Positions 1 through 62,975 are shown, counted from the first letter of the whole stretch. The stretch is 62,975 nucleotides of DNA, filler included, from Octopus bimaculoides (GCF_001194135.2; 5 parts of 4 records of this genome joined end to end with filler, not necessarily neighbours in it); one strand, 5' to 3'. Program-made: numbers and translations. Notes: generated by a model from the sequence alone, not told the origin.

Positions 1-84
1 TTTATCTGGATGTAGACGTTAGAGGTTTCGAAACAGTTGTCCACAGCTAACTTCTTTCTCTTCGATTTTCGACAAAAATCATCT

Positions 85-600
85 CCTTTGAAATAGTCAC
101 CTTGCGCAGCAATACACCGGTTCAAGTTTTCCCGCCACTTTCGGAATCCGGTCTGGAAGTCGTTTTCCGTAACCGAGTCGAGGACCTTCTACGATTCACT
201 CTGCATCTCTCTCGACAACGGAGTTAAAACGGTGACCTTTCAGCTGCAGTTTTTTCTTGGGGGAAGAGATGGAAGTCTGCAGGTGCTAAAACTGGCGAAT
301 AGGGCAGGTGTAGGAGCGAAACCATGTTGTTTTTTGGCGAGAAACTCTCGAGTGAGGAGAGTTCGGTGAAGAATCCAATTCTTCGCACTCCACAGATCCG
401 GTCACTTTCGCCGAATGTCCTCCCTCAAACGCTTCGAAACAACGCGGTAGAACTCTCGCTTGACCGTGTGTCTCTGGGGGATGAATTCCCGATGCACAAT
501 ATCGCGGATGTCGAAGAACACGAAGAGCATGATCTTGATTGAGCTGAGGCTCTGTCGTGCCTTCTTCGGTCGTGGACATGAAGTGCTCTTCAATTGTGAC
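85..600 (-). mobile_element. Degenerate mariner (IS630-Tc1-mariner) transposase, C-terminal catalytic region
   Basis: Minus-strand peptides FFDIRDIVHREFIPQRHTVKREFYRVVSKRLREDIRRK and CEELDSSPNSP match the mariner catalytic domain (FFDxxGxVHxEF; xxxSPDLAP). Frameshifted. Similar to 39790-40100. Confidence 0.8.
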
Positions 601-620
601 CACTACTGCTCCGTCTCAGG

Positions 621-630
621 NNNNNNNNNN

Positions 631-684
<54 letters not shown>

Positions 685-685
685 A
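621..685. repeat. (GT)n microsatellite
   Basis: Pure GT run next to a 10-N gap; one of many in the window. Confidence 0.95.
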
Positions 686-808
686 TCTATCTATCTCTGT
701 CAGTCTATCTATCTATACATATATGTATGTATGTATTTGTTAATTAAATATATTTAATTATTTGTATGTTTGCGCCAATTTTCATTTCAAGGAACTGAAG
801 TAGTCACA

Positions 809-1861
809 ATGAACGATTCAGTGGATATAAGAAATGGAAGCTTTCTCTACCAATTCAGCACCGAATACGCGAAATACCACGGTTACCTCAGCCTAGTCGT
901 GTGTTTCTTTGGAATAGTAACCAACATTATCAATATAACGGTTCTGACCAGAAAGCACATGCGCACTCCAGTCAATTTGATCCTCACCTCATTAGCAGTC
1001 GCAGATATACTAACTATGGCCAGCTATCTACCCTTTTCTTGGCATTTTTACTGCAAGTACCCGAATCCAAATCCTCACCGCAACACATTCGGGTGGATGC
1101 AATTTCTAATATTTCACATCAATTTCACAACCACAACGCACACGGTTTCCGTCTGGTTGGGAGTTCTGCTCGCAATATTCCGCTACCGTCACATACAGTC
1201 TCCAGCAAAAGGAAATCTAACACGCATGCGCAGGATTATTCGTGCTCGCATTAGCGTCTGCCTGACTTACGTATCGGCGGCTCTTCTTCTCGTACCGAAC
1301 TACATATCATACGATTTGATTTTAAAAGACGAATCCTATTATGTTTTGAAAAGCATTAAAGCTAACAAGGACCGGTCGTTTCTAGTTAACCTGTGGTTGT
1401 ACAGCATCTTGGCCAAGCTTTTACCGTGTATTCTCATGATCGTTTACGGCGGACTTTTGTTACGAACTCTAAAGGCAAAGCTAAAAAACAAGCGCCGCTT
1501 GTCCAGCCTGGCTCCGGCCAACAGTCAGCCACGTATACTGGACCATTCTCGCACCACACGGATGCTGCTTGTTGTTGTGATTCTGTTCATTGTCACGGAA
1601 CTGCCTCAGGCTATCCTGCTCATACTCAGCGCCACTCTAGAAAAATTCTTCGGCGATTACTATACTCCGCTTGGAGATTTAATGGACATTGTGGCTTTAA
1701 TAAATAACGCTATAAACTTTGTACTCTACTGTTCAATGAGCCAAGAGTACCGAAGGACGCTCATGCAAATATACTGCTCGGTTCTGTCAACGCAACGTTC
1801 CATTGTCACGCTTGATATGGCACCAGAACTCATCACAAACACTCGCATTAACCTAAGATGA
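809..1861 (+). CDS. Rhodopsin-class 7TM GPCR, myosuppressin/sex-peptide receptor (DMSR/Srw)-like peptide receptor
   Basis: Uninterrupted 350-codon ORF from ATG 809 with seven hydrophobic segments. Motifs GIVTNIINITVLT (TM1), LAVADIL (TM2), FHINF...HTVSVWLGVLLAIFRY (TM3, DRY variant), ILFIVTELPQAIL (TM6) and NNAINFVLYC (TM7). A possible splice acceptor (ttttcatttcaag, 791) suggests an upstream exon. Confidence 0.93.
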   Translation: MNDSVDIRNGSFLYQFSTEYAKYHGYLSLVVCFFGIVTNIINITVLTRKHMRTPVNLILTSLAVADILTMASYLPFSWHFYCKYPNPNPHRNTFGWMQFLIFHINFTTTTHTVSVWLGVLLAIFRYRHIQSPAKGNLTRMRRIIRARISVCLTYVSAALLLVPNYISYDLILKDESYYVLKSIKANKDRSFLVNLWLYSILAKLLPCILMIVYGGLLLRTLKAKLKNKRRLSSLAPANSQPRILDHSRTTRMLLVVVILFIVTELPQAILLILSATLEKFFGDYYTPLGDLMDIVALINNAINFVLYCSMSQEYRRTLMQIYCSVLSTQRSIVTLDMAPELITNTRINLR

Positions 1862-2014
1862 CTACCGAGCAGAATATAAAAAAAAAAATACATCCATGCA
1901 AAAAAACTAACAAACAAAACGAACTGATATATAAAAAGAACAAGACAAAAAAAAATGACAATAAATAAAATTCATTTTCCTTCACCACTACTGCTGCTGT
2001 GCTGCTGCTACTGC

Positions 2015-2019
2015 TATTA

Positions 2020-2110
<91 letters not shown>

Positions 2111-2178
2111 CGTTTGCTTTTATTGTTTCTGTCAGCTTTCGTGTTGTTCTTTTTACATTGTTCTATTTATTATTATTA

Positions 2179-2229
<51 letters not shown>
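2015..2229. repeat. (TTA)n microsatellite, two tracts
   Basis: Direct reading; explains the poly-Y and poly-L ORFs. Confidence 0.95.
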
Positions 2230-2718
2230 GGGGGTGATGGATTTACATATGTGTTAGTGCGCCGAACAAAATGCCAAACGGTATTTTCCCACCAGCTCTT
2301 TCCCCACAGAGATCAACTTTGCATTTCGTCTCTGTGGGAAGAGGTCGATAAAATGAAGTACCAGCTAAGTACTGAGTCCAATTTAATCAACCATTCCTCT
2401 TCCCGTAAAATTGCTAGCCTTGTACCTAAAACAAAAACGATTATTATTATTTTTAGACTTTTCTATTTGCTGTTATTACTACCTTTATTGTTATTGTATA
2501 TTGTTATAATATCAAATATATATCAGTCAGGACTAGAGTCGAAATACTTTGTATTTTCCCATCTCTTAAATATTTGAGGCATCTGCATTTGTGTTTTATC
2601 GACAACGGACGGAGGAAAGCAATCCCTCAGGGGTCAGCTTTACCTTTCATCTCTCCGTTGACCATAAAATAAAACACCGGTTGATTACTGCAATCTCCCA
2701 AAATTTCAGGCCTTGTAC

Positions 2719-2970
2719 CTGAGAGAGCAGTGCATGCCATCAAAGTGACGCTGAGGTACAAGTATACGAAGTCCAATATACCCGTTATAACTACCCGTCT
2801 GATAAGGGTACACCAGGCACGTGCATCACAATCATATGTGCGTGACATGGTGATCTTATATCAAGATAAACAGCGCGTGACCTTGCAGGTGGGGGCCCAG
2901 TTAGAATTTTCTTCAGGTCGAGTAGCCCATTCCGCTCAAAAGGTCCCTGAATAAGTGTTGTTTAAGGATG
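2719..2970 (-). mobile_element. Unclassified ~240 bp interspersed repeat (family D), copy 1
   Basis: Nearly the same sequence as 4429-4659 (gagagcagtgcatgccatcaaagtgac...aaaaggtccctgaat). Confidence 0.75.
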
Positions 2971-3010
2971 TTGTTGTTGTTATTATTATTATTATTATTA
3001 TTATTGAAAA

Positions 3011-3140
3011 GGCGGTGAGCTGGCAGATCATTAAGCACGCCGGACAAAGTGCTCAACAGCTTTTCGTCTGGATTGAAATCTGGGTTGAAATTCTACCAAG
3101 GTCGGCTTTGTCTTTCATCCTTTTGGGGGTCGATTAAATA
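3011..3140 (+). mobile_element. tRNA-derived SINE family A, partial
   Basis: ggcggtgagctggcaga...ctttcatccttttgggggtcgattaaata matches the cleaner copies at 6218 and 19878. Confidence 0.75.
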
Positions 3141-3565
3141 NNNNNNNNNNNNNNNNNNNNNNNNNNNNNNNNNNNNNNNNNNNNNNNNNNNNNNNNNNNN
3201 NNNNNNNNNNNNNNNNNNNNNNNNNNNNNNNNNNNNNNNNNNNNNNNNNNNNNNNNNNNNNNNNNNNNNNNNNNNNNNNNNNNNNNNNNNNNNNNNNNNN
3301 NNNNNNNNNNNNNNNNNNNNNNNNNNNNNNNNNNNNNNNNNNNNNNNNNNNNNNNNNNNNNNNNNNNNNNNNNNNNNNNNNNNNNNNNNNNNNNNNNNNN
3401 NNNNNNNNNNNNNNNNNNNNNNNNNNNNNNNNNNNNNNNNNNNNNNNNNNNNNNNNNNNNNNNNNNNNNNNNNNNNNNNNNNNNNNNNNNNNNNNNNNNN
3501 NNNNNNNNNNNNNNNNNNNNNNNNNNNNNNNNNNNNNNNNNNNNNNNNNNNNNNNNNNNNNNNNN

Positions 3566-3656
<91 letters not shown>

Positions 3657-3657
<1 letters not shown>

Positions 3658-4100
3658 GGCGAGTTGGCAGAACCGTTAGCGCGCTGGGCGATATTAATAG
3701 CAGTATTTCGCCCGTCGCTACAGTCTGAGTTCAAATTCCGTCGGAGTCGGCTTTGCCTTTCATCTTTTCAGCACGATAAAATAAGTACCAGTTGAACACT
3801 GGGGTCGATGTAATCGACTCATCTACTCCCCCAAAGTTACTGCCCTTGTGGAAAAATTCGAAACCACTATCATAAGTATTATTATTATTACTATTAAAAC
3901 TCCTGGCAAGCAGAAGCGTTAGAGCGACTGCAAAATTGCGCTTCAGTATCTCTTCCGACTCTTTGCATTCTGAATTCAAATCCGACCGTGCTGAACTTTG
4001 CCGTTTTTCCCTTCCAGGTCCATGAAATAAAGCAGTGGCGTCGATATCATCAACTAACCCCCTCCTCCTAATTTCTGGCTCTGTGCCTATATTAGAAGCT
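3657..4100 (+). mobile_element. SINE family A, two tandem copies after (TAA)n
   Basis: gagttggcagaaccgttagc...gagttcaaattccg...gcctttcatc...aagtaccagtt, followed by a more diverged copy from about 3900. Confidence 0.75.
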
Positions 4101-4428
4101 ATTATTATTATTATTATTATTATATTGTTTTGTCTTTGCTTTTATTTGTCCAAGCTGCACCCAAGTCTCAAACCAGAGGCATCAAGGTATAAACAAGTTT
4201 TTGCATCTAAAGATGCAAAGCAGTTGAGGTGCAATTGAAAATCTAATGTGTGTTATAAAAAATATTATAATAAATTCTTTTTTATAAAATTTATATGAAA
4301 ACTGAATGAATAAGATTGTGTTTACATGAAGAGGAATTTAAGTCAAATATGTGAGGTTCCCACAAATACGGTCTTTTGCAATCCACTTATTTAGGGGCTG
4401 TCATTATTATTATTATTATTATTATTAT

Positions 4429-4658
4429 GTGAGAGAGCAGTGCATGCCATCAAAGTGACACTGGGGTAAAATATACGAAGCCCAATATACCCATCATGAC
4501 TACCCGTCTGATAAGAGTACACCAGGCACATGCATCACAATAATATGTGCGCGACGTGGTGATCTCATATAAAGATAAACAGCGCATGACCTCGTAGGTG
4601 GGGCCCAGTTAGAATTTTCTTCAGGTCGAGTAGCCCATCCCGCTCAAAAGGTCCCTGA

Positions 4659-4659
<1 letters not shown>
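4429..4659 (-). mobile_element. Unclassified repeat family D, copy 2; (TAA)n tail on minus strand
   Basis: Matches 2719-2970. The minus-strand 3' end runs into (TAA)n, as expected for a retroposed 3' end. Confidence 0.75.
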
Positions 4660-4706
<47 letters not shown>

Positions 4707-5979
4707 GTTATTGTTATTGTTATTATTATTATTATTATTATTATTNNNNNNNNNNNNNNNNNNNNNNNNNNNNNNNNNNNNNNNNNNNNNNNNNNNNNNN
4801 NNNNNNNNNNNNNNNNNNNNNNNNNNNNNNNNNNNNNNNNNNNNNNNNNNNNNNNNNNNNNNNNNNNNNNNNNNNNNNNNNNNNNNNNNNNNNNNNNNNN
4901 NNNNNNNNNNNNNNNNNNNNNNNNNNNNNNNNNNNNNNNNNNNNNNNNNNNNNNNNNNNNNNNNNNNNNNNNNNNNNNNNNNNNNNNNNNNNNNNNNNNN
5001 NNNTATAGCTTCGGCAAAAAATGTTTTGCGATATTTGTTCTGGATCTTTACATTCTGAATTCAAATCCCGTTGATGTTAACTTATATACGATTCATTCGT
5101 TGAGAGTATCAGTAAAAATAAACAAAAAAAAAAGCAAATCCTGCTAGAGTGGAATATAATTTTATATAAAAGTAATGGTTAGACTATTTCAAGTTTCGCA
5201 CTTGAAAAGTAGAATATTCAGCCGCACTTATATAAGGCATATCATGTAATAAGTTCAGACTCGTATCATACGGCTCCCCACTGAGAATACACAAGAGAAA
5301 CATGAAAAGAGGAAACGAAACGCTCTAAGGGAAAGGGAGATAATTCAGTTCTTGGAATTTAGATGTTGTTTCTTTAGTCAAGACTGAGGAGTTTGCCATG
5401 TCGGGAGTATATTGTTAATACTAAGCGCATATGGCAATCAGTTACATAGTATGGTTTCTCTATGGGAATATATATGTCAATACTGAACTTGTAAGTCTTC
5501 AGTGAATAGGTGTGGTACCTGTCAGAGGCATTTTAATAAGAAAAAGGCTAATATGAGTGTAACCAAGTGTGGAATTCTTCAACTGACAGACATTTGTTCC
5601 TATGCCTATATCTTGTAAATATATCAGACCTCGAGGTTAAATAATCGGTGCTATTCTTCAGCGTAATGAGGATGTATATTCGTTCGGTTATATAGAGTCT
5701 ACAATTCGTGAGCCATTAATGTATGGATTATTTCCCTTTCTCTTAGTGCGTTTCTTCTATTTTTCGTATTTTCTCGTGGATTCTTGCTGAGTGCCCATTT
5801 CATATGAGTCTGAATGATTGCTGGATCGCACATGGAAAACTTTATATAAGCCCGATTGAATATTGTAATTTTCAAGTACAGGACTTGAAGTAGATCACCG
5901 ATAACTTCGATGTATGTATATATGTGTAGATACATATGTGTGTGTGTGTGTATATATATGTATATATACATATATATAC

Positions 5980-6015
<36 letters not shown>

Positions 6016-6173
6016 GTGTGTGTGTATGTATATGTATACATATACATATATGCATGTATGCATATANNNNNNNNNNNNNNNNNNNNNNNNNNNNNNNNNN
6101 NNNNNNNNNNNNNNNNNNNNNNNNNNNNNNNNNNNNNNNNNNNNNNNNNNNNNNNNNNNNNNNNNNNNNNNNN

Positions 6174-6208
<35 letters not shown>

Positions 6209-6217
6209 TTATATAAA

Positions 6218-6434
6218 GACGGCGAGCTGGCAGAATCGTTAGCGCGCCGGACGAAATGCTTATCGGTATTTCGTCTGCCATTACGTTCTGAGTTCAAATT
6301 CCGCCGAGGTCGACTTTGCCTTTCATCCTTTCGGGGTCGATTAAATAAGTACCAGTTACGCACTGGGGTCAATATAATCGACTTAATCCGTTTGTCTGTC
6401 CCCTTTGTGTGTAGCCCCTTGTGGGCAGTAAAGA

Positions 6435-6439
<5 letters not shown>
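6218..6439 (+). mobile_element. tRNA-derived SINE family A, full-length
   Basis: A-box-like gagctggcagaatcgttag, B-box-like gagttcaaattcc, central gcctttcatcctttcggggtcgattaaataagtaccag (from memory similar to the Deu/Nin SINE core), and tail gtgggcagtaaagaaataa. Near-identical to 19878-20105. Confidence 0.85.
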
Positions 6440-6473
<34 letters not shown>

Positions 6474-8399
6474 AATACTCATACACGTATATATAACGTA
6501 TATATTCATATATAAATATATATACGTATATACATATGTGTGAGTGTGTGTATGCGTTTATACATACGTACATACTGGAAATAACAGTCGATAACCGTAC
6601 GACGTTATACATATACATATATATACGTATATACACATATACTGAGAGAAATTATGAATGTTTTCTTTTTAATTTAGTTTCTGTCGCAGCAAACGGCTGA
6701 GAGACACGTAATCCCCCGGATCGTGGATAGGGCGATAGTTCATCTGAAATAATGTTCCCCCAAAACAGAGACAGTTTTGTAGATATGTTCGATCTGGGGG
6801 GTGCATGAACTACGAAATCATCACCGCCAAATGTATCCATTTAATTTTGAACACAACCCCCTGTAGTTGGCTGGTGTTTAGCCCAATGTCAGCCCTGTTT
6901 TAAAAGAATCTATTAGTGAAAGGCATTCCGGCCATCACCAGCCCGTCTATTGGAATATTGTATATTTATGACATCATTGTCCAATGTAATTTTTATTTTA
7001 TTTCACGACAGTAAGATCCAATTTGGAGGGAATTTCGCTGCTTTTGTTAGCAGATTTATTGACCGCTCAGAAGTTCCCTTATTGTCTCCATTCTCCTCAT
7101 TCCTGTAGTTGTTTCTGTTCGCAATTATCTTCAAAGTTTTGTTTTCCTTCTATATATCACTCGCTTGCTACCAATGTTTCGATATAAAATTTTGAAGATA
7201 AAATAAAGCTAAATCGATTGAAATGTTTATTTGACTCCAGCCAAAGCAACATCACCACTTTCTGTCTCTTCCTCAAACTTTCTGACGCAGAGCAAGAGCC
7301 CGAAATGTTAGATTCTTCACTCCTCACAGTAAACTGAACTAAATGAATTCTTCATGAAACCTCTCCTCGTGTTCTGGATATTTCCCTTTGAGCTGCATTC
7401 ACCACAAGCTTTCAGATTTATTAACTAATCGATTCTTAAATTTCTTACAGGTATGCTCATCATTTTACATAAAAATCAAGTATAAGAGTAGGTGACATTC
7501 AGGGTTGCTTTTGTTATATTTCGCTAGAATTTTAATGAAATTTTGTTTCCGTTGTTCAACCTTAGATCAACCCAGATCTTGCAGCGTTTTCATCAGACAT
7601 TCCAGCCGTGAAAATACCATTTCGTCTTTTTTTTTTTTCAGAAATCCAGCAGTACATTACTGAATGTTTTTTCAATTTGTTAAGATGTCGGGGACGAAAT
7701 TACTGTGTATTTGAATGCACTTACAATTAGTTCGGACAGCGACCATGTAAAGCTTGTCTGTAGTAGAAATTTCTTCATCAGAGATCAGCAAAATATTTTA
7801 ATGCCTATTGTACACATTTATATTACATTATGTCTTATATATATAAAAAAAATATCCTTGGACGTGCCTCTGTTTACATTACTTGAAAAGAATATAAGCA
7901 AATATCAAATAGATCACGACACCAAAATATATCTAAAAGCCATCAGCTGCTCAATGGCCTACACATGTACTAAATTTCAAATGTTTTTAGAAGTAGCACA
8001 TTTACTCTTCAACTATTTCTCGTCCCTACACAAAATATATAAATTTATAAAATTATTAATACACGAGGCAAATACATCTTCTGTGTTAATAAACCACATC
8101 GATACCGAAGATATCTTGTCCGAACCTAAATAAGTAAACTCCTTGGCAACTCAACCACTTATATATTTTACCCTCACGAAACTATTTCAAAACAAAAACT
8201 CCCTAAAACAACAGTATGGGTACATTGATGGAACCTCAATTGACCCATAGATAACACCTCAATGGCTCACTTGTTCGCAGTCGCCTTCTGTTTCCGTTTC
8301 CGATCCGTAACCTAGAGCCTTCTACGAAATCCTTCCCCTGAATTATTACATTATAAGTGCGAAGAAACATGCAATTATCTTGATATTGCATAGTTCTAA

Positions 8400-10230
8400 T
8401 TTGCTTGTGTGGCATAAAATGGATGGCTGATACTTCTCCTCCGCTCTATAGGTCACCAATCTTTGCAGACGCATGATCTAATTCCTTGGGACATTTCACT
8501 CTTTAATGCTAGTGGTGGGGATTAGAATGCCATCTTGGACGTACGACTGGATTGGGTGGGGCTAGTCCGTAGGAAAAAGGGATGTAAAAGCCTCACAAAA
8601 CTGCTCAGTTGCTTTCAGCTGGCTGACAGGTACCAACTGAATTTCCCGAATGCGCCAATGTGGACTTGGGAAAACAGCATTGGCTCCTCCAGCTCGTATC
8701 TAGATAGAATATTCTGTAGACCTGTAGAGAGAAGTAGCATAAAGTATCCACAATTGAAAGTGGTCGGCTACACAGACTACAGACCTATATAGTATCTAGG
8801 CTGGGCTCCGGATACTAGCGTGTCAAGCCTTCAAAAACCGGGTTAGTAAGTTAATATATTGGAAGTTGTCTGGTACAATTGTCAACTTTTCAGGTATGTC
8901 CACCATTGGTTATAAACCAATAGTGGATATCCCTGAAAATGGCTATTAAAGTTGAGGTGTTAGGGTTTAGAAAAGACATAGCGTTAGAGGAATGTAGAAT
9001 AGAGTGAGATCTAGCTAGGAAGCTAAAAGAAGCGATCAGGAAGGACAGAGCGAGCGACGTGCTGGTGGTGACATTGAGCTCTTGATCAATTTTTTAATGC
9101 CAAGCAAAGCGAGGGCGCGTGTCCTAAGACACGACAGAATGAAAGCTGTTCGATTGGCCCGGGTGGCAGAAGCGCAACGTGGAAATAAATCCACAATTCA
9201 GTCTTTGACGAGCCGGGAGTAGCTCATGCTACTCGAACGCATGCAGATATTGTGGAATTTCAGGGGCGCTTTGCGGAAATGTACTGAGAAAAGCCCCGAA
9301 CAAAAGGGACAATATTGATCATTTTAGGCTCGTAAGTTTACTATACGCAGATTACAAGATTTTGGCCTTAGTGTTAGCAAAGAGGTTGGCGCTTGTCGTT
9401 GATAGACTGGTCAGTGGTGCGCAGACGTACGCTTTACGTAACATCTATCTACGACAACTTCCACCTCACGTATTACATCGTAGGGAGGGTAAGTAAGAAA
9501 CCTGGCATGGGTGGAGCCCAAACCAGTTTGGATCAATTGGAAATTTCCGATAGAGTCGGCCAGCAATACTTGGAGGCTATCCTAGTGGCGGCCGGTTTCG
9601 GTCCTCTTTTCAGAGGCTTTATCATCGCAATGTACAGTGATATCTGTTCGTTGGTCAAAGTAAATGGTCAGCAATCGGAGTCACTTAGCATCACACGTTC
9701 TCTCCGTCAAGTATACCCACTCTCACCCCTTCTGTACGTCCTTGCTACGGAAACTGGGCGTTTTGAGGGTCATCCCACGTGAACTATGGAGATTGGTGTC
9801 AGCTTATACAGACGACGTCACCGTAATAGTCTCGAATATCTCAGAGATCCAGATGATCATCATTACCCTAAGGGAGTACGAAGCAGTGCCAGGAGTATAG
9901 ATTAACCAAGAGAAGTCGGCGGGTCAGCAGATCGGCACCTACAGGGGCAGGTTCATGCCACTCGACAGCGTATTGGGGCGCAGGACGGAAGGACCGGTTA
10001 AATTGCTCGGGGTTTGGTTTCGTCCGCACTTCCAGGTGGAGAAGAACTAGGTGAAGACGACCGGCAGGGTGGCCAGTCTCTCCCAAAAATTGGTAGGGAA
10101 GAAACTGTCCATGAAGTGTTGGAGATGGCGAATGCCAACAACACATTTGTCATCTGCTGCTACCTGATCGTCGTTTCTTGTCCTAATTCGTTGCTGATCA
10201 CGCTGGAGCACTTGCTCTCCCGGTTTCAGT
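8400..10230 (+). mobile_element. Decayed Tx1/L1-like LINE ORF2 (endonuclease and RT fragments)
   Basis: KKGCKSLTKLL...MWTW...SSYLDRIFC (APE end), VLAKRLALVID...SIYDNFHL and SAYTDDVTVIVS (YADD equivalent). Homologous to the element at 20655-26120. Confidence 0.8.
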
Positions 10231-10258
10231 GAAAAGCAAAAGAATAAAGAAGAAAAGA

Positions 10259-10304
<46 letters not shown>

Positions 10305-11093
10305 NNNNNNNNNNNNNNNNNNNNNNNNNNNNNNNNNNNNNNNNNNNNNNNNNNNNNNNNNNNNNNNNNNNNNNNNNNNNNNNNNNNNNNNNNNNNNNNN
10401 NNNNNNNNNNNNNNNNNNNNNNNNNNNNNNNNNNNNNNNNNNNNNNNNNNNNNNNNNNNNNNNNNNNNNNNNNNNNNNNNNNNNNNNNNNNNNNNNNNNN
10501 NNNNNNNNNNNNNNNNNNNNNNNNNNNNNNNNNNNNNNNNNNNNNNNNNNNNNNNNNNNNNNNNNNNNNNNNNNNNNNNNNNNNNNNNNNNNNNNNNNNN
10601 NNNNNNNNNNNNNNNNNNNNNNNNNNNNNNNNNNNNNNNNNNNNNNNNNNNNNNNNNNNNNNNNNNNNNNNNNNNNNNNNNNNNNNNNNNNNNNNNNNNN
10701 NNNNNNNNNNNNNNNNNNNNNNNNNNNNNNNNNNNNNNNNNNNNNNNNNNNNNNNNNNNNNNNNNNNNNNNNNNNNNNNNNNNNNNNNNNNNNNNNNNNN
10801 NNNNNNNNNNNNNNNNNNNNNNNNNNNNNNNNNNNNNNNNNNNNNNNNNNNNNNNNNNNNNNNNNNNNNNNNNNNNNNNNNNNNNNNNNNNNNNNNNNNN
10901 NNNNNNNNNNNNNNNNNNNNNNNNNNNNNNNNNNNNNNNNNNNNNNNNNNNNNNNNNNNNNNNNNNNNNNNNNNNNNNNNNNNNNNNNNNNNNNNNNNNN
11001 NNNNNNNNNNNNNNNNNNNNNNNNNNNNNNNNNNNNNNNNNNNNNNNNNNNNNNNNNNNNNNNNNNNNNNNNNNNNNNNNNNNNNNNNNNNNN

Positions 11094-11280
11094 ATATGTA
11101 TATGTTTGTGTGCTTACGTCCCCGTAACTTAGCGGTTCGGCAAAAGAGATCGATAGAATAAGTACTAGGCTTCCAAAGAATAAGTCGTCCTTGGGTCGAT
11201 TTGCTCGACTAAAGGCGGTGCTCCAGCATGGCTACAGTCAAAAGACTGAAACAAGTAAAAGAGTAAAAGAGTAAAGAGTA
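11094..11280 (+). mobile_element. SINE family B, 3' half
   Basis: cttagcggttcggcaaaagagatcgatagaataagtactagg...gactaaaggcggtgctccagcatggc...ctgaaacaagtaaaagagta. Confidence 0.8.
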
Positions 11281-13383
11281 AATAAACAGAGATAAATAAG
11301 ATCTTTTTAGTGATACAAAGAGTACAATACATAAACCCATATACACGGACTGAGGAAAAAATAGAGAAATAAATAAAGAAATAGATGAAAAAAGACTAAA
11401 TAAAGGACGCAGGTACAAATAGCATAGTAAGAAACCCATATACACACACACAAAACACGCAGACAAGTGCACACACATACACACACACAGATACAGACGT
11501 AAAAGCCTGCGCAGATGAGGATACTCACCGTCGAAAGACAGTATGGACTAAGCAGAATAGGAGGAGACATGTAGGATGAAGAGTCGCTGAAGAGGTCACA
11601 GGGTGTGCGACGAAAGTTTCAGACAAAGGACACTAGAATAAGAACAATAATAAAGCTGAAGTGAAGAACGAATATAAACCGTGCGTGTGTTTATTAGCCA
11701 AAAAAGAAAAAGACCGTCCCGAAATGAGATTATGCCTATAAATGTATTTGTGTGTGTGTATAAAATCGATTTTTTTCCACAGCTTTTCGCGGTTGTTTGG
11801 CGTACATGATGGTTTTTTTAGCCGTAAAAACTAAGGAAATCGGACTTTCAAGTAAAAAGTTTTCTACAGTGTAACTTTGCAAAAATGTGAAAAATTGATT
11901 TTCAAAGTTTTCCGCAATTTTCTTGGGAATCAGAGGCCCCAAGGTAGTGCCAAAATATTTGTCTGAAATGCCACAACATGACGGTCCTTTTGATACCAAA
12001 ATTATAAAAATAGGACGTTCCTGTAAAAACTTTTTTCGTGTACAACTTTTGCCTTTTTTTTGCAAAAAGTGGGNNNNNNNNNNNNNNNNNNNNNNNNNNN
12101 NNNNNNNNNNNNNNNNNNNNNNNNNNNNNNNNNNNNNNNNNNNNNNNNNNNNNNNNNNNNNNNNNNNNNNNNNNNNNNNNNNNNNNNNNNNNNNNNNNNN
12201 NNNNNNNNNNNNNNNNNNNNNNNNNNNNNNNNNNNNNNNNNNNNNNNNNNNNNNNNNNNNNNNNNNNNNNNNNNNNNNNNNNNNNNNNNNNNNNNNNNNN
12301 NNNNNNNNNNNNNNNNNNNNNNNNNNNNNNNNNNNNNNNNNNNNNNNNNNNNAAGGCATAAAAAACATACACATACACACAGACATTTTGAGTTTTATAG
12401 ATATAGATTATTATCTTTTTTATTATTTCAATTTAATTTTTTGTATATTCGTATATTTTTATATTTATTTATATTTTAAAAACATTCTCTATATTTTGTT
12501 AAGATTATTTTAACTCTTTTCATTTTTAATTTGTTTTAATTGAATTTAATTCAAAATTATATTCGGCCTTCAATATGATATAATTTTAAATAACTCTACT
12601 TGATTGTATTTCATTTTAACCTCACATTTCTCCTATCTTTGTTTAATATCCAAGCTCACCAAAGCTTCCTGCTCATTTTTCTTTCGTTTTCTCATACAAT
12701 TCCGTCTCTATACGTAATAACCAAGTATTAAAGATCCAAGTCGACCATGTAAGTTGCCTATATCAAATTTCGACAAAATATTTGAGGCGTATCTGACCTG
12801 TAAACAATGGAAATATTTTAAGTTTGTGATGACCCCATTACAACGTTAACAAAAACCAACTAAACAAACAGTAAACTGCTGTTTCTCAACGTCTTCCTCT
12901 CTTTTCTACCTCTTCCTCATGCTGAAGAAACGTAAGTTGATATAAAAAGAAAGGTGAACACATTCTCACACATCGTTCAGAGATAATTATTGCTGTATCT
13001 GAGCAGAAGAGGACCAAAGTTTTCAGTCACCAACGTACTTTTCTCTTTACCTGCCATTAAGGTAACTTATTTAACTTATATATACTTTTACATATCCCTG
13101 TGTCTTTTACTTATAGATGGTGTGTTGTTCTTTTTTTTTTCTAAAGGAAAACCTGTAACCTCGCAGTATTTATTGATCAGAGATACATAATTTCAACGCT
13201 ACAATAATGTGGGTGAACATGCATTTATATAAACAGAAACACATGTAAATATGCTATGCATATGTGAACACATACCCATATATCCATAGAGAAGATTGGT
13301 TTAGAACCCAGAAAACTGAAGAAAGCTACAAATGAGATAAGCAAAACAACTGAAACCTGATGGAAATGTTTATGTCTGTTCAG

Positions 13384-13442
13384 ATAATGTTGATGGAAAC
13401 TTTTCCCAAGTGAAGACTCGGTGCCACATTCGGACGGCCGAG
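13384..13442 (+). other. Possible orphan exon ((D)NVDGNFSQVKTRCHIRTAE)
   Basis: tgtctgttcag acceptor, gag|gtacga donor and an open frame. No homology support. Confidence 0.2.
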
Positions 13443-15498
13443 GTACGAAACGCTTGCGATCTTGAAATACCTGCTGGCAGTGCGGAAAGGCTTCCGACTT
13501 CCCTGTTAGAGTTAAAAGAAAGGATCGCAATCCCTTTGAATTGTCCCTCCATTTTCTGTATCAGTCAAAATATTTATGGTGTTTATTTCACCTATATGTA
13601 TGTACGTATGTATGTATGTATGTATGTACGTATATACATATATTTATGTATGTGTGACGAAGCTCCATGCTCGAAACATTATATACCGACTCTTTTTCTT
13701 TTTTTTTTGCTCACCTTTTCTGAGCGTCAAGCTAATACATATACGAGAATGTGCACATTCTTTTGACTTCTGTTGTTTTGTCATTTGTAATTACTATTTT
13801 CTGGGGGNNNNNNNNNNNNNNNNNNNNNNNNNNNNNNGACATTTGTCTATATATAATTCGGAAGCTAAATAAAACCTCCTAGAGATATATATGCATGGAT
13901 GGCTGTGTGGTTACGATGTTTGCTCCGCAGCAACGTAGTTTAGCGTTCACTCCCACAGTACAGTATCGGAGAGAACTCACTTTTAGGGCCGTCTTGTCAG
14001 TGAATTTTGTAGGCAGCCACAACGCAGACACATATCGTGCAATACATTGAAGCAAAAATCCTGATGGTTTATTATTTTGTAGTTATTTTAATAAGGATTT
14101 ATTTCAATATCAGATTCATTTATTTGTTTTCTAATTTTCTATTTGTTCATTATTTTACATTATTTGTTCATTATTTTACATTATTTGTTCATTATTTTCT
14201 TCTCTCCCTCCTCCTCCTCCATTGTCTGCCTTCACAATGGCAACCTATTACACAAGATGTAGGTCGTAGCTTTCAACCAATGTGGGTTACTTTATTTTTC
14301 ATATTTGTTCACGCCGTCTTTTATTTTGTTAGTTACGTCTACATTCATTCACACGTTATATTCACTCACAATACATTTAAAAATCCGACTTCACTTTTCA
14401 CTTCTCTCACTAAAAATAGAACCCGCCAACAATGATGAGGTTTGTTTTGTTCCGTTTTAGTAAAACTTAAACTTTCTACTTCAGACTCTACTGTTGTTTG
14501 TTTTCCCCCCTTATTTTCCCTCCATATTGTCCTGTTTCAGTGATTCTTCCCTTAGCTTCCAACTGTAACTTCGTGTCTTCTGCTTTTTCTGGTCGTTATT
14601 TTTAAGCAATTCTTCTCACCACAAATCCATATTCCGTTCGAATTTCTCGCGTGATAATCTTGGTCTCCTCTTTGTGGTCTAAATTCGAGATGTTTCTCCT
14701 GTCATTGAAGGATTCTACGTCTGTTTGACACGAGATATATATTTGGAAAAACCAAACCTCTCTTTTTACGTTTATAATCTCTGCTTCACTCTCCCCCTCA
14801 CTTTCTTTTCACTCACACACACACACACACATGTGTGTGTGTGTGTGTGCGTGTGTGTGTGTACACAGCAGTCAAAACATTCAGTAGAAGTTACATATAT
14901 TATTATTTAAAGCAATTTGATTCGACCCCATGCAACTCATCAGCTTAGTACAGAAACGTAGCCCATCGTGCTTAGGAAGCCGAATGGAGAGGTGCAAGAT
15001 GGCTACAGGAAACCGGGCGCTGTTATTGATCAAGGCGAGTCCCACGGTGTTATTAGAGGTGAAATTGCAATTCCAGCAACACGAAATCCGCCAAGGAAAA
15101 AGGTCCCGATCAGAATTTTTTAGACGATGTGCAAGGACAAGAATCTGGTGGCGTCTCACTGAGTAGATGGTCTTCTAAGGGATCTTGTGCGTGCGCATGT
15201 GTGTGTGTGTGTGTGTGAATACCAACTGTAAAAGTACGTGTATGTGTGTGTTGAGGCATATACGTGTGTATCTGCTGTGTGTGTGCGTGTGTGTGTGTGT
15301 GTGTGGAGGGAGGGAATGCAAGCACGTGTAAGCTGGCGTGTGGGTGAGATCTGATGGCATTAGCTCGCTGGTGCGTATGTAGGTGTTGGCTAGAGTTTGT
15401 GTACATATGGTTGCGAGCGCGTATCAGCCATGAATGAGTATTTTCCTACGTGTATAGTTGGGTATATGTATTAGCTGTGTATATCAGCTGTGTTTGTA

Positions 15499-15571
<73 letters not shown>

Positions 15572-15649
15572 AGAGTCTATCGTGTGGGCGTGTGTGCGCA
15601 AACGTTTTTGGGATGCATGTATGTGTGCGTGCATATGAATGTTTGGTGA

Positions 15650-16420
15650 ACCTGTGCTGTACGCTGGAAGAAACTTCCTTTTTAAATGGAGGGTTGAACG
15701 AAATTATCTTTCTTTTTCTGGTCCTCTTCGGATGTGGGGTTGTGGTTAGGGAGTCTTTCATATATGGTAACTTCTCGGAAAATCCACAACTCACTAATGC
15801 GTTATTGTCAGGTGGGATGGCCCTACTGAAGATCTCTCTGTTGGCTGAAAGTTCAGAGATTCTTCTGCTAACGTTTGGAAGTAAGTTTCTAATTACAGCG
15901 TAGGGTTTCAGTGATTAGAACTTTTGTGGATGTTCACATTTTACTCATTGGGCTCCTTGTAAGTGTAGTGCTTGCATGTTTCCAGGTCTAGAGTTACGTA
16001 TAAGAAGAAGACCGAGGTCAATTTAGTAGTAGCTATTACGAACAGACGGAATTCTTTGAAGATCTTTATCGCAAACTTGTTCATAGTGTGGTTGCTCTCA
16101 TGGCTTGAGGTTGCCAGGCTGTTGGCACTGTAAAGGGTAGACTTTGAAGGCGGGGGCCATGTGCGTTTCTTGGCAAGAAAATAACCCGACGAGGTCGGTG
16201 ATCTCATTTATGAAACAAATACTTGCCCACGCGCAAAACTCCTCACACACACTGTCACCAGAAGAAAACCAGCATAACTATATACTATGACATAAATATT
16301 GCGTTGAAGTTCAGATTGGGACACTTTCTTGACAGGTTTGGTGGCACTTGAATTTCAGTTCGATATCTAGTAACGCATTGACCAAAAGTAGCCCACTTTC
16401 CTGTAGCCAATTTGGGCTTC
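15650..16420 (-). mobile_element. Penelope-like (Naiad-type) RT fragment
   Basis: Minus-strand ITDLVGLFL, VTLDLETCKHYTYKEPN, SRRISELSANREIF and KRTRKRKIISFNPPF correspond to motifs of the element at 27330-29130. Confidence 0.7.
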
Positions 16421-16521
16421 CTCCACCTCTTCAATCGTCCGCCTAAAACTGATCAGCTAGGTTCTTTTTATAAGGAGACTACAAAATTTTAAGTTGCAGG
16501 GGACTGATCGAACTCCTTTAC

Positions 16522-16579
<58 letters not shown>

Positions 16580-16880
16580 TAATAAGAAGAAGAAAAAGAA
16601 GATAATCGTCACTAAGTGTGACTAATGGTGCCGACGCACCTACATCGCTAGAAATAAGAGTTAAAATACTCTTAATGCTGTAGGGAGAGAGCAGATGTAT
16701 ATATGCTGGCAGGTAACCAATAGTCGTTTAGTTTCCTCTATTCCGAAGACATGGTCAGTGAAGACTACTCGAACGGCACATGTTCGTCACTAATTCCGCC
16801 TGTCGGCTTATATGTATTTATCATAAATATTTATGAATGATTTAGCGGAATGCTAATGCGTATACAAAAAAAATTAATAT

Positions 16881-16950
16881 AAACATCAATAAAATAATGC
16901 TGCTGAAACAGCTGTTGTAAACCTTTAAAATCCATTCGTTTTCTTCTTGT
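16881..16950 (+). ncRNA. Hammerhead ribozyme family H3, 3' half only
   Basis: ctgctGAAACagctGTTgtaaacctttaaaatcc matches 18273-18310 and 20370-20405. The CUGACGA half is absent. Confidence 0.55.
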
Positions 16951-16959
16951 TATATATAA

Positions 16960-18203
16960 CAGGGTCTTGCAATTAAATTGAGACACTTTTTACGATACAT
17001 AAAACTAGTTATAAATACTAAAGTAATGGTAGTAGATAAATATAATTTTAAAGTAACATTTATTGCTACAAAAACATTTATCATTCAGTACGGAAGCCCT
17101 TTTGGGCGACTACTACCTCGAAAGTGTTTTTTAAGCTGCTGCAACTTCCGCTTGTCGCACGCACAACGCATGTCTTTAAACTGTTGACATTCGATTGCTT
17201 GAAATACGTTCCATAAAAAGTAATCCGGAAGGTTGAGATCTGGACTATTACTGAGACAGATGTCGACCCTCACAAAAAATGGAACCTTCTCCGAAAGGAA
17301 GGCCTGTATTGCATTTGACCCATGGCATGGTGCAGAATCCTGGATAAACAACACCACATTGTCACGCCCAAACTTCTTCTGCTCCAATCAAGATAACAGA
17401 GAGTTCTCCGGGATATCCAGATGCTCCTTCGTTTGTGCCGATCTTCAAGCCAAACTCAATGAAGTGTGAATTCATGACACTTAGATCACTCGCCACGGCT
17501 CCAAATACCATCAGGAGACAGGACTTTTAGTTTCAAATACAGCGGAGATGTCAGAAGGGTTTTATGCAATCACCCGAGAATTTCTGCGATTCCCCTCAGC
17601 GTCTGCATTGAACTTCTCGTCTACAAACACGAGCGATTTTCCTGCGCTTTAGTGCTTGATCAATGACAGAAGTTTGTGCATTTCTCGGTTCTGATTGCTT
17701 TGGCCATGGCTGTTAGGAGGTGACGGCGTCGTCGAACATAGATGGTCATGCCAAGGTTCCTGTTCACAGCTCTCGACACGGTGAAAATGAATATATTGCA
17801 TTTCTTTGCGAGAGTTGTCATGGATGCGGATGGGTTGCCTTCAATCGAGCATTCGAGGCCAGCGAGAAACTTTGGATTGCGCTTGGAATCACTTTGAGTC
17901 TTGTGTTCTGTTCTATCAATCTTTCCCTCTTCTTTAAATTCTTGTTTACACACAATAAACTGTTGCTTTTTGAAGCTTCGTCAACTTAACAATTTCATTG
18001 CAATGTTCCCGGCGGGCACCAAAACAACAATGGCGGAATGATTCTGTTGTTCCATGATTTTCTGTTGTCGAATCAGTTCGCTATTTACTTGAGAAATAAA
18101 GAGGAGGATTAGATTTTCAATCAAGCAAGGTTTGGTCAAAATATGAAATGTTGAACCCTCTAACTCAACTGTTTAAAATTAGTTTCAATTAATCTGCAAG
18201 GCC

Positions 18204-18206
<3 letters not shown>
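16960..18206 (-). mobile_element. maT (DD37D) Tc1/mariner transposon with TIRs, decayed
   Basis: Imperfect TIRs cagggtcttgcaattaaattgagac and gtttcaattaatctgcaaggccctg, flanked by TA. Peptide QDSAPCH...SPDLNLPDY has 37 residues between the 2nd and 3rd Asp. HTH-like N-terminal region NPSASMTTLAKKCNI. Confidence 0.85.
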
Positions 18207-18251
<45 letters not shown>

Positions 18252-18272
18252 ATAACAAGAGCACAAATGGAT

Positions 18273-18379
18273 TTTAAAGGTTCACAACCACTGTTTCAGC
18301 AGCATTATTTTGTTGATGAATAGTTGGATTACTACGATTGCAACATGAAGCAAATCTGCTTTCGTCAGGTGAGTTTAAA
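18273..18379 (-). ncRNA. Type I hammerhead ribozyme, family H3
   Basis: Minus strand: UUUAAA-C-UCAC, CUGACGA, A, AGCAG/53-nt loop/CUGCU, GAAAC-AGUG-GUU cleavage, then GUGA-ACC-UUUAAA. Predicted cut between 18286 and 18285. Confidence 0.7.
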
Positions 18380-19199
18380 TTTAGGCAGGAGAAGACAATT
18401 CCGATCGACCCGTATTGCCAGAAACCGTTAAAGCGAGTGAGTACATGTGAAGAACTGGTTGCAATTGCGTGTATACATAGCTATGTATACACATAGATAC
18501 CAACACTCCTCCAAACACATGAACATAATCAAAACCATATGCGTACACATATATCTATGTATACGTACATGCATACACACACACACATATGCATACATGT
18601 ATACATACATACATATACATATACTATCAAATAACTAAGTGGATATTTGTACATATACACACAAGTCTTATACATCAAACAGTGATCTTTGTATCTATAT
18701 CCATATTAGCATATATACCTATGTACATATACACACACTTACAAACATTTACATACGTACACATGCACATACACACACACACATACATACATAAGCACAA
18801 AAACAGGCATGTATAAAGATACTTGTGTCTAATGTGGTAACAATCTTTTAATCTCTTTTTGATGAGATTCAAATGATTTGAACTTACACTCCGAAATCTT
18901 TACTGAAGTATAAGTCCACGAGGTAAAGAGTGGTTATAAAGGGAACGCAGGTGAGCAGACATTGAGGTAATGACGCAAATAAACAAATAAAGTTGTTTGG
19001 GTTTGATATCCAAAATATACATACAAGTATACATGTAAATAGTGAGAAAGCAAAAACCGAAAATATTCAGACAGTGAATATTCATGCATAAATATAACCG
19101 AGCAAACTTACACATAAAGACACATAAAATCAAAGGGGATGAGGTATAGTGATACAGTCCCAACAGTTGTTTCTGGGGGTTCGGAGTTACTTCATAATG

Positions 19200-19830
19200 C
19201 TGGCAGATGTAGTTCACAAAACTTTGCAACCAGTAATGGAAGCATATAAGCGTTGGGTAGACTCGGCCTCCGTCTTCAGAGTGTAGAGAATAAAATCTAG
19301 CATTTCAAATGAGAATTCAGGAGAATTTGGAGGTAGATTGGGTGAAGACGAAGGTAAACAGTAGTGAGTGGAGGGAGAAGTGTGTAGCTCGATATGGGTG
19401 TGGGGGAGTTGAAGCAAGGAAGGGCAAAAAGCAATGGAGGGGTGAGCGCTCAGGGTATTGAGAAGTAGTAGAAGTGGAGAGTTGGGAGATAAGAGTGAAG
19501 GGTGGGAGGGGCAGAATTTTCAAGGATGGTCGTTGTTGTTGATTTTGACAAGTTAGGGATGGTGCGGCTATAGAAGTAAATTGGAATAGTGAGAGAAGGG
19601 AGGCGCGAGTATTAAAAGGAAGGAAAGGGTCCAGTTATAGATGCTAGTAGGATGGTGAAGGATGAATTTGAAGAATGATGTTGGGTTGGCGGCGGAGGGA
19701 TAGTAGTGCAGCATGAAGAAACGTATAAGAGTAAAGAGAGGGAGAGAGGGGGGGATAGGTTGTTGGCGAAGGCAGAGTAGTTCTTGTTGAAGAATAGGCT
19801 GGGAGAAGGTAAGGAAGAAAATTCAAAGTA
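19200..19830 (-). mobile_element. Possible highly decayed LINE linker region
   Basis: Pyrimidine-rich minus strand with Pro/Ser-rich pseudo-peptides loosely like CR1/Jockey EN-RT linkers. Weak support. Confidence 0.3.
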
Positions 19831-19877
19831 TGAGGATGGGAAGATTGTAAGAGGGGATGTGCTGGGTAAGAGGAATG

Positions 19878-20105
19878 AGCGAGCTGGCAGAAACGTTAGC
19901 ACGCCGGGCGAAATGCTTAGCGGTATTTCGTCTGCCGCTACGTTCTGAGTTCAAATTCCGCCGAGGTCGACTTTGCCTTTCATCCTTTCTGAGTCGATTA
20001 AATAAGTACCAGTTACGCACTGGGGTTGATATGATCGACTTAATCCGTTTCTCCGTCCTTGTTTGTCCCCTCTGTGTGTAGCCCCTTGTGGGCAGTAAAG
20101 AAATA
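19878..20105 (+). mobile_element. SINE family A, full-length
   Basis: Near-identical to 6218-6439. Confidence 0.85.
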
Positions 20106-20297
20106 AGAGGAATGGGCAAGAGTAAAATTAAGAAGAAATATTTAGTGGAAGGGGTGGTGTTAGCGGAAACAACATAACACTCTACCCTATGTGTATCCAT
20201 TGCAGACAGTTAAATTTCAACAGTTCTTCACATGTACTCACTCACTTTGACGATGTCTGGCAAACGGGTCGATCGGAATTTTCTTCACCGAACCAAA

Positions 20298-20403
20298 TTT
20301 AAACTCGCCTGACGAAAGTGGATTTGTTTCATGTTGCAATCGTAGTAATCGAACTGTTCATCGATAAAATAATGCTGCTGAAACAGTGGTTGTGAACCTT
20401 TAA
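20298..20403 (+). ncRNA. Type I hammerhead ribozyme, family H3
   Basis: UUUAAA-C-UCGC, CUGACGA (20309-20315), A, AGUGG/loop/CUGCU, GAAAC (20380-20384), AGUG-GUU, then GUGA-ACC-UUUAAA. Predicted cut after 20391. Confidence 0.7.
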
Positions 20404-20654
20404 AATTAATTTGTGTTCTTTTAGGCAAATGCCATACCTGGAACCATCCGTATCTTAGATCTATTTTGTATTGCATCGTGAACTTCCATGTGTGTATCTA
20501 TAAACACATGCACACAAACAAACACACACATACGTATGTGTGTGTGTATGTGTTTGTATATAAGTGCATATATTGAGATGTGTATATATTTGATGCGTCA
20601 TCATATATGTGAAACTCGACTCTTTCCCGGCGTCCGCAATGTTAAACTACCAAG

Positions 20655-23600
20655 ATAACTTTCTTTATTGGCCACACAGGGCTGAATATAGAGGGGACAA
20701 ATACAATGTAGAGTTTTCCTTTTCGAAGGGAGGGGGCGACAACTAAACAAAATTTTTTTTTTTAAATTAGGGAGAACGATCAAAAGGGATCGAAATCGTT
20801 TGGGATAGACACACAAAAAGTCGAAATAATACAAAAAGTTCCAAAACAATGGGGAGGTTTATCCGTGAAAAGAAAAACCTACGAAAAGACCACGGTAACC
20901 TCGGGCAAAAATGTCACATATCAACACAAGTGATACTTGAAAAAGTTGATGAGAGATTGACCAGAGAGGAAAGTGTTTGTCTCTAATCCTTTCAGACACG
21001 TCCACCAGATGCATTCTTTCGCCATAGCCACAGGTACGATGAAAATAGCTCTTTCATCCCGTTTGAAAGAAGGAGGCGCGACAATATTAACGATAGACTC
21101 AGCTGATAAATTGACTCGTTCCATACGTTGCTGCAGTCGTTCGACATAAGCCCACAGGTCGGAAATGGTTGGACACAGCACGAGTGCGTGCAGAACGGTC
21201 TCGTCACTCTGACCGCATCTCGGGCAGGTCGGCCCCGTGTTTCTCGAGCCGTGTCAGTAGAGCTTATCCCGAACGGGTAGCGCTTCTCGGTAGCACAGCT
21301 AGGCCAGTCGTCTTGAACAGGCAGGTCACGTATTCTTCGTCGACGCCCAGGTTCGCCCCGAGACCGTCGTCGTACCTCCCCTCCGCTGATCCCCTANNNN
21401 NNNNNNNNNNNNNNNNNNNNNNNNNNNNNNNNNNNNNNNNNNNNNNNNNNNNNNNNNNNNNNNNNNNNNNNNNNNNNNNNNNNNNNNNNNNNNNNNNNNN
21501 NNNNNNNNNNNNNNNNNNNNNNNNNNNNNNNNNNNNNNNNNNNNNNNNNNNNNNNNNNNNNNNNNNNNNNNNNNNNNNNNNNNNNNNNNNNNNNNNNNNN
21601 NNNNNNNNNNNNNNNNNNNNNNNNNNNNNNNNNNNNNNNNNNNNNNNNNNNNNNNNNNNNNNNNNNNNNNNNNNNNNNNNNNNNNNNNNNNNNNNNNNNN
21701 NNNNNNNNNNNNNNNNNNNNNNNNNNNNNNNNNNNNNNNNNNNNNNNNNNNNNNNNNNNNNNNNNNNNNNNNNNNNNNNNNNNNNNNNNNNNNNNNNNNN
21801 NNNNNNNNNNNNNNNNNNNNNNNNNNNNNNNNNNNNNNNNNNNNNNNNNNNNNNNNNNNNNNNNNNNNNNNNNNNNNNNNNNNNNNNNNNNNNNNNNNNN
21901 NNNNNNNNNNNNNNNNNNNNNNNNNNNNNNNNNNNNNNNNNNNNNNNNNNNNNNNNNNNNNNNNNNNNNNNNNNNNNNNNNNNNNNNNNNNNNNNNNNNN
22001 NNNNNNNNNNNNNNNNNNNNNNNNNNNNNNNNNNNNNNNNNNNNNNNNNNNNNNNNNNNNNNNNNNNNNNNNNNNNNNNNNNNNNNNNNNNNNNNNNNNN
22101 NNNNNNNNNNNNNNNNNNNNNNNNNNNNNNNNNNNNNNNNNNNNNNNNNNNNNNNNNNNNNNNNNNNNNNNNNNNNNNNNNNNNNNNNNNNNNNNNNNNN
22201 NNNNNNNNNNNNNNNNNNNNNNNNNNNNNNNNNNNNNNNNNNNNNNNNNNNNNNNNNNNNNNNNNNNNNNNNNNNNNNNNNNNNNNNNNNNNNNNNNNNN
22301 NNNNNNNNNNNNNNNNNNNNNNNNNNNNNNNNNNNNNNNNNNNNNNNNNNNNNNNNNNNNNNNNNNNNNATCGAAAGCTTTCGATTGATCCAAATTCATC
22401 AGGTTCCTTAACTACCCTGTCTACGATGTAGCGCATCAGATGGAGGTTGTCATGGATGCTTCGGCCCGGCACGGTGCACGTTTGTGCCTTGTCGACCAGT
22501 TTCTCGATGACAAACGCCAACCTCTTGGCTAACACCTTGGCCAAAATTTTCAAGTCTGCATTGAACAGAGTGATGGGCCTAAAGTTTTCTATTACACCAA
22601 CACTTGTTTGGATCTTTCTTCAGCAGCGTTACGGCTCCTCGGCACACAAAACCGGGAATGCTCCCGTTCTGCTGCCAGTTGCAGTACACCACTGCCAAGA
22701 CCTCTCCAAACAAGTCTGGTATACAGTTGTAAAGCTCGAAGGGCAGACCATCCAAACCCGGCGATTTGTCCCCTCGAGCATCCTGCCATCGCGTCCCTCG
22801 CTTCTGCCTGCGTGATGGCACCTTCGCAGCACTCTGCCTCTCTTACTGATGTCGTGGCAGGCTGTGCAGGTCGGCACTGAAGTCCATCCTACGTTCTCGC
22901 TCGTCACTCGTCCCGAACAGTCGGGCAAAATGCTGCTGAAACCCCTCGCACATCTTGCCGGGCTCGAGCAATTCGCACCTCTGTTCATCTGCCAGAGGTC
23001 GAATAGTAGCTTTGTTGCCCCGTTTCGCCTCCACCACCCAGGCCTCTCGCGCGGCTCCAACGCCTTCGTTGCTTAGAGCACGCATCCTAGGTCTGACAAC
23101 ACACCCTTCGTGTTTGGCGTCGATGATGCTTCTTACCACCTCTTCTAACTTCTGAACTAGCTCACTATCTACTCTGTTTCTATCTATGGTTAGTGCTTTG
23201 CTATATCTAATCGCTTCCACTTTTACTGCTCTCTTGCGGGGGCAAACAGCCATTTGTTGTTGATAATGGCTCAAGTCAAAGCTCTCATTACTAGCGTGCT
23301 AATTCGGTCTCTGAAAACCTGTCTCGAAGGGAAAGACGCGTTCAGTTTCCAGTAACCGGGGCCCTGTCTATATGCCTTATCTAAGTCTAGCGTACACGTT
23401 ACAAGTTTCTGATCCGTGTAGCTGACTATGGGGAATTGTGGACATCCTAAGCTATCCCTATCTACTGTCCTACACAGGATCTTATCTAGATACGATCACG
23501 ACGACCCAATGCGGTTGCTCCATGTCCACGTTGGCATATTTGGGTGGTCGAAGGTAACAATGAAGAATGCGTCTCCAGAGGTAGAGACACAATGATTACT

Positions 23601-26120
23601 ATCTGCCATCTGCTTCGAAAGGGTCTGAGCAGGTCTCTGAGGCATTTGCATCCCCGCCTATTTCTATCTTTCCCCACGTAGTCTATATGCGTGTCCAAGG
23701 TAGCATTCCAATCTCCCACTAAATGTAAAGGACGAGACGTTCCTAGGAATACTTCTAGACGTCGAAAGGAATCCGGCCGACCTGTTAAAGGCGGTGCATT
23801 GACTGATGGGGGTCGAAAATCACACCCATCGCTGCCGTCGACATCTAGGACAACCAGTCTACCCTCCGGGTCTACGAATATCGTCTTTTCTTCGAGCTCT
23901 AGACTCTTGCGAAAGACTACAGCTGTGCCACTACCGCCCAGCCTTGGCAGACAGGGAGAAAAATAAATGTTAAACTGTCCACCAAACATGGACTTTAGGG
24001 CTCGTGGCTCATGGAGTCAGGTCTCACTTATGGCTATGATTTCCAAATCGTGTGACTTTATGTCATTTAAGAGGTACCCTTGTTTCCAAGGGGACCCCCA
24101 AGCCACGCGCATTCACACAACCAATCTTGACCATGATCCTATTGAGTTGTGTGTTTTAAAATACAAACGAAAGGAACAGCAAGTTACAAACCGTTCGAAA
24201 GTTTTGTCTCCTCCTTTGATTTTTCATCAAGGAGGCTGTTGCAAAGTTTTTTCGATGACATCCTCCTACCGCATTGGGGTAGAGGGATTTTAGTGTGTGG
24301 TGCAATGTTGTTGTGATATGGTAAATTTTAATGTGTTCTGGTGGTGTTGTATATGGGTGGTCGCTCGTTTTAATGTTGTTTTCTGTAATCTTTGTTTTCG
24401 AGTTGATGTATTTCATCAACTCTGTGTTGTAAATGTTTATGGCTGTGAGCATGGTTTTCGTGGTGTTGGTGTTGTTTTATTAGAGTTGGAAATGTTTTCA
24501 GAAGCTGTGTATCTCCCTGCTTTGTTGGTGTTTGCTTTTGTTCTTTTTTTGCTCCTCTCCCTCCTTCCTTTTCTGGCTGTTTGCCAATCCTCACTACTTT
24601 CATCTTCCGACGAAAGTTCTGGGGAATCGGAAGGGGGTAAGGGCATGTTATAAACGTCTGTGTGTGTTTCTGTTTTCGTTGGTGTTGGTTGTTGGTTATT
24701 TGTGTTAAGGGTATGCCATATAGGGGAGAGGGATTCAGTTTTTGCATCTTTTGCTTTTCCTGTATCTCCACTTATTGGTGTTTTTCCAGGAGTTGTTTTG
24801 TTGTTGATTGTTGGTGTTGTTTTTTATTGTCTGTTGTGTTGAAAGTGCTTTGGGTAGCAAGGTTTTATTTCCAGGTTTTGGTAGTGATTGTTGTTGTTGT
24901 TGCTGTTCTGGTTTTTTGGCGGCAGTTGGACAATCATTTTTCAGATGTGTCTTGCTGTTGCACAAATAACACCGTGGCCGTCTGCCCTCCATCACTACAT
25001 GTAACTTTATCCTTCTGCTAATTGAATACTTGTGGGTAATTAATTAATCGATTCTTGATCGATCTGTAAAAGTATCTCCAGCATTTTACCCACCCAGTTT
25101 TGCTGTTCAAGGACAGCAATTTCTAAAATGTTAGTTTCCTCCATTTCGAAGCAGATGGTGGATAATAACCATTGCGTCTCTACCTCTGGAGGCACATTCT
25201 TTATTGTCACCCTTATGACTCTCTGCCCAAGATAACTGGGTATCATTATCAACTGGTCTGTACAAAGAGTAAGTGTTGAGAATTGTTTTGCTAAGTTTTC
25301 ACAGTGAAAACGCACTTGAACAGTGGCAAATTTATGCCACCGATTGATGTATCCTTTATGTGTCCATACAGGGCGAAGGCATTTTTCAATTATTTCCTGT
25401 GCTGTGTTCTCGGGTTGTTTTCGTTTTTGTACTCAATATTTTGTAGATGATGGTTCTTTTTGTGTTTGTTCTAAAATGTTCTGTAGGATGTGTAAGTGTA
25501 AAGTTTCGCCTTCTTTGTGGAGCAGTGTTTTTGTTTCTTTTATTTGTTGATCAGTGAACGATACAGTTGTTTTTTTCTTTTTTGTCTTATCGCTTCAGCG
25601 AAATTTGTTTTTTCTTTTGTGGTGGTGGTGGCAGAGGTGTCAGCTGCAGCAGTTGAAGGTGAAGTTGTAGTGGTGGTGTTGGTATTTTCTTTCGTAGAGG
25701 TCATGGCCGACGGCTTTGCGACGATATCGTTGTTGTTGTTGGTGGTGGTGGTATCCATGTTTACATTTGTATTTTTTTGTGTGAGATTTCTCTTTTCCTC
25801 GCTTCTTTCATGAAGTTGTGGTGAAAGTAGTGTAGGAAACTCGATGTCAAAGGATTTTCCAAGGAGCCTGGCGTTCGTTACAAAACTGTCTTTATGGCTT
25901 GAGAACGCCATCTTCGAATGAAAAATGACTAAGAAAGCTGACAACAAATTCACAAAATCAGGAAACACGCCACGAAGGGCAGGTTTCCTGTGCAAACAAT
26001 TTGCACGATCGAATCTATTAGTTGTTGCACAACTTTTACATAAAAAATATTATACACTTTTGAAGGTAAAAAGATATTATACACTTTTGAAGGCACAAAA
26101 AGAAAACTTACTCCGAGTCG
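20655..26120 (-). mobile_element. Near full-length decayed Tx1/L1-like non-LTR retrotransposon (ORF1 + ORF2)
   Basis: ORF1 from ATG 25911 contains the zinc knuckle CYLCNSKTHLKNDC. ORF2 from ATG 24134 contains MVKIGCVNARGL...IIAISET, LVGDWNA (APE), KSPGLDGLPFELY and KILAKVLAKRL (RT), and C-terminal CPRCGQSDETVLHALVLC. AATAAA at 20664-20669 (minus). RT middle lies in an N gap; several stops and frameshifts. Confidence 0.88.
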
Positions 26121-26142
26121 ATGTGACTATCGTCCGTCCATA

Positions 26143-26154
26143 GGATAGATAGAT

Positions 26155-26194
<40 letters not shown>

Positions 26195-26345
26195 GTAGGT
26201 AGGTAGGTAGGTAGGTAGGTAGGTAGGTAGGTAGACACAGAGACACACACACAGATACATACATACATACATACATACATACATACATACATACACACAT
26301 ACATACACACATACATACAAACATACATACATACATACATACATA
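26143..26345. repeat. Compound tetranucleotide microsatellite (GATA)n-(GGTA)n-(TACA)n
   Basis: Direct reading. Confidence 0.95.
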
Positions 26346-26402
26346 CTCAGTTTTCTCAGAAATGAGTATTCACACTATTCTTGTTTTTTTTTTCTGTTGC
26401 AG

Positions 26403-26488
26403 CTAAATTTGAAAGTATGGATGAAAAGCCTGTACCAAAACACGCTCTAGATACTCTGACCATGGATATCGGGACCCAAAGGTCAGAT
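26403..26488 (+). CDS. Candidate internal exon of an unidentified gene ((A)KFESMDEKPVPKHALDTLTMDIGTQRSD)
   Basis: Strong acceptor ttcttgttttttttttctgttgcag, consensus donor gat|gtaagt, open frame, phase 1 to 0. Confidence 0.5.
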
Positions 26489-26957
26489 GTAAGTGATGTC
26501 CATCTCAGTTGTTCTTGTTTTGCTGTGTGTTCTCTGATAGCTTATAATATTGAATAGGATATAGATATCTCCGTCTACTACAGAACTACGATTCAAAATC
26601 ATGATTATTTCGAGTTCGATTATTCAGATCACTCTTCAACTATCTACTAATGATGTTGAGTAGACGGACTCTGCCTGACCCCCATCGAATGGATTGTACG
26701 TACGCTTGGCTAGTTTTTCCTTTTTCTTGTTGTGTTGTTCTATTTAACGTCACTACCTGACATCTGAAATAGGAGCCCTAATCAGCGACCATTAGGTTTC
26801 AAGCATTCGAGTGAGGTTTCTAGGTAGAGGATATATTACTCCCTCTCAACAAACTTGGAGACCATGTAACACAATATGCGCTTTGTATTTCCTTTCAATT
26901 ATAAGATATGCGTGTTGAGATGTGTATATGTGTGTGCATATATATGTGTATATATGT

Positions 26958-26998
<41 letters not shown>

Positions 26999-27097
26999 NN
27001 NNNNNNNNNNNNNNNNNNNNNNNNNNNNNNNNNNNNNNNNNNNNNNNNNNNNNNNNNNNNNNNNNNNNNNNNNNNNNNNNNNNNNNNNNNNNNNNNN

Positions 27098-27157
<60 letters not shown>

Positions 27158-27329
27158 GGACGATGAAATGGGTGCTCAACACCGCATTGCAGAATATAGA
27201 ATTTCTTTATTTGTGAATTAGGGTTATTATTGGTTTCATGATAAGAAAAGTAGGAAAATATCCTAGCGTCTTAATAATTTTTCAAGCCGATCACATGGAG
27301 AGGGGTGCTCAACTCCAGTAAAATTCAAC

Positions 27330-29130
27330 CAAAATTCCAACCAGTTCCAATACGCATTACAGACATACATCGAACCTTTCAAAATATCAACGAATATGTT
27401 TATTAAAGCAGGAAAAACAAAAACATATTTATGAAGTAAGCAATCAAATATACAATAAACTACTAACCGACAATATAACTAAAGCATACAAGAAAATAAA
27501 CCCCACCACTTGTAATTCAATTAATATAGATGCAATATATCCAGCCACAAAGTTTAAAATAGAAGACAAAGTAGATAAACTTATCCCACGAAATCTTTTT
27601 ATAAATTTAGAAGACTATAAAAATAATTTCACACAAAATCCTAGCTGCAGATTAATAAATCCCACAAAAAGTGAAATAGGAGTTATTAGTAAATCTATAT
27701 TAGATAATATTATACGACATATCAGAGAATACTCAAATCTTACCCAGTGGATATGCAGTAGTGCAACTATTGAATGGTTTAAGAAAATAGAAGTTAAACC
27801 CAAATGCAAGTTCATACAATTTGACATCGTAGAGTTCTACCCCTCTATCTCCAAAATTCAGAAGGCATTTGAATTTTGCAAAACGTACGTCACTATAACT
27901 AATATTGATATAGACATAATTATGAACGCAAGGATGTCAAAGCTCTTTCAGGATAATTACTACTGGATAAAAAAGAATGGAGATGAGTTATTTGACGAGA
28001 CAATTGTAAGTTATGACGGTGTAGAGATAGCTGATCTTGTAGGCCTTTATATCCTAGATGCCCTTCGAAAGAAATAAAAGAAGCTAACGAACATGATATG
28101 GATAGAATGATGAAAAGTTCTGCAAAATATTTAGCCAATTAGGCCTAAGAACCACAATTAGTACAAACCTTAAAGAATTCAACTTCCTAGACATTAACAT
28201 GAATCTTAACACAGGAAAATTTAAACCCTACCATAAAGAAAATGAGGAAGTCTCGTACATGGACGTAGATTCCAACCACCCACCAGCAGTAATTAAACAA
28301 ATAGTTTGCAACATTAGCAGGCGGATCTCCAATTTATCCGTCGAGAAAGACACTTTTGAAAAAGCCGCCTCGTATTATATGCTGCCTTAGAAAGGTCCAA
28401 CTTCAAGAAGAGCATACACTACATTGAACCAAATATAAATAGACAAAGAAGACGCAGACAAAGGAAATTCTTATGGTTCAACCCATAAATGCAGCTAGTA
28501 ACATAGGTAGGAAATTCTTAAAACTAATAGACAACTACTTTCCACATTCAAACAAATACCATAAGATCTTCAACAGAAATACTGTTAAAGTTATCCATAG
28601 TTGCCTCCCAAATATACGATCAGTAATACTTAATCACAATAAACATAAATACACCGCCCCCCAGAAAGACAATGCAACTTCGGATCCCCAAACCGCTGCC
28701 CTCTAAATGACAACTGTCTCAAGAAAGAACTCGTATACAAGGCCAAGATCACGGGTCTCAACGGAATAGCAAAGATGTATATCGGAATGACGGGTAACTT
28801 GTTCAAGAAACAGCAACATCTTATGTCATTCAGAAACAAAGAGAAAAAATGTGTCATCCTATCAAATACAATTTGGACATTGAAAGAAGGTAGAAAAAGC
28901 AACCCCCAAATAGAATGGAAAATTATTGCTAAAACCAAAAAATACAGAAATGGGGTATTAAATGTGAATTCTGTATTAAACATTAAACAATCAACAGATA
29001 ACATCTTAAACATTGCATACACAAACAATATTTTACATTCAAATATTTCAAAGGACCCCCCCCCCATAAACGAGTTTAAATTCGTCAGGATAGCCCCTTT
29101 CCTAAACGTGAACACATAGCACATAAACTT
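27330..29130 (+). mobile_element. Penelope-like element (Naiad-type), RT plus GIY-YIG endonuclease, decayed
   Basis: RLINPTKSEIGVISK, FIQFDIVEFYPSISK, EIADLVGLYIL, SNHPPAVIKQI, RKFLWFNP, KIFNRNTVKV, CPLNDNCLKKELVYKAKI...MYIGMT and IEWKII. Frameshifts and stops present. Confidence 0.85.
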
Positions 29131-29663
29131 CACAGAAAAAAGGAATAAGCCCCAATAACGTACTACCTCAACATATAAGTAGAAAACCACCATGCCCAGA
29201 ACAAAAGCAAATAAATCATGCAAATTTAATGAAAAGACAAATCAAAGGGAGACAAACTCCAAATGATGCCACTCTAGAGTAACGTCCCTTGATTCATTGA
29301 ATCATTGTTTCATCCACGCACATTGACGAGACATCCCGTGAACGAAGTGAGACTGTTTTCCAAAATGGAGGCGAACACCTTTCTCCATNNNNNNNNNNNN
29401 NNNNNNNNNNNNNNNNNNNNNNNNNNNNNNNNNNNNNNNNNNNNNNNNNNNNNNNNNNNNNNNNNNNNNNNNNNNNNNNNNNNNNNNNNNNNNNNNNNNN
29501 NNNNNNNNNNNNNNNNNNNNNNNNNNNNNNNNNNNNNNNNNNNNNNNNNNNNNNNNNNNNNNNNNNNNNNNNNNNNNNNNNNNNNNNNNNNNNNNNNNNN
29601 NNNNNNNNNNNNNNNNNNNNNNNNNNNNNNNNNNNNNNNNNNNNNNNNNNNNNNNNNNNNNNN

Positions 29664-29723
<60 letters not shown>

Positions 29724-29744
29724 TGTGTGTGCATATACAGATAT

Positions 29745-29975
29745 ATAGGACGCCATGATAGAGTGCTTACAACACTTGCTCACAACCAAGAGCAGGAAAG
29801 GCTCAAGAAATATCATCATCAGAGGAAGGCAACAGCACAGCAATTAAGTTCATGAAAGAGGGAGAGAGACCAGTGGAGTCAGCAAAAACAATACATAGAT
29901 TGCTGCATGGACCTCAACCATGGGATACGAAAGTGGACTCAGGGGAGAGATTGCAGTTTCCCCAGGTTGTCTATT
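29745..29975 (+). mobile_element. Possible RLE-type LINE (NeSL/Hero/R4-like) C-terminal fragment
   Basis: GRHDRVLTTLAH...FMKEGERP...WDTKVDSGERLQFP resembles the xRHxxVL...DW...LxFP segment before the restriction-like endonuclease. Confidence 0.45.
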
Positions 29976-30818
29976 TCAAAACATCCAATTCATTAAAGTT
30001 CAGTAAGATACACACAAAACTAACAGCAACAGCAAATTTTATAAGGAAAACAAATTTAAGTAAAACCAGATACCATCCATGGATAAAGTTAAAATTTTAG
30101 TTTTCACAGGAAGATTATACATTAAGGTGAAAGATCAAAAATATGCTATAAAAGTTTAATTTCAATTTAAATATGCAATGATATGCTTATGTAGAAAATA
30201 AGAGTTGTTGCGCCCAAAACATGTATATAGATAGATGATAAGCAGTTTTCTTTGTTATAGTACTTTATTACAGTGACTAAATCGGAGAAACATTACTTTC
30301 ATTATTCACACATCGTCACTCTTCTGATACAATACTTTGTAATTTTGGTTCAAATTGAAAATGTAAAACTGTTTTCACATTCTAATGAAACCTGGTCGTT
30401 GTAAAGNNNNNNNNNNNNNNNNNNNNNNNNNNNNNNNNNNNNNNNNNNNNNNNNNNNNNNNNNNNNNNNNNNNNNNNNNNNNNNNNNNNNNNNNNNNNNN
30501 NNNNNNNNNNNNNNNNNNNNNNNNNNNNNNNNNNNNNNNNNNNNNNNNNNNNNNNNNNNNNNNNNNNNNNNNNNNNNNNNNNNNNNNNNNNNNNNNNNNN
30601 NNNNNNNNNNNNNNNNNNNNNNNNNNNNNNNNNNNNNNNNNNNNNNNNNNNNNNNNNNNNNNNNNNNNNNNNNNNNNNNNNNNNNNNNNNNNNNNNNNNN
30701 NNNNNNNNNNNNNNNNNNNNNNNNNNNNNNNNNNNNNNNNNNNNNNNGAAGGGACAAACAATTCAAGGTTTCCCTTATAACACTGCTGACCCCCGTTGTT
30801 TTGTTCTATTTTTTTCAG

Positions 30819-30908
30819 GTGCCGAAGCCACCAGAACGCCCAACAGACGTCGACAAAACACCAAACGTAGAAAACAAAAAAGAAAAGGAATCGAAAGAAC
30901 GCTTCTAA
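30819..30908 (+). CDS. Candidate terminal exon (VPKPPERPTDVDKTPNVENKKEKESKERF*)
   Basis: Strong acceptor ttgttctatttttttcag; phase-0 frame open to TAA; phase-compatible with 26403-26488. Confidence 0.45.
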   Translation: MPKPPERPTDVDKTPNVENKKEKESKERF

Positions 30909-31331
30909 CATTCTCCTGCTACGTTTCCTAATTTTCAATCTATGTTCAAACGCGCGCGCGAACACACACACACACACACACACACATGCACACAGACAGT
31001 ATTTTTCTTTTTACGTAATCAATGTCTCAAGTACAGAAATTAAATATCTAATTTCAATGTAGACGTGAGGTAACAGCTTGCTAAATAAACTATGAATTAA
31101 TCGACTTATTGTATTGTTATTGCTATAATAATTATTATTATAATTATTATTATTATTATTATTATTATCCATATACACTCAACAGATTAGACTGTTGGAA
31201 AAGAGAACCTTCCTACTGGGTTACAGGGAGTAAACTTTTGTGATATATATATATATATATATATATAAGGTTAAAAAAATAATGTTCAGAAATACGTGTT
31301 GATCACAGTATCGAAAGCTTATTTCAGGATG

Positions 31332-31417
31332 TTGTGGTACACGTGTTTCGAGCTTTATACACAAACTGTCATTACATCAGTATATAAAGGATGGTTTAAA
31401 GCGATCTTCAGCCGCAA
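31332..31417 (-). ncRNA. Type I hammerhead ribozyme, family H2 (left arm of inverted pair)
   Basis: Minus strand: UUGCGG, CUGAAGA, U, CGCUUUA/~37-nt loop/UAAAGCU, C, GAA-ACACGUGU-A, then CCACAA. Predicted cut between 31338 and 31337. Confidence 0.7.
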
Positions 31418-31604
31418 ACATTCACTCTATGCTGAATTGTGGTACAGTATGGGCAGATTTCTCAATACCAACGAACATTTATGCAGATATAACAGTTTAA
31501 AGGATAAGCCTATTATAATGGATAATACTAAGTGGACTTTTCCTGTCTCTCTCTCTCTCTTTTTCTTTTTTTCTTTGTGATGTAATCTTGGGTCTGAATG
31601 TATT

Positions 31605-31707
31605 TGCGGCTGAAGATAGCTTTAAACCATCCTTTCTATCAACAATATATACTCATATAATGATACAATGACAGTTTGTGTATAAAGCTTGAAACACGTG
31701 TACCGCG
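31605..31707 (+). ncRNA. Type I hammerhead ribozyme, family H2 (right arm)
   Basis: UGCGG, CUGAAGA (31610-31616), U, AGCUUUA/58-nt loop/UAAAGCU, U, GAA (31691) plus palindrome ACACGUGU, GUA site, then CCGCG pairing with UGCGG. Predicted cut after 31702. Confidence 0.8.
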
Positions 31708-31941
31708 ATATCCTTTGTGTTCTGTTTTCAATTTACGTTTAATATATTCTTTCACCTCTGCCACTATCCGGCATATACAGGTGCTTACACTTATCAAGTA
31801 TTACCTCTAAAATTTACAGTACCTACGCNNNNNNNNNNNNNNNNNNNNNNNNNNNNNNNNNNNNNNNNNNNNTTAATTAATTAANNNNNNNNNNNNNNNN
31901 NNNNNNNNNNNNNNNNNNNNNNNNNNNNATATATATATATA

Positions 31942-33260
31942 TACTGAACAATACACAGCATGGCTTCCGTCCAGGAAGAAGCTGCTTCACACAAATCCTA
32001 CAACACTATGACTGGGTTTTAAAACAGCTGCTTGACCATTCGGATGTCAGTGTGATATACCTTGACTTTCCAAAGGCATTTGATAAGGTAGATCACGGTA
32101 TGATATGTCATAAGCTACGAGACCTTGCATTGCTGATAAACTGGGACAGTGGCTGCACGACATCCTTAAAGACAGAAGTCAGGTAGCTGCAGCCAATGAT
32201 GCCCTTTATGAGGATACTCATCTCCCAGGGAACTGTTCTGGGGCCATTACTGTTCATAATAGCCCCCTTAGACATACCCACGGTCACTCAGACAAATACT
32301 GTCACTAGGTATACCGATGATATAAAATTATCACAGGCAATAAAAAAAATCAAGATGATGTCATTAGATTTCAGCGGGACCTGAATTCGATATACAAGTG
32401 GGCCGAAATAAACAACATGCAGTTTAATGCTTGAAAATTTCCGGCACTGCACTATCAACTCACGAATGCACCACAGCCTGCATATATAGGACCTAAAAGC
32501 ACTATAATCCCTGAGTCACAGGCAGTGAAAGACTTGGGGATCAGTGTATGCCATGATGCATCATGTACATTACCAAAATGGCAGCAAAGTGCAGACAACT
32601 GGGAGGATGGATACTGAGTTCCTTCAAGACAAGAGACCAAGAAACTATGTTGAAACTGTGGAGAACCTTTTTTCTCAACCACCTGGACTGCTGCTCCCAG
32701 TTATGGTCACCACATAGTGCCAAACAGCTGAGTTTTAAACAGTCTAAAGCCACTACACTAGAAAGATTGAAACAGTGCAGCGAATGAGCCAGAGAGATAG
32801 GCTGGGAAAATTGCAACTTTACTCTCTGGAGCGAAGGCGCGAGAGATATGCAATAATCTACATTTGGAAAACTCTAGAAGGGCTAGTATCTAATTTCAGC
32901 ATTGAGAGTTATACAAATGCCAGAACTGGCCGCCATTATATTGTACCAAAGGTAGCATCCGCTCCATATAAATTCAGGACCATGTACTACAATAATCTAG
33001 GGTTTACAGGCCCACAGCTCTTCAATGCTCTGCCACAAAAATTAAGAAGTCTGAACAAGGTGGAAGTAGATGTCTTCAGAAAGGAACTAGACATCTTCCT
33101 CTCCACAATACTGGATGAACCAGCAGCCCGACATGAGGTGCAGACGAGGGCAACAGAAATAAACTCACTTATACACCAAATGGCCCAACAGCTGGGACAA
33201 AAGCACATACAGGAGTGGTGATGTGAAACACATCAGACTGAGAAAATCAGAAAGACCACG
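31942..33260 (+). mobile_element. CR1/L2-group LINE, RT and 3' end, decayed
   Basis: QHGFRPGRSCFTQ, YLDFPKAFDKVDHG, QGTVLGPLLFII, YTDDIKL and LQLYSLERRRERYAIIYIWK. Confidence 0.88.
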
Positions 33261-33316
33261 GTGGTGCTCCAGTCTGACTGCAGCCCCGCATCATGGCCGA
33301 AATGAGTAAAAGAGTA

Positions 33317-33354
<38 letters not shown>

Positions 33355-33465
33355 NNNNNNNNNNNNNNNNNNNNNNNNNNNNNNNNNNNNNNNNNNNNNN
33401 NNNNNNNNNNNNNNNNNNNNNNNNNNNNNNNNNNNNNNNNNNNNNNNNNNNNNNNNNNNNNNNNN

Positions 33466-33515
<50 letters not shown>

Positions 33516-33609
33516 AACCAGAAATGGCTCTGAAAAAGGTAGCGTTAATTTTTTTAGGTAGTTCAATTTTTCTCAACTGATCAATAGCCCAATTAGATAA
33601 ACCCACCAG

Positions 33610-34730
33610 TATAATGACTACTGGAAACAGCTGTAAGCCAAATTTGCTCTAATAAAGGAAAAATATGTAATGACATCTACTCCCACTTCATGGAAATCCC
33701 TCAGATGTTTTGACAAGGCGTTGAATATCCGTGGGGTCTTGAATCCTATGGCATTGCAGTACATCGTCCTCACTCTAGATGGCACAGCTGGGACCTTTGG
33801 AACAGTGCAGGGACCTACAAATCGAGGTCTGGTATGGCTCTCGATTCCAAACTTTGGTGCCAGCCCCTCCAATATCTTCCATACATATAGCATTGTATAC
33901 TTTCCACACATATGTGTGTCTTCCACCCCTGTATCACTCTTCCGTCTTTGCTCCAGGGAGTAGTCGTAGCTCTTTCAGTCTCTCCCAGCTTCTCAGCTAT
34001 TCCATTGATACAATCTTCCTTGTGTAACATTGCTGAACCTCCTACATTCTGCTATTAATCTCACACTGACTATTTGCCTGTATTGAATTTCACGTTGTTT
34101 TCCTTAGCCCATTTATATATGGCATCAAGGTCTTTTTGTAGATTAACGTCAGAAGGTTCCTTGACTGCTTGTACTACTTTTGTGCCGTCGACATAACTAT
34201 TAAGTGTGGCTGTCTGTGTAACTGATGGCATGTCTGACAGAGCCACTATGAACAGCAGCGGCTCCAGTCCAGTTCCTTGAGGCACTCCACTGACTGTTAC
34301 GGTTTCCTTGGAGAGGGCTCCATTGGCTGCTACAAACTTGCTTCTGTCTTTTAAGAAGTCATGCAACCACTCTCCGAGTTACCCGGCTATTCTGAGTCTC
34401 CGAAGCTTTTGACATATCATCCAATGATCAACCTTATCAAAGGCATTTGCAAAACAAGATATATCACATCCACGTTTGAGCGATTCATTAAATATTTCAA
34501 CACTTAGTCAAAGAGCTGCAAAAGTTGTGTAAGGCAGCTCTTCCCAAGCGAAAGCCATACTACGTGTCAGGTAGCAAGTCATTATCTTCAAGGAACGCAA
34601 TTAGTGTATCCTGACAATGAGTTCCATGACTTTGCTGGCGTGGGAAGTTAGAGAGACAAGTCTATAATTTATAGCATCTGCTCTGCTACCTCTCATAAGG
34701 ATAGGACACCATAAGGGCTTTTCTTTTTCG
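33610..34730 (-). mobile_element. CR1/L2-group LINE RT fragment, same family, inverted orientation
   Basis: MHDFLKDRSKFVAANGALS...SGVPQGTGLEPLLFIVALSD...YVDGTKV and YVWKILEGLAPKFGIE. Confidence 0.85.
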
Positions 34731-34759
34731 CAGAAATTAACCTAAGGATTTATTTCTTG

Positions 34760-34879
34760 TCAGATTACTACTTCTTCTAGCGTTTTCTTTTATCGAAACG
34801 CTAAGTTACGGGTGTGTAGACGCACCTACACCGATTATGAAGCGATGGCGGGGGACAAACACAAGACACACACACATAC

Positions 34880-34916
<37 letters not shown>

Positions 34917-35414
34917 NNNNNNNNNNNNNNNNNNNNNNNNNNNNNNNNNNNNNNNNNNNNNNNNNNNNNNNNNNNNNNNNNNNNNNNNNNNNNNNNNNNN
35001 NNNNNNNNNNNNNNNNNNNNNNNNNNNNNNNNNNNNNNNNNNNNNNNNNNNNNNNNNNNNNNNNNNNNNNNNNNNNNNNNNNNNNNNNNNNNNNNNNNNN
35101 NNNNNNNNNNNNNNNNNNNNNNNNNNNNNNNNNNNNNNNNNNNNNNNNNNNNNNNNNNNNNNNNNNNNNNNNNNNNNNNNNNNNNNNNNNNNNNNNNNNN
35201 NNNNNNNNNNNNNNNNNNNNNNNNNNNNNNNNNNNNNNNNNNNNNNNNNNNNNNNNNNNNNNNNNNNNNNNNNNNNNNNNNNNNNNNNNNNNNNNNNNNN
35301 NNNNNNNNNNNNNNNNNNNNNNNNNNNNNNNNNNNNNNNNNNNNNNNNNNNNNNNNNNNNNNNNNNNNNNNNNNNNNNNNNNNNNNNNNNNNNNNNNNNN
35401 NNNNNNNNNNNNNN

Positions 35415-35463
<49 letters not shown>

Positions 35464-35626
35464 CATATATATATATATATACATACATATATATATATCT
35501 ACATACATATATACATATATATATATACATATGCATACATATATATATACATACATATATATATACATACATATATATACACATAATTATATACATATAT
35601 GTATATACATAAACATATATATATAT

Positions 35627-35675
<49 letters not shown>

Positions 35676-35845
35676 CATATACATATGCGACGGGCTTCCT
35701 TTAGTTTCTGTCTACCAAATCCACTCACAAAGCTTCGGTCGGCCCGCGACTATAGTAGAACATGATTGTCCAAAGTGCCTCACAACGGTACTGAACCCGG
35801 AACCGTGTGGTTGGGAAGCAGGCGTCTTACCACCACACTCATGCC
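34760..35845 (-). mobile_element. SINE family B interrupted by internal (TA)n/(CA)n tract and N gap
   Basis: 5' half at 35690-35845 and 3' half at 34760-34870 match the intact copy at 61778-62182. Confidence 0.7.
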
Positions 35846-35943
35846 CTGTTTGCTTGCTTGAATGTCTGCATACACACACGCAGTCACGTATATAATGTGT
35901 GTGAGAGAGAGAGGGAAAGATAGGTAGATAGATAGAGATAGAT

Positions 35944-36024
<81 letters not shown>

Positions 36025-36482
36025 AATAAAGAGAGAGTTACAAGAGAAGAAAAAAGATTGAGAAAGAAGTAAAGAGCCTGTAAGAGCTATTGAAATTTCC
36101 GGACAAAAAGACAAATTGCTAAGCATTCTGCTGTTTGATTCTCTTTGTCCATTCAATGTTGAGTCTTTAGTATATCGCCAGGTTAATCTCTATTACACCA
36201 TCAAATCAATAGTAGCTCTATTATGCATCGAATTCTTAACCGCTTTTGGAATCAAAACAGGTGTCTCAACAATGAACGATCGCCGTAAGATCAGTTACCA
36301 TCCTGAAATAACTTATCATACTATTTTAAGCATTAATTTAATTTTATTTTTTAATGACTTCATTTCATTTGTTACGAAACTTTTGTGAACAAAAGGAAGA
36401 CTTCCACTCCTATACCATATGCTTTGTTTAAACCAGTAGCCGGGTTGTTATGGGTTTTTATCAATAATATATGGATAACATT

Positions 36483-36745
36483 GTGCATTGGGTGTCTAAA
36501 AACTTTGTATAATTTCGCAATAGTTTGGTGACATTTTGTTTTATTCGTTGAGTTGCAACAAACGTAGCCTAACATTCAAAGTAGAGGCCATCGTGTTGTA
36601 CCGTCTGGAGATACCTTTCTGCCAGATGTTTGGTACCACGCTGATACCAGTTCTCGTCCTTCAAGGCGAAGAACTCTTTTACTGAGGCTTCTACCTCCTC
36701 TTCATTGATGAAGAGTCGCAAGCGCAGGAAGTGAGCCATGGATTG
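36483..36745 (-). mobile_element. mariner 3' end fragment
   Basis: Minus-strand MAHFLRLRLFINEEEVEASVKEFFALKDENWYQRG, followed by a TIR-like end. Confidence 0.7.
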
Positions 36746-36859
36746 AGAAAAATGATAATCTGAGGGAGATATTTTCCTGCAATCCTAATATAAGCAGTTG
36801 ATAAGCAAGGGTGAGCTTCCGGTTGCCAAACATATACGTTTCGAACACGTAGTGATGCT

Positions 36860-37350
36860 CTACATCTGATGAAATTATGAGGAATGATTCGCTACGAGTT
36901 CATTCCGGACGGTCGTACCATGGATGCCAACCTGCAACCCAAACAACGAATGTAGGCCATTTTGCAGAAAAAAATACCCGGTCTTCGTTAGCACAAAATG
37001 AGCTCTTCTACAGCAAGACAAAGCAAGTCCACATACCGCTTGAGCGACCCGGAATAAACTCCAGAAACTTGATGGAATTGAACTAATACCACACCCAGCA
37101 TTTAGTCCGGACCTAGCTCCCTCGGATTATTGCTTGTTCCGATACATGACTCGCTTCCTGAGCTCGCGACACTTCATCAACCAAAAGGAAGCGGAAGCTT
37201 TATTTAAGGAGTTTTTCGAAGAGGGATTAACGAATCGGCAGAAAGGTGGTTTCAGACTGTGTAATACGATGGCATCTACTTTGAAAACTAGGCTGCTTTT
37301 GTTGTCATTTGATGAATAAAACAAATAAGTTACCAAAATATTGTAACACT
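36860..37350 (+). mobile_element. mariner (DD34D) 3' fragment
   Basis: PHPAFSPDLAPSDYCLFRYMTRFLSSRHFINQKEAE. Confidence 0.8.
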
Positions 37351-37502
37351 TTTGACTCAACACCATATAATATGAAGCGTCCCCCATAAGCAATAGATAC
37401 ACGTCTTATTCAAGATATAGAATGACTCCTATGTTGAGCTCAACAAAAACGTAAAATATGGCATACTTTCTTATACTTGGTTTTACATGTACGATATATA
37501 AT

Positions 37503-37960
37503 GCATGCCAAGGAACTTCAAGGCTAATGAGTGCTGTTTAGTTTGACTATTTTACCAGTTGGCATTTATTAAGAAAAAATGGTTAGAGACAACTCCAGAG
37601 GGTAAGGTAACTCGGAAGGATAGAAATGAGCAAAAAATATTTGATGTAGGATCTGGGAAGTGTGAAATATAGCCTTGTTGACAAGGAGAGACAGGTCATG
37701 TGATGTGGACCTGAGCGCGGGTAGCTGATCCAGAAGAGCATTGGCTATTTTAGTAGTTGTACAATAACCCGAGAGAAAGAACATCATACTTGTGGGTCAT
37801 ATTTGTAGCCTAGTCGTATAAGTGAATCTTTGATAACTAAGCTGATCTTCCCGATGGTATCTCGGATGTTTGTGTGTTTAGAAGTATCGCTGTTCTAGAT
37901 ATGGGAACTTGTCTCGAGCTCAGAAGCAACTGATCGAAGTGGAAGTATTTTCAGATTCTG
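37503..37960 (-). mobile_element. Decayed LINE endonuclease fragment; about 200 bp directly repeated at 39461-39661
   Basis: 37503-37707 matches 39461-39661. Minus-strand LVNKA...PDPTSNI...SNHFFLI resembles CR1/Jockey APE motifs. Confidence 0.5.
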
Positions 37961-37994
37961 AAGTGGGTCCTTAGTCTCTGGTTTGCAACTGAGG

Positions 37995-38230
37995 CAATGT
38001 TATGCATACTCTTTTACTTGTTTCAGTCGTTTGACTGTGGCCATGCTGGTGCACCGCCTTTAGTCGAGTAAATCGACCCCAGGACTTATTCTTTGTAAAC
38101 CTAGTACTTATTCTATCGGTCTCTTTTGCCGAACATCTAGGTAAACATCTAGGTAAACATCTAGGTAAACACACAAGCATTGGCTGTCAAGCGATGTTGG
38201 GGAGGACAAACACAGACACACAAACACATG

Positions 38231-38266
<36 letters not shown>

Positions 38267-38267
38267 N
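37995..38267 (-). mobile_element. SINE family B, 3' half
   Basis: Reverse complement of the family B tail, with a short (catctaggtaaa)x3 expansion. Confidence 0.8.
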
Positions 38268-39741
38268 NNNNNNNNNNNNNNNNNNNNNNNNNNNNNNNNN
38301 NNNNNNNNNNNNNNNNNNNNNNNNNNNNNNNNNNNNNNNNNNNNNNNNNNNNNNNNNNNNNNNNNNNNNNNNNNNNNNNNNNNNNNNNNNNNNNNNNNNN
38401 NNNNNNNNNNNNNNNNNNNNNNNNNNNNNNNNNNNNNNNNNNNNNNNNNNNNNNNNNNNNNNNNNNNNNNNNNNNNNNNNNNNNNNNNNNNNNNNNNNNN
38501 NNNNNNNNNNNNNNNNNNNNNNNNNNNNNNNNNNNNNNNNNNNNNNNNNNNNNNNNNNNNNNNNNNNNNNNNNNNNNNNNNNNNNNNNNNNNNNNNNNNN
38601 NNNNNNNNNNNNNNNNNNNNNNNNNNNNNNNNNNNNNNNNNNNNNNNNNNNNNNNNNNNNNNNNNNNNNNNNNNNNNNNNNNNNNNNNNNNNNNNNNNNN
38701 NNNNNNNNNNNNNNNNNNNNNNNNNNNNNNNNNNNNNNNNNNNNNNNNNNNNNNNNNNNNNNNNNNNNNNNNNNNNNNNNNNNNNNNNNNNNNNNNNNNN
38801 NNNNNNNNNNNNNNNNNNNNNNNNNNNNNNNNNNNNNNNNNNNNNNNNNNNNNNNNNNNNNNNNNNNNNNNNNNNNNNNNNNNNNNNNNNNNNNNNNNNN
38901 NNNNNNNNNNNNNNNNNNNNNNNNNNNNNNNNNNNNNNNNNNNNNNNNNNNNNNNNNNNNNNNNNNNNNNNNNNNNNNNNNNNNNNNNNNNNNNNNNNNN
39001 NNNNNNNNNNNNNNNNNNNNNNNNNNNNNNNNNNNNNNNNNNNNNNNNNNNNNNNNNNNNNNNNNNNNNGATGTCTTCATATATATGAAGAATACCTGTT
39101 TACCTCATACCCACTTCAAGGAGACAACATTTCGACATTGTTAAGTAGCGTGTACGTTGTGTAGACATGGAATCAAAGTAAGTTTCAAATTTCTTGGTTT
39201 TTATCTTCAAGAGAGATAAAACGCCATTGCAATTCAGGAATATTCGGTAGATCTGGATGTTAGATAGATTTCAACTTCTGGTTCTTTGCAAAGGATCAGA
39301 ATTTCTGTAGTATCTTGGGAGGCAAGTGTGTTTGTACTCCATCCGTATACTAATACTTCCTTTCTTTCCTGCCTTGTAATCTTGTAGGTATTGTTGTGGT
39401 GGTAGGTTAATGTCTTATTGTTGGTAATCATGGTGAGTCAATGGATTCCTGTTAATGAATGCCAAGGTACCTCAAGGCTAATGAGTGCTGTTTTGTCTGA
39501 CTATTTTACCAGTTGGCATTTATTAAGAAAAAATGGTTAGAGAAAACTCTAGAGGGTAAGGTAACATGGAAGGATAGAAATGAGCAAACATATTTGATGT
39601 AGGATCTGGGAAGTGTGAAATATAGCCTTGTTGACAAGGAGAAACAGGTCATGTGATGTGGTGATGTTGATGACTTAAAGGTTCTCACTTGGTTATTGCG
39701 GGTTACTTTCTCTAGACTTTGTAACGAGTAAACATTACTTT

Positions 39742-40201
39742 TACGAAGTGGTATCAAAACGCTCCATAACTTGTTATGTTTAATAAAGAAAAGTAACTTA
39801 TTTACCTAAGTTTTAACATCATTTCCTTCGAAGTAGTCACCTTGCACAGCAATATACGGGTCCCAGCTTTCCTGCCAGTTTTGGAATCCAGCCTGGAAGT
39901 CGTTTTCCGTAAGCGAGTCGAGAACCTTCTGCAATTCGCTTTTGATCTTGACAACGGTGCTAAACGGTGACCTTTGAGCTGCAATTTAATCTTGGGGAAG
40001 AGACAAAAATCGAAGACTACAGCATGCACGTGATCACAAAAATACAGATTTAACAACTTGCGAAGTAAACACAGCGATGTCACTCGGCTCACTGCCTCAT
40101 GAAGGTTACTACTAGTTCTTCTCAATGCGCACACAACCGTATGCCGCCACCCGTTGGCGCGCTACAGAACTAGTCCGGGAACTGTTTGATATCATCTCGT
40201 A
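39742..40201 (-). mobile_element. Internally deleted mariner with both TIRs
   Basis: Left tacgaagtggtatcaaaacgctcc resembles the reverse complement of right ggaactgtttgatatcatctcgta. The interior encodes LFPKIKLQLKGHR...WKAGTRILLCKVTTSK, like 85-300. Confidence 0.7.
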
Positions 40202-40760
40202 AAACTACAAGACTATATGAATTGCCTGAATTCTGGTGGTGTAAATGATGCGAGGAAACATACCTAGCAGAATATTTTTCTTCACCCTCTTATGAGAATG
40301 TTAGTAGTGGTTGCAACGAAACAAATAATTTTCTAAAATAACACGTAGAAGAAAATAAAAAATACTGAACACTGATGCTGTCCTGTAGTCGAAAGCTACA
40401 ATTGATAGATATATTTTAAATATATAGTTAAAGAATGAGGGATATTATTCAAGACCTGATTATGTATTTATAATGAACCATGTAATTCAGCAATAACACA
40501 CACCCACGTGCAAACAAATAGAACTAAATAAAACATGTGCAAAGTCGTTCTCATTTGATTCAGAAAACAAAAAACAAGGCCCTGGCACCACAATATTTGT
40601 AATGGTGTTGTGAGTGTTTATTGAGCGAAAACACCTAAAGCTCCATGAGGCTCCGGCAGGGGATGGTGGCGAACCCTGCTGTACTCTTTCACCACAACTT
40701 TCTCTCACTCTTACTTCTTGTTTCTGTTGTCCCTGTAATTCAATGGGCCANNNNNNNNNN

Positions 40761-41090
40761 GCACCACAATATTTGTAATGGTGTTGTGAGTGTTTATTGA
40801 GCGAAAACACCTAAAGCTCCATGAGGCTCCGGCAGGGGATGGTGGCGAACCCTGCTGTACTCTTTCACCACAACTTTCTCTCACTCTTACTTCTTGTTTC
40901 TGTTGTCCCTGTAATTCAATGGGCCAGCCTTGTCACACTCTGTGTCACGCTGAATATCCCCGAGAACTACGTTAAGGGTACACGTGTCTGTGGAGTGCTC
41001 AGCCACTTGCACGTTAATTTCACGAGCAGGCTGTTCCGTTGATCTGATAAACTAGAACCCTCGACGTCGTAACTGACGGAGCGCCAACAA
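40761..41090 (+). mobile_element. SINE family C, 5'-truncated
   Basis: gtgagtgtttattgagcgaaaacacctaaagctcc...gagaactacgttaagggtacacgtgtctgtggagtgctcagccac matches 47168 and 51588. Confidence 0.8.
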
Positions 41091-41099
41091 TCCACTCGG

Positions 41100-41300
41100 T
41101 TGTCAATGGCTTGTCAGTAGAAATCACTGGGTCTTGACTCGAAGAATTCATCGAACCACGTCTTCAGCTTCACATTGTTGTGGAACGAAACGCCTCGTAG
41201 ATGGAGAGCGAACGGAAAAGGTAATAATTAGAAGACGCTACATCAGGAGAATACGATAGGTGTTGTAGAACTTTGAAACCGAGTTCATGAATTGGATTTT
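41100..41300 (-). mobile_element. mariner 3' fragment
   Basis: Minus-strand LSYSPDVASSNYYLFRSLHLRGVSFHNNVKLKTWFDEF. Confidence 0.7.
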
Positions 41301-41657
41301 GGTCAAATTAACGACGTTGGGGCTGAGTATTGTTATGTTGAAAGAGATGGCACTCCATCGCCATATATCAGAAAAGGGGTAAAATTTACTCAAATTCAAA
41401 AATGGTAAAAAAAATATTGTGGACGAAAAGTAGGGTTACAAAAAAAAAATTATAAAATATTACGATAAAAGTATTTTTTGCGCTAATTCGAATAACATTG
41501 GAAGGAAACGAAGAAATTCATCAAACAATGAAATATCAAATATAACGGAGAGTTTTCCTAGGTTTTGATTAAAACTTAAGGATAAAATGTTTTATTGAAA
41601 TTTAGATATGGAAATTTGAATGAAATGTTATTCTCATAGTTATATGCTTAATTAAGG

Positions 41658-41950
41658 AGAGGCGCTGGCAGAGTCGTTAGACCGTTGGGCAAAATGTTTT
41701 GCGGCATTTCGTCCGTCTTTATGTTCTGAGTTCAAATGTTGCCGACATCAACTTTGCCTTTCATCCTTTTGGGGATAATAAAATGAGTACCAGTTAAGTA
41801 CTGAGGTCGATTTAATCAATTGTCCCCTCCTCAAAAATTTCGGGCCTTGTGCCTAGAGTAGAAAAGAATAAAATAAGTACCAGTTGAGTTCTGAAGTCGA
41901 CGTAATCGACTTATTCTCTATCTTGCTGGCCTTGTGCCAAAATTTGGAAT
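41658..41950 (+). mobile_element. SINE family A copy with duplicated 3' part
   Basis: gcgctggcagagtcgttag...gagttcaaat...gcctttcatccttttgggg...aaatgagtaccagtt. Confidence 0.75.
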
Positions 41951-42239
41951 CAATATTAAAATAGAGCAAACTATTGGTGAAATATAAATGTTGACGACTC
42001 AGTGTAAAAAGCTGTAATATATATTTCAAAGCATCAATGAATGTTTAGTTTCTTTTCAATTCTTTGCTTAAATGAAAATATAAAAAATTATACAATTGTT
42101 AACAATAAAATATTGATTTAGAAACCATGAATAAAAAAATAAACTTTTTTTTTTCAATTTACATTGTTTTCTTTATTCAACAACTTCTATAAGAAAACTA
42201 TAAATATGGTAACAAGTCATATCTCGATAAACCGTGAAA

Positions 42240-42303
42240 ATGGAACGAATAATCATAGCCGCCCTCCTGACAATCTTTGTTTGCTGCTCGACCGCGTCGC
42301 CCG
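42240..42303 (+). CDS. S1A serine protease exon 1 (signal peptide MERIIIAALLTIFVCCSTASP)
   Basis: ATG 42240, hydrophobic signal peptide, donor g|gtaagt in phase 1 matching the next exon. Confidence 0.75.
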
Positions 42304-43154
42304 GTAAGTTATACTTGAAAATTATCTTTAATATTCTTTAAAACTATTCCTGTCTTTCACTGCTGTAGAGCACCAGAGAAGATCTCCTTCTGTTGACCAA
42401 GATGTTTATTTAAATCGCCAGCCTATTAACGTTGACGTTATTAGGTTGTTAGCGTTCATTATAGAGGTAGTCTGCAGAAAGGTTCACCAGCCCTGACTAC
42501 GGTGCCATATGCAGAGATAAATGTCGCAGCGTCTCGTCTACGTTTATTCTGATTCTGAGTTTAGTAATTCCGTCTCTGAAAAGGGTTTGTAAGGACCAGC
42601 TTAATGACCATTAGATCGCAGAGGAAGGGACGAATACTAAATATCTGGGTCTGTTACTAGCTGGGTACCGTTCTTGCAGTTGCTTTATTAGAAACGAACA
42701 GAATCTCATCCAGGCTAATCCTGTTCTTAATCAGTTGTGCAATAACGCTTTCTGCAACTATCATAACCTGGTTAAACAATTTAATGCCTGTTTCCCTCTA
42801 GAGTATTTGATTCTCTCTAGAGCATTTTGTTTGCTTTTGCAGTACTTAACTACCATATAACTACACAAATTATTGGGTATGGCATCTTGCTGTATCATTA
42901 TTTGACTATTTCCTTGGCTAGCATGTGCCTCGCTTTGCCAAATATCTTAATCATCTCAGCAAATCCCACCGACGAATCAGCTGCGGTCTATACATTTATA
43001 TATGTAATTATAGTTACAACCACACTAGATCAATTTAATGGCCGGTGCCTCTGCTGTTTCTACTCGGATAGATTCTTATTTCCCCATGCATTCACTACAT
43101 ACAAAGATTTCTCATAGTAACACTTCTATGCCTCATTATTTCTAGCGTGTCTGA

Positions 43155-43557
43155 AGGCGGCGAGCTGGCAGGAGCATTAGCATGCCGGGCGAAATGCTTA
43201 GCGGTAGTTCGTCTGTCTTTACATTCTGAGTTCAAATTCCGCCGAGGCCGACTTTGCCTTTCATCCTTTCAGGGGTCGATAAATTAAGTACCAGTTGCGT
43301 ACTGCGGTCGGGCTAATCGACTGGCCCTCTCTCCAAATATTTCGGGCCTTGTGCCTAGTCTAGAAAAGAATCGTTAGCACACCGGGCGAAATGTTAGGCG
43401 GTATTTAGTCTGTCTCCATGTCCTGAGTTCAAATGCCGCCGACGTCGACTTATCCTTTCAGGGTCGATAATTTAAGTACCAGTTACGCACTGGAGTCGCT
43501 GAAATTGTCTAGTCTCATCCCCCCCCAGAATTTCCGGCCTTGTGCCTATAGTAGAAA
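43155..43557 (+). mobile_element. Two tandem SINE family A copies
   Basis: Full copy at 43155-43372, followed directly by a second, partly deleted copy. Confidence 0.8.
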
Positions 43558-44257
43558 GTTTTATTTTCGGCGTCTCTTTATGATTTGCTATGCACTACTC
43601 AAAAATTGTATCTCAATTGTCTGTTGTACCCGGTCTTGCAATCTGGTGTATCTCATACCTGTGATCCTCATGTCACAAAACGTGACGTGCAAACCTTTTT
43701 CTTTTTGTCTCTCCCTTTGCTAAGAATATCCGACGCCTTGCTTCAATTCTGACTCCTTGATACTAATCTCTGCTTCTTTTCTACTGTTTATCCAAGATTG
43801 TCTCTTAGATTTATGGTTCAATCTATAGCAATATGCAACCTTGTTACTTCCACTAGTCACACATGGTTTGTAGATTATCTAGTAAAGAGTTCAATTTCCT
43901 ACCTATCAAGTACAAACTTTAATTTCCTTCCTATATCCTCTTCTCCACTTCCATATGCCTTAACAGGAGCTTCTCTGTATCTCCCATTAATAGGAAGCTC
44001 TTTCAACGTCGATATCTTCCTTCTTGAGTGATACGTATGCATCTGAATACATAAGGTAATTTCTCTATAGTTGCTAATTACGTAATGTGGAGTATTCGTT
44101 GATATGTAAAGTGTTAACTTTCATATTCATCTGCCTGTCTCGTTTCCTGATGGGCATACGGTCTACATCTGCCTCTCGTTTTGTTTTTAAATTTACTTGT
44201 TCAGTGTGTACTTTCTGAGTTGTAGAAATTACAGGCTTTTCTTTTCTTCCATTTCAG

Positions 44258-44402
44258 ATGAGCACATTGTTAGTGGATCTGATGCTGGACAGTGTGAGTT
44301 TCCTCACATGGCTTACTTAACAATTAAAATGAGAGGAAGTGAAACATTCTGTGGTGCGAGTCTGTTATCTGATAAATGGGTCTTGACTGCTGCCCATTGC
44401 CT
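44258..44402 (+). CDS. S1A serine protease exon 2 (DEH-IVSG...CGASLLSDKWVLTAAHCL; catalytic His)
   Basis: ttccatttcag acceptor, ct|gtaagt donor, TAAHC motif. Confidence 0.93.
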
Positions 44403-45031
44403 GTAAGTAGTTCTCAGTAAATTTTCTTCCCGTTACTTTTTATCTTCTACTTTTTATTTGTTTCAGCCATTGGAGTGCGGTCATTTTGTGGCAGTGTCTT
44501 AAAGAGTTTCTGTCGAGAAAATGAATCTCAGTACTTACGTCTGTCTTGTTTTAAAATCTAGCACTTATTCTATCGGTGTCTTTTGCCCAACTGCTAATTT
44601 GGGATGATGTAAACAAATCAACACTCACTTTCTAATTGTGGAGACGAGTAAACACAAATACATACAGACCGACACGCTAGATATTATATAGCTTGGTTTA
44701 AGAAGAGACAAAATTTAGATAATCATCCTATAGTATTGATTTACATCAACATAATAAATACATACAGCACAATGAATACACCAAGACAAAGAACATATCA
44801 ATATATTATTTAGAATAGAAAAAAGAAATATATGAGGTAAAAATATACGTGGAAAGGATAAATAAATGAAGAGATTAAAAATGTTGAATTAAGAATTAGA
44901 AACTATAAGATATATCGACGGTAGTGAGAAATATTAATGATGGATTTAAAAGTCAGAGAAATAACGAAGATAAATTTGTTTTAAGAGTTTTAAAGAAATG
45001 CTTATAGAGGGTTATATCACCATAGAAGATG

Positions 45032-45120
45032 TATTTCGACGGCCGTTTCTAGGGGCTATTTGTCTACAATGTAGGAATCTATTAATTTCACATTGACAAG
45101 GTACCCTTCATCAGGAAATA
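45032..45120 (-). ncRNA. Type I hammerhead ribozyme, family H1 (left arm)
   Basis: Minus strand: UAUUUC, CUGAUGA, AGGG.../...CCCU-A, GAA-ACGGCCGU-C, then GAAAUA. Predicted cut between 45038 and 45037. Confidence 0.75.
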
Positions 45121-45329
45121 AAGAAATAGATAGCAAGGTTTGAAGATATATAAGAGAAATGAGAATATGTTTACATTATGTTTGTCGTCTTCCATTATCC
45201 TACTCTAAAGATTTCTGTACATATATAAGTGTGAATCATGGTAAAAGTGGTCGGCACCTGATACAGTAGCCCACGAACAATATATTTTCCTTTCTATTAT
45301 ATTTCTTCAAACCTTGCTATCTATTTCCT

Positions 45330-45418
45330 TATTTCCTGAAGAAGGAGAAATTGTCAGTGTGAAATTAATGGATCCCTACATTGTAGACAAATGGACTCCG
45401 GAAACGGCCGTCGAAATA
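45330..45418 (+). ncRNA. Type I hammerhead ribozyme, family H1 (right arm, sense to protease intron)
   Basis: UAUUUC (45330-45335), CUGAAGA (45336-45342), A, GGAG/48-nt insert/CUCC, G, GAA plus palindrome ACGGCCGU, GUC site, then GAAAUA completing a 6-bp helix I. Predicted cut after 45412. Confidence 0.82.
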
Positions 45419-45854
45419 CATCTTATATGGTGATATAACCCACTATAAACATTTCTTTAAAACTCTTAAAACAAATTTATCTTCGTTATTTCTCTGAATT
45501 TTAAATCAATCATTAATATGTCTCACTACCGTCGATATATCCTATAATTTCTAATTTTTAATTCAACATTTTTAATCTTAAATTTATCATTTTTAATCGA
45601 TGTATCACTCTTCATTTAGTTATCTTTTCCACGTATATTTTTACCTCATATATTTTTTATTTCTATTCTAAATGATATATTGATATGTTCTTTGTCTTGG
45701 TGTATTTATTGCGTTGTATGTATTTATTATGTCGATGTAAATCATTACTATAGGNNNNNNNNNNNNNNNNNNNNNNNNNNNNNNNNNNNNNNNNNNNNNN
45801 NNNNNNNNNNNNNNNNNNNNNNNNNNNNNNNNNNNNNNNNNNNNNNNNNNNNNN

Positions 45855-45893
<39 letters not shown>

Positions 45894-46100
45894 CTTGTGT
45901 GTCTATGTTTGTCCCGCCAACATCGCTTGACAACCGATGCTGGTGTGTTTACGGCCCCGTAACTTAGCGGTTCGGCAAAAAAGACCGATAAAATAAGTAC
46001 TAGGCTTACAAAGAATAAGTCCTTGGGGTCGATTTGCTCGACTAAAGGCGTTGCTCGAGCATGGCCACAGTCAAATGGCAGAAACAAGTAAAAGAGTAAA
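45855..46100 (+). mobile_element. SINE family B, 3' half
   Basis: (GT)n, then gtttgtcccgccaacatcgcttgacaaccgatgctggtg...gaaacaagtaaaagagta. Confidence 0.8.
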
Positions 46101-46102
46101 GT

Positions 46103-46480
46103 TGTTACCTAAAATAACTTATCGCAGAATTATTATGTTCACACAGAACGCACTTCGTTCTACTCGAACGTAGGTACGATTTTAACCAACAAACGTCGCA
46201 CTAACACAGTAAACAATACGGTCGACCAACACTGTCAACTTCCACTGGCAGTTCACACAGTTCTTTATTTATTAAAATCCGTTAGTCCACTTCTAGTCAC
46301 GTGGGGGTATTCTAGATCCTCCCGCATCAACAGTCCTCTCAGCTCTAAAGGGGTTAAGTGTGGGATGTACTGGCGTCCCGTCGAGGAGGACTGTTCGCCA
46401 GCATGGCTAGCCTGTGGGTTGACGTCATTCCAAAGCTACAACAATGCCAGCAAGCGCATTGGGAATAACAATGTATAACA
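46103..46480 (-). mobile_element. Possible solo LTR
   Basis: TGTTA...TAACA termini and AATAAA on the minus strand. No target-site duplication found. Confidence 0.3.
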
Positions 46481-46538
46481 ACATCCATTAGCGTGGTCGA
46501 TGCAGAAAACGAGTCGTTCGGTATTATCTCCAACCAGC

Positions 46539-46635
46539 TTTAAAATCACCAAACGAAAGTAGATATTTTTCTATGTTATCAATTTATTCATCAATAAGAA
46601 AAACAGCTGTTGTGAACCTCTAAAATCCATTTGCG
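46539..46635 (+). ncRNA. Degenerate H3 hammerhead copy (core mutated)
   Basis: tttaaaa-tcac-caaacga-aagtag...aaacagctgtt-gtgaacc. CUGA is changed to CAAA and the 3' strand of helix II is lost. Confidence 0.45.
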
Positions 46636-46706
46636 TTATTATTTGAAACACGATTACATGTATAAGTAAAGATCTATTACTTAAATAAGTTTTACTTTTT
46701 ATTCAG

Positions 46707-46838
46707 TCCAGGACGTTGCAGTTCTGGAATTAACGAAACGAGCACCTCTCAGGGGATGTATTTCTCCAATTACTCTCCCTAATAAAGGAGATACCTATTA
46801 CAGTACCTGTACAGCCGTTGGATGGGGTCAAACTGGAA
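46707..46838 (+). CDS. S1A serine protease exon (QDVAVLEL...CTAVGWGQTG; catalytic Asp)
   Basis: tttttattcag acceptor, a|gtgagc donor, DxAxLxL and GWG motifs. Confidence 0.9.
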
Positions 46839-47167
46839 GTGAGCATTGAATTACATTTTTTAAAAATATCTGTATTTATTTTTCACACTGGAATATTTAC
46901 ATTCTTGTTATTATAATTTAAAAAAATATATTATCGGAAAATTCTAACAAATTTGCTTTCTGTTAGAAGATTTGCTTTTGAGGATGTAATTCTTTAGAAT
47001 TTATAATTTGATTGGTATTGATATTTGATATTTTATAGAAATTTTAATCTGTATGATTTTCTGTTTTATATAAATAGTGAACCTAAATTTATCGCTATGG
47101 AATAGTAACTATCAGTTGAATATTAACATTAAATTAAAATCTGAAAGTTGCTTCACGGCAGTGTATT

Positions 47168-47533
47168 ATAGTACATTGCTAGCACAATGGCCCAGTGGTT
47201 AGGGCAGCGGACTTGCGATCATAGGAACGCGGTTTCGAATTCCAGACCGGGCGATGTGAGTGTTTATTGAGTGTAAACACCTATAGCTCTACAAGGCTTC
47301 GGTATTCTTTTTTCACAAATTTCTCTCACCCTTTCTTCCTGTTTCTGTTGTACTCGTATTTGAAAGGGCCAGCCTTCTCACACTCTCTGTCACGCTAAAT
47401 CTCCCTGAGAACTACGTTAAGGGTACGCGTGTCTGTGGAGTGCTCTGGCACTTGCACATTAATTTCACGAGCAAGCTGTTCCGATGATCGGATCAACTGG
47501 AACCCTCGTCGTCGTAACTGATGGAGTGCCACG
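47168..47533 (+). mobile_element. tRNA-derived SINE family C, full-length
   Basis: A box tggcccagtggttagg, B-box-like ggtttcgaattcc; body shared with 40761 and 51588. Confidence 0.85.
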
Positions 47534-48078
47534 ATTATGGTACAATATATCTACCATAACCATCTCCGGCAGTTCAGTAGAGGTTGTAAGTGTAGCAATG
47601 TAGACTGTAATAAGTTAACTGTATATTACTATTTTGTTTTACAGTACTGAACTGTAGTTTTCATGTTAACTATGCACAAACTGTTGCTATTTACTGTTTG
47701 GTATCTTTGTTAGAGTGAAGGCGCTTGGTCTAGTGGTCAGGTGTTGCACTTACATACAATTTCAAGATCGTTGTGTTCTGGAGCAGAATACTTCATTACA
47801 CATTGCTCTTGTCTACTAATCAGTAAATGAGGAATCCTTATACACTACGGAAACGAGGTAGCTGGGCCTATGAGTCCCAAGACTCGCTACAATAATATCC
47901 AGGGTCCGATAATGATGATAATTTTGTTACAATGTATTAGTGAGCAAAGTATTTCGCTAGTAGAAAAACTCGTTTTTCTCTGGTGCATATGTCTAACTAA
48001 TTGATGCATGGCTGACTTTGTTTCTCTTATAATTCATTCTTGATCAGTATATTTCATTTGTCCACTACTCTCTTTTAG

Positions 48079-48224
48079 CTAATGGAATCTTCCCAGACCA
48101 ACTTCAGAAAGCTAAAATTAATGTAATTCCAACAAGTAAATGTCAAGAACAAGCATCTGGCATTACTGCTAAACAGCATATCTGCGTTGGAGATAACAAA
48201 TTCAAGGGTAAAAACGTCTGTGGT
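48079..48224 (+). CDS. S1A serine protease exon (FPDQLQKAKINVI...HICVG...KNVCG)
   Basis: tctcttttag acceptor, ggt|gtaagt donor; phases 1 to 0 are consistent with neighbours. Confidence 0.9.
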
Positions 48225-48309
48225 GTAAGTAAATCTTTTTATAGTTCTAAGTAAAATAATTTCCTTTAAAGCAGTGGACATTTTTGAAATGCTTATTTTC
48301 TGATTCCAG

Positions 48310-48468
48310 GGAGATTCCGGTGGTGGTCTCATCTGCCGAAGGAAATCCGATAATGCCTACGTCGTTGCTGGTATTGCTTCCTATGTTTTTGACTGCGACA
48401 AAGGATTTGGAGTCTATGCCAATGTGGCCAATTTCCTTGACTATATCAAAGGATACATGAGCTTGTAG
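48310..48468 (+). CDS. S1A serine protease last exon (GDSGGGL...GIASY...GVYANVANFLDYIKGYMSL*; catalytic Ser)
   Basis: ttccag acceptor, GDSGG motif, TAG at 48466-48468. Confidence 0.93.
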   Translation, partial: GDSGGGLICRRKSDNAYVVAGIASYVFDCDKGFGVYANVANFLDYIKGYMSL

Positions 48469-48527
48469 ATTTTTTTGAGAATATATCGCTGATTAGATGA
48501 GTTGGTGTTGAAAACTACTGAAGACTA

Positions 48528-48533
48528 AATAAA
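48528..48533 (+). promoter_or_regulatory. Candidate polyadenylation signal of the protease gene
   Basis: AATAAA 60 nt after the stop codon. Confidence 0.45.
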
Positions 48534-49554
48534 TTATATAAAAAAAAATATCACGTTTCTTAATTCTTTTATATTTAATGCCTTATTCAGGTTTTATTTG
48601 ACTTAACAACTGCTGAGATTAGATGATGTAAATGACTGACAACAGCAGAAATGAGTGTAATGGAAGAATAAGAGGTTGGAATTGAAGAAAAAATATAAAA
48701 ATAGAATTGAGGAAGTGACAGAGGTATGCTGCAGGCACTAAGGAATGCTAGAATTGCTTGTAAAGCAGTTGAAGATACATTTTGTATAAATTCTGAGAAT
48801 ATTTCCACTGCATGTTTTTCAGTACCAATTGCCAGTTACTGTTCCTAAGAATAATAATATGGAGTGAACAGGATTGCAAATGCATGATACACATGTCACT
48901 GCGCAGGAAAATGAAATGAAAGAGACTAAGCTGTATATTATGGGGAAGCGATAAATACTCTACTTGTGTTGGAGTTATATTAGAAGAAAAATGTGCGATA
49001 TATTAATTACCAGTATCATTCTTAAATGCTTTAATTGTTCTGATGACAAAATATAGATTCTTCTCTACGTGGACAGCAATGATAAGGGAGACAATCCCTT
49101 CTAGATTAAGAAAATGAGATGGGTTTTGAAGGCGTGCAAAATATACACATTTGATGTTACTTTTACTTACACGTTATACAGATTTAAATATTTGATGTTG
49201 GTAACCATCCTTCTTTACCTTGATAAATAATCCTGTTTTCATTTCTACAAAGAACTTCATTGTAGACAATACTAGAGTCACTCAGCATACAATAGGTACG
49301 CGGCTCACATCCAGTCAGAAGGTCTCTTGTTCTTTTACAAGCGAACGAGCAAGACTATATTTGCTCGCTTGATCTCATTTAAATATCAATTAAATATCCC
49401 TGAAGTCACATATTTAGAACAATACATTGAACAGTCTCGTTGCTGATATATATCCGATGTGATGGTTATGGTTAGAAATCCTTTCGTCATAGATCCACAG
49501 ACACGGGATCAACATGGAGGTAAATAAAAGCAACCACAACAGTAATAATTTTTC

Positions 49555-49760
49555 TACCATAGGGACAAGGCCTGGAATAGTGGGGAGGGGGATAGTCGAT
49601 TATATCGACCCTCAGCACTTGACTGGTACCTAATTTATCGACCAAAAGGAATGAAAGGTAAAGTCGACCTCAGCGGAATTTGAACTCAGAACGTAGCGGC
49701 AGAAGAAATACCAATGAGTATTTCGCCCGGCGTGCTAACGATTCTGCCAGCTCGCCATCT
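49555..49760 (-). mobile_element. SINE family A
   Basis: Reverse complement of the family A consensus. Confidence 0.8.
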
Positions 49761-50053
49761 TAACCACAACAGTAATGATATTGTTATCAGATATTTGACA
49801 CAACGGTAGCAGTACTTAACTGATGGTTATATTAGCGAATAAAAGTGAAAAAAAAAAAGGAGCAGGAGTGGATGTGTGGTAAGTAGCTTGCTTACCAACC
49901 ACATGTTTCCGAGTTCAGTCCCATAGCGTGGCATCTTGGGCACGTGTCTTCTACTATAGCCTCGGGCCGACCAAAGCCTTGTGAGTGGATTTGGTAAACG
50001 GAAACTGAAAGAAGCCCGTTGTATATATGTATATATATATGTGNNNNNNNNNN

Positions 50054-50445
50054 CAGGAGTGGATGTGTGGTAAGTAGCTTGCTTACCAACCACATGTTTC
50101 CGAGTTCAGTCCCATAGCGTGGCATCTTGGGCACGTGTCTTCTACTATAGCCTCGGGCCGACCAAAGCCTTGTGAGTGGATTTGGTAAACGGAAACTGAA
50201 AGAAGCCCGTTGTATATATGTATATATATATGTGTGTTTGTGTGTCTGTGTTTGTCAACCTAGCATTGCTTGACAACCGATGCTGGTGTGTTTATGTCCC
50301 CGTCACTTAGCGGTTCGCCAAAATAGACCGATAGAATAAGTACTAGGCTTACAAAGAATGAGTCCCGGGGTCGATATGCTCGACTAAAGGCGGTGCTCCA
50401 GCATGGCCGCAGTCAAAGGACTGAAACAAGTAAAAGAGAGTAAAT
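50054..50445 (+). mobile_element. SINE family B, full-length (CORE-like), with internal TA/TG tract
   Basis: ggagtggatgtgtggtaagtagcttgc (A box), ccgagttcagtccc (B box), ttgggcacgtgtcttc core-like segment, and tail gaaacaagtaaaagag. Confidence 0.85.
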
Positions 50446-50653
50446 AAACAACAGCCTTGATATCTGAAAAAAAAATGATATATTGCGTGGACGATGACTG
50501 AGTTTGATTGTTGAGATGTAATAACGAACTTTACAATTTAGAATCTAGTTGGGAAAAGTTAGAAAAATCTCCTGGAAGTTGTTGCTTGAGAATGTGGTAT
50601 CAAAGAAGTATAAAGGCTATTGGGAAGGCCATTTTAATATCTTAAGGTTGAAG

Positions 50654-50830
50654 GCTGCAAACTGGCAGAATCGCTAACACGTCGGGAAAAATGCCTGGCA
50701 GCATTTCATCCATCTTTATGTTCTGAGTTCAAATTCCGCCGGGGTCGACTCCGCCTTTCATAATTTCAGGGTCGATAAAACAGGTATCAGTTGATCAATG
50801 GGGTCGATGTAATCGACTTACCCCCTCCTC
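50654..50830 (+). mobile_element. SINE family A
   Basis: aactggcagaatcgct...gagttcaaattccgccggggtcgac. Confidence 0.75.
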
Positions 50831-51587
50831 CGAACATGTTTCGTGTATTTTATTCATATTTGTTCTTGTGGATATCTAACAGAGATCATGCACAGAAAAC
50901 ACACGAACAAATAAGTAGATACGTGCCATATGATGTGTGCGCATGTGCGTGCTTGTATGCTTTCCTGGTTTACAGACTCAGCACATGTGGACCTAACCTC
51001 TCAAATGACACATTCCGTATCAGGGCAAGCCAGGAGTGTTTCTATGTTACTTAGATCCACAAGCCTATGAAACAAGCTTACACCACCCTCTAACGTTATC
51101 AGCAAAATGCAAGTTAAGAAGCATAGAGAGCAATCAAAGTATATAATGTCTGGCGAATTCAATTTAACCTATTCAGAAATTGGATATCAAGCTGTGAGAT
51201 TAATTAACATTTATAGAAATCTTTTGATTTTACGTATATTTCGGCAATAAAGCACTCTTCATGTTGATTTGTAATAAAATGCCTCTGAGTAGCAATTATG
51301 TTATTGATCAAAACATTTCCCTCTAGATGAAATCCATGGAACATGAAATGATAGAAAGTTACTTCGTTTTGAGTCCGTTCTCTTATGAGCCAAGTAAATT
51401 TTTGTTTTAATCGATTTTTACAGTTCAAATTAGAATCCGTAAATGGTAAAAACTGTTATATTGTAGTACAAAAGTCGTTAGAAAAGTTGTTCATATAGAT
51501 ATTTGCAAACAAATTGGAGAGGGAGGAGAAAAGATTTATTGCAAAATAAAATCAAAGTTCACGGATTAATATTCCTTTAGGGTGGTG

Positions 51588-51898
51588 GTGCAATGGTCCA
51601 GTGGTTAGGGCAGCGGACACGCGGTCATAGGATCGCGGTTTCGATTCCTAGACCGGGCGTTATGAGTGTTTATTGAGCGAAAACACCTAAAGCACCACGA
51701 GGCTCCGGCAGGTCGGCCTTGTCACACTGTGTCATGCTGAATATCCCCGAGAACTACGTTAAGGGTACACGTGTCTGTGGAGTGCTCAGCCACTTGCACG
51801 TTAATTTCAAGATTAGGCTGTTCCGTTGATCGGATCAACTGGAACCCTCAACGTCGTAAGCGACGGAGCGCCAACAACAACAACAACAACAACAACAA
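51588..51898 (+). mobile_element. SINE family C with internal deletion and (CAA)n tail
   Basis: tggtccagtggttagggcagcggacacgcggtcataggatcgcggtttcgattcc...gcgccaacaacaacaac. Confidence 0.85.
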
Positions 51899-52520
51899 TG
51901 TTTCTTTAGAAGTAGGCTGACTTGACTGAGATACGAATAAAACAAATTGAACGATTCTAAGGCAATTTCGAAATAATACAAGGAAGACTATTCAATTTTA
52001 TAATACACTTCACCACGTATCGCTTAGTTTTTGTAGTTATAACTATTATCAACAAAATACATATAAGGTATCCATCTAAAATCTGTGAATTAGAAGGTGC
52101 ACTGACATCACTTTCCATAACACAATCACGTGTACACCGAAAGTGTTACAAGAAAATGACATTATTGATTAAGAAATTGACAATGCAATTTTCTTTTTAT
52201 TTTTGGTAAATGAACCAAGATGTAAAACGAAAATAAGGATATTGGTATAATTAAATTCTATACAAGAAAACTGCAACGAAAATGAAATCAATTTCTAAAA
52301 TCAATAATTAAGCAATTTAAAAATTTTGATTGGTTATTTTAATTTATTTTAATTCAATGATACTAAACTAAACAGTGAGATTACTTAAATTTCTCATATA
52401 TATATATATATATATATATANNNNNNNNNNNNNNNNNNNNNNNNNNNNNNNNNNNNNNNNNNNNTTAATTAATTAANNNNNNNNNNNNNNNNNNNNNNNN
52501 NNNNNNNNNNNNNNNNNNNN

Positions 52521-52557
<37 letters not shown>

Positions 52558-52558
<1 letters not shown>

Positions 52559-52948
52559 AAGTGGTGAGCTGGCAGAATTGTTAGTATGCTGGGCGAAATG
52601 CTTCATCTTTACATTCTGAGTTCAGTTCTGCCATGGTCGACTTTACCATTCATCCTTTTCAGGTTGATAAAATAAGTACCAGTTGAATACTGATGTCAAT
52701 GTAATCAACTTACCTCCTACCCCAAACTTGCTGGCTTTGTCCAGAAATTTATTTGAAACCATTATTACTAAGGTGGCAAGCAGGCAGAATCATTCGTACA
52801 TGGGGCAAAGTGGTTAGCTGCATTTTGCCTGTCTTTACGTTCTGAGTTCAAATACTGCTGAGGTCAACTTTACCTTTCATCCTTTTGGTGTTGATAAAAT
52901 AAGTATCAGTTGAGCACTGGAGACTTACCCCTCTCCAAAATTTGAAAC

Positions 52949-52983
<35 letters not shown>

Positions 52984-53105
52984 NNNNNNNNNNNNNNNNN
53001 NNNNNNNNNNNNNNNNNNNNNNNNNNNNNNNNNNNNNNNNNNNNNNNNNNNNNNNNNNNNNNNNNNNNNNNNNNNNNNNNNNNNNNNNNNNNNNNNNNNN
53101 NNNNN

Positions 53106-53138
<33 letters not shown>

Positions 53139-53355
53139 TATCATCATTATTATTAAGGTAGCAAGCTGACAGAATCGTTAACATGCCTAGCAATATTTCA
53201 TTTGTCTTCATGTTCTGAGTTCAAATTCCACCGGCTGGTACTTATTTTATCAGAATCAATAAAATAAGTTCCAGTTGAGGACTGGGATTGATGTAATTAA
53301 TTTACCCCCTGCCCCCCTGTAAAATTTCAAGCCATGTGCCTATAGTAGAAAGGAT
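52558..53355 (+). mobile_element. Cluster of three diverged SINE family A copies among (TAG)n/(TTA)n tracts
   Basis: Repeated gagctggcagaa...ctgagttca...ttcatccttt...aataagtaccagtt motifs. Confidence 0.7.
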
Positions 53356-56313
53356 TACTACTACTACTACTAGAAAAAAAACTGAAATGATGTCAGCTTG
53401 AACACAGGTCTTCATGTTCACAGATGGATCATAAAGCCATCTTGTTCACAGCTCTCCTGGGACTAAAGAAGCAACAAATATTGCATATATACAAGCTATA
53501 CATTGTGAACTAACAAGGATGTATCTGTGTAGTTGTCCAATCTGCTAGAAATAGCATTAAAATTACACCCTATCATCATGAAAATAGTAAGAACACATTG
53601 GATAATGTAGTCCTAGATGTGTTTACTTTTGAGAGTAAAGACAGAATAATAATCACATAAGTCTACTCAATCAGGTATGTTTGGAGTTAAACAGTAACAA
53701 CAACCCATTAAAAATAAAAACTAAAGAAAAAAGATTCTCTTTCTTTCATTGTCCCATGGATCTTTTCTCTAGAAATGTCTTATTAATCACAGTTCCCCAC
53801 CATCTCTGTTCAATTATTTTTCAATGACAACACTGTACTGTTGCATAATATTCATTTATAACACTCTTAATTTTCTTTTCAGAAACTACTGAGGGGACAT
53901 TTCAAGTCACTTGAAATGTCTTGTTATTTTTAATTTTTCTCTTTTTATATATATATTTTATTTATTTATTTAATTTTTATTNNNNNNNNNNTATATATAT
54001 TTTATTTATTTATTTAATTTTTATTTTATTATTTTTACATACCATTCACAATGAAATGTCCTCTGTACTTGAAGAACAGTTAGTATTGTTCAGATCTGTT
54101 TCACATATAAATCAACCAACTTCTTCCAATTCTCCAAGTAGGATGCAACTTAAGCAATAACCAAACAATAAATTTAGGCATCTCAAATCACCTAGCTGTA
54201 GTCCAGTACTGGGCTATGGATCCTTTGGTACCAGGCTACACAGAAAGAATAGGTTTTTAAATCTTATCTCTATGCAGGATATTTTTGCATTATATATGTA
54301 TTATATATGTAATATATATGCATTGTATATGTAATTATTAAATCATATATTATGCACTTAATTATATGCATGATACCCTGGTTTGTGAAAAAAATTTTCT
54401 TGCATGAAACTGGACCATGGCAAAAAAATGTTGGGGTCCACTACAATAAATAACCTTGTGGCCTGTGTTAAAAGCACAATATATATCAGAAGCAGACAAA
54501 ATCTTTCTTGCAGCTGTTGGTGAGAATGGAAGATGCATTTCTGCCCCATTGGGCTTTGCCAGTAGCATGTATTTAGTGCCAACCATGTACCAAGACAAAA
54601 TTCTATCATCAGTGATATAGGAAAACAGTAAATAAACAGTCACAAATGTTGCAAATAGCTGTTCAGCTAAATAAAAATCTGTTAATATGTAACAGAAGCA
54701 GTATTAGATTAAATCAGCTATTTGTGTATGATACTTAATACATCATGAGAGGCAAATTAACTGTGGTATTCAACCTGAAATAATATCTCATATGTATGCA
54801 ATGTATTTATCAAAATTTGGGAATAGTTCTAGTTGATAAATATATTTGCAATAATGAATGTAAATGACGTTTTTAGAGGGCCTACAAGACAAGTAGAGGT
54901 GAGAGAAGCCAGAGACCATGTACAAAAGCTTGTAATAGAGTGAAGTCCTTTAAAGATACCCAAGGACTAGGTAGCAATTGTTAAACTGGAGAAAAGCTTA
55001 GGTATAGGCACAGACATGGCTGTGTGGTTAAGAAGCTCGCTTACCAACCATGTGGCATTGTGTCCTGTTCCCCTGCATGGCACATTGGGCAAGTGTCTTC
55101 TACTCTAGCCCTGGGCTGACTAATGCCTTGTGAGTGAATTTGGGAAATGAAAACTGTGAAAAAAAGATACCACTAAAGAACAAATTCAGTCCATGTAACA
55201 GCGTTCTACTTGGTTTCCACTGACCTGGTTTTACTCAAAGTATACTTGAGACATTCATTGCTTCCCTTATCTACATGTACTTTTCTCATATATATATATA
55301 TATATATATATANNNNNNNNNNTATATATATATATATATATATTCCTTGCTTAATTGAGCATGAGGGATTTACTTGTTGCAACTATAGTTTTTGTTGTGA
55401 AATACACTTCCCACTGTTAAAGGATTCAACTATGAAGGACAGTGAGAATATGCTTTTCATGTTTTGTTAAATTATAACCTACAGATTTAGGTGCCTTACT
55501 CAGGTGCTCATTACACTCTGACAGTAGTGTGATATGAACTTATTATATAGTCAATGATTCAATGACTTCACCTTGCAAATCTTGGATTAACAACTAGGCT
55601 CTATTTGAAGCAATTGATTACCAAACACTATTATATTTGATGGCTTCAACTTCATACATTACTTCTGGTAGTACAAGCCAACAATGTAGTTACTTAACTG
55701 GCTAGAAATAACAGTTACATTTAACTACAGTCACAGGCAACCTTTTTCCAGAAGTGGACTGCATTAGACATGACTCATCATCAGGCAAACTGCACTACTC
55801 AAAAAATTCAAGGTAATTTTTTGATAGGCATGCCATTCAGAGAATCCTAACACCACGGGCTNNNNNNNNNNGTAATTTTTTGATAGGCATGCCATTCAGA
55901 GAATCCTAACACCACGGGCTGCCTGTGGGCCATAATTTGCTCATGACTATCCTATCACATTATACTTTCTTAAAGAAGGAAAAACATGTTGGATAACAGA
56001 GAATATCCATGGCTGGAATAACTTTCAATTATAAATCAGTTTGATCAAGACTAATCTTTGGTTAAGCTGCAGTAACAACTGCTGACATTATATTATTAAA
56101 AACAGGAGGATTCCAGATTAAACAAATTTTTGATCAAAATTCTGCTCAATAAATCAGTTGGCTTGGGGCTAAACAATGACAGCAGTTAGTGGTTATTTTA
56201 TTATTAAAAATGAGCAATAAATGCATGATTACCATCTACCTACAATGAACCATGGGAGTNNNNNNNNNNNNNNNNNNNNNNNNNNNNNNNNNNNNNNNNN
56301 NNNNNNNNNNNNA

Positions 56314-56660
56314 TTACATGGTTCCAGGTTCAGTCCCATTGCATGGCACCTAGGACAAATGTCATCTCCTATAGCAGTGGGCCGACCGAAGCCTTGTGAA
56401 TTTATTTGGTAGGCAGAAACTGAAAGAAACCTGTTGTATGTGTGCACACATATTTGTGTTTGTGTTTGTCCTCCATCATTATTTGATAATTGGTGTTGGT
56501 TTCTTTACATCTCCACAACTTAGAGGTTTAGCAAAAAGAGTCCGATAGAATAAGTAGCAGGCTTAGAGAGAAATAAGTACTGGGTTCAGTTTGTTTGACT
56601 AACTCTTGAAGGTGGTGTCCCAGCATAGCTGCTGTCTAATGACTAAAATAGGTAAAAGAA
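56314..56660 (+). mobile_element. SINE family B, diverged
   Basis: Matches the family B consensus; its 5' end lies in a gap. Confidence 0.7.
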
Positions 56661-57250
56661 AAATGTGTCTAATGATTATTTATCCATTGAGTGTGTCTAC
56701 TTTCTTGCAGGTCATCATATTTTAAATATGTAGCAACTGAAAATCTAAACTAGAAATAAAAGTAAGTGGATTAGNNNNNNNNNNNNNNNNNNNNNNNNNN
56801 NNNNNNNNNNNNNNNNNNTTAATTAATTAANNNNNNNNNNNNNNNNNNNNNNNNNNNNNNNNNNNNNNNNNNNNTATATATATATATTCGTGTGTGTAGG
56901 TATGTATATATATGTATATGTATGTGTATAGAAAGATATATATACATATATGTACACATACATGTATAAATACATACACGCTCGTACAGGTAACCTATAA
57001 GAGAGTTCAGGAAAGAGAAAGATTGACAGTTAAATAGCTGTAGATATGACGAGGTTCACGTTCAGTAGCCATTACCATTAAACGGTAGGTGTACTTCGGA
57101 ACCTCCACAACGATGCATTCATCATTGTTCACGTTTGTTGATGGTTCGAGAAAGGTTCATGTCTCTTCGGTGGCCACTAAATTATACACTTGTCAAACAA
57201 TGTTGCTGGTTCTCTTTCACTATGTGCGTGATGTTAGGGCTGAGTGCCTG

Positions 57251-57298
<48 letters not shown>

Positions 57299-57659
57299 NN
57301 NNNNNNNNNNNNNNNNNNNNNNNNNNNNNNNNNNNNNNNNNNNNNNNNNNNNNNNNNNNNNNNNNNNNNNNNNNNNNNNNNNNNNNNNNNNNNNNNNNNN
57401 NNNNNNNNNNNNNNNNNNNNNNNNNNNNNNNNNNNNNNNNNNNNNNNNNNNNNNNNNNNNNNNNNNNNNNNNNNNNNNNNNNNNNNNNNNNNNNNNNNNN
57501 NNNNNNNNNNNNNNNNNNNNNNNNNNNNNNNNNNNNNNNNNNNNNNNNNNNNNNNNNNNNNNNNNNNNNNNNNNNNNNNNNNNNNNNNNNNNNNNNNNNN
57601 NNNNNNNNNNNNNNNNNNNNNNNNNNNNNNNNNNNNNNNNNNNNNNNNNNNNNNNNNNN

Positions 57660-57697
<38 letters not shown>

Positions 57698-57954
57698 GTG
57701 TGTGTGTGTGTCTGTGTGTACTGTTCCATGATGGTAAGATCAATAAAAAGGCACTCCATCTTGTGAGAAGTAGATATTATTTAATAAATATAATATGCTT
57801 TTTTTTTCCTTCTTGTAGTTTCATGTTTTGAGAACATGCCAAACATTGTTTTAAAACACGTCTGTTTTAAAACAGTACAATCATCAGACACTGCCCACGT
57901 GAAACTAGGAGTAGCACATAAAAACATATATTGTGTTTGTTAAATTATATATAT

Positions 57955-58345
57955 TGCAAGTTCATTTCTGCTGATCGGATCAACGGGAACCCTTAGCGTT
58001 GTAACCGACGCAGTACCAGTTTAGCGGCTTGCGAAGCTATTAGCAAAATCGTTGCAGATACTCTTAGGAAGATACCTTGCTTATGGCAAACGTTAAAAGA
58101 ATACTAAAAGAGGACATACCGTCCCATCCATAGAGGAGGAAGCAGAGAAGTTGCTAGAAATGAGTAGTACCTGTATTTTAAAGGGCCAGACTTGTCACAC
58201 TCCATTTCACGCTGAATCTCCCGGAGAAATTCCTTTGAGCGTACAGGTGTCTGTGGAGTGTTCAGCCACTTGTTAGTTTTACGAGCGGTCTATTCCGTTG
58301 ATCGTATCATCTGGGTCACTCGTCTTCGCAACCGACGGAGTGCAA
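57955..58345 (+). mobile_element. SINE family C fragments
   Basis: gatcggatcaacgggaacc...gtaaccgacg and aagggccagacttgtcacac...gtgtctgtggagtgttcagccac. Confidence 0.6.
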
Positions 58346-58559
58346 TTACGTATGCGTGTGAGTGAGTACCTTTATACGTGAAGATGAAGGTCTGGAGGAG
58401 AATGGTCTATGATGTATGTTTAATGGCGGTTCATCCATTCCATTTAACCAATCAGCTGCTCTCTTTCGCATGTCAGCCATCTCCAGTCAGTCAATCATTG
58501 GACAAAGATATTAACATGGCTGCCATTAATGGCCACTAATACAACACATCTTCTGTCTG

Positions 58560-58727
58560 TTGATATCACCATCACCATCACCATCACCACCACAATAGCG
58601 TTCACCAATGCCATCGCCGCCATTACGAACAACTACCACATCATCATCTTCGTTATTCTCATCGACATCATCACTACCACCATCATCATCATCATCTTCA
58701 TCATCATCCTCATCGACATCATCGATG

Positions 58728-58771
<44 letters not shown>

Positions 58772-59055
58772 TTTATTCCCATCTATATCGTCACCACCAC
58801 CACCACCACCACCGCCATCATCATCATCATCACCATCATCATCATTATCATCACCACCATTATCATCATCCTCATCGTCGGCGTCCTTATCACTGACACC
58901 AACGCTATATTCTTCACTATCATCAGCATCATTGTCATCGTCTACGTCACAGACATCATTAACAGTAGTCACAACAACAACAACAACTGCAACAACAACA
59001 ACAACAACAGCTGCAACAACAACGACACCGACAACAGCGTCAAGAACAACAACAA
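58560..59055. repeat. Compound trinucleotide repeat (CAC/CAT/CAA)n
   Basis: Direct reading; yields the Asp/Gly-, Ile/Thr- and Ser-rich ORFs. Confidence 0.85.
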
Positions 59056-59233
59056 AGATCACCCCATCGAGTTTTACTATCAACGTTTGTCATCTCTCTA
59101 GTTTAGTGCTCGTTTAGACAACTACACTGCCTGTCTGTCTGTCTGTCTGTCTGTTGGCTGTCTGACTATTTGCACAATGGATTGAATTATATATTTATTT
59201 ATTTATCTATATGTTCGTTTGTCCAACTTCCTG

Positions 59234-59308
<75 letters not shown>

Positions 59309-60319
59309 GTGTATGTGCGTGTATATATATATATATATATATNNNNNNNNNNNNNNNNNNNNNNNNNNNNNNNNNNNNNNNNNNNNNNNNNNNNNNNNNN
59401 NNNNNNNNNNNNNNNNNNNNNNNNNNNNNNNNNNNNNNNNNNNNNNNNNNNNNNNNNNNNNNNNNNNNNNNNNNNNNNNNNNNNNNNNNNNNNNNNNNNN
59501 NNNNNNNNNNNNNNNNNNNNNNNNNNNNNNNNNNNNNNNNNNNNNNNNNNNNNNNNNNNNNNNNNNNNNNNNNNNNNNNNNNNNNNNNNNNNNNNNNNNN
59601 NNNNNNNNNNNNNNNNNNNNNNNNNNNNNNNNNNNNNNNNNNNNNNNNNNNNNNNNNNNNNNNNNNNNNNNNNNNNNNNNNNNNNNNNNNNNNNNNNNNN
59701 NNNNNNNNNNNNNNNNNNNNNNNNNNNNNNNNNNNNNNNNNNNNNNNNNNNNNNNNNNNNNNNNNNNNNNNNNNNNNNNNNNNNNNNNNNNNNNNNNNNN
59801 NNNNNNNNNNNNNNNNNNNNNNNNNNNNNNNNNNNNNNNNNNNNNNNNNNNNNNNNNNNNNNNNNNNNNNNNNNNNNNNNNNNNNNNNNNNNNNNNNNNN
59901 NNNNNNNNNNNNNNNNNNNNNNNNNNNNNNNNNNNNNNNNNNNNNNNNNNNNNNNNNNNNNNNNNNNNNNNNNNNNNNNNNNNNNNNNNNNNNNNNNNNN
60001 NNNNNNNNNNNNNNNNNNNNNNNNNNNNNNNNNNNNNNNNNNNNNNNNNNNNNNNNNNNNNNNNNNNNNNNNNNNNNNNNNNNNNNNNNNNNNNNNNNNN
60101 NNNNNNNNNNNNNNNNNNNNNNNNNNNNNNNNNNNNNNNNNNNNNNNNNNNNNNNNNNNNNNNNNNNNNNNNNNNNNNNNNNNNNNNNNNNNNNNNNNNN
60201 NNNNNNNNNNNNNNNNNNNNNNNNNNNNNNNNNNNNNNNNNNNNNNNNNNNNNNNNNNNNNNNNNNNNNNNNNNNNNNNNNNNNNNNNNNNNNNNNNNNN
60301 NNNNNNNNNNNNNNNNNNN

Positions 60320-60361
<42 letters not shown>

Positions 60362-60645
60362 CCCTACCTGCTCTTATGTGTGTCGGTCAAGCGCTATTTA
60401 AGTATGTGCTGCTCTTTGTGTCTCGTAGTAACTATGTGGTCAAACTTACTGTCATTCCCTCTTGGAAACTTTTGTATGTATATATGATACATACATGTGT
60501 ATGTGTATGTATATATGTATATATATATGTGTGTGTGTGTTTGTATGTAACTATTTCTCTGTTCCTCTGTTTGTAAGCCTATCTATTCATTAATTTAATT
60601 AACTAACAACCTATGTAAATGTTTCTCTTTTACTCTATCCCTATT

Positions 60646-60683
<38 letters not shown>

Positions 60684-61289
60684 TCTCNNNNNNNNNNNNN
60701 NNNNNNNNNNNNNNNNNNNNNNNNNNNNNNNTTAATTAATTAANNNNNNNNNNNNNNNNNNNNNNNNNNNNNNNNNNNNNNNNNNNNTATATATATATGT
60801 ATGTGTGTGTATGTGTGTGTGTGTGTATATATATACACACACACACACACTCATACATCTGTGCATGTTCTTACGCCCATACATACATAAGATTCAACGA
60901 ATAACTGAAGGCGTACTTGGATGTGTGATTAAATCTCATTGTAGAATTTTCGAGATTCGGGAGTAGGAAAAACGCGTAATCAATCAAGGAGTTTACGGCT
61001 ACTAACTATCATTGGGACAATGAAAATATGCAAGACATTAAAAAGGTTGCCATGTGATATGTGCAAACAAAAATGCATACAGACGTTTGCACATATGAAA
61101 AGCCATACATACCTGCAGCAGTCAATACGTCTGTCTATGCATATATAAATACATGTATGAACACTTACTCAAATAGATAGATACATACATACTTACAAAC
61201 TATTTTGTCTTTTAAATTTTATTTGTTCAGTTAGAATGTAGCCATGCTGGGGCAGTGCCTTGAAAAATCTTCATTTTGAAATAAAACTG

Positions 61290-61657
61290 AACAAGAGCAC
61301 TCAGAGAGCGTAAACCTCGGCCGAGGCAACACCAATGTCCTCTCAACGATTAGCCGGAGATGATTTTTAAAATGCGAATATCTGAAATAAACCCAACTGC
61401 TCTCACAAACGAGAATACTAAAAATGAACCCGACCGCTCTCAAAAATTAAGTACCGGAGAAAAAAAGCCTGGATCCTTGTCCAGTACCAGATCTAACACA
61501 AAATCTAATCAATTCGTGCCAGACACGAGGCTAAACATGCCTGAATATTTTATCCGAATCCATCCAACGGTTTTTGAGATATGTTGTCTACGAACAAACA
61601 AACAAACAAACATGACTTAAAACAATATCTCCGTCTTAGCGAAGGCGGAAGTAATAA

Positions 61658-61658
<1 letters not shown>
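61290..61658 (-). mobile_element. HINE/DINE-1-like non-autonomous Helentron-type element
   Basis: Minus strand begins ttattacttccgccttcgctaagacgg (hairpin), has an internal (GTTT)n tract, and ends cctcggccgaggtttacgctctctgagtgctcttgtt, the subterminal-IR/stem-loop layout of HINEs. Confidence 0.55.
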
Positions 61659-61688
<30 letters not shown>

Positions 61689-61777
61689 CATACATACATA
61701 CACATCCAAATGCCTGGTTGTTATTGTATCTGAGCCGAGTGTTTGCATCTGCATCTATATGTTGTTATTTTAATCTT

Positions 61778-61998
61778 TTACTTGTTTCAGTCATTGAACT
61801 GCGGCCATGCTGGAGCAACGCCTGTAGTCGAGCAAATCGACCCCAGGATTATTCTTTGTAATCGGTGTCTTTTGTCGAACCTCTAAGTTACAGGGATGTA
61901 AACACAGCAATCATCGGTTGTCAAGCGGTGTGGGGACGAAGACAGACACCCACACAATTACATACACACACACACACCCACACACACACACACACACC

Positions 61999-62030
<32 letters not shown>

Positions 62031-62182
62031 CGATGGGCTTCTTTCAGTTTCTGTCTACCAAATCCACTCACAAGGTTTTGGTCGGCCCGAGGCTATAGTA
62101 GAAGACACATGCCCAAGGTGCCACGCAGTGGGACTGAACCCAGAACCATGTGGTTGGGAAGCAGGCTTATTACCACACAGTC
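61778..62182 (-). mobile_element. SINE family B, full-length
   Basis: Reverse complement of 50054-50445, including the internal microsatellite. Confidence 0.85.
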
Positions 62183-62759
62183 ACTTCTATATGTGCGTAA
62201 TTTCTTTACACAAATTCTGGGCCGTATTCATATGCATACCTTATTTCTTTCTCTTTCTCTTTCTCTCTCTCACTCACTCAGTTCTTCTCTCTTTCACTCT
62301 CTTTCACTCTCTTTCAGTTTCGTTATTTCCCTACGATATCTCACATCTATGAACGCGCTCACACAGACACACACATACAGAACCACGCACCGCACACACA
62401 ACCAAGCAAATACAAGCACATTCTCACACCCCCCTTTCGTACCCGACAAGTTTTCCCTTCATGAACGATTGCTGCTTTGTCTCTTTCCTTCTTTCATCGC
62501 TCTCTTGCCTCCTCTCCCTTTCACTTCCACTTCAATTGACGTCTCGCAATTCCTTTCAAACCGTCTTAGCCGCCATCTTTCGTCCTTCCAATTTCCCCAT
62601 ATCTATCATTCAATCACGATTCTTTCTCTCCAGTTATGCTTCTGTCTGCATGTCAGTATGTCAATATACCTCGAACATTTTGTTTTTGTGTTTCCGACAT
62701 TTGCTCTACACATCTTTCTCACTTTTCTGATGTAACCTCTCTTCTATACTCTCCCTCTC

Positions 62760-62833
62760 TCTCTCTCATTCTCCCCCTCTCTCTTTGTCTGTCTATATAT
62801 GAATGAATGTATGTATGTATGTATGTATGAATG

Positions 62834-62867
<34 letters not shown>

Positions 62868-62914
62868 TCTATCTGTCTATCCATCCATCCATCCATCCAT
62901 CCATCCATCCATCC

Positions 62915-62974
<60 letters not shown>

Positions 62975-62975
62975 G
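62760..62975. repeat. Compound (CT)/(TATG)/(ATCC)/(TATC) microsatellite
   Basis: Direct reading. Confidence 0.9.

Follow-up and report, generated by a model that had tools for sequence, protein, structure and literature searches.

Eight listed copies of hammerhead-like motifs, in three families here called H1 to H3, occur in a stretch of Octopus bimaculoides DNA of 62,975 nucleotides, filler included (the window), and several of them are neighbours on opposite strands. This arrangement raises the question of whether the copies represent a new kind of element equipped with a ribozyme of each polarity or the remains of a known one. The observation is mostly real and mostly already known. With a probability of roughly seven in ten, the motifs are the 3' ends of old, 5'-truncated Penelope-like elements (PLEs) built to the Hydra-clade design, and insertion probably produced the opposite-strand pairs as by-products. 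PLEs are known for such pairing as well as for this core design, and a new kind of element is not demonstrated. The unusual part is an arm, stem II, that is far longer than in animal relatives; the role of this arm is purely putative.

Hammerhead motifs in the window

A sequence-only reading of the window had taken all copies to contain the full motif. A full type I core (CUGANGA, GAAA and NUH, three helices, helix I open) was found in six of the eight listed copies, with 55-74 nt from CUGANGA to GAAA, and RNA from these six is predicted to cut itself. The other two belong to H3: the stub at 16881 has lost the first half, beginning inside stem II with CUGANGA absent within 130 nt, and in the copy at 46539 the mutated core halves read CAAACGA and AAAA. 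A descriptor scan of the window returned five matches, every one a listed copy (C3 at +20309 and -18368, 64 nt core to core; +31610, 74 nt; +45336 and -45114, 58 nt), and 100 dinucleotide shuffles gave no strict match and a mean of 0.07 loose matches. An additional long-stem family, H4 (+33530), was absent from the original list. Its core reads CUGAAAA, a single change (G8 to A), and the relaxed descriptor for H4 found nothing in 60 shuffles. The Rfam hammerhead families gave no match in the window at the gathering threshold, and none of the 120 Rfam matches obtained at a relaxed threshold (to E 5) was a hammerhead. Because Rfam detects none of the four families, cephalopod hammerhead counts are probably too low.

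In line with the earlier claim, the closing helix II encloses a loop of about 39-58 nt, and the inserts of the families are indeed dissimilar, the best of 12 cross-family comparisons giving p = 0.02 and the other 11 p > 0.3, as against p < 0.004 in three within-family comparisons. The extra or mismatched nucleotide ascribed to every copy is found on both sides of helix II in H1 and H2, as a 1x1 mismatch, and on the 5' side only in H3. The self-complementarity of helix III needs a similar qualification: the perfect H3 palindrome ACAGCUGU is confined to dead copies, since those at 16881 and 46539 lack a full core, and the intact H3 copies read ACAGUGGU. The self-duplex of helix III amounts to -14.1 kcal/mol in H1, -10.3 in H2 and -4.0 in the intact-H3 variant ACAGUGGU.

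Pairing of helix I was obtained in 16 of 16 cells within families versus 14 of 48 across them (four families); for helix II, with a register chosen by the analyst, the values were 16 of 16 and 30 of 48. With only two copies per family, one pair change was seen, from A-U to G-C in helix II of H1. In all six complete copies, the hammerhead fold of the monomer lies 1.1-10.3 kcal/mol above the minimum-energy fold.

Table 1. Positions of hammerhead copies and associated features, counted from the first nucleotide of the window
Feature	Position	Strand	Description
Hydra-type PLE ORF remnant	15570..16147	-	second and shorter
H3 stub	16884..16961	+	reduced to the second core half, helix III ACAGCUGU and the tail
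Decayed DNA transposon	16960..18206	-	terminal inverted repeats, transposase-like motifs
H3, intact core	18240..18496	-	C3 18368; predicted cut after 18286; helix III ACAGUGGU; 31-nt tail, then (TA)n
H3, intact core	20187..20437	+	C3 20309; predicted cut after 20391; helix III ACAGUGGU
Decayed Hydra-clade PLE ORF	27228..28987	+	RT, thumb, C-terminal GIY-YIG; no physical link to H1-H4
H2 hammerhead	31332..31417	-	C3 31411; 55 nt core to core; both core halves present; C.A mismatch in helix I, first helix II pair broken; (TA)n begins 70 nt past cut site
H2 hammerhead	31604..31708	+	C3 31610; 74 nt core to core; helix III ACACGUGU; U.U mismatch then 7 bp in helix II; predicted cut after 31702 (GUA)
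H4	33525..33640	+	87 nt core to core; helix III ACAGCUGU; GUA
14-nt word at H1 distal end	44702..44715	-	identical to Hydra-clade element tail (L025)
H1 left arm	44727..45171	-	91.5% identical to reverse complement of 45279-45754 (445 aligned nt)
H1 hammerhead	45032..45120	-	C3 45114; 58 nt core to core; helix III ACGGCCGU; predicted cut after C at 45038 (GUC)
H1 centre	45172..45278	-	upstream part of left copy, no separate loop
H1 right arm	45279..45754	+	5'-truncated inverted copy; assembly gap at end
H1 hammerhead	45330..45418	+	C3 45336; 58 nt core to core; predicted cut after 45412 (GUC); A.G mismatch at stem II base
Dead H3 copy	46507..46677	+	both core halves mutated; stem II deletions

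Relationship to PLEs of the Hydra clade

The link to PLEs proposed earlier holds along with the hammerhead reading, and core, tails and a covariance model narrow it to a Hydra-clade-like design. Like the entries for Hydra-1_Obim, Hydra-1_Crog and Penelope-13_HM in PMC8557442, the motifs are type I hammerheads with an ACNN/NNGU helix III and are present in Octopus. The Hydra-clade hammerheads excerpted from File S2 of that study have an extra nucleotide after CUGANGA and often one before GAA, an ACNN/NNGT helix III and (TA)n targets; one of them is from Octopus bimaculoides, and in one family a 5' inverted copy places the motif on each strand (PMC8557442). The extra nucleotide or basal mismatch of stem II, the short tail into (TA)n and the 5' inverted copies are shared with the octopus copies. 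Within the relevant sections of PMC4209133, the extra nucleotide, palindromic helix III and dimer cleavage are already reported for PLE hammerheads. In contrast, the distance from core to core is 55-87 nt here and 23 nt (hand count) in the Hydra-1_Obim entry, helix III is 8 nt without a middle nucleotide and 1-2 nt shorter than in the relatives, and no ORF is attached. The minimal hammerheads of metazoan PLEs in Fig. S3 of PMC4209133, a list that contains no cephalopod, also differ in having loops II of 3-9 nt and a G10.1-C11.1 pair that is mostly kept.

The comparison was made with 12 loci carrying a Hydra ORF, from a few host animals and with four loci from one assembly. Hammerheads were found in nine of these loci (21 matches, 83-197 nt past the end of the ORF). 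Among the 21, helix III measured 9-10 nt in 18 and 8 nt in none, and the core halves were 11-31 nt apart, never more. A covariance model built from 11 foreign Hydra-clade hammerheads placed H1-, H1+, H2+ and H3- as the top four of ten window matches, with 20.3, 20.1, 18.0 and 12.3 bits and E-values of 0.002, 0.003, 0.011 and 0.57, the last not significant; H2-, H3+ and H4 were not detected by this model in the window. U.U occupies the stem II base in four of the 11 Hydra hammerheads in the alignment. Hydra-clade design combined with a short tail into (TA)n was found in H3 and the H2 minus copy. H3 tails reach TATATA after 31-34 nt, and six of ten Hydra tails do so after 32-54 nt; the likeness of the tails is weak, with p < 0.01 in four of 50 comparisons against mononucleotide shuffles. 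H1 runs on for about 330 nt past the cut site, far exceeding the length of Hydra tails.

An origin of the stumps in another PLE clade (Penelope/Poseidon, Neptune, Nematis or Naiad) that reached a similar hammerhead design is very unlikely. In its favour, Fig. S3 of PMC4209133 includes a Drosophila willistoni hammerhead whose helix III is an 8-nt palindrome opening with an A-U pair, (TA)n is a target of octopus Naiads too, with one entry marked 'HHR_half_core', and the frames upstream of H3 end in P-x-L-[N/K]-S, slightly like the endonuclease ends of other clades. However, the P-x-L-N likeness was judged by eye and is unscored, the four short helix III motifs of H1-H3 had no match in the part of the supplement that holds Naiad consensus sequences, and the ACNN/NNGU helix together with a basal mismatch and a short tail is the Hydra pattern.

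Two decayed ORFs of Hydra type are present in the window (Table 1). Homologs of the longer one agree in their C-terminal motifs with those in Fig. S7 of PMC8557442, and the shorter one lies about 740 nt from the 16881 stub on the opposite strand. Beside H1-H4 no ORF was recognisable, the Hydra profile giving only noise there, and the copies are truncated no more than about 160 nt from the core. None of 62 candidates in viral contigs was a Hydra ORF, the H1 motif was found in no viral contig, and a metagenome pattern scan for the H3 design gave 16 matches, all with at most two helix I pairs and taken as chance.

H1 as a multi-copy family

The copies had been described as non-autonomous. ORF-less stumps are expected from 5' truncation, but H1 may be such a unit. 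The left arm of H1 has the family sense on the minus strand. The family is multi-copy, with 156 contigs aligned; 12-21 of them cover listed ribozyme positions with another letter. The 14-nt word at its distal end, just ahead of TATA, is shared with a Hydra tail and, as a possible link to the tails of that clade, is suggestive only. The ribozyme of H1 is flanked by about 160 nt upstream and 330 nt downstream, with no trace of an ORF, and at least this family could be genuinely non-autonomous: a retrozyme-like unit, about 570 nt long, copied in trans by a PLE enzyme, the inverted partner still being a by-product. Such an origin seems rather unlikely, although it would accord with the copy number, the shared word and the proposal, in the portion of 10.64898/2026.07.22.740005 considered, that animal retrozymes derive from PLE pseudo-LTRs. 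Animal non-LTR retrozymes, as described in parts of PMC7229834 and 10.64898/2026.07.22.740005, are likewise ORF-less with a type I hammerhead, and the entry for the axolotl retrozyme HHR_Amex2 has U.U at the base of helix II, as here. Retrozyme hammerheads, however, lie in tandem units of 300-390 nt in the accounts taken from PMC7229834, and the tandem units of animal retrozymes are expressed as circles. In the window there is no tandem, permuted or direct repeat of the H1 unit, nor are there tandem same-sense units of about 300-400 nt. Furthermore, none of 24 H1 RNA reads from three runs (about 6% of each sampled) covers the ribozyme, each of these reads being less than 95% alike; small circles can be lost from such libraries.

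An intron within the H1 loop was ruled out, GT being absent from the majority letters of other contigs. A joint at 45187/45589 was dropped as a second H1 inversion; it is more likely an internal deletion because the H1 centre is itself reversed.

Opposite-strand pairs

H1 and H2 do form local divergent pairs, with arms 91.5 and 91.9% identical, respectively. The minus-then-plus order claimed for the copies also applies to 18273/20298 but not to 16881(+)/18273(-), which is convergent. The spacing between arms varies (107 nt, 170 nt and 1.7 kb), and the ends of the pairs fall in assembly gaps or TA runs. The right arm of H1 is a 5'-truncated inverted partner, and H2 and 18273/20298 are consistent with the same structure. 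Four contigs continue from 45284 with letters resembling the upstream sequence of the H1 left arm, and one contig (n=1) has a further H1 inversion joint at 45285/45435, placed differently from the one in the window and combining a full copy with an inverted partner that apparently starts 3' of the cut site.

Inverted pairs of this kind are a described product of PLE insertion (sections of PMC4209133, PMC3846280 and PMC8557442). Dual motifs 100-700 bp apart on opposite strands are noted in PMC4209133, and head-to-head is given as the commonest PLE arrangement in the relevant part of PMC3846280. The Penelope pseudo-LTRs of Adineta vaga likewise have an inverted, shorter 5' copy, with tail-to-tail order possible and self-priming proposed; target duplications were seen there, and ribozymes are not discussed in that portion of the account (PMC3846280). 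Among the nine hammerhead-bearing Hydra loci, three contain opposite-strand pairs (four divergent and one convergent), two of which are ORF-less fold-backs, and the same layouts adjoin Hydra ORFs of intact length in other animals.

The sequence-only reading had proposed ORF-less fold-backs with a ribozyme of each polarity, superficially like ambisense viroid-like RNAs. On this view the fold-backs would move as a unit and need both ribozymes. Wherever two copies of a family are neighbours within 2.1 kb (four cases), they lie on opposite strands, and the core is kept in both arms of H1 and H2. Nevertheless, this proposal is scarcely credible given the variable arm spacing, the convergent pair and the known insertion product, with the same layouts flanking Hydra ORFs. 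The single 45285/45435 contig also points to an inverted partner without a ribozyme, and infectious circular RNAs mostly have type III hammerheads (PMC13725137). Moreover, folding of read-through RNA predicts that the entire plus ribozyme pairs with the opposite arm in both H1 and H2. With the single sense ribozyme of such RNA predicted to lie buried in a long hairpin, the ambisense reading is without support.

If the pairs are instead by-products of PLE insertion, an active parent would produce a tandem transcript with two same-sense ribozymes. Between tandem copies, the self-complementary helix III strands would pair into an 8-bp helix, and the RNA could then be cut slowly, 3' of GUC, GUA or GUU. 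On inserting into (TA)n, the enzyme would frequently attach a second copy, shorter and inverted, in head-to-head orientation, and only the ribozyme-bearing ends would survive truncation. Transcribed from either strand, such a stump gives an RNA that contains one ribozyme in sense together with its antisense, and this RNA is predicted to close up as a long hairpin. Stumps likely do not cut, since this hairpin would hide the core.

The long stem II

Stem II spans 55-87 nt here versus 11-31 nt in Hydra-clade relatives, and four families within 56 kb share a stem two to eight times the relatives' length. Folding predictions show the long stem II as an irregular continuation of the helix. Folding z-scores are not uniformly strong: -0.2, -1.9, -2.2, -2.75, -0.4 and -2.0 for H1-H3, and +0.7 for H4. 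It probably descends from an octopod lineage with long stems and is probably tolerated without being required, but a long folded stem in four families within 56 kb fits selection as well as tolerance. It is conceivable, if somewhat doubtful, that in an octopod PLE lineage stem II grew into a folded arm of 55-87 nt that selection keeps despite lost sequence similarity, where it would serve the element's protein as a handle or would accelerate cleavage by standing in for a tertiary contact. If so, a large class of animal ribozymes has been missed by Rfam and by size-limited descriptors, and if the arm has a job, a tetraloop swap would be a simple probe of PLE hammerhead function. In an Anolis PLE, ribozyme mutants left insertion in vitro unchanged (from sections of PMC11167929).

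A literature search found no printed description of a cephalopod long-stem hammerhead, and the 'long helix II' of PMC13725137 is 6-8 bp. The PLE-X1 hammerheads of Selaginella, marked as deviating in the excerpted File S2 of PMC8557442, have about 48-54 nt from core to core (hand count) and so resemble the octopus ones as PLE hammerheads with a long stem II region. In contrast, PLE-X1 as entered there is a plant element that is endonuclease-less and rDNA-targeted, with a different helix III.

H3 copies and an intervening transposon

The 18273 and 20298 copies are 86.7% identical over 249 nt and have a common upstream end point. An ORF through the H3 ribozyme (a P-D-E...E-T frame) was rejected, as it had no profile support. 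The convergent tails of 16881(+) and 18273(-) are split by a decayed DNA transposon, presumably of Tc1/mariner type, that inserted at TA.

Hammerhead families of the window

The sequence-only reading listed eight hammerhead copies in three families, H1 (45032 and 45330), H2 (31332 and 31605) and H3 (16881, 18273, 20298 and 46539), all with the full motif. The check that it proposed, with Rfam and a long-loop descriptor, was run on the window, which contains 7,013 N bases in 32 gaps. No hammerhead was found there by Rfam at either of two thresholds. The descriptor, for type I hammerheads with 8–120 nt separating the core halves CUGANGA and GAAA, gave five matches, each among the listed copies, and strict matches in 0 of 100 dinucleotide shuffles. 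The H2 minus copy also has both core halves, with a mismatch in helix I, so that six of the eight copies are complete. The two others do not fit the claim: the 16881 copy starts within stem II, and the 46539 copy has mutations in both core halves. Core to core, the complete copies measure 58 and 58 nt (H1), 74 (plus) and 55 (minus) nt (H2), and 64 and 64 nt (H3). A fourth family, H4 (Table), came from a relaxed scan that gave no matches on 60 shuffles. Its start lies directly after a (TG)n run.

The three families were described as unrelated outside the core, and the inserts bear this out, the best of 12 cross-family comparisons having p=0.02. Both intact H3 copies carry ACAGUGGU, which pairs poorly with itself (-4.0 kcal/mol vs -14.1 for H1 and -10.3 for H2).

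The predicted structure of the insert is an irregularly extended helix II rather than an open loop. Its folding signal is uneven, with z from -0.2 to -2.75 in H1–H3 and +0.7 in H4. A 19-nt indel in mid-insert is the main difference between the H2 copies, and folding is kept in both. The base of helix II has a 1x1 mismatch in H1, H2 and H4 (A.G, A.A, U.U, U.C, A.G) and a single extra A instead in H3; a U.U mismatch at this position is already known (PMC3088659; PMC7229834).

The new features are the long stem II and the 8-nt helix III, which lacks the middle nucleotide. The distances here are 55–87 nt core to core; loops II in the 2014 alignment of Penelope-like element (PLE) hammerheads are 3–9 nt (PMC4209133). 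A plant precedent for a long stem II, about 48–54 nt, is Selaginella PLE-X1, and Craig et al. noted Naiad "half cores" 35–50 nt apart (both from PMC8557442). A literature search of limited reach found no report of a long-stem hammerhead in cephalopods.

Features of the window (positions along the whole stretch)
Feature	Position	Strand	Remarks
Intact single-exon GPCR	758-1861	+	99% identical to Octopus sinensis sex peptide receptor
LINE-type reverse transcriptase and endonuclease fragments	9378-9782, 21264-24016, 32748-33221		Weak Exo_endo_phos match
Decayed Hydra-type PLE ORF, second	16147-15570	-	ORF remnant
Decayed DNA transposon	16960-18206		Inserted at TA centre of tail-to-tail H3 palindrome (16881/18273)
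Decayed Hydra-type PLE ORF	27228-28987	+	ORF remnant
H4, fourth long-stem hammerhead family	33525-33640	+	Relaxed scan; 87 nt core to core; G8 -> A
Chymotrypsin-like serine protease exons	44257-44402, about 46710-46850, about 48100-48250, 48304-48465	+	TAAHC, GDSGG motifs
H1 inverted repeat, 1 kb	Arms 44727-45171 and 45279-45754	Opposite	Arms 91.5% identical

Probable relationship to Hydra-clade PLEs

Homologs of both PLE ORFs in the window end with the Hydra-clade motif of Fig. S7 (PMC8557442). No intact hammerhead was found behind either ORF; all that was seen is a worn stretch resembling a core, near 29325. In File S2, Hydra hammerheads show the extra nucleotides seen here, together with an ACNN/NNGT helix III and (TA)n targets; an O. 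bimaculoides member, counted by hand, measures 23 nt core to core (PMC8557442).

Twelve comparison loci (L017–L028) were fetched using an alignment of 25 homologs from at least 120. They hold Hydra-clade PLE ORFs and hammerheads within contigs of GTDB bacterial assemblies, and are probably contaminating contigs of animal hosts. Nine of the 12 bear hammerheads, with 21 matches at 11–31 nt core to core and a helix III of 9–10 nt in 18. Opposite-strand pairs occur in three of these nine loci, four divergent (two being ORF-less fold-backs) and one convergent. Dense inverted-repeat nests, in which more than one hammerhead family is stacked up behind a Hydra ORF, are present in L019 (4600-5960), L022 (4817-6536) and L025 (5636-7352), and look as if elements insert into one another's tails.

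Eleven of the 21 matches, picked as distinct sense-strand motifs with a helix III of 9–10 nt, show good covariation, with 94% of their cells paired and 32 double changes (0 of 500 shuffles). Among the 10 window matches of a model built from these alone, H1 minus, H1 plus, H2 plus and the 18273 copy of H3 took the first four places, the last not significantly; the model missed H2 minus, the 20298 copy of H3 and H4. It also matched the minus strand weakly at 57784-57895 (10 bits, E 2.6). This stretch has CUGAUGA, a U.U mismatch and a hairpin of 50 nt, lacks helix III, and is perhaps another worn long-stem copy.

TATATA lies 31–34 nt into the H3 tails, and 6 of 10 Hydra tails are similar, reaching it after 32–54 nt. 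A 14-nt word at the far end of H1 recurs in one of the Hydra tails; on the whole, likeness between the tails is weak. A Hydra profile search of the window found no ORF trace adjoining any H1–H4 copy, and membership of H1–H4 in the Hydra-clade PLEs is therefore considered likely, and not more. Overall, the observation in the sequence-only reading is confirmed in part, and its interpretation also finds partial support: the PLE link survives, narrowed to a Hydra-like design, and the step to elements with a ribozyme of each polarity is not supported.

Geometry and probable origin of the inverted pairs

A divergent, minus-then-plus order had been noted in all three families. This describes the H1 arms, the H2 arms (170 nt apart) and the 18273 and 20298 copies of H3. 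The 16881 copy instead converges with the 18273 copy, their tails facing each other across a TA run. The transposon within that palindrome is presumably of the Tc1/mariner type. A single event is the likely origin of the 18273 and 20298 copies: they have a common upstream end point, carry the same helix III variant and are separated by 1.7 kb.

Contigs of one DNA run show the H1 centre to belong to the left copy, as its upstream part, which makes the right arm the partner that is truncated at its 5' end. To the H1 stretch, 156 contigs were aligned; their depth is not copy number, and the best match may be the window's own sample. Among the loose ends and pieces listed (9 of 77 and 8 of 168), one contig carries an inversion joint at 45285/45435, where the partner would begin 3' of the H1 cut site. 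Head-to-head and tail-to-tail layouts have both been described in Penelope elements, the former being commoner (PMC3846280), and the 2014 work includes dual hammerheads on opposite strands 100–700 bp apart (PMC4209133).

Proposed action and RNA evidence

Tandem copies within a parent element would yield two same-sense ribozymes, with palindromic helix III strands pairing across copies. Dimers paired in this way cleave slowly in vitro (PMC4209133). Opposite-strand copies within a single transcript are unable to form this pairing.

H1 and the 46539 copy sit between exons of the plus-strand serine protease gene, within its intron(s). The tail of the latter, a dead H3 copy, stops about 30 nt ahead of a likely splice acceptor. 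In the predicted fold of read-through RNA, 89% of the H1 repeat is paired, core included, and H2 is predicted to behave alike. The suggested search of RNA-seq data, made for the H1 stretch in about 6% of each of three runs, gave 24 reads; every one was <95% alike, and none covered the ribozyme. For an Anolis element, RNA-seq likewise had no ends at the cut site, and in vitro insertion was normal with ribozyme mutants (PMC11167929).

Sequence between gaps

Four 12-nt islands, each flanked by two 44-N gaps, lie at 31873-31884 (TTAATTAATTAA), 52465-52476, 56819-56830 and 60732-60743, and are probably assembly linkers.
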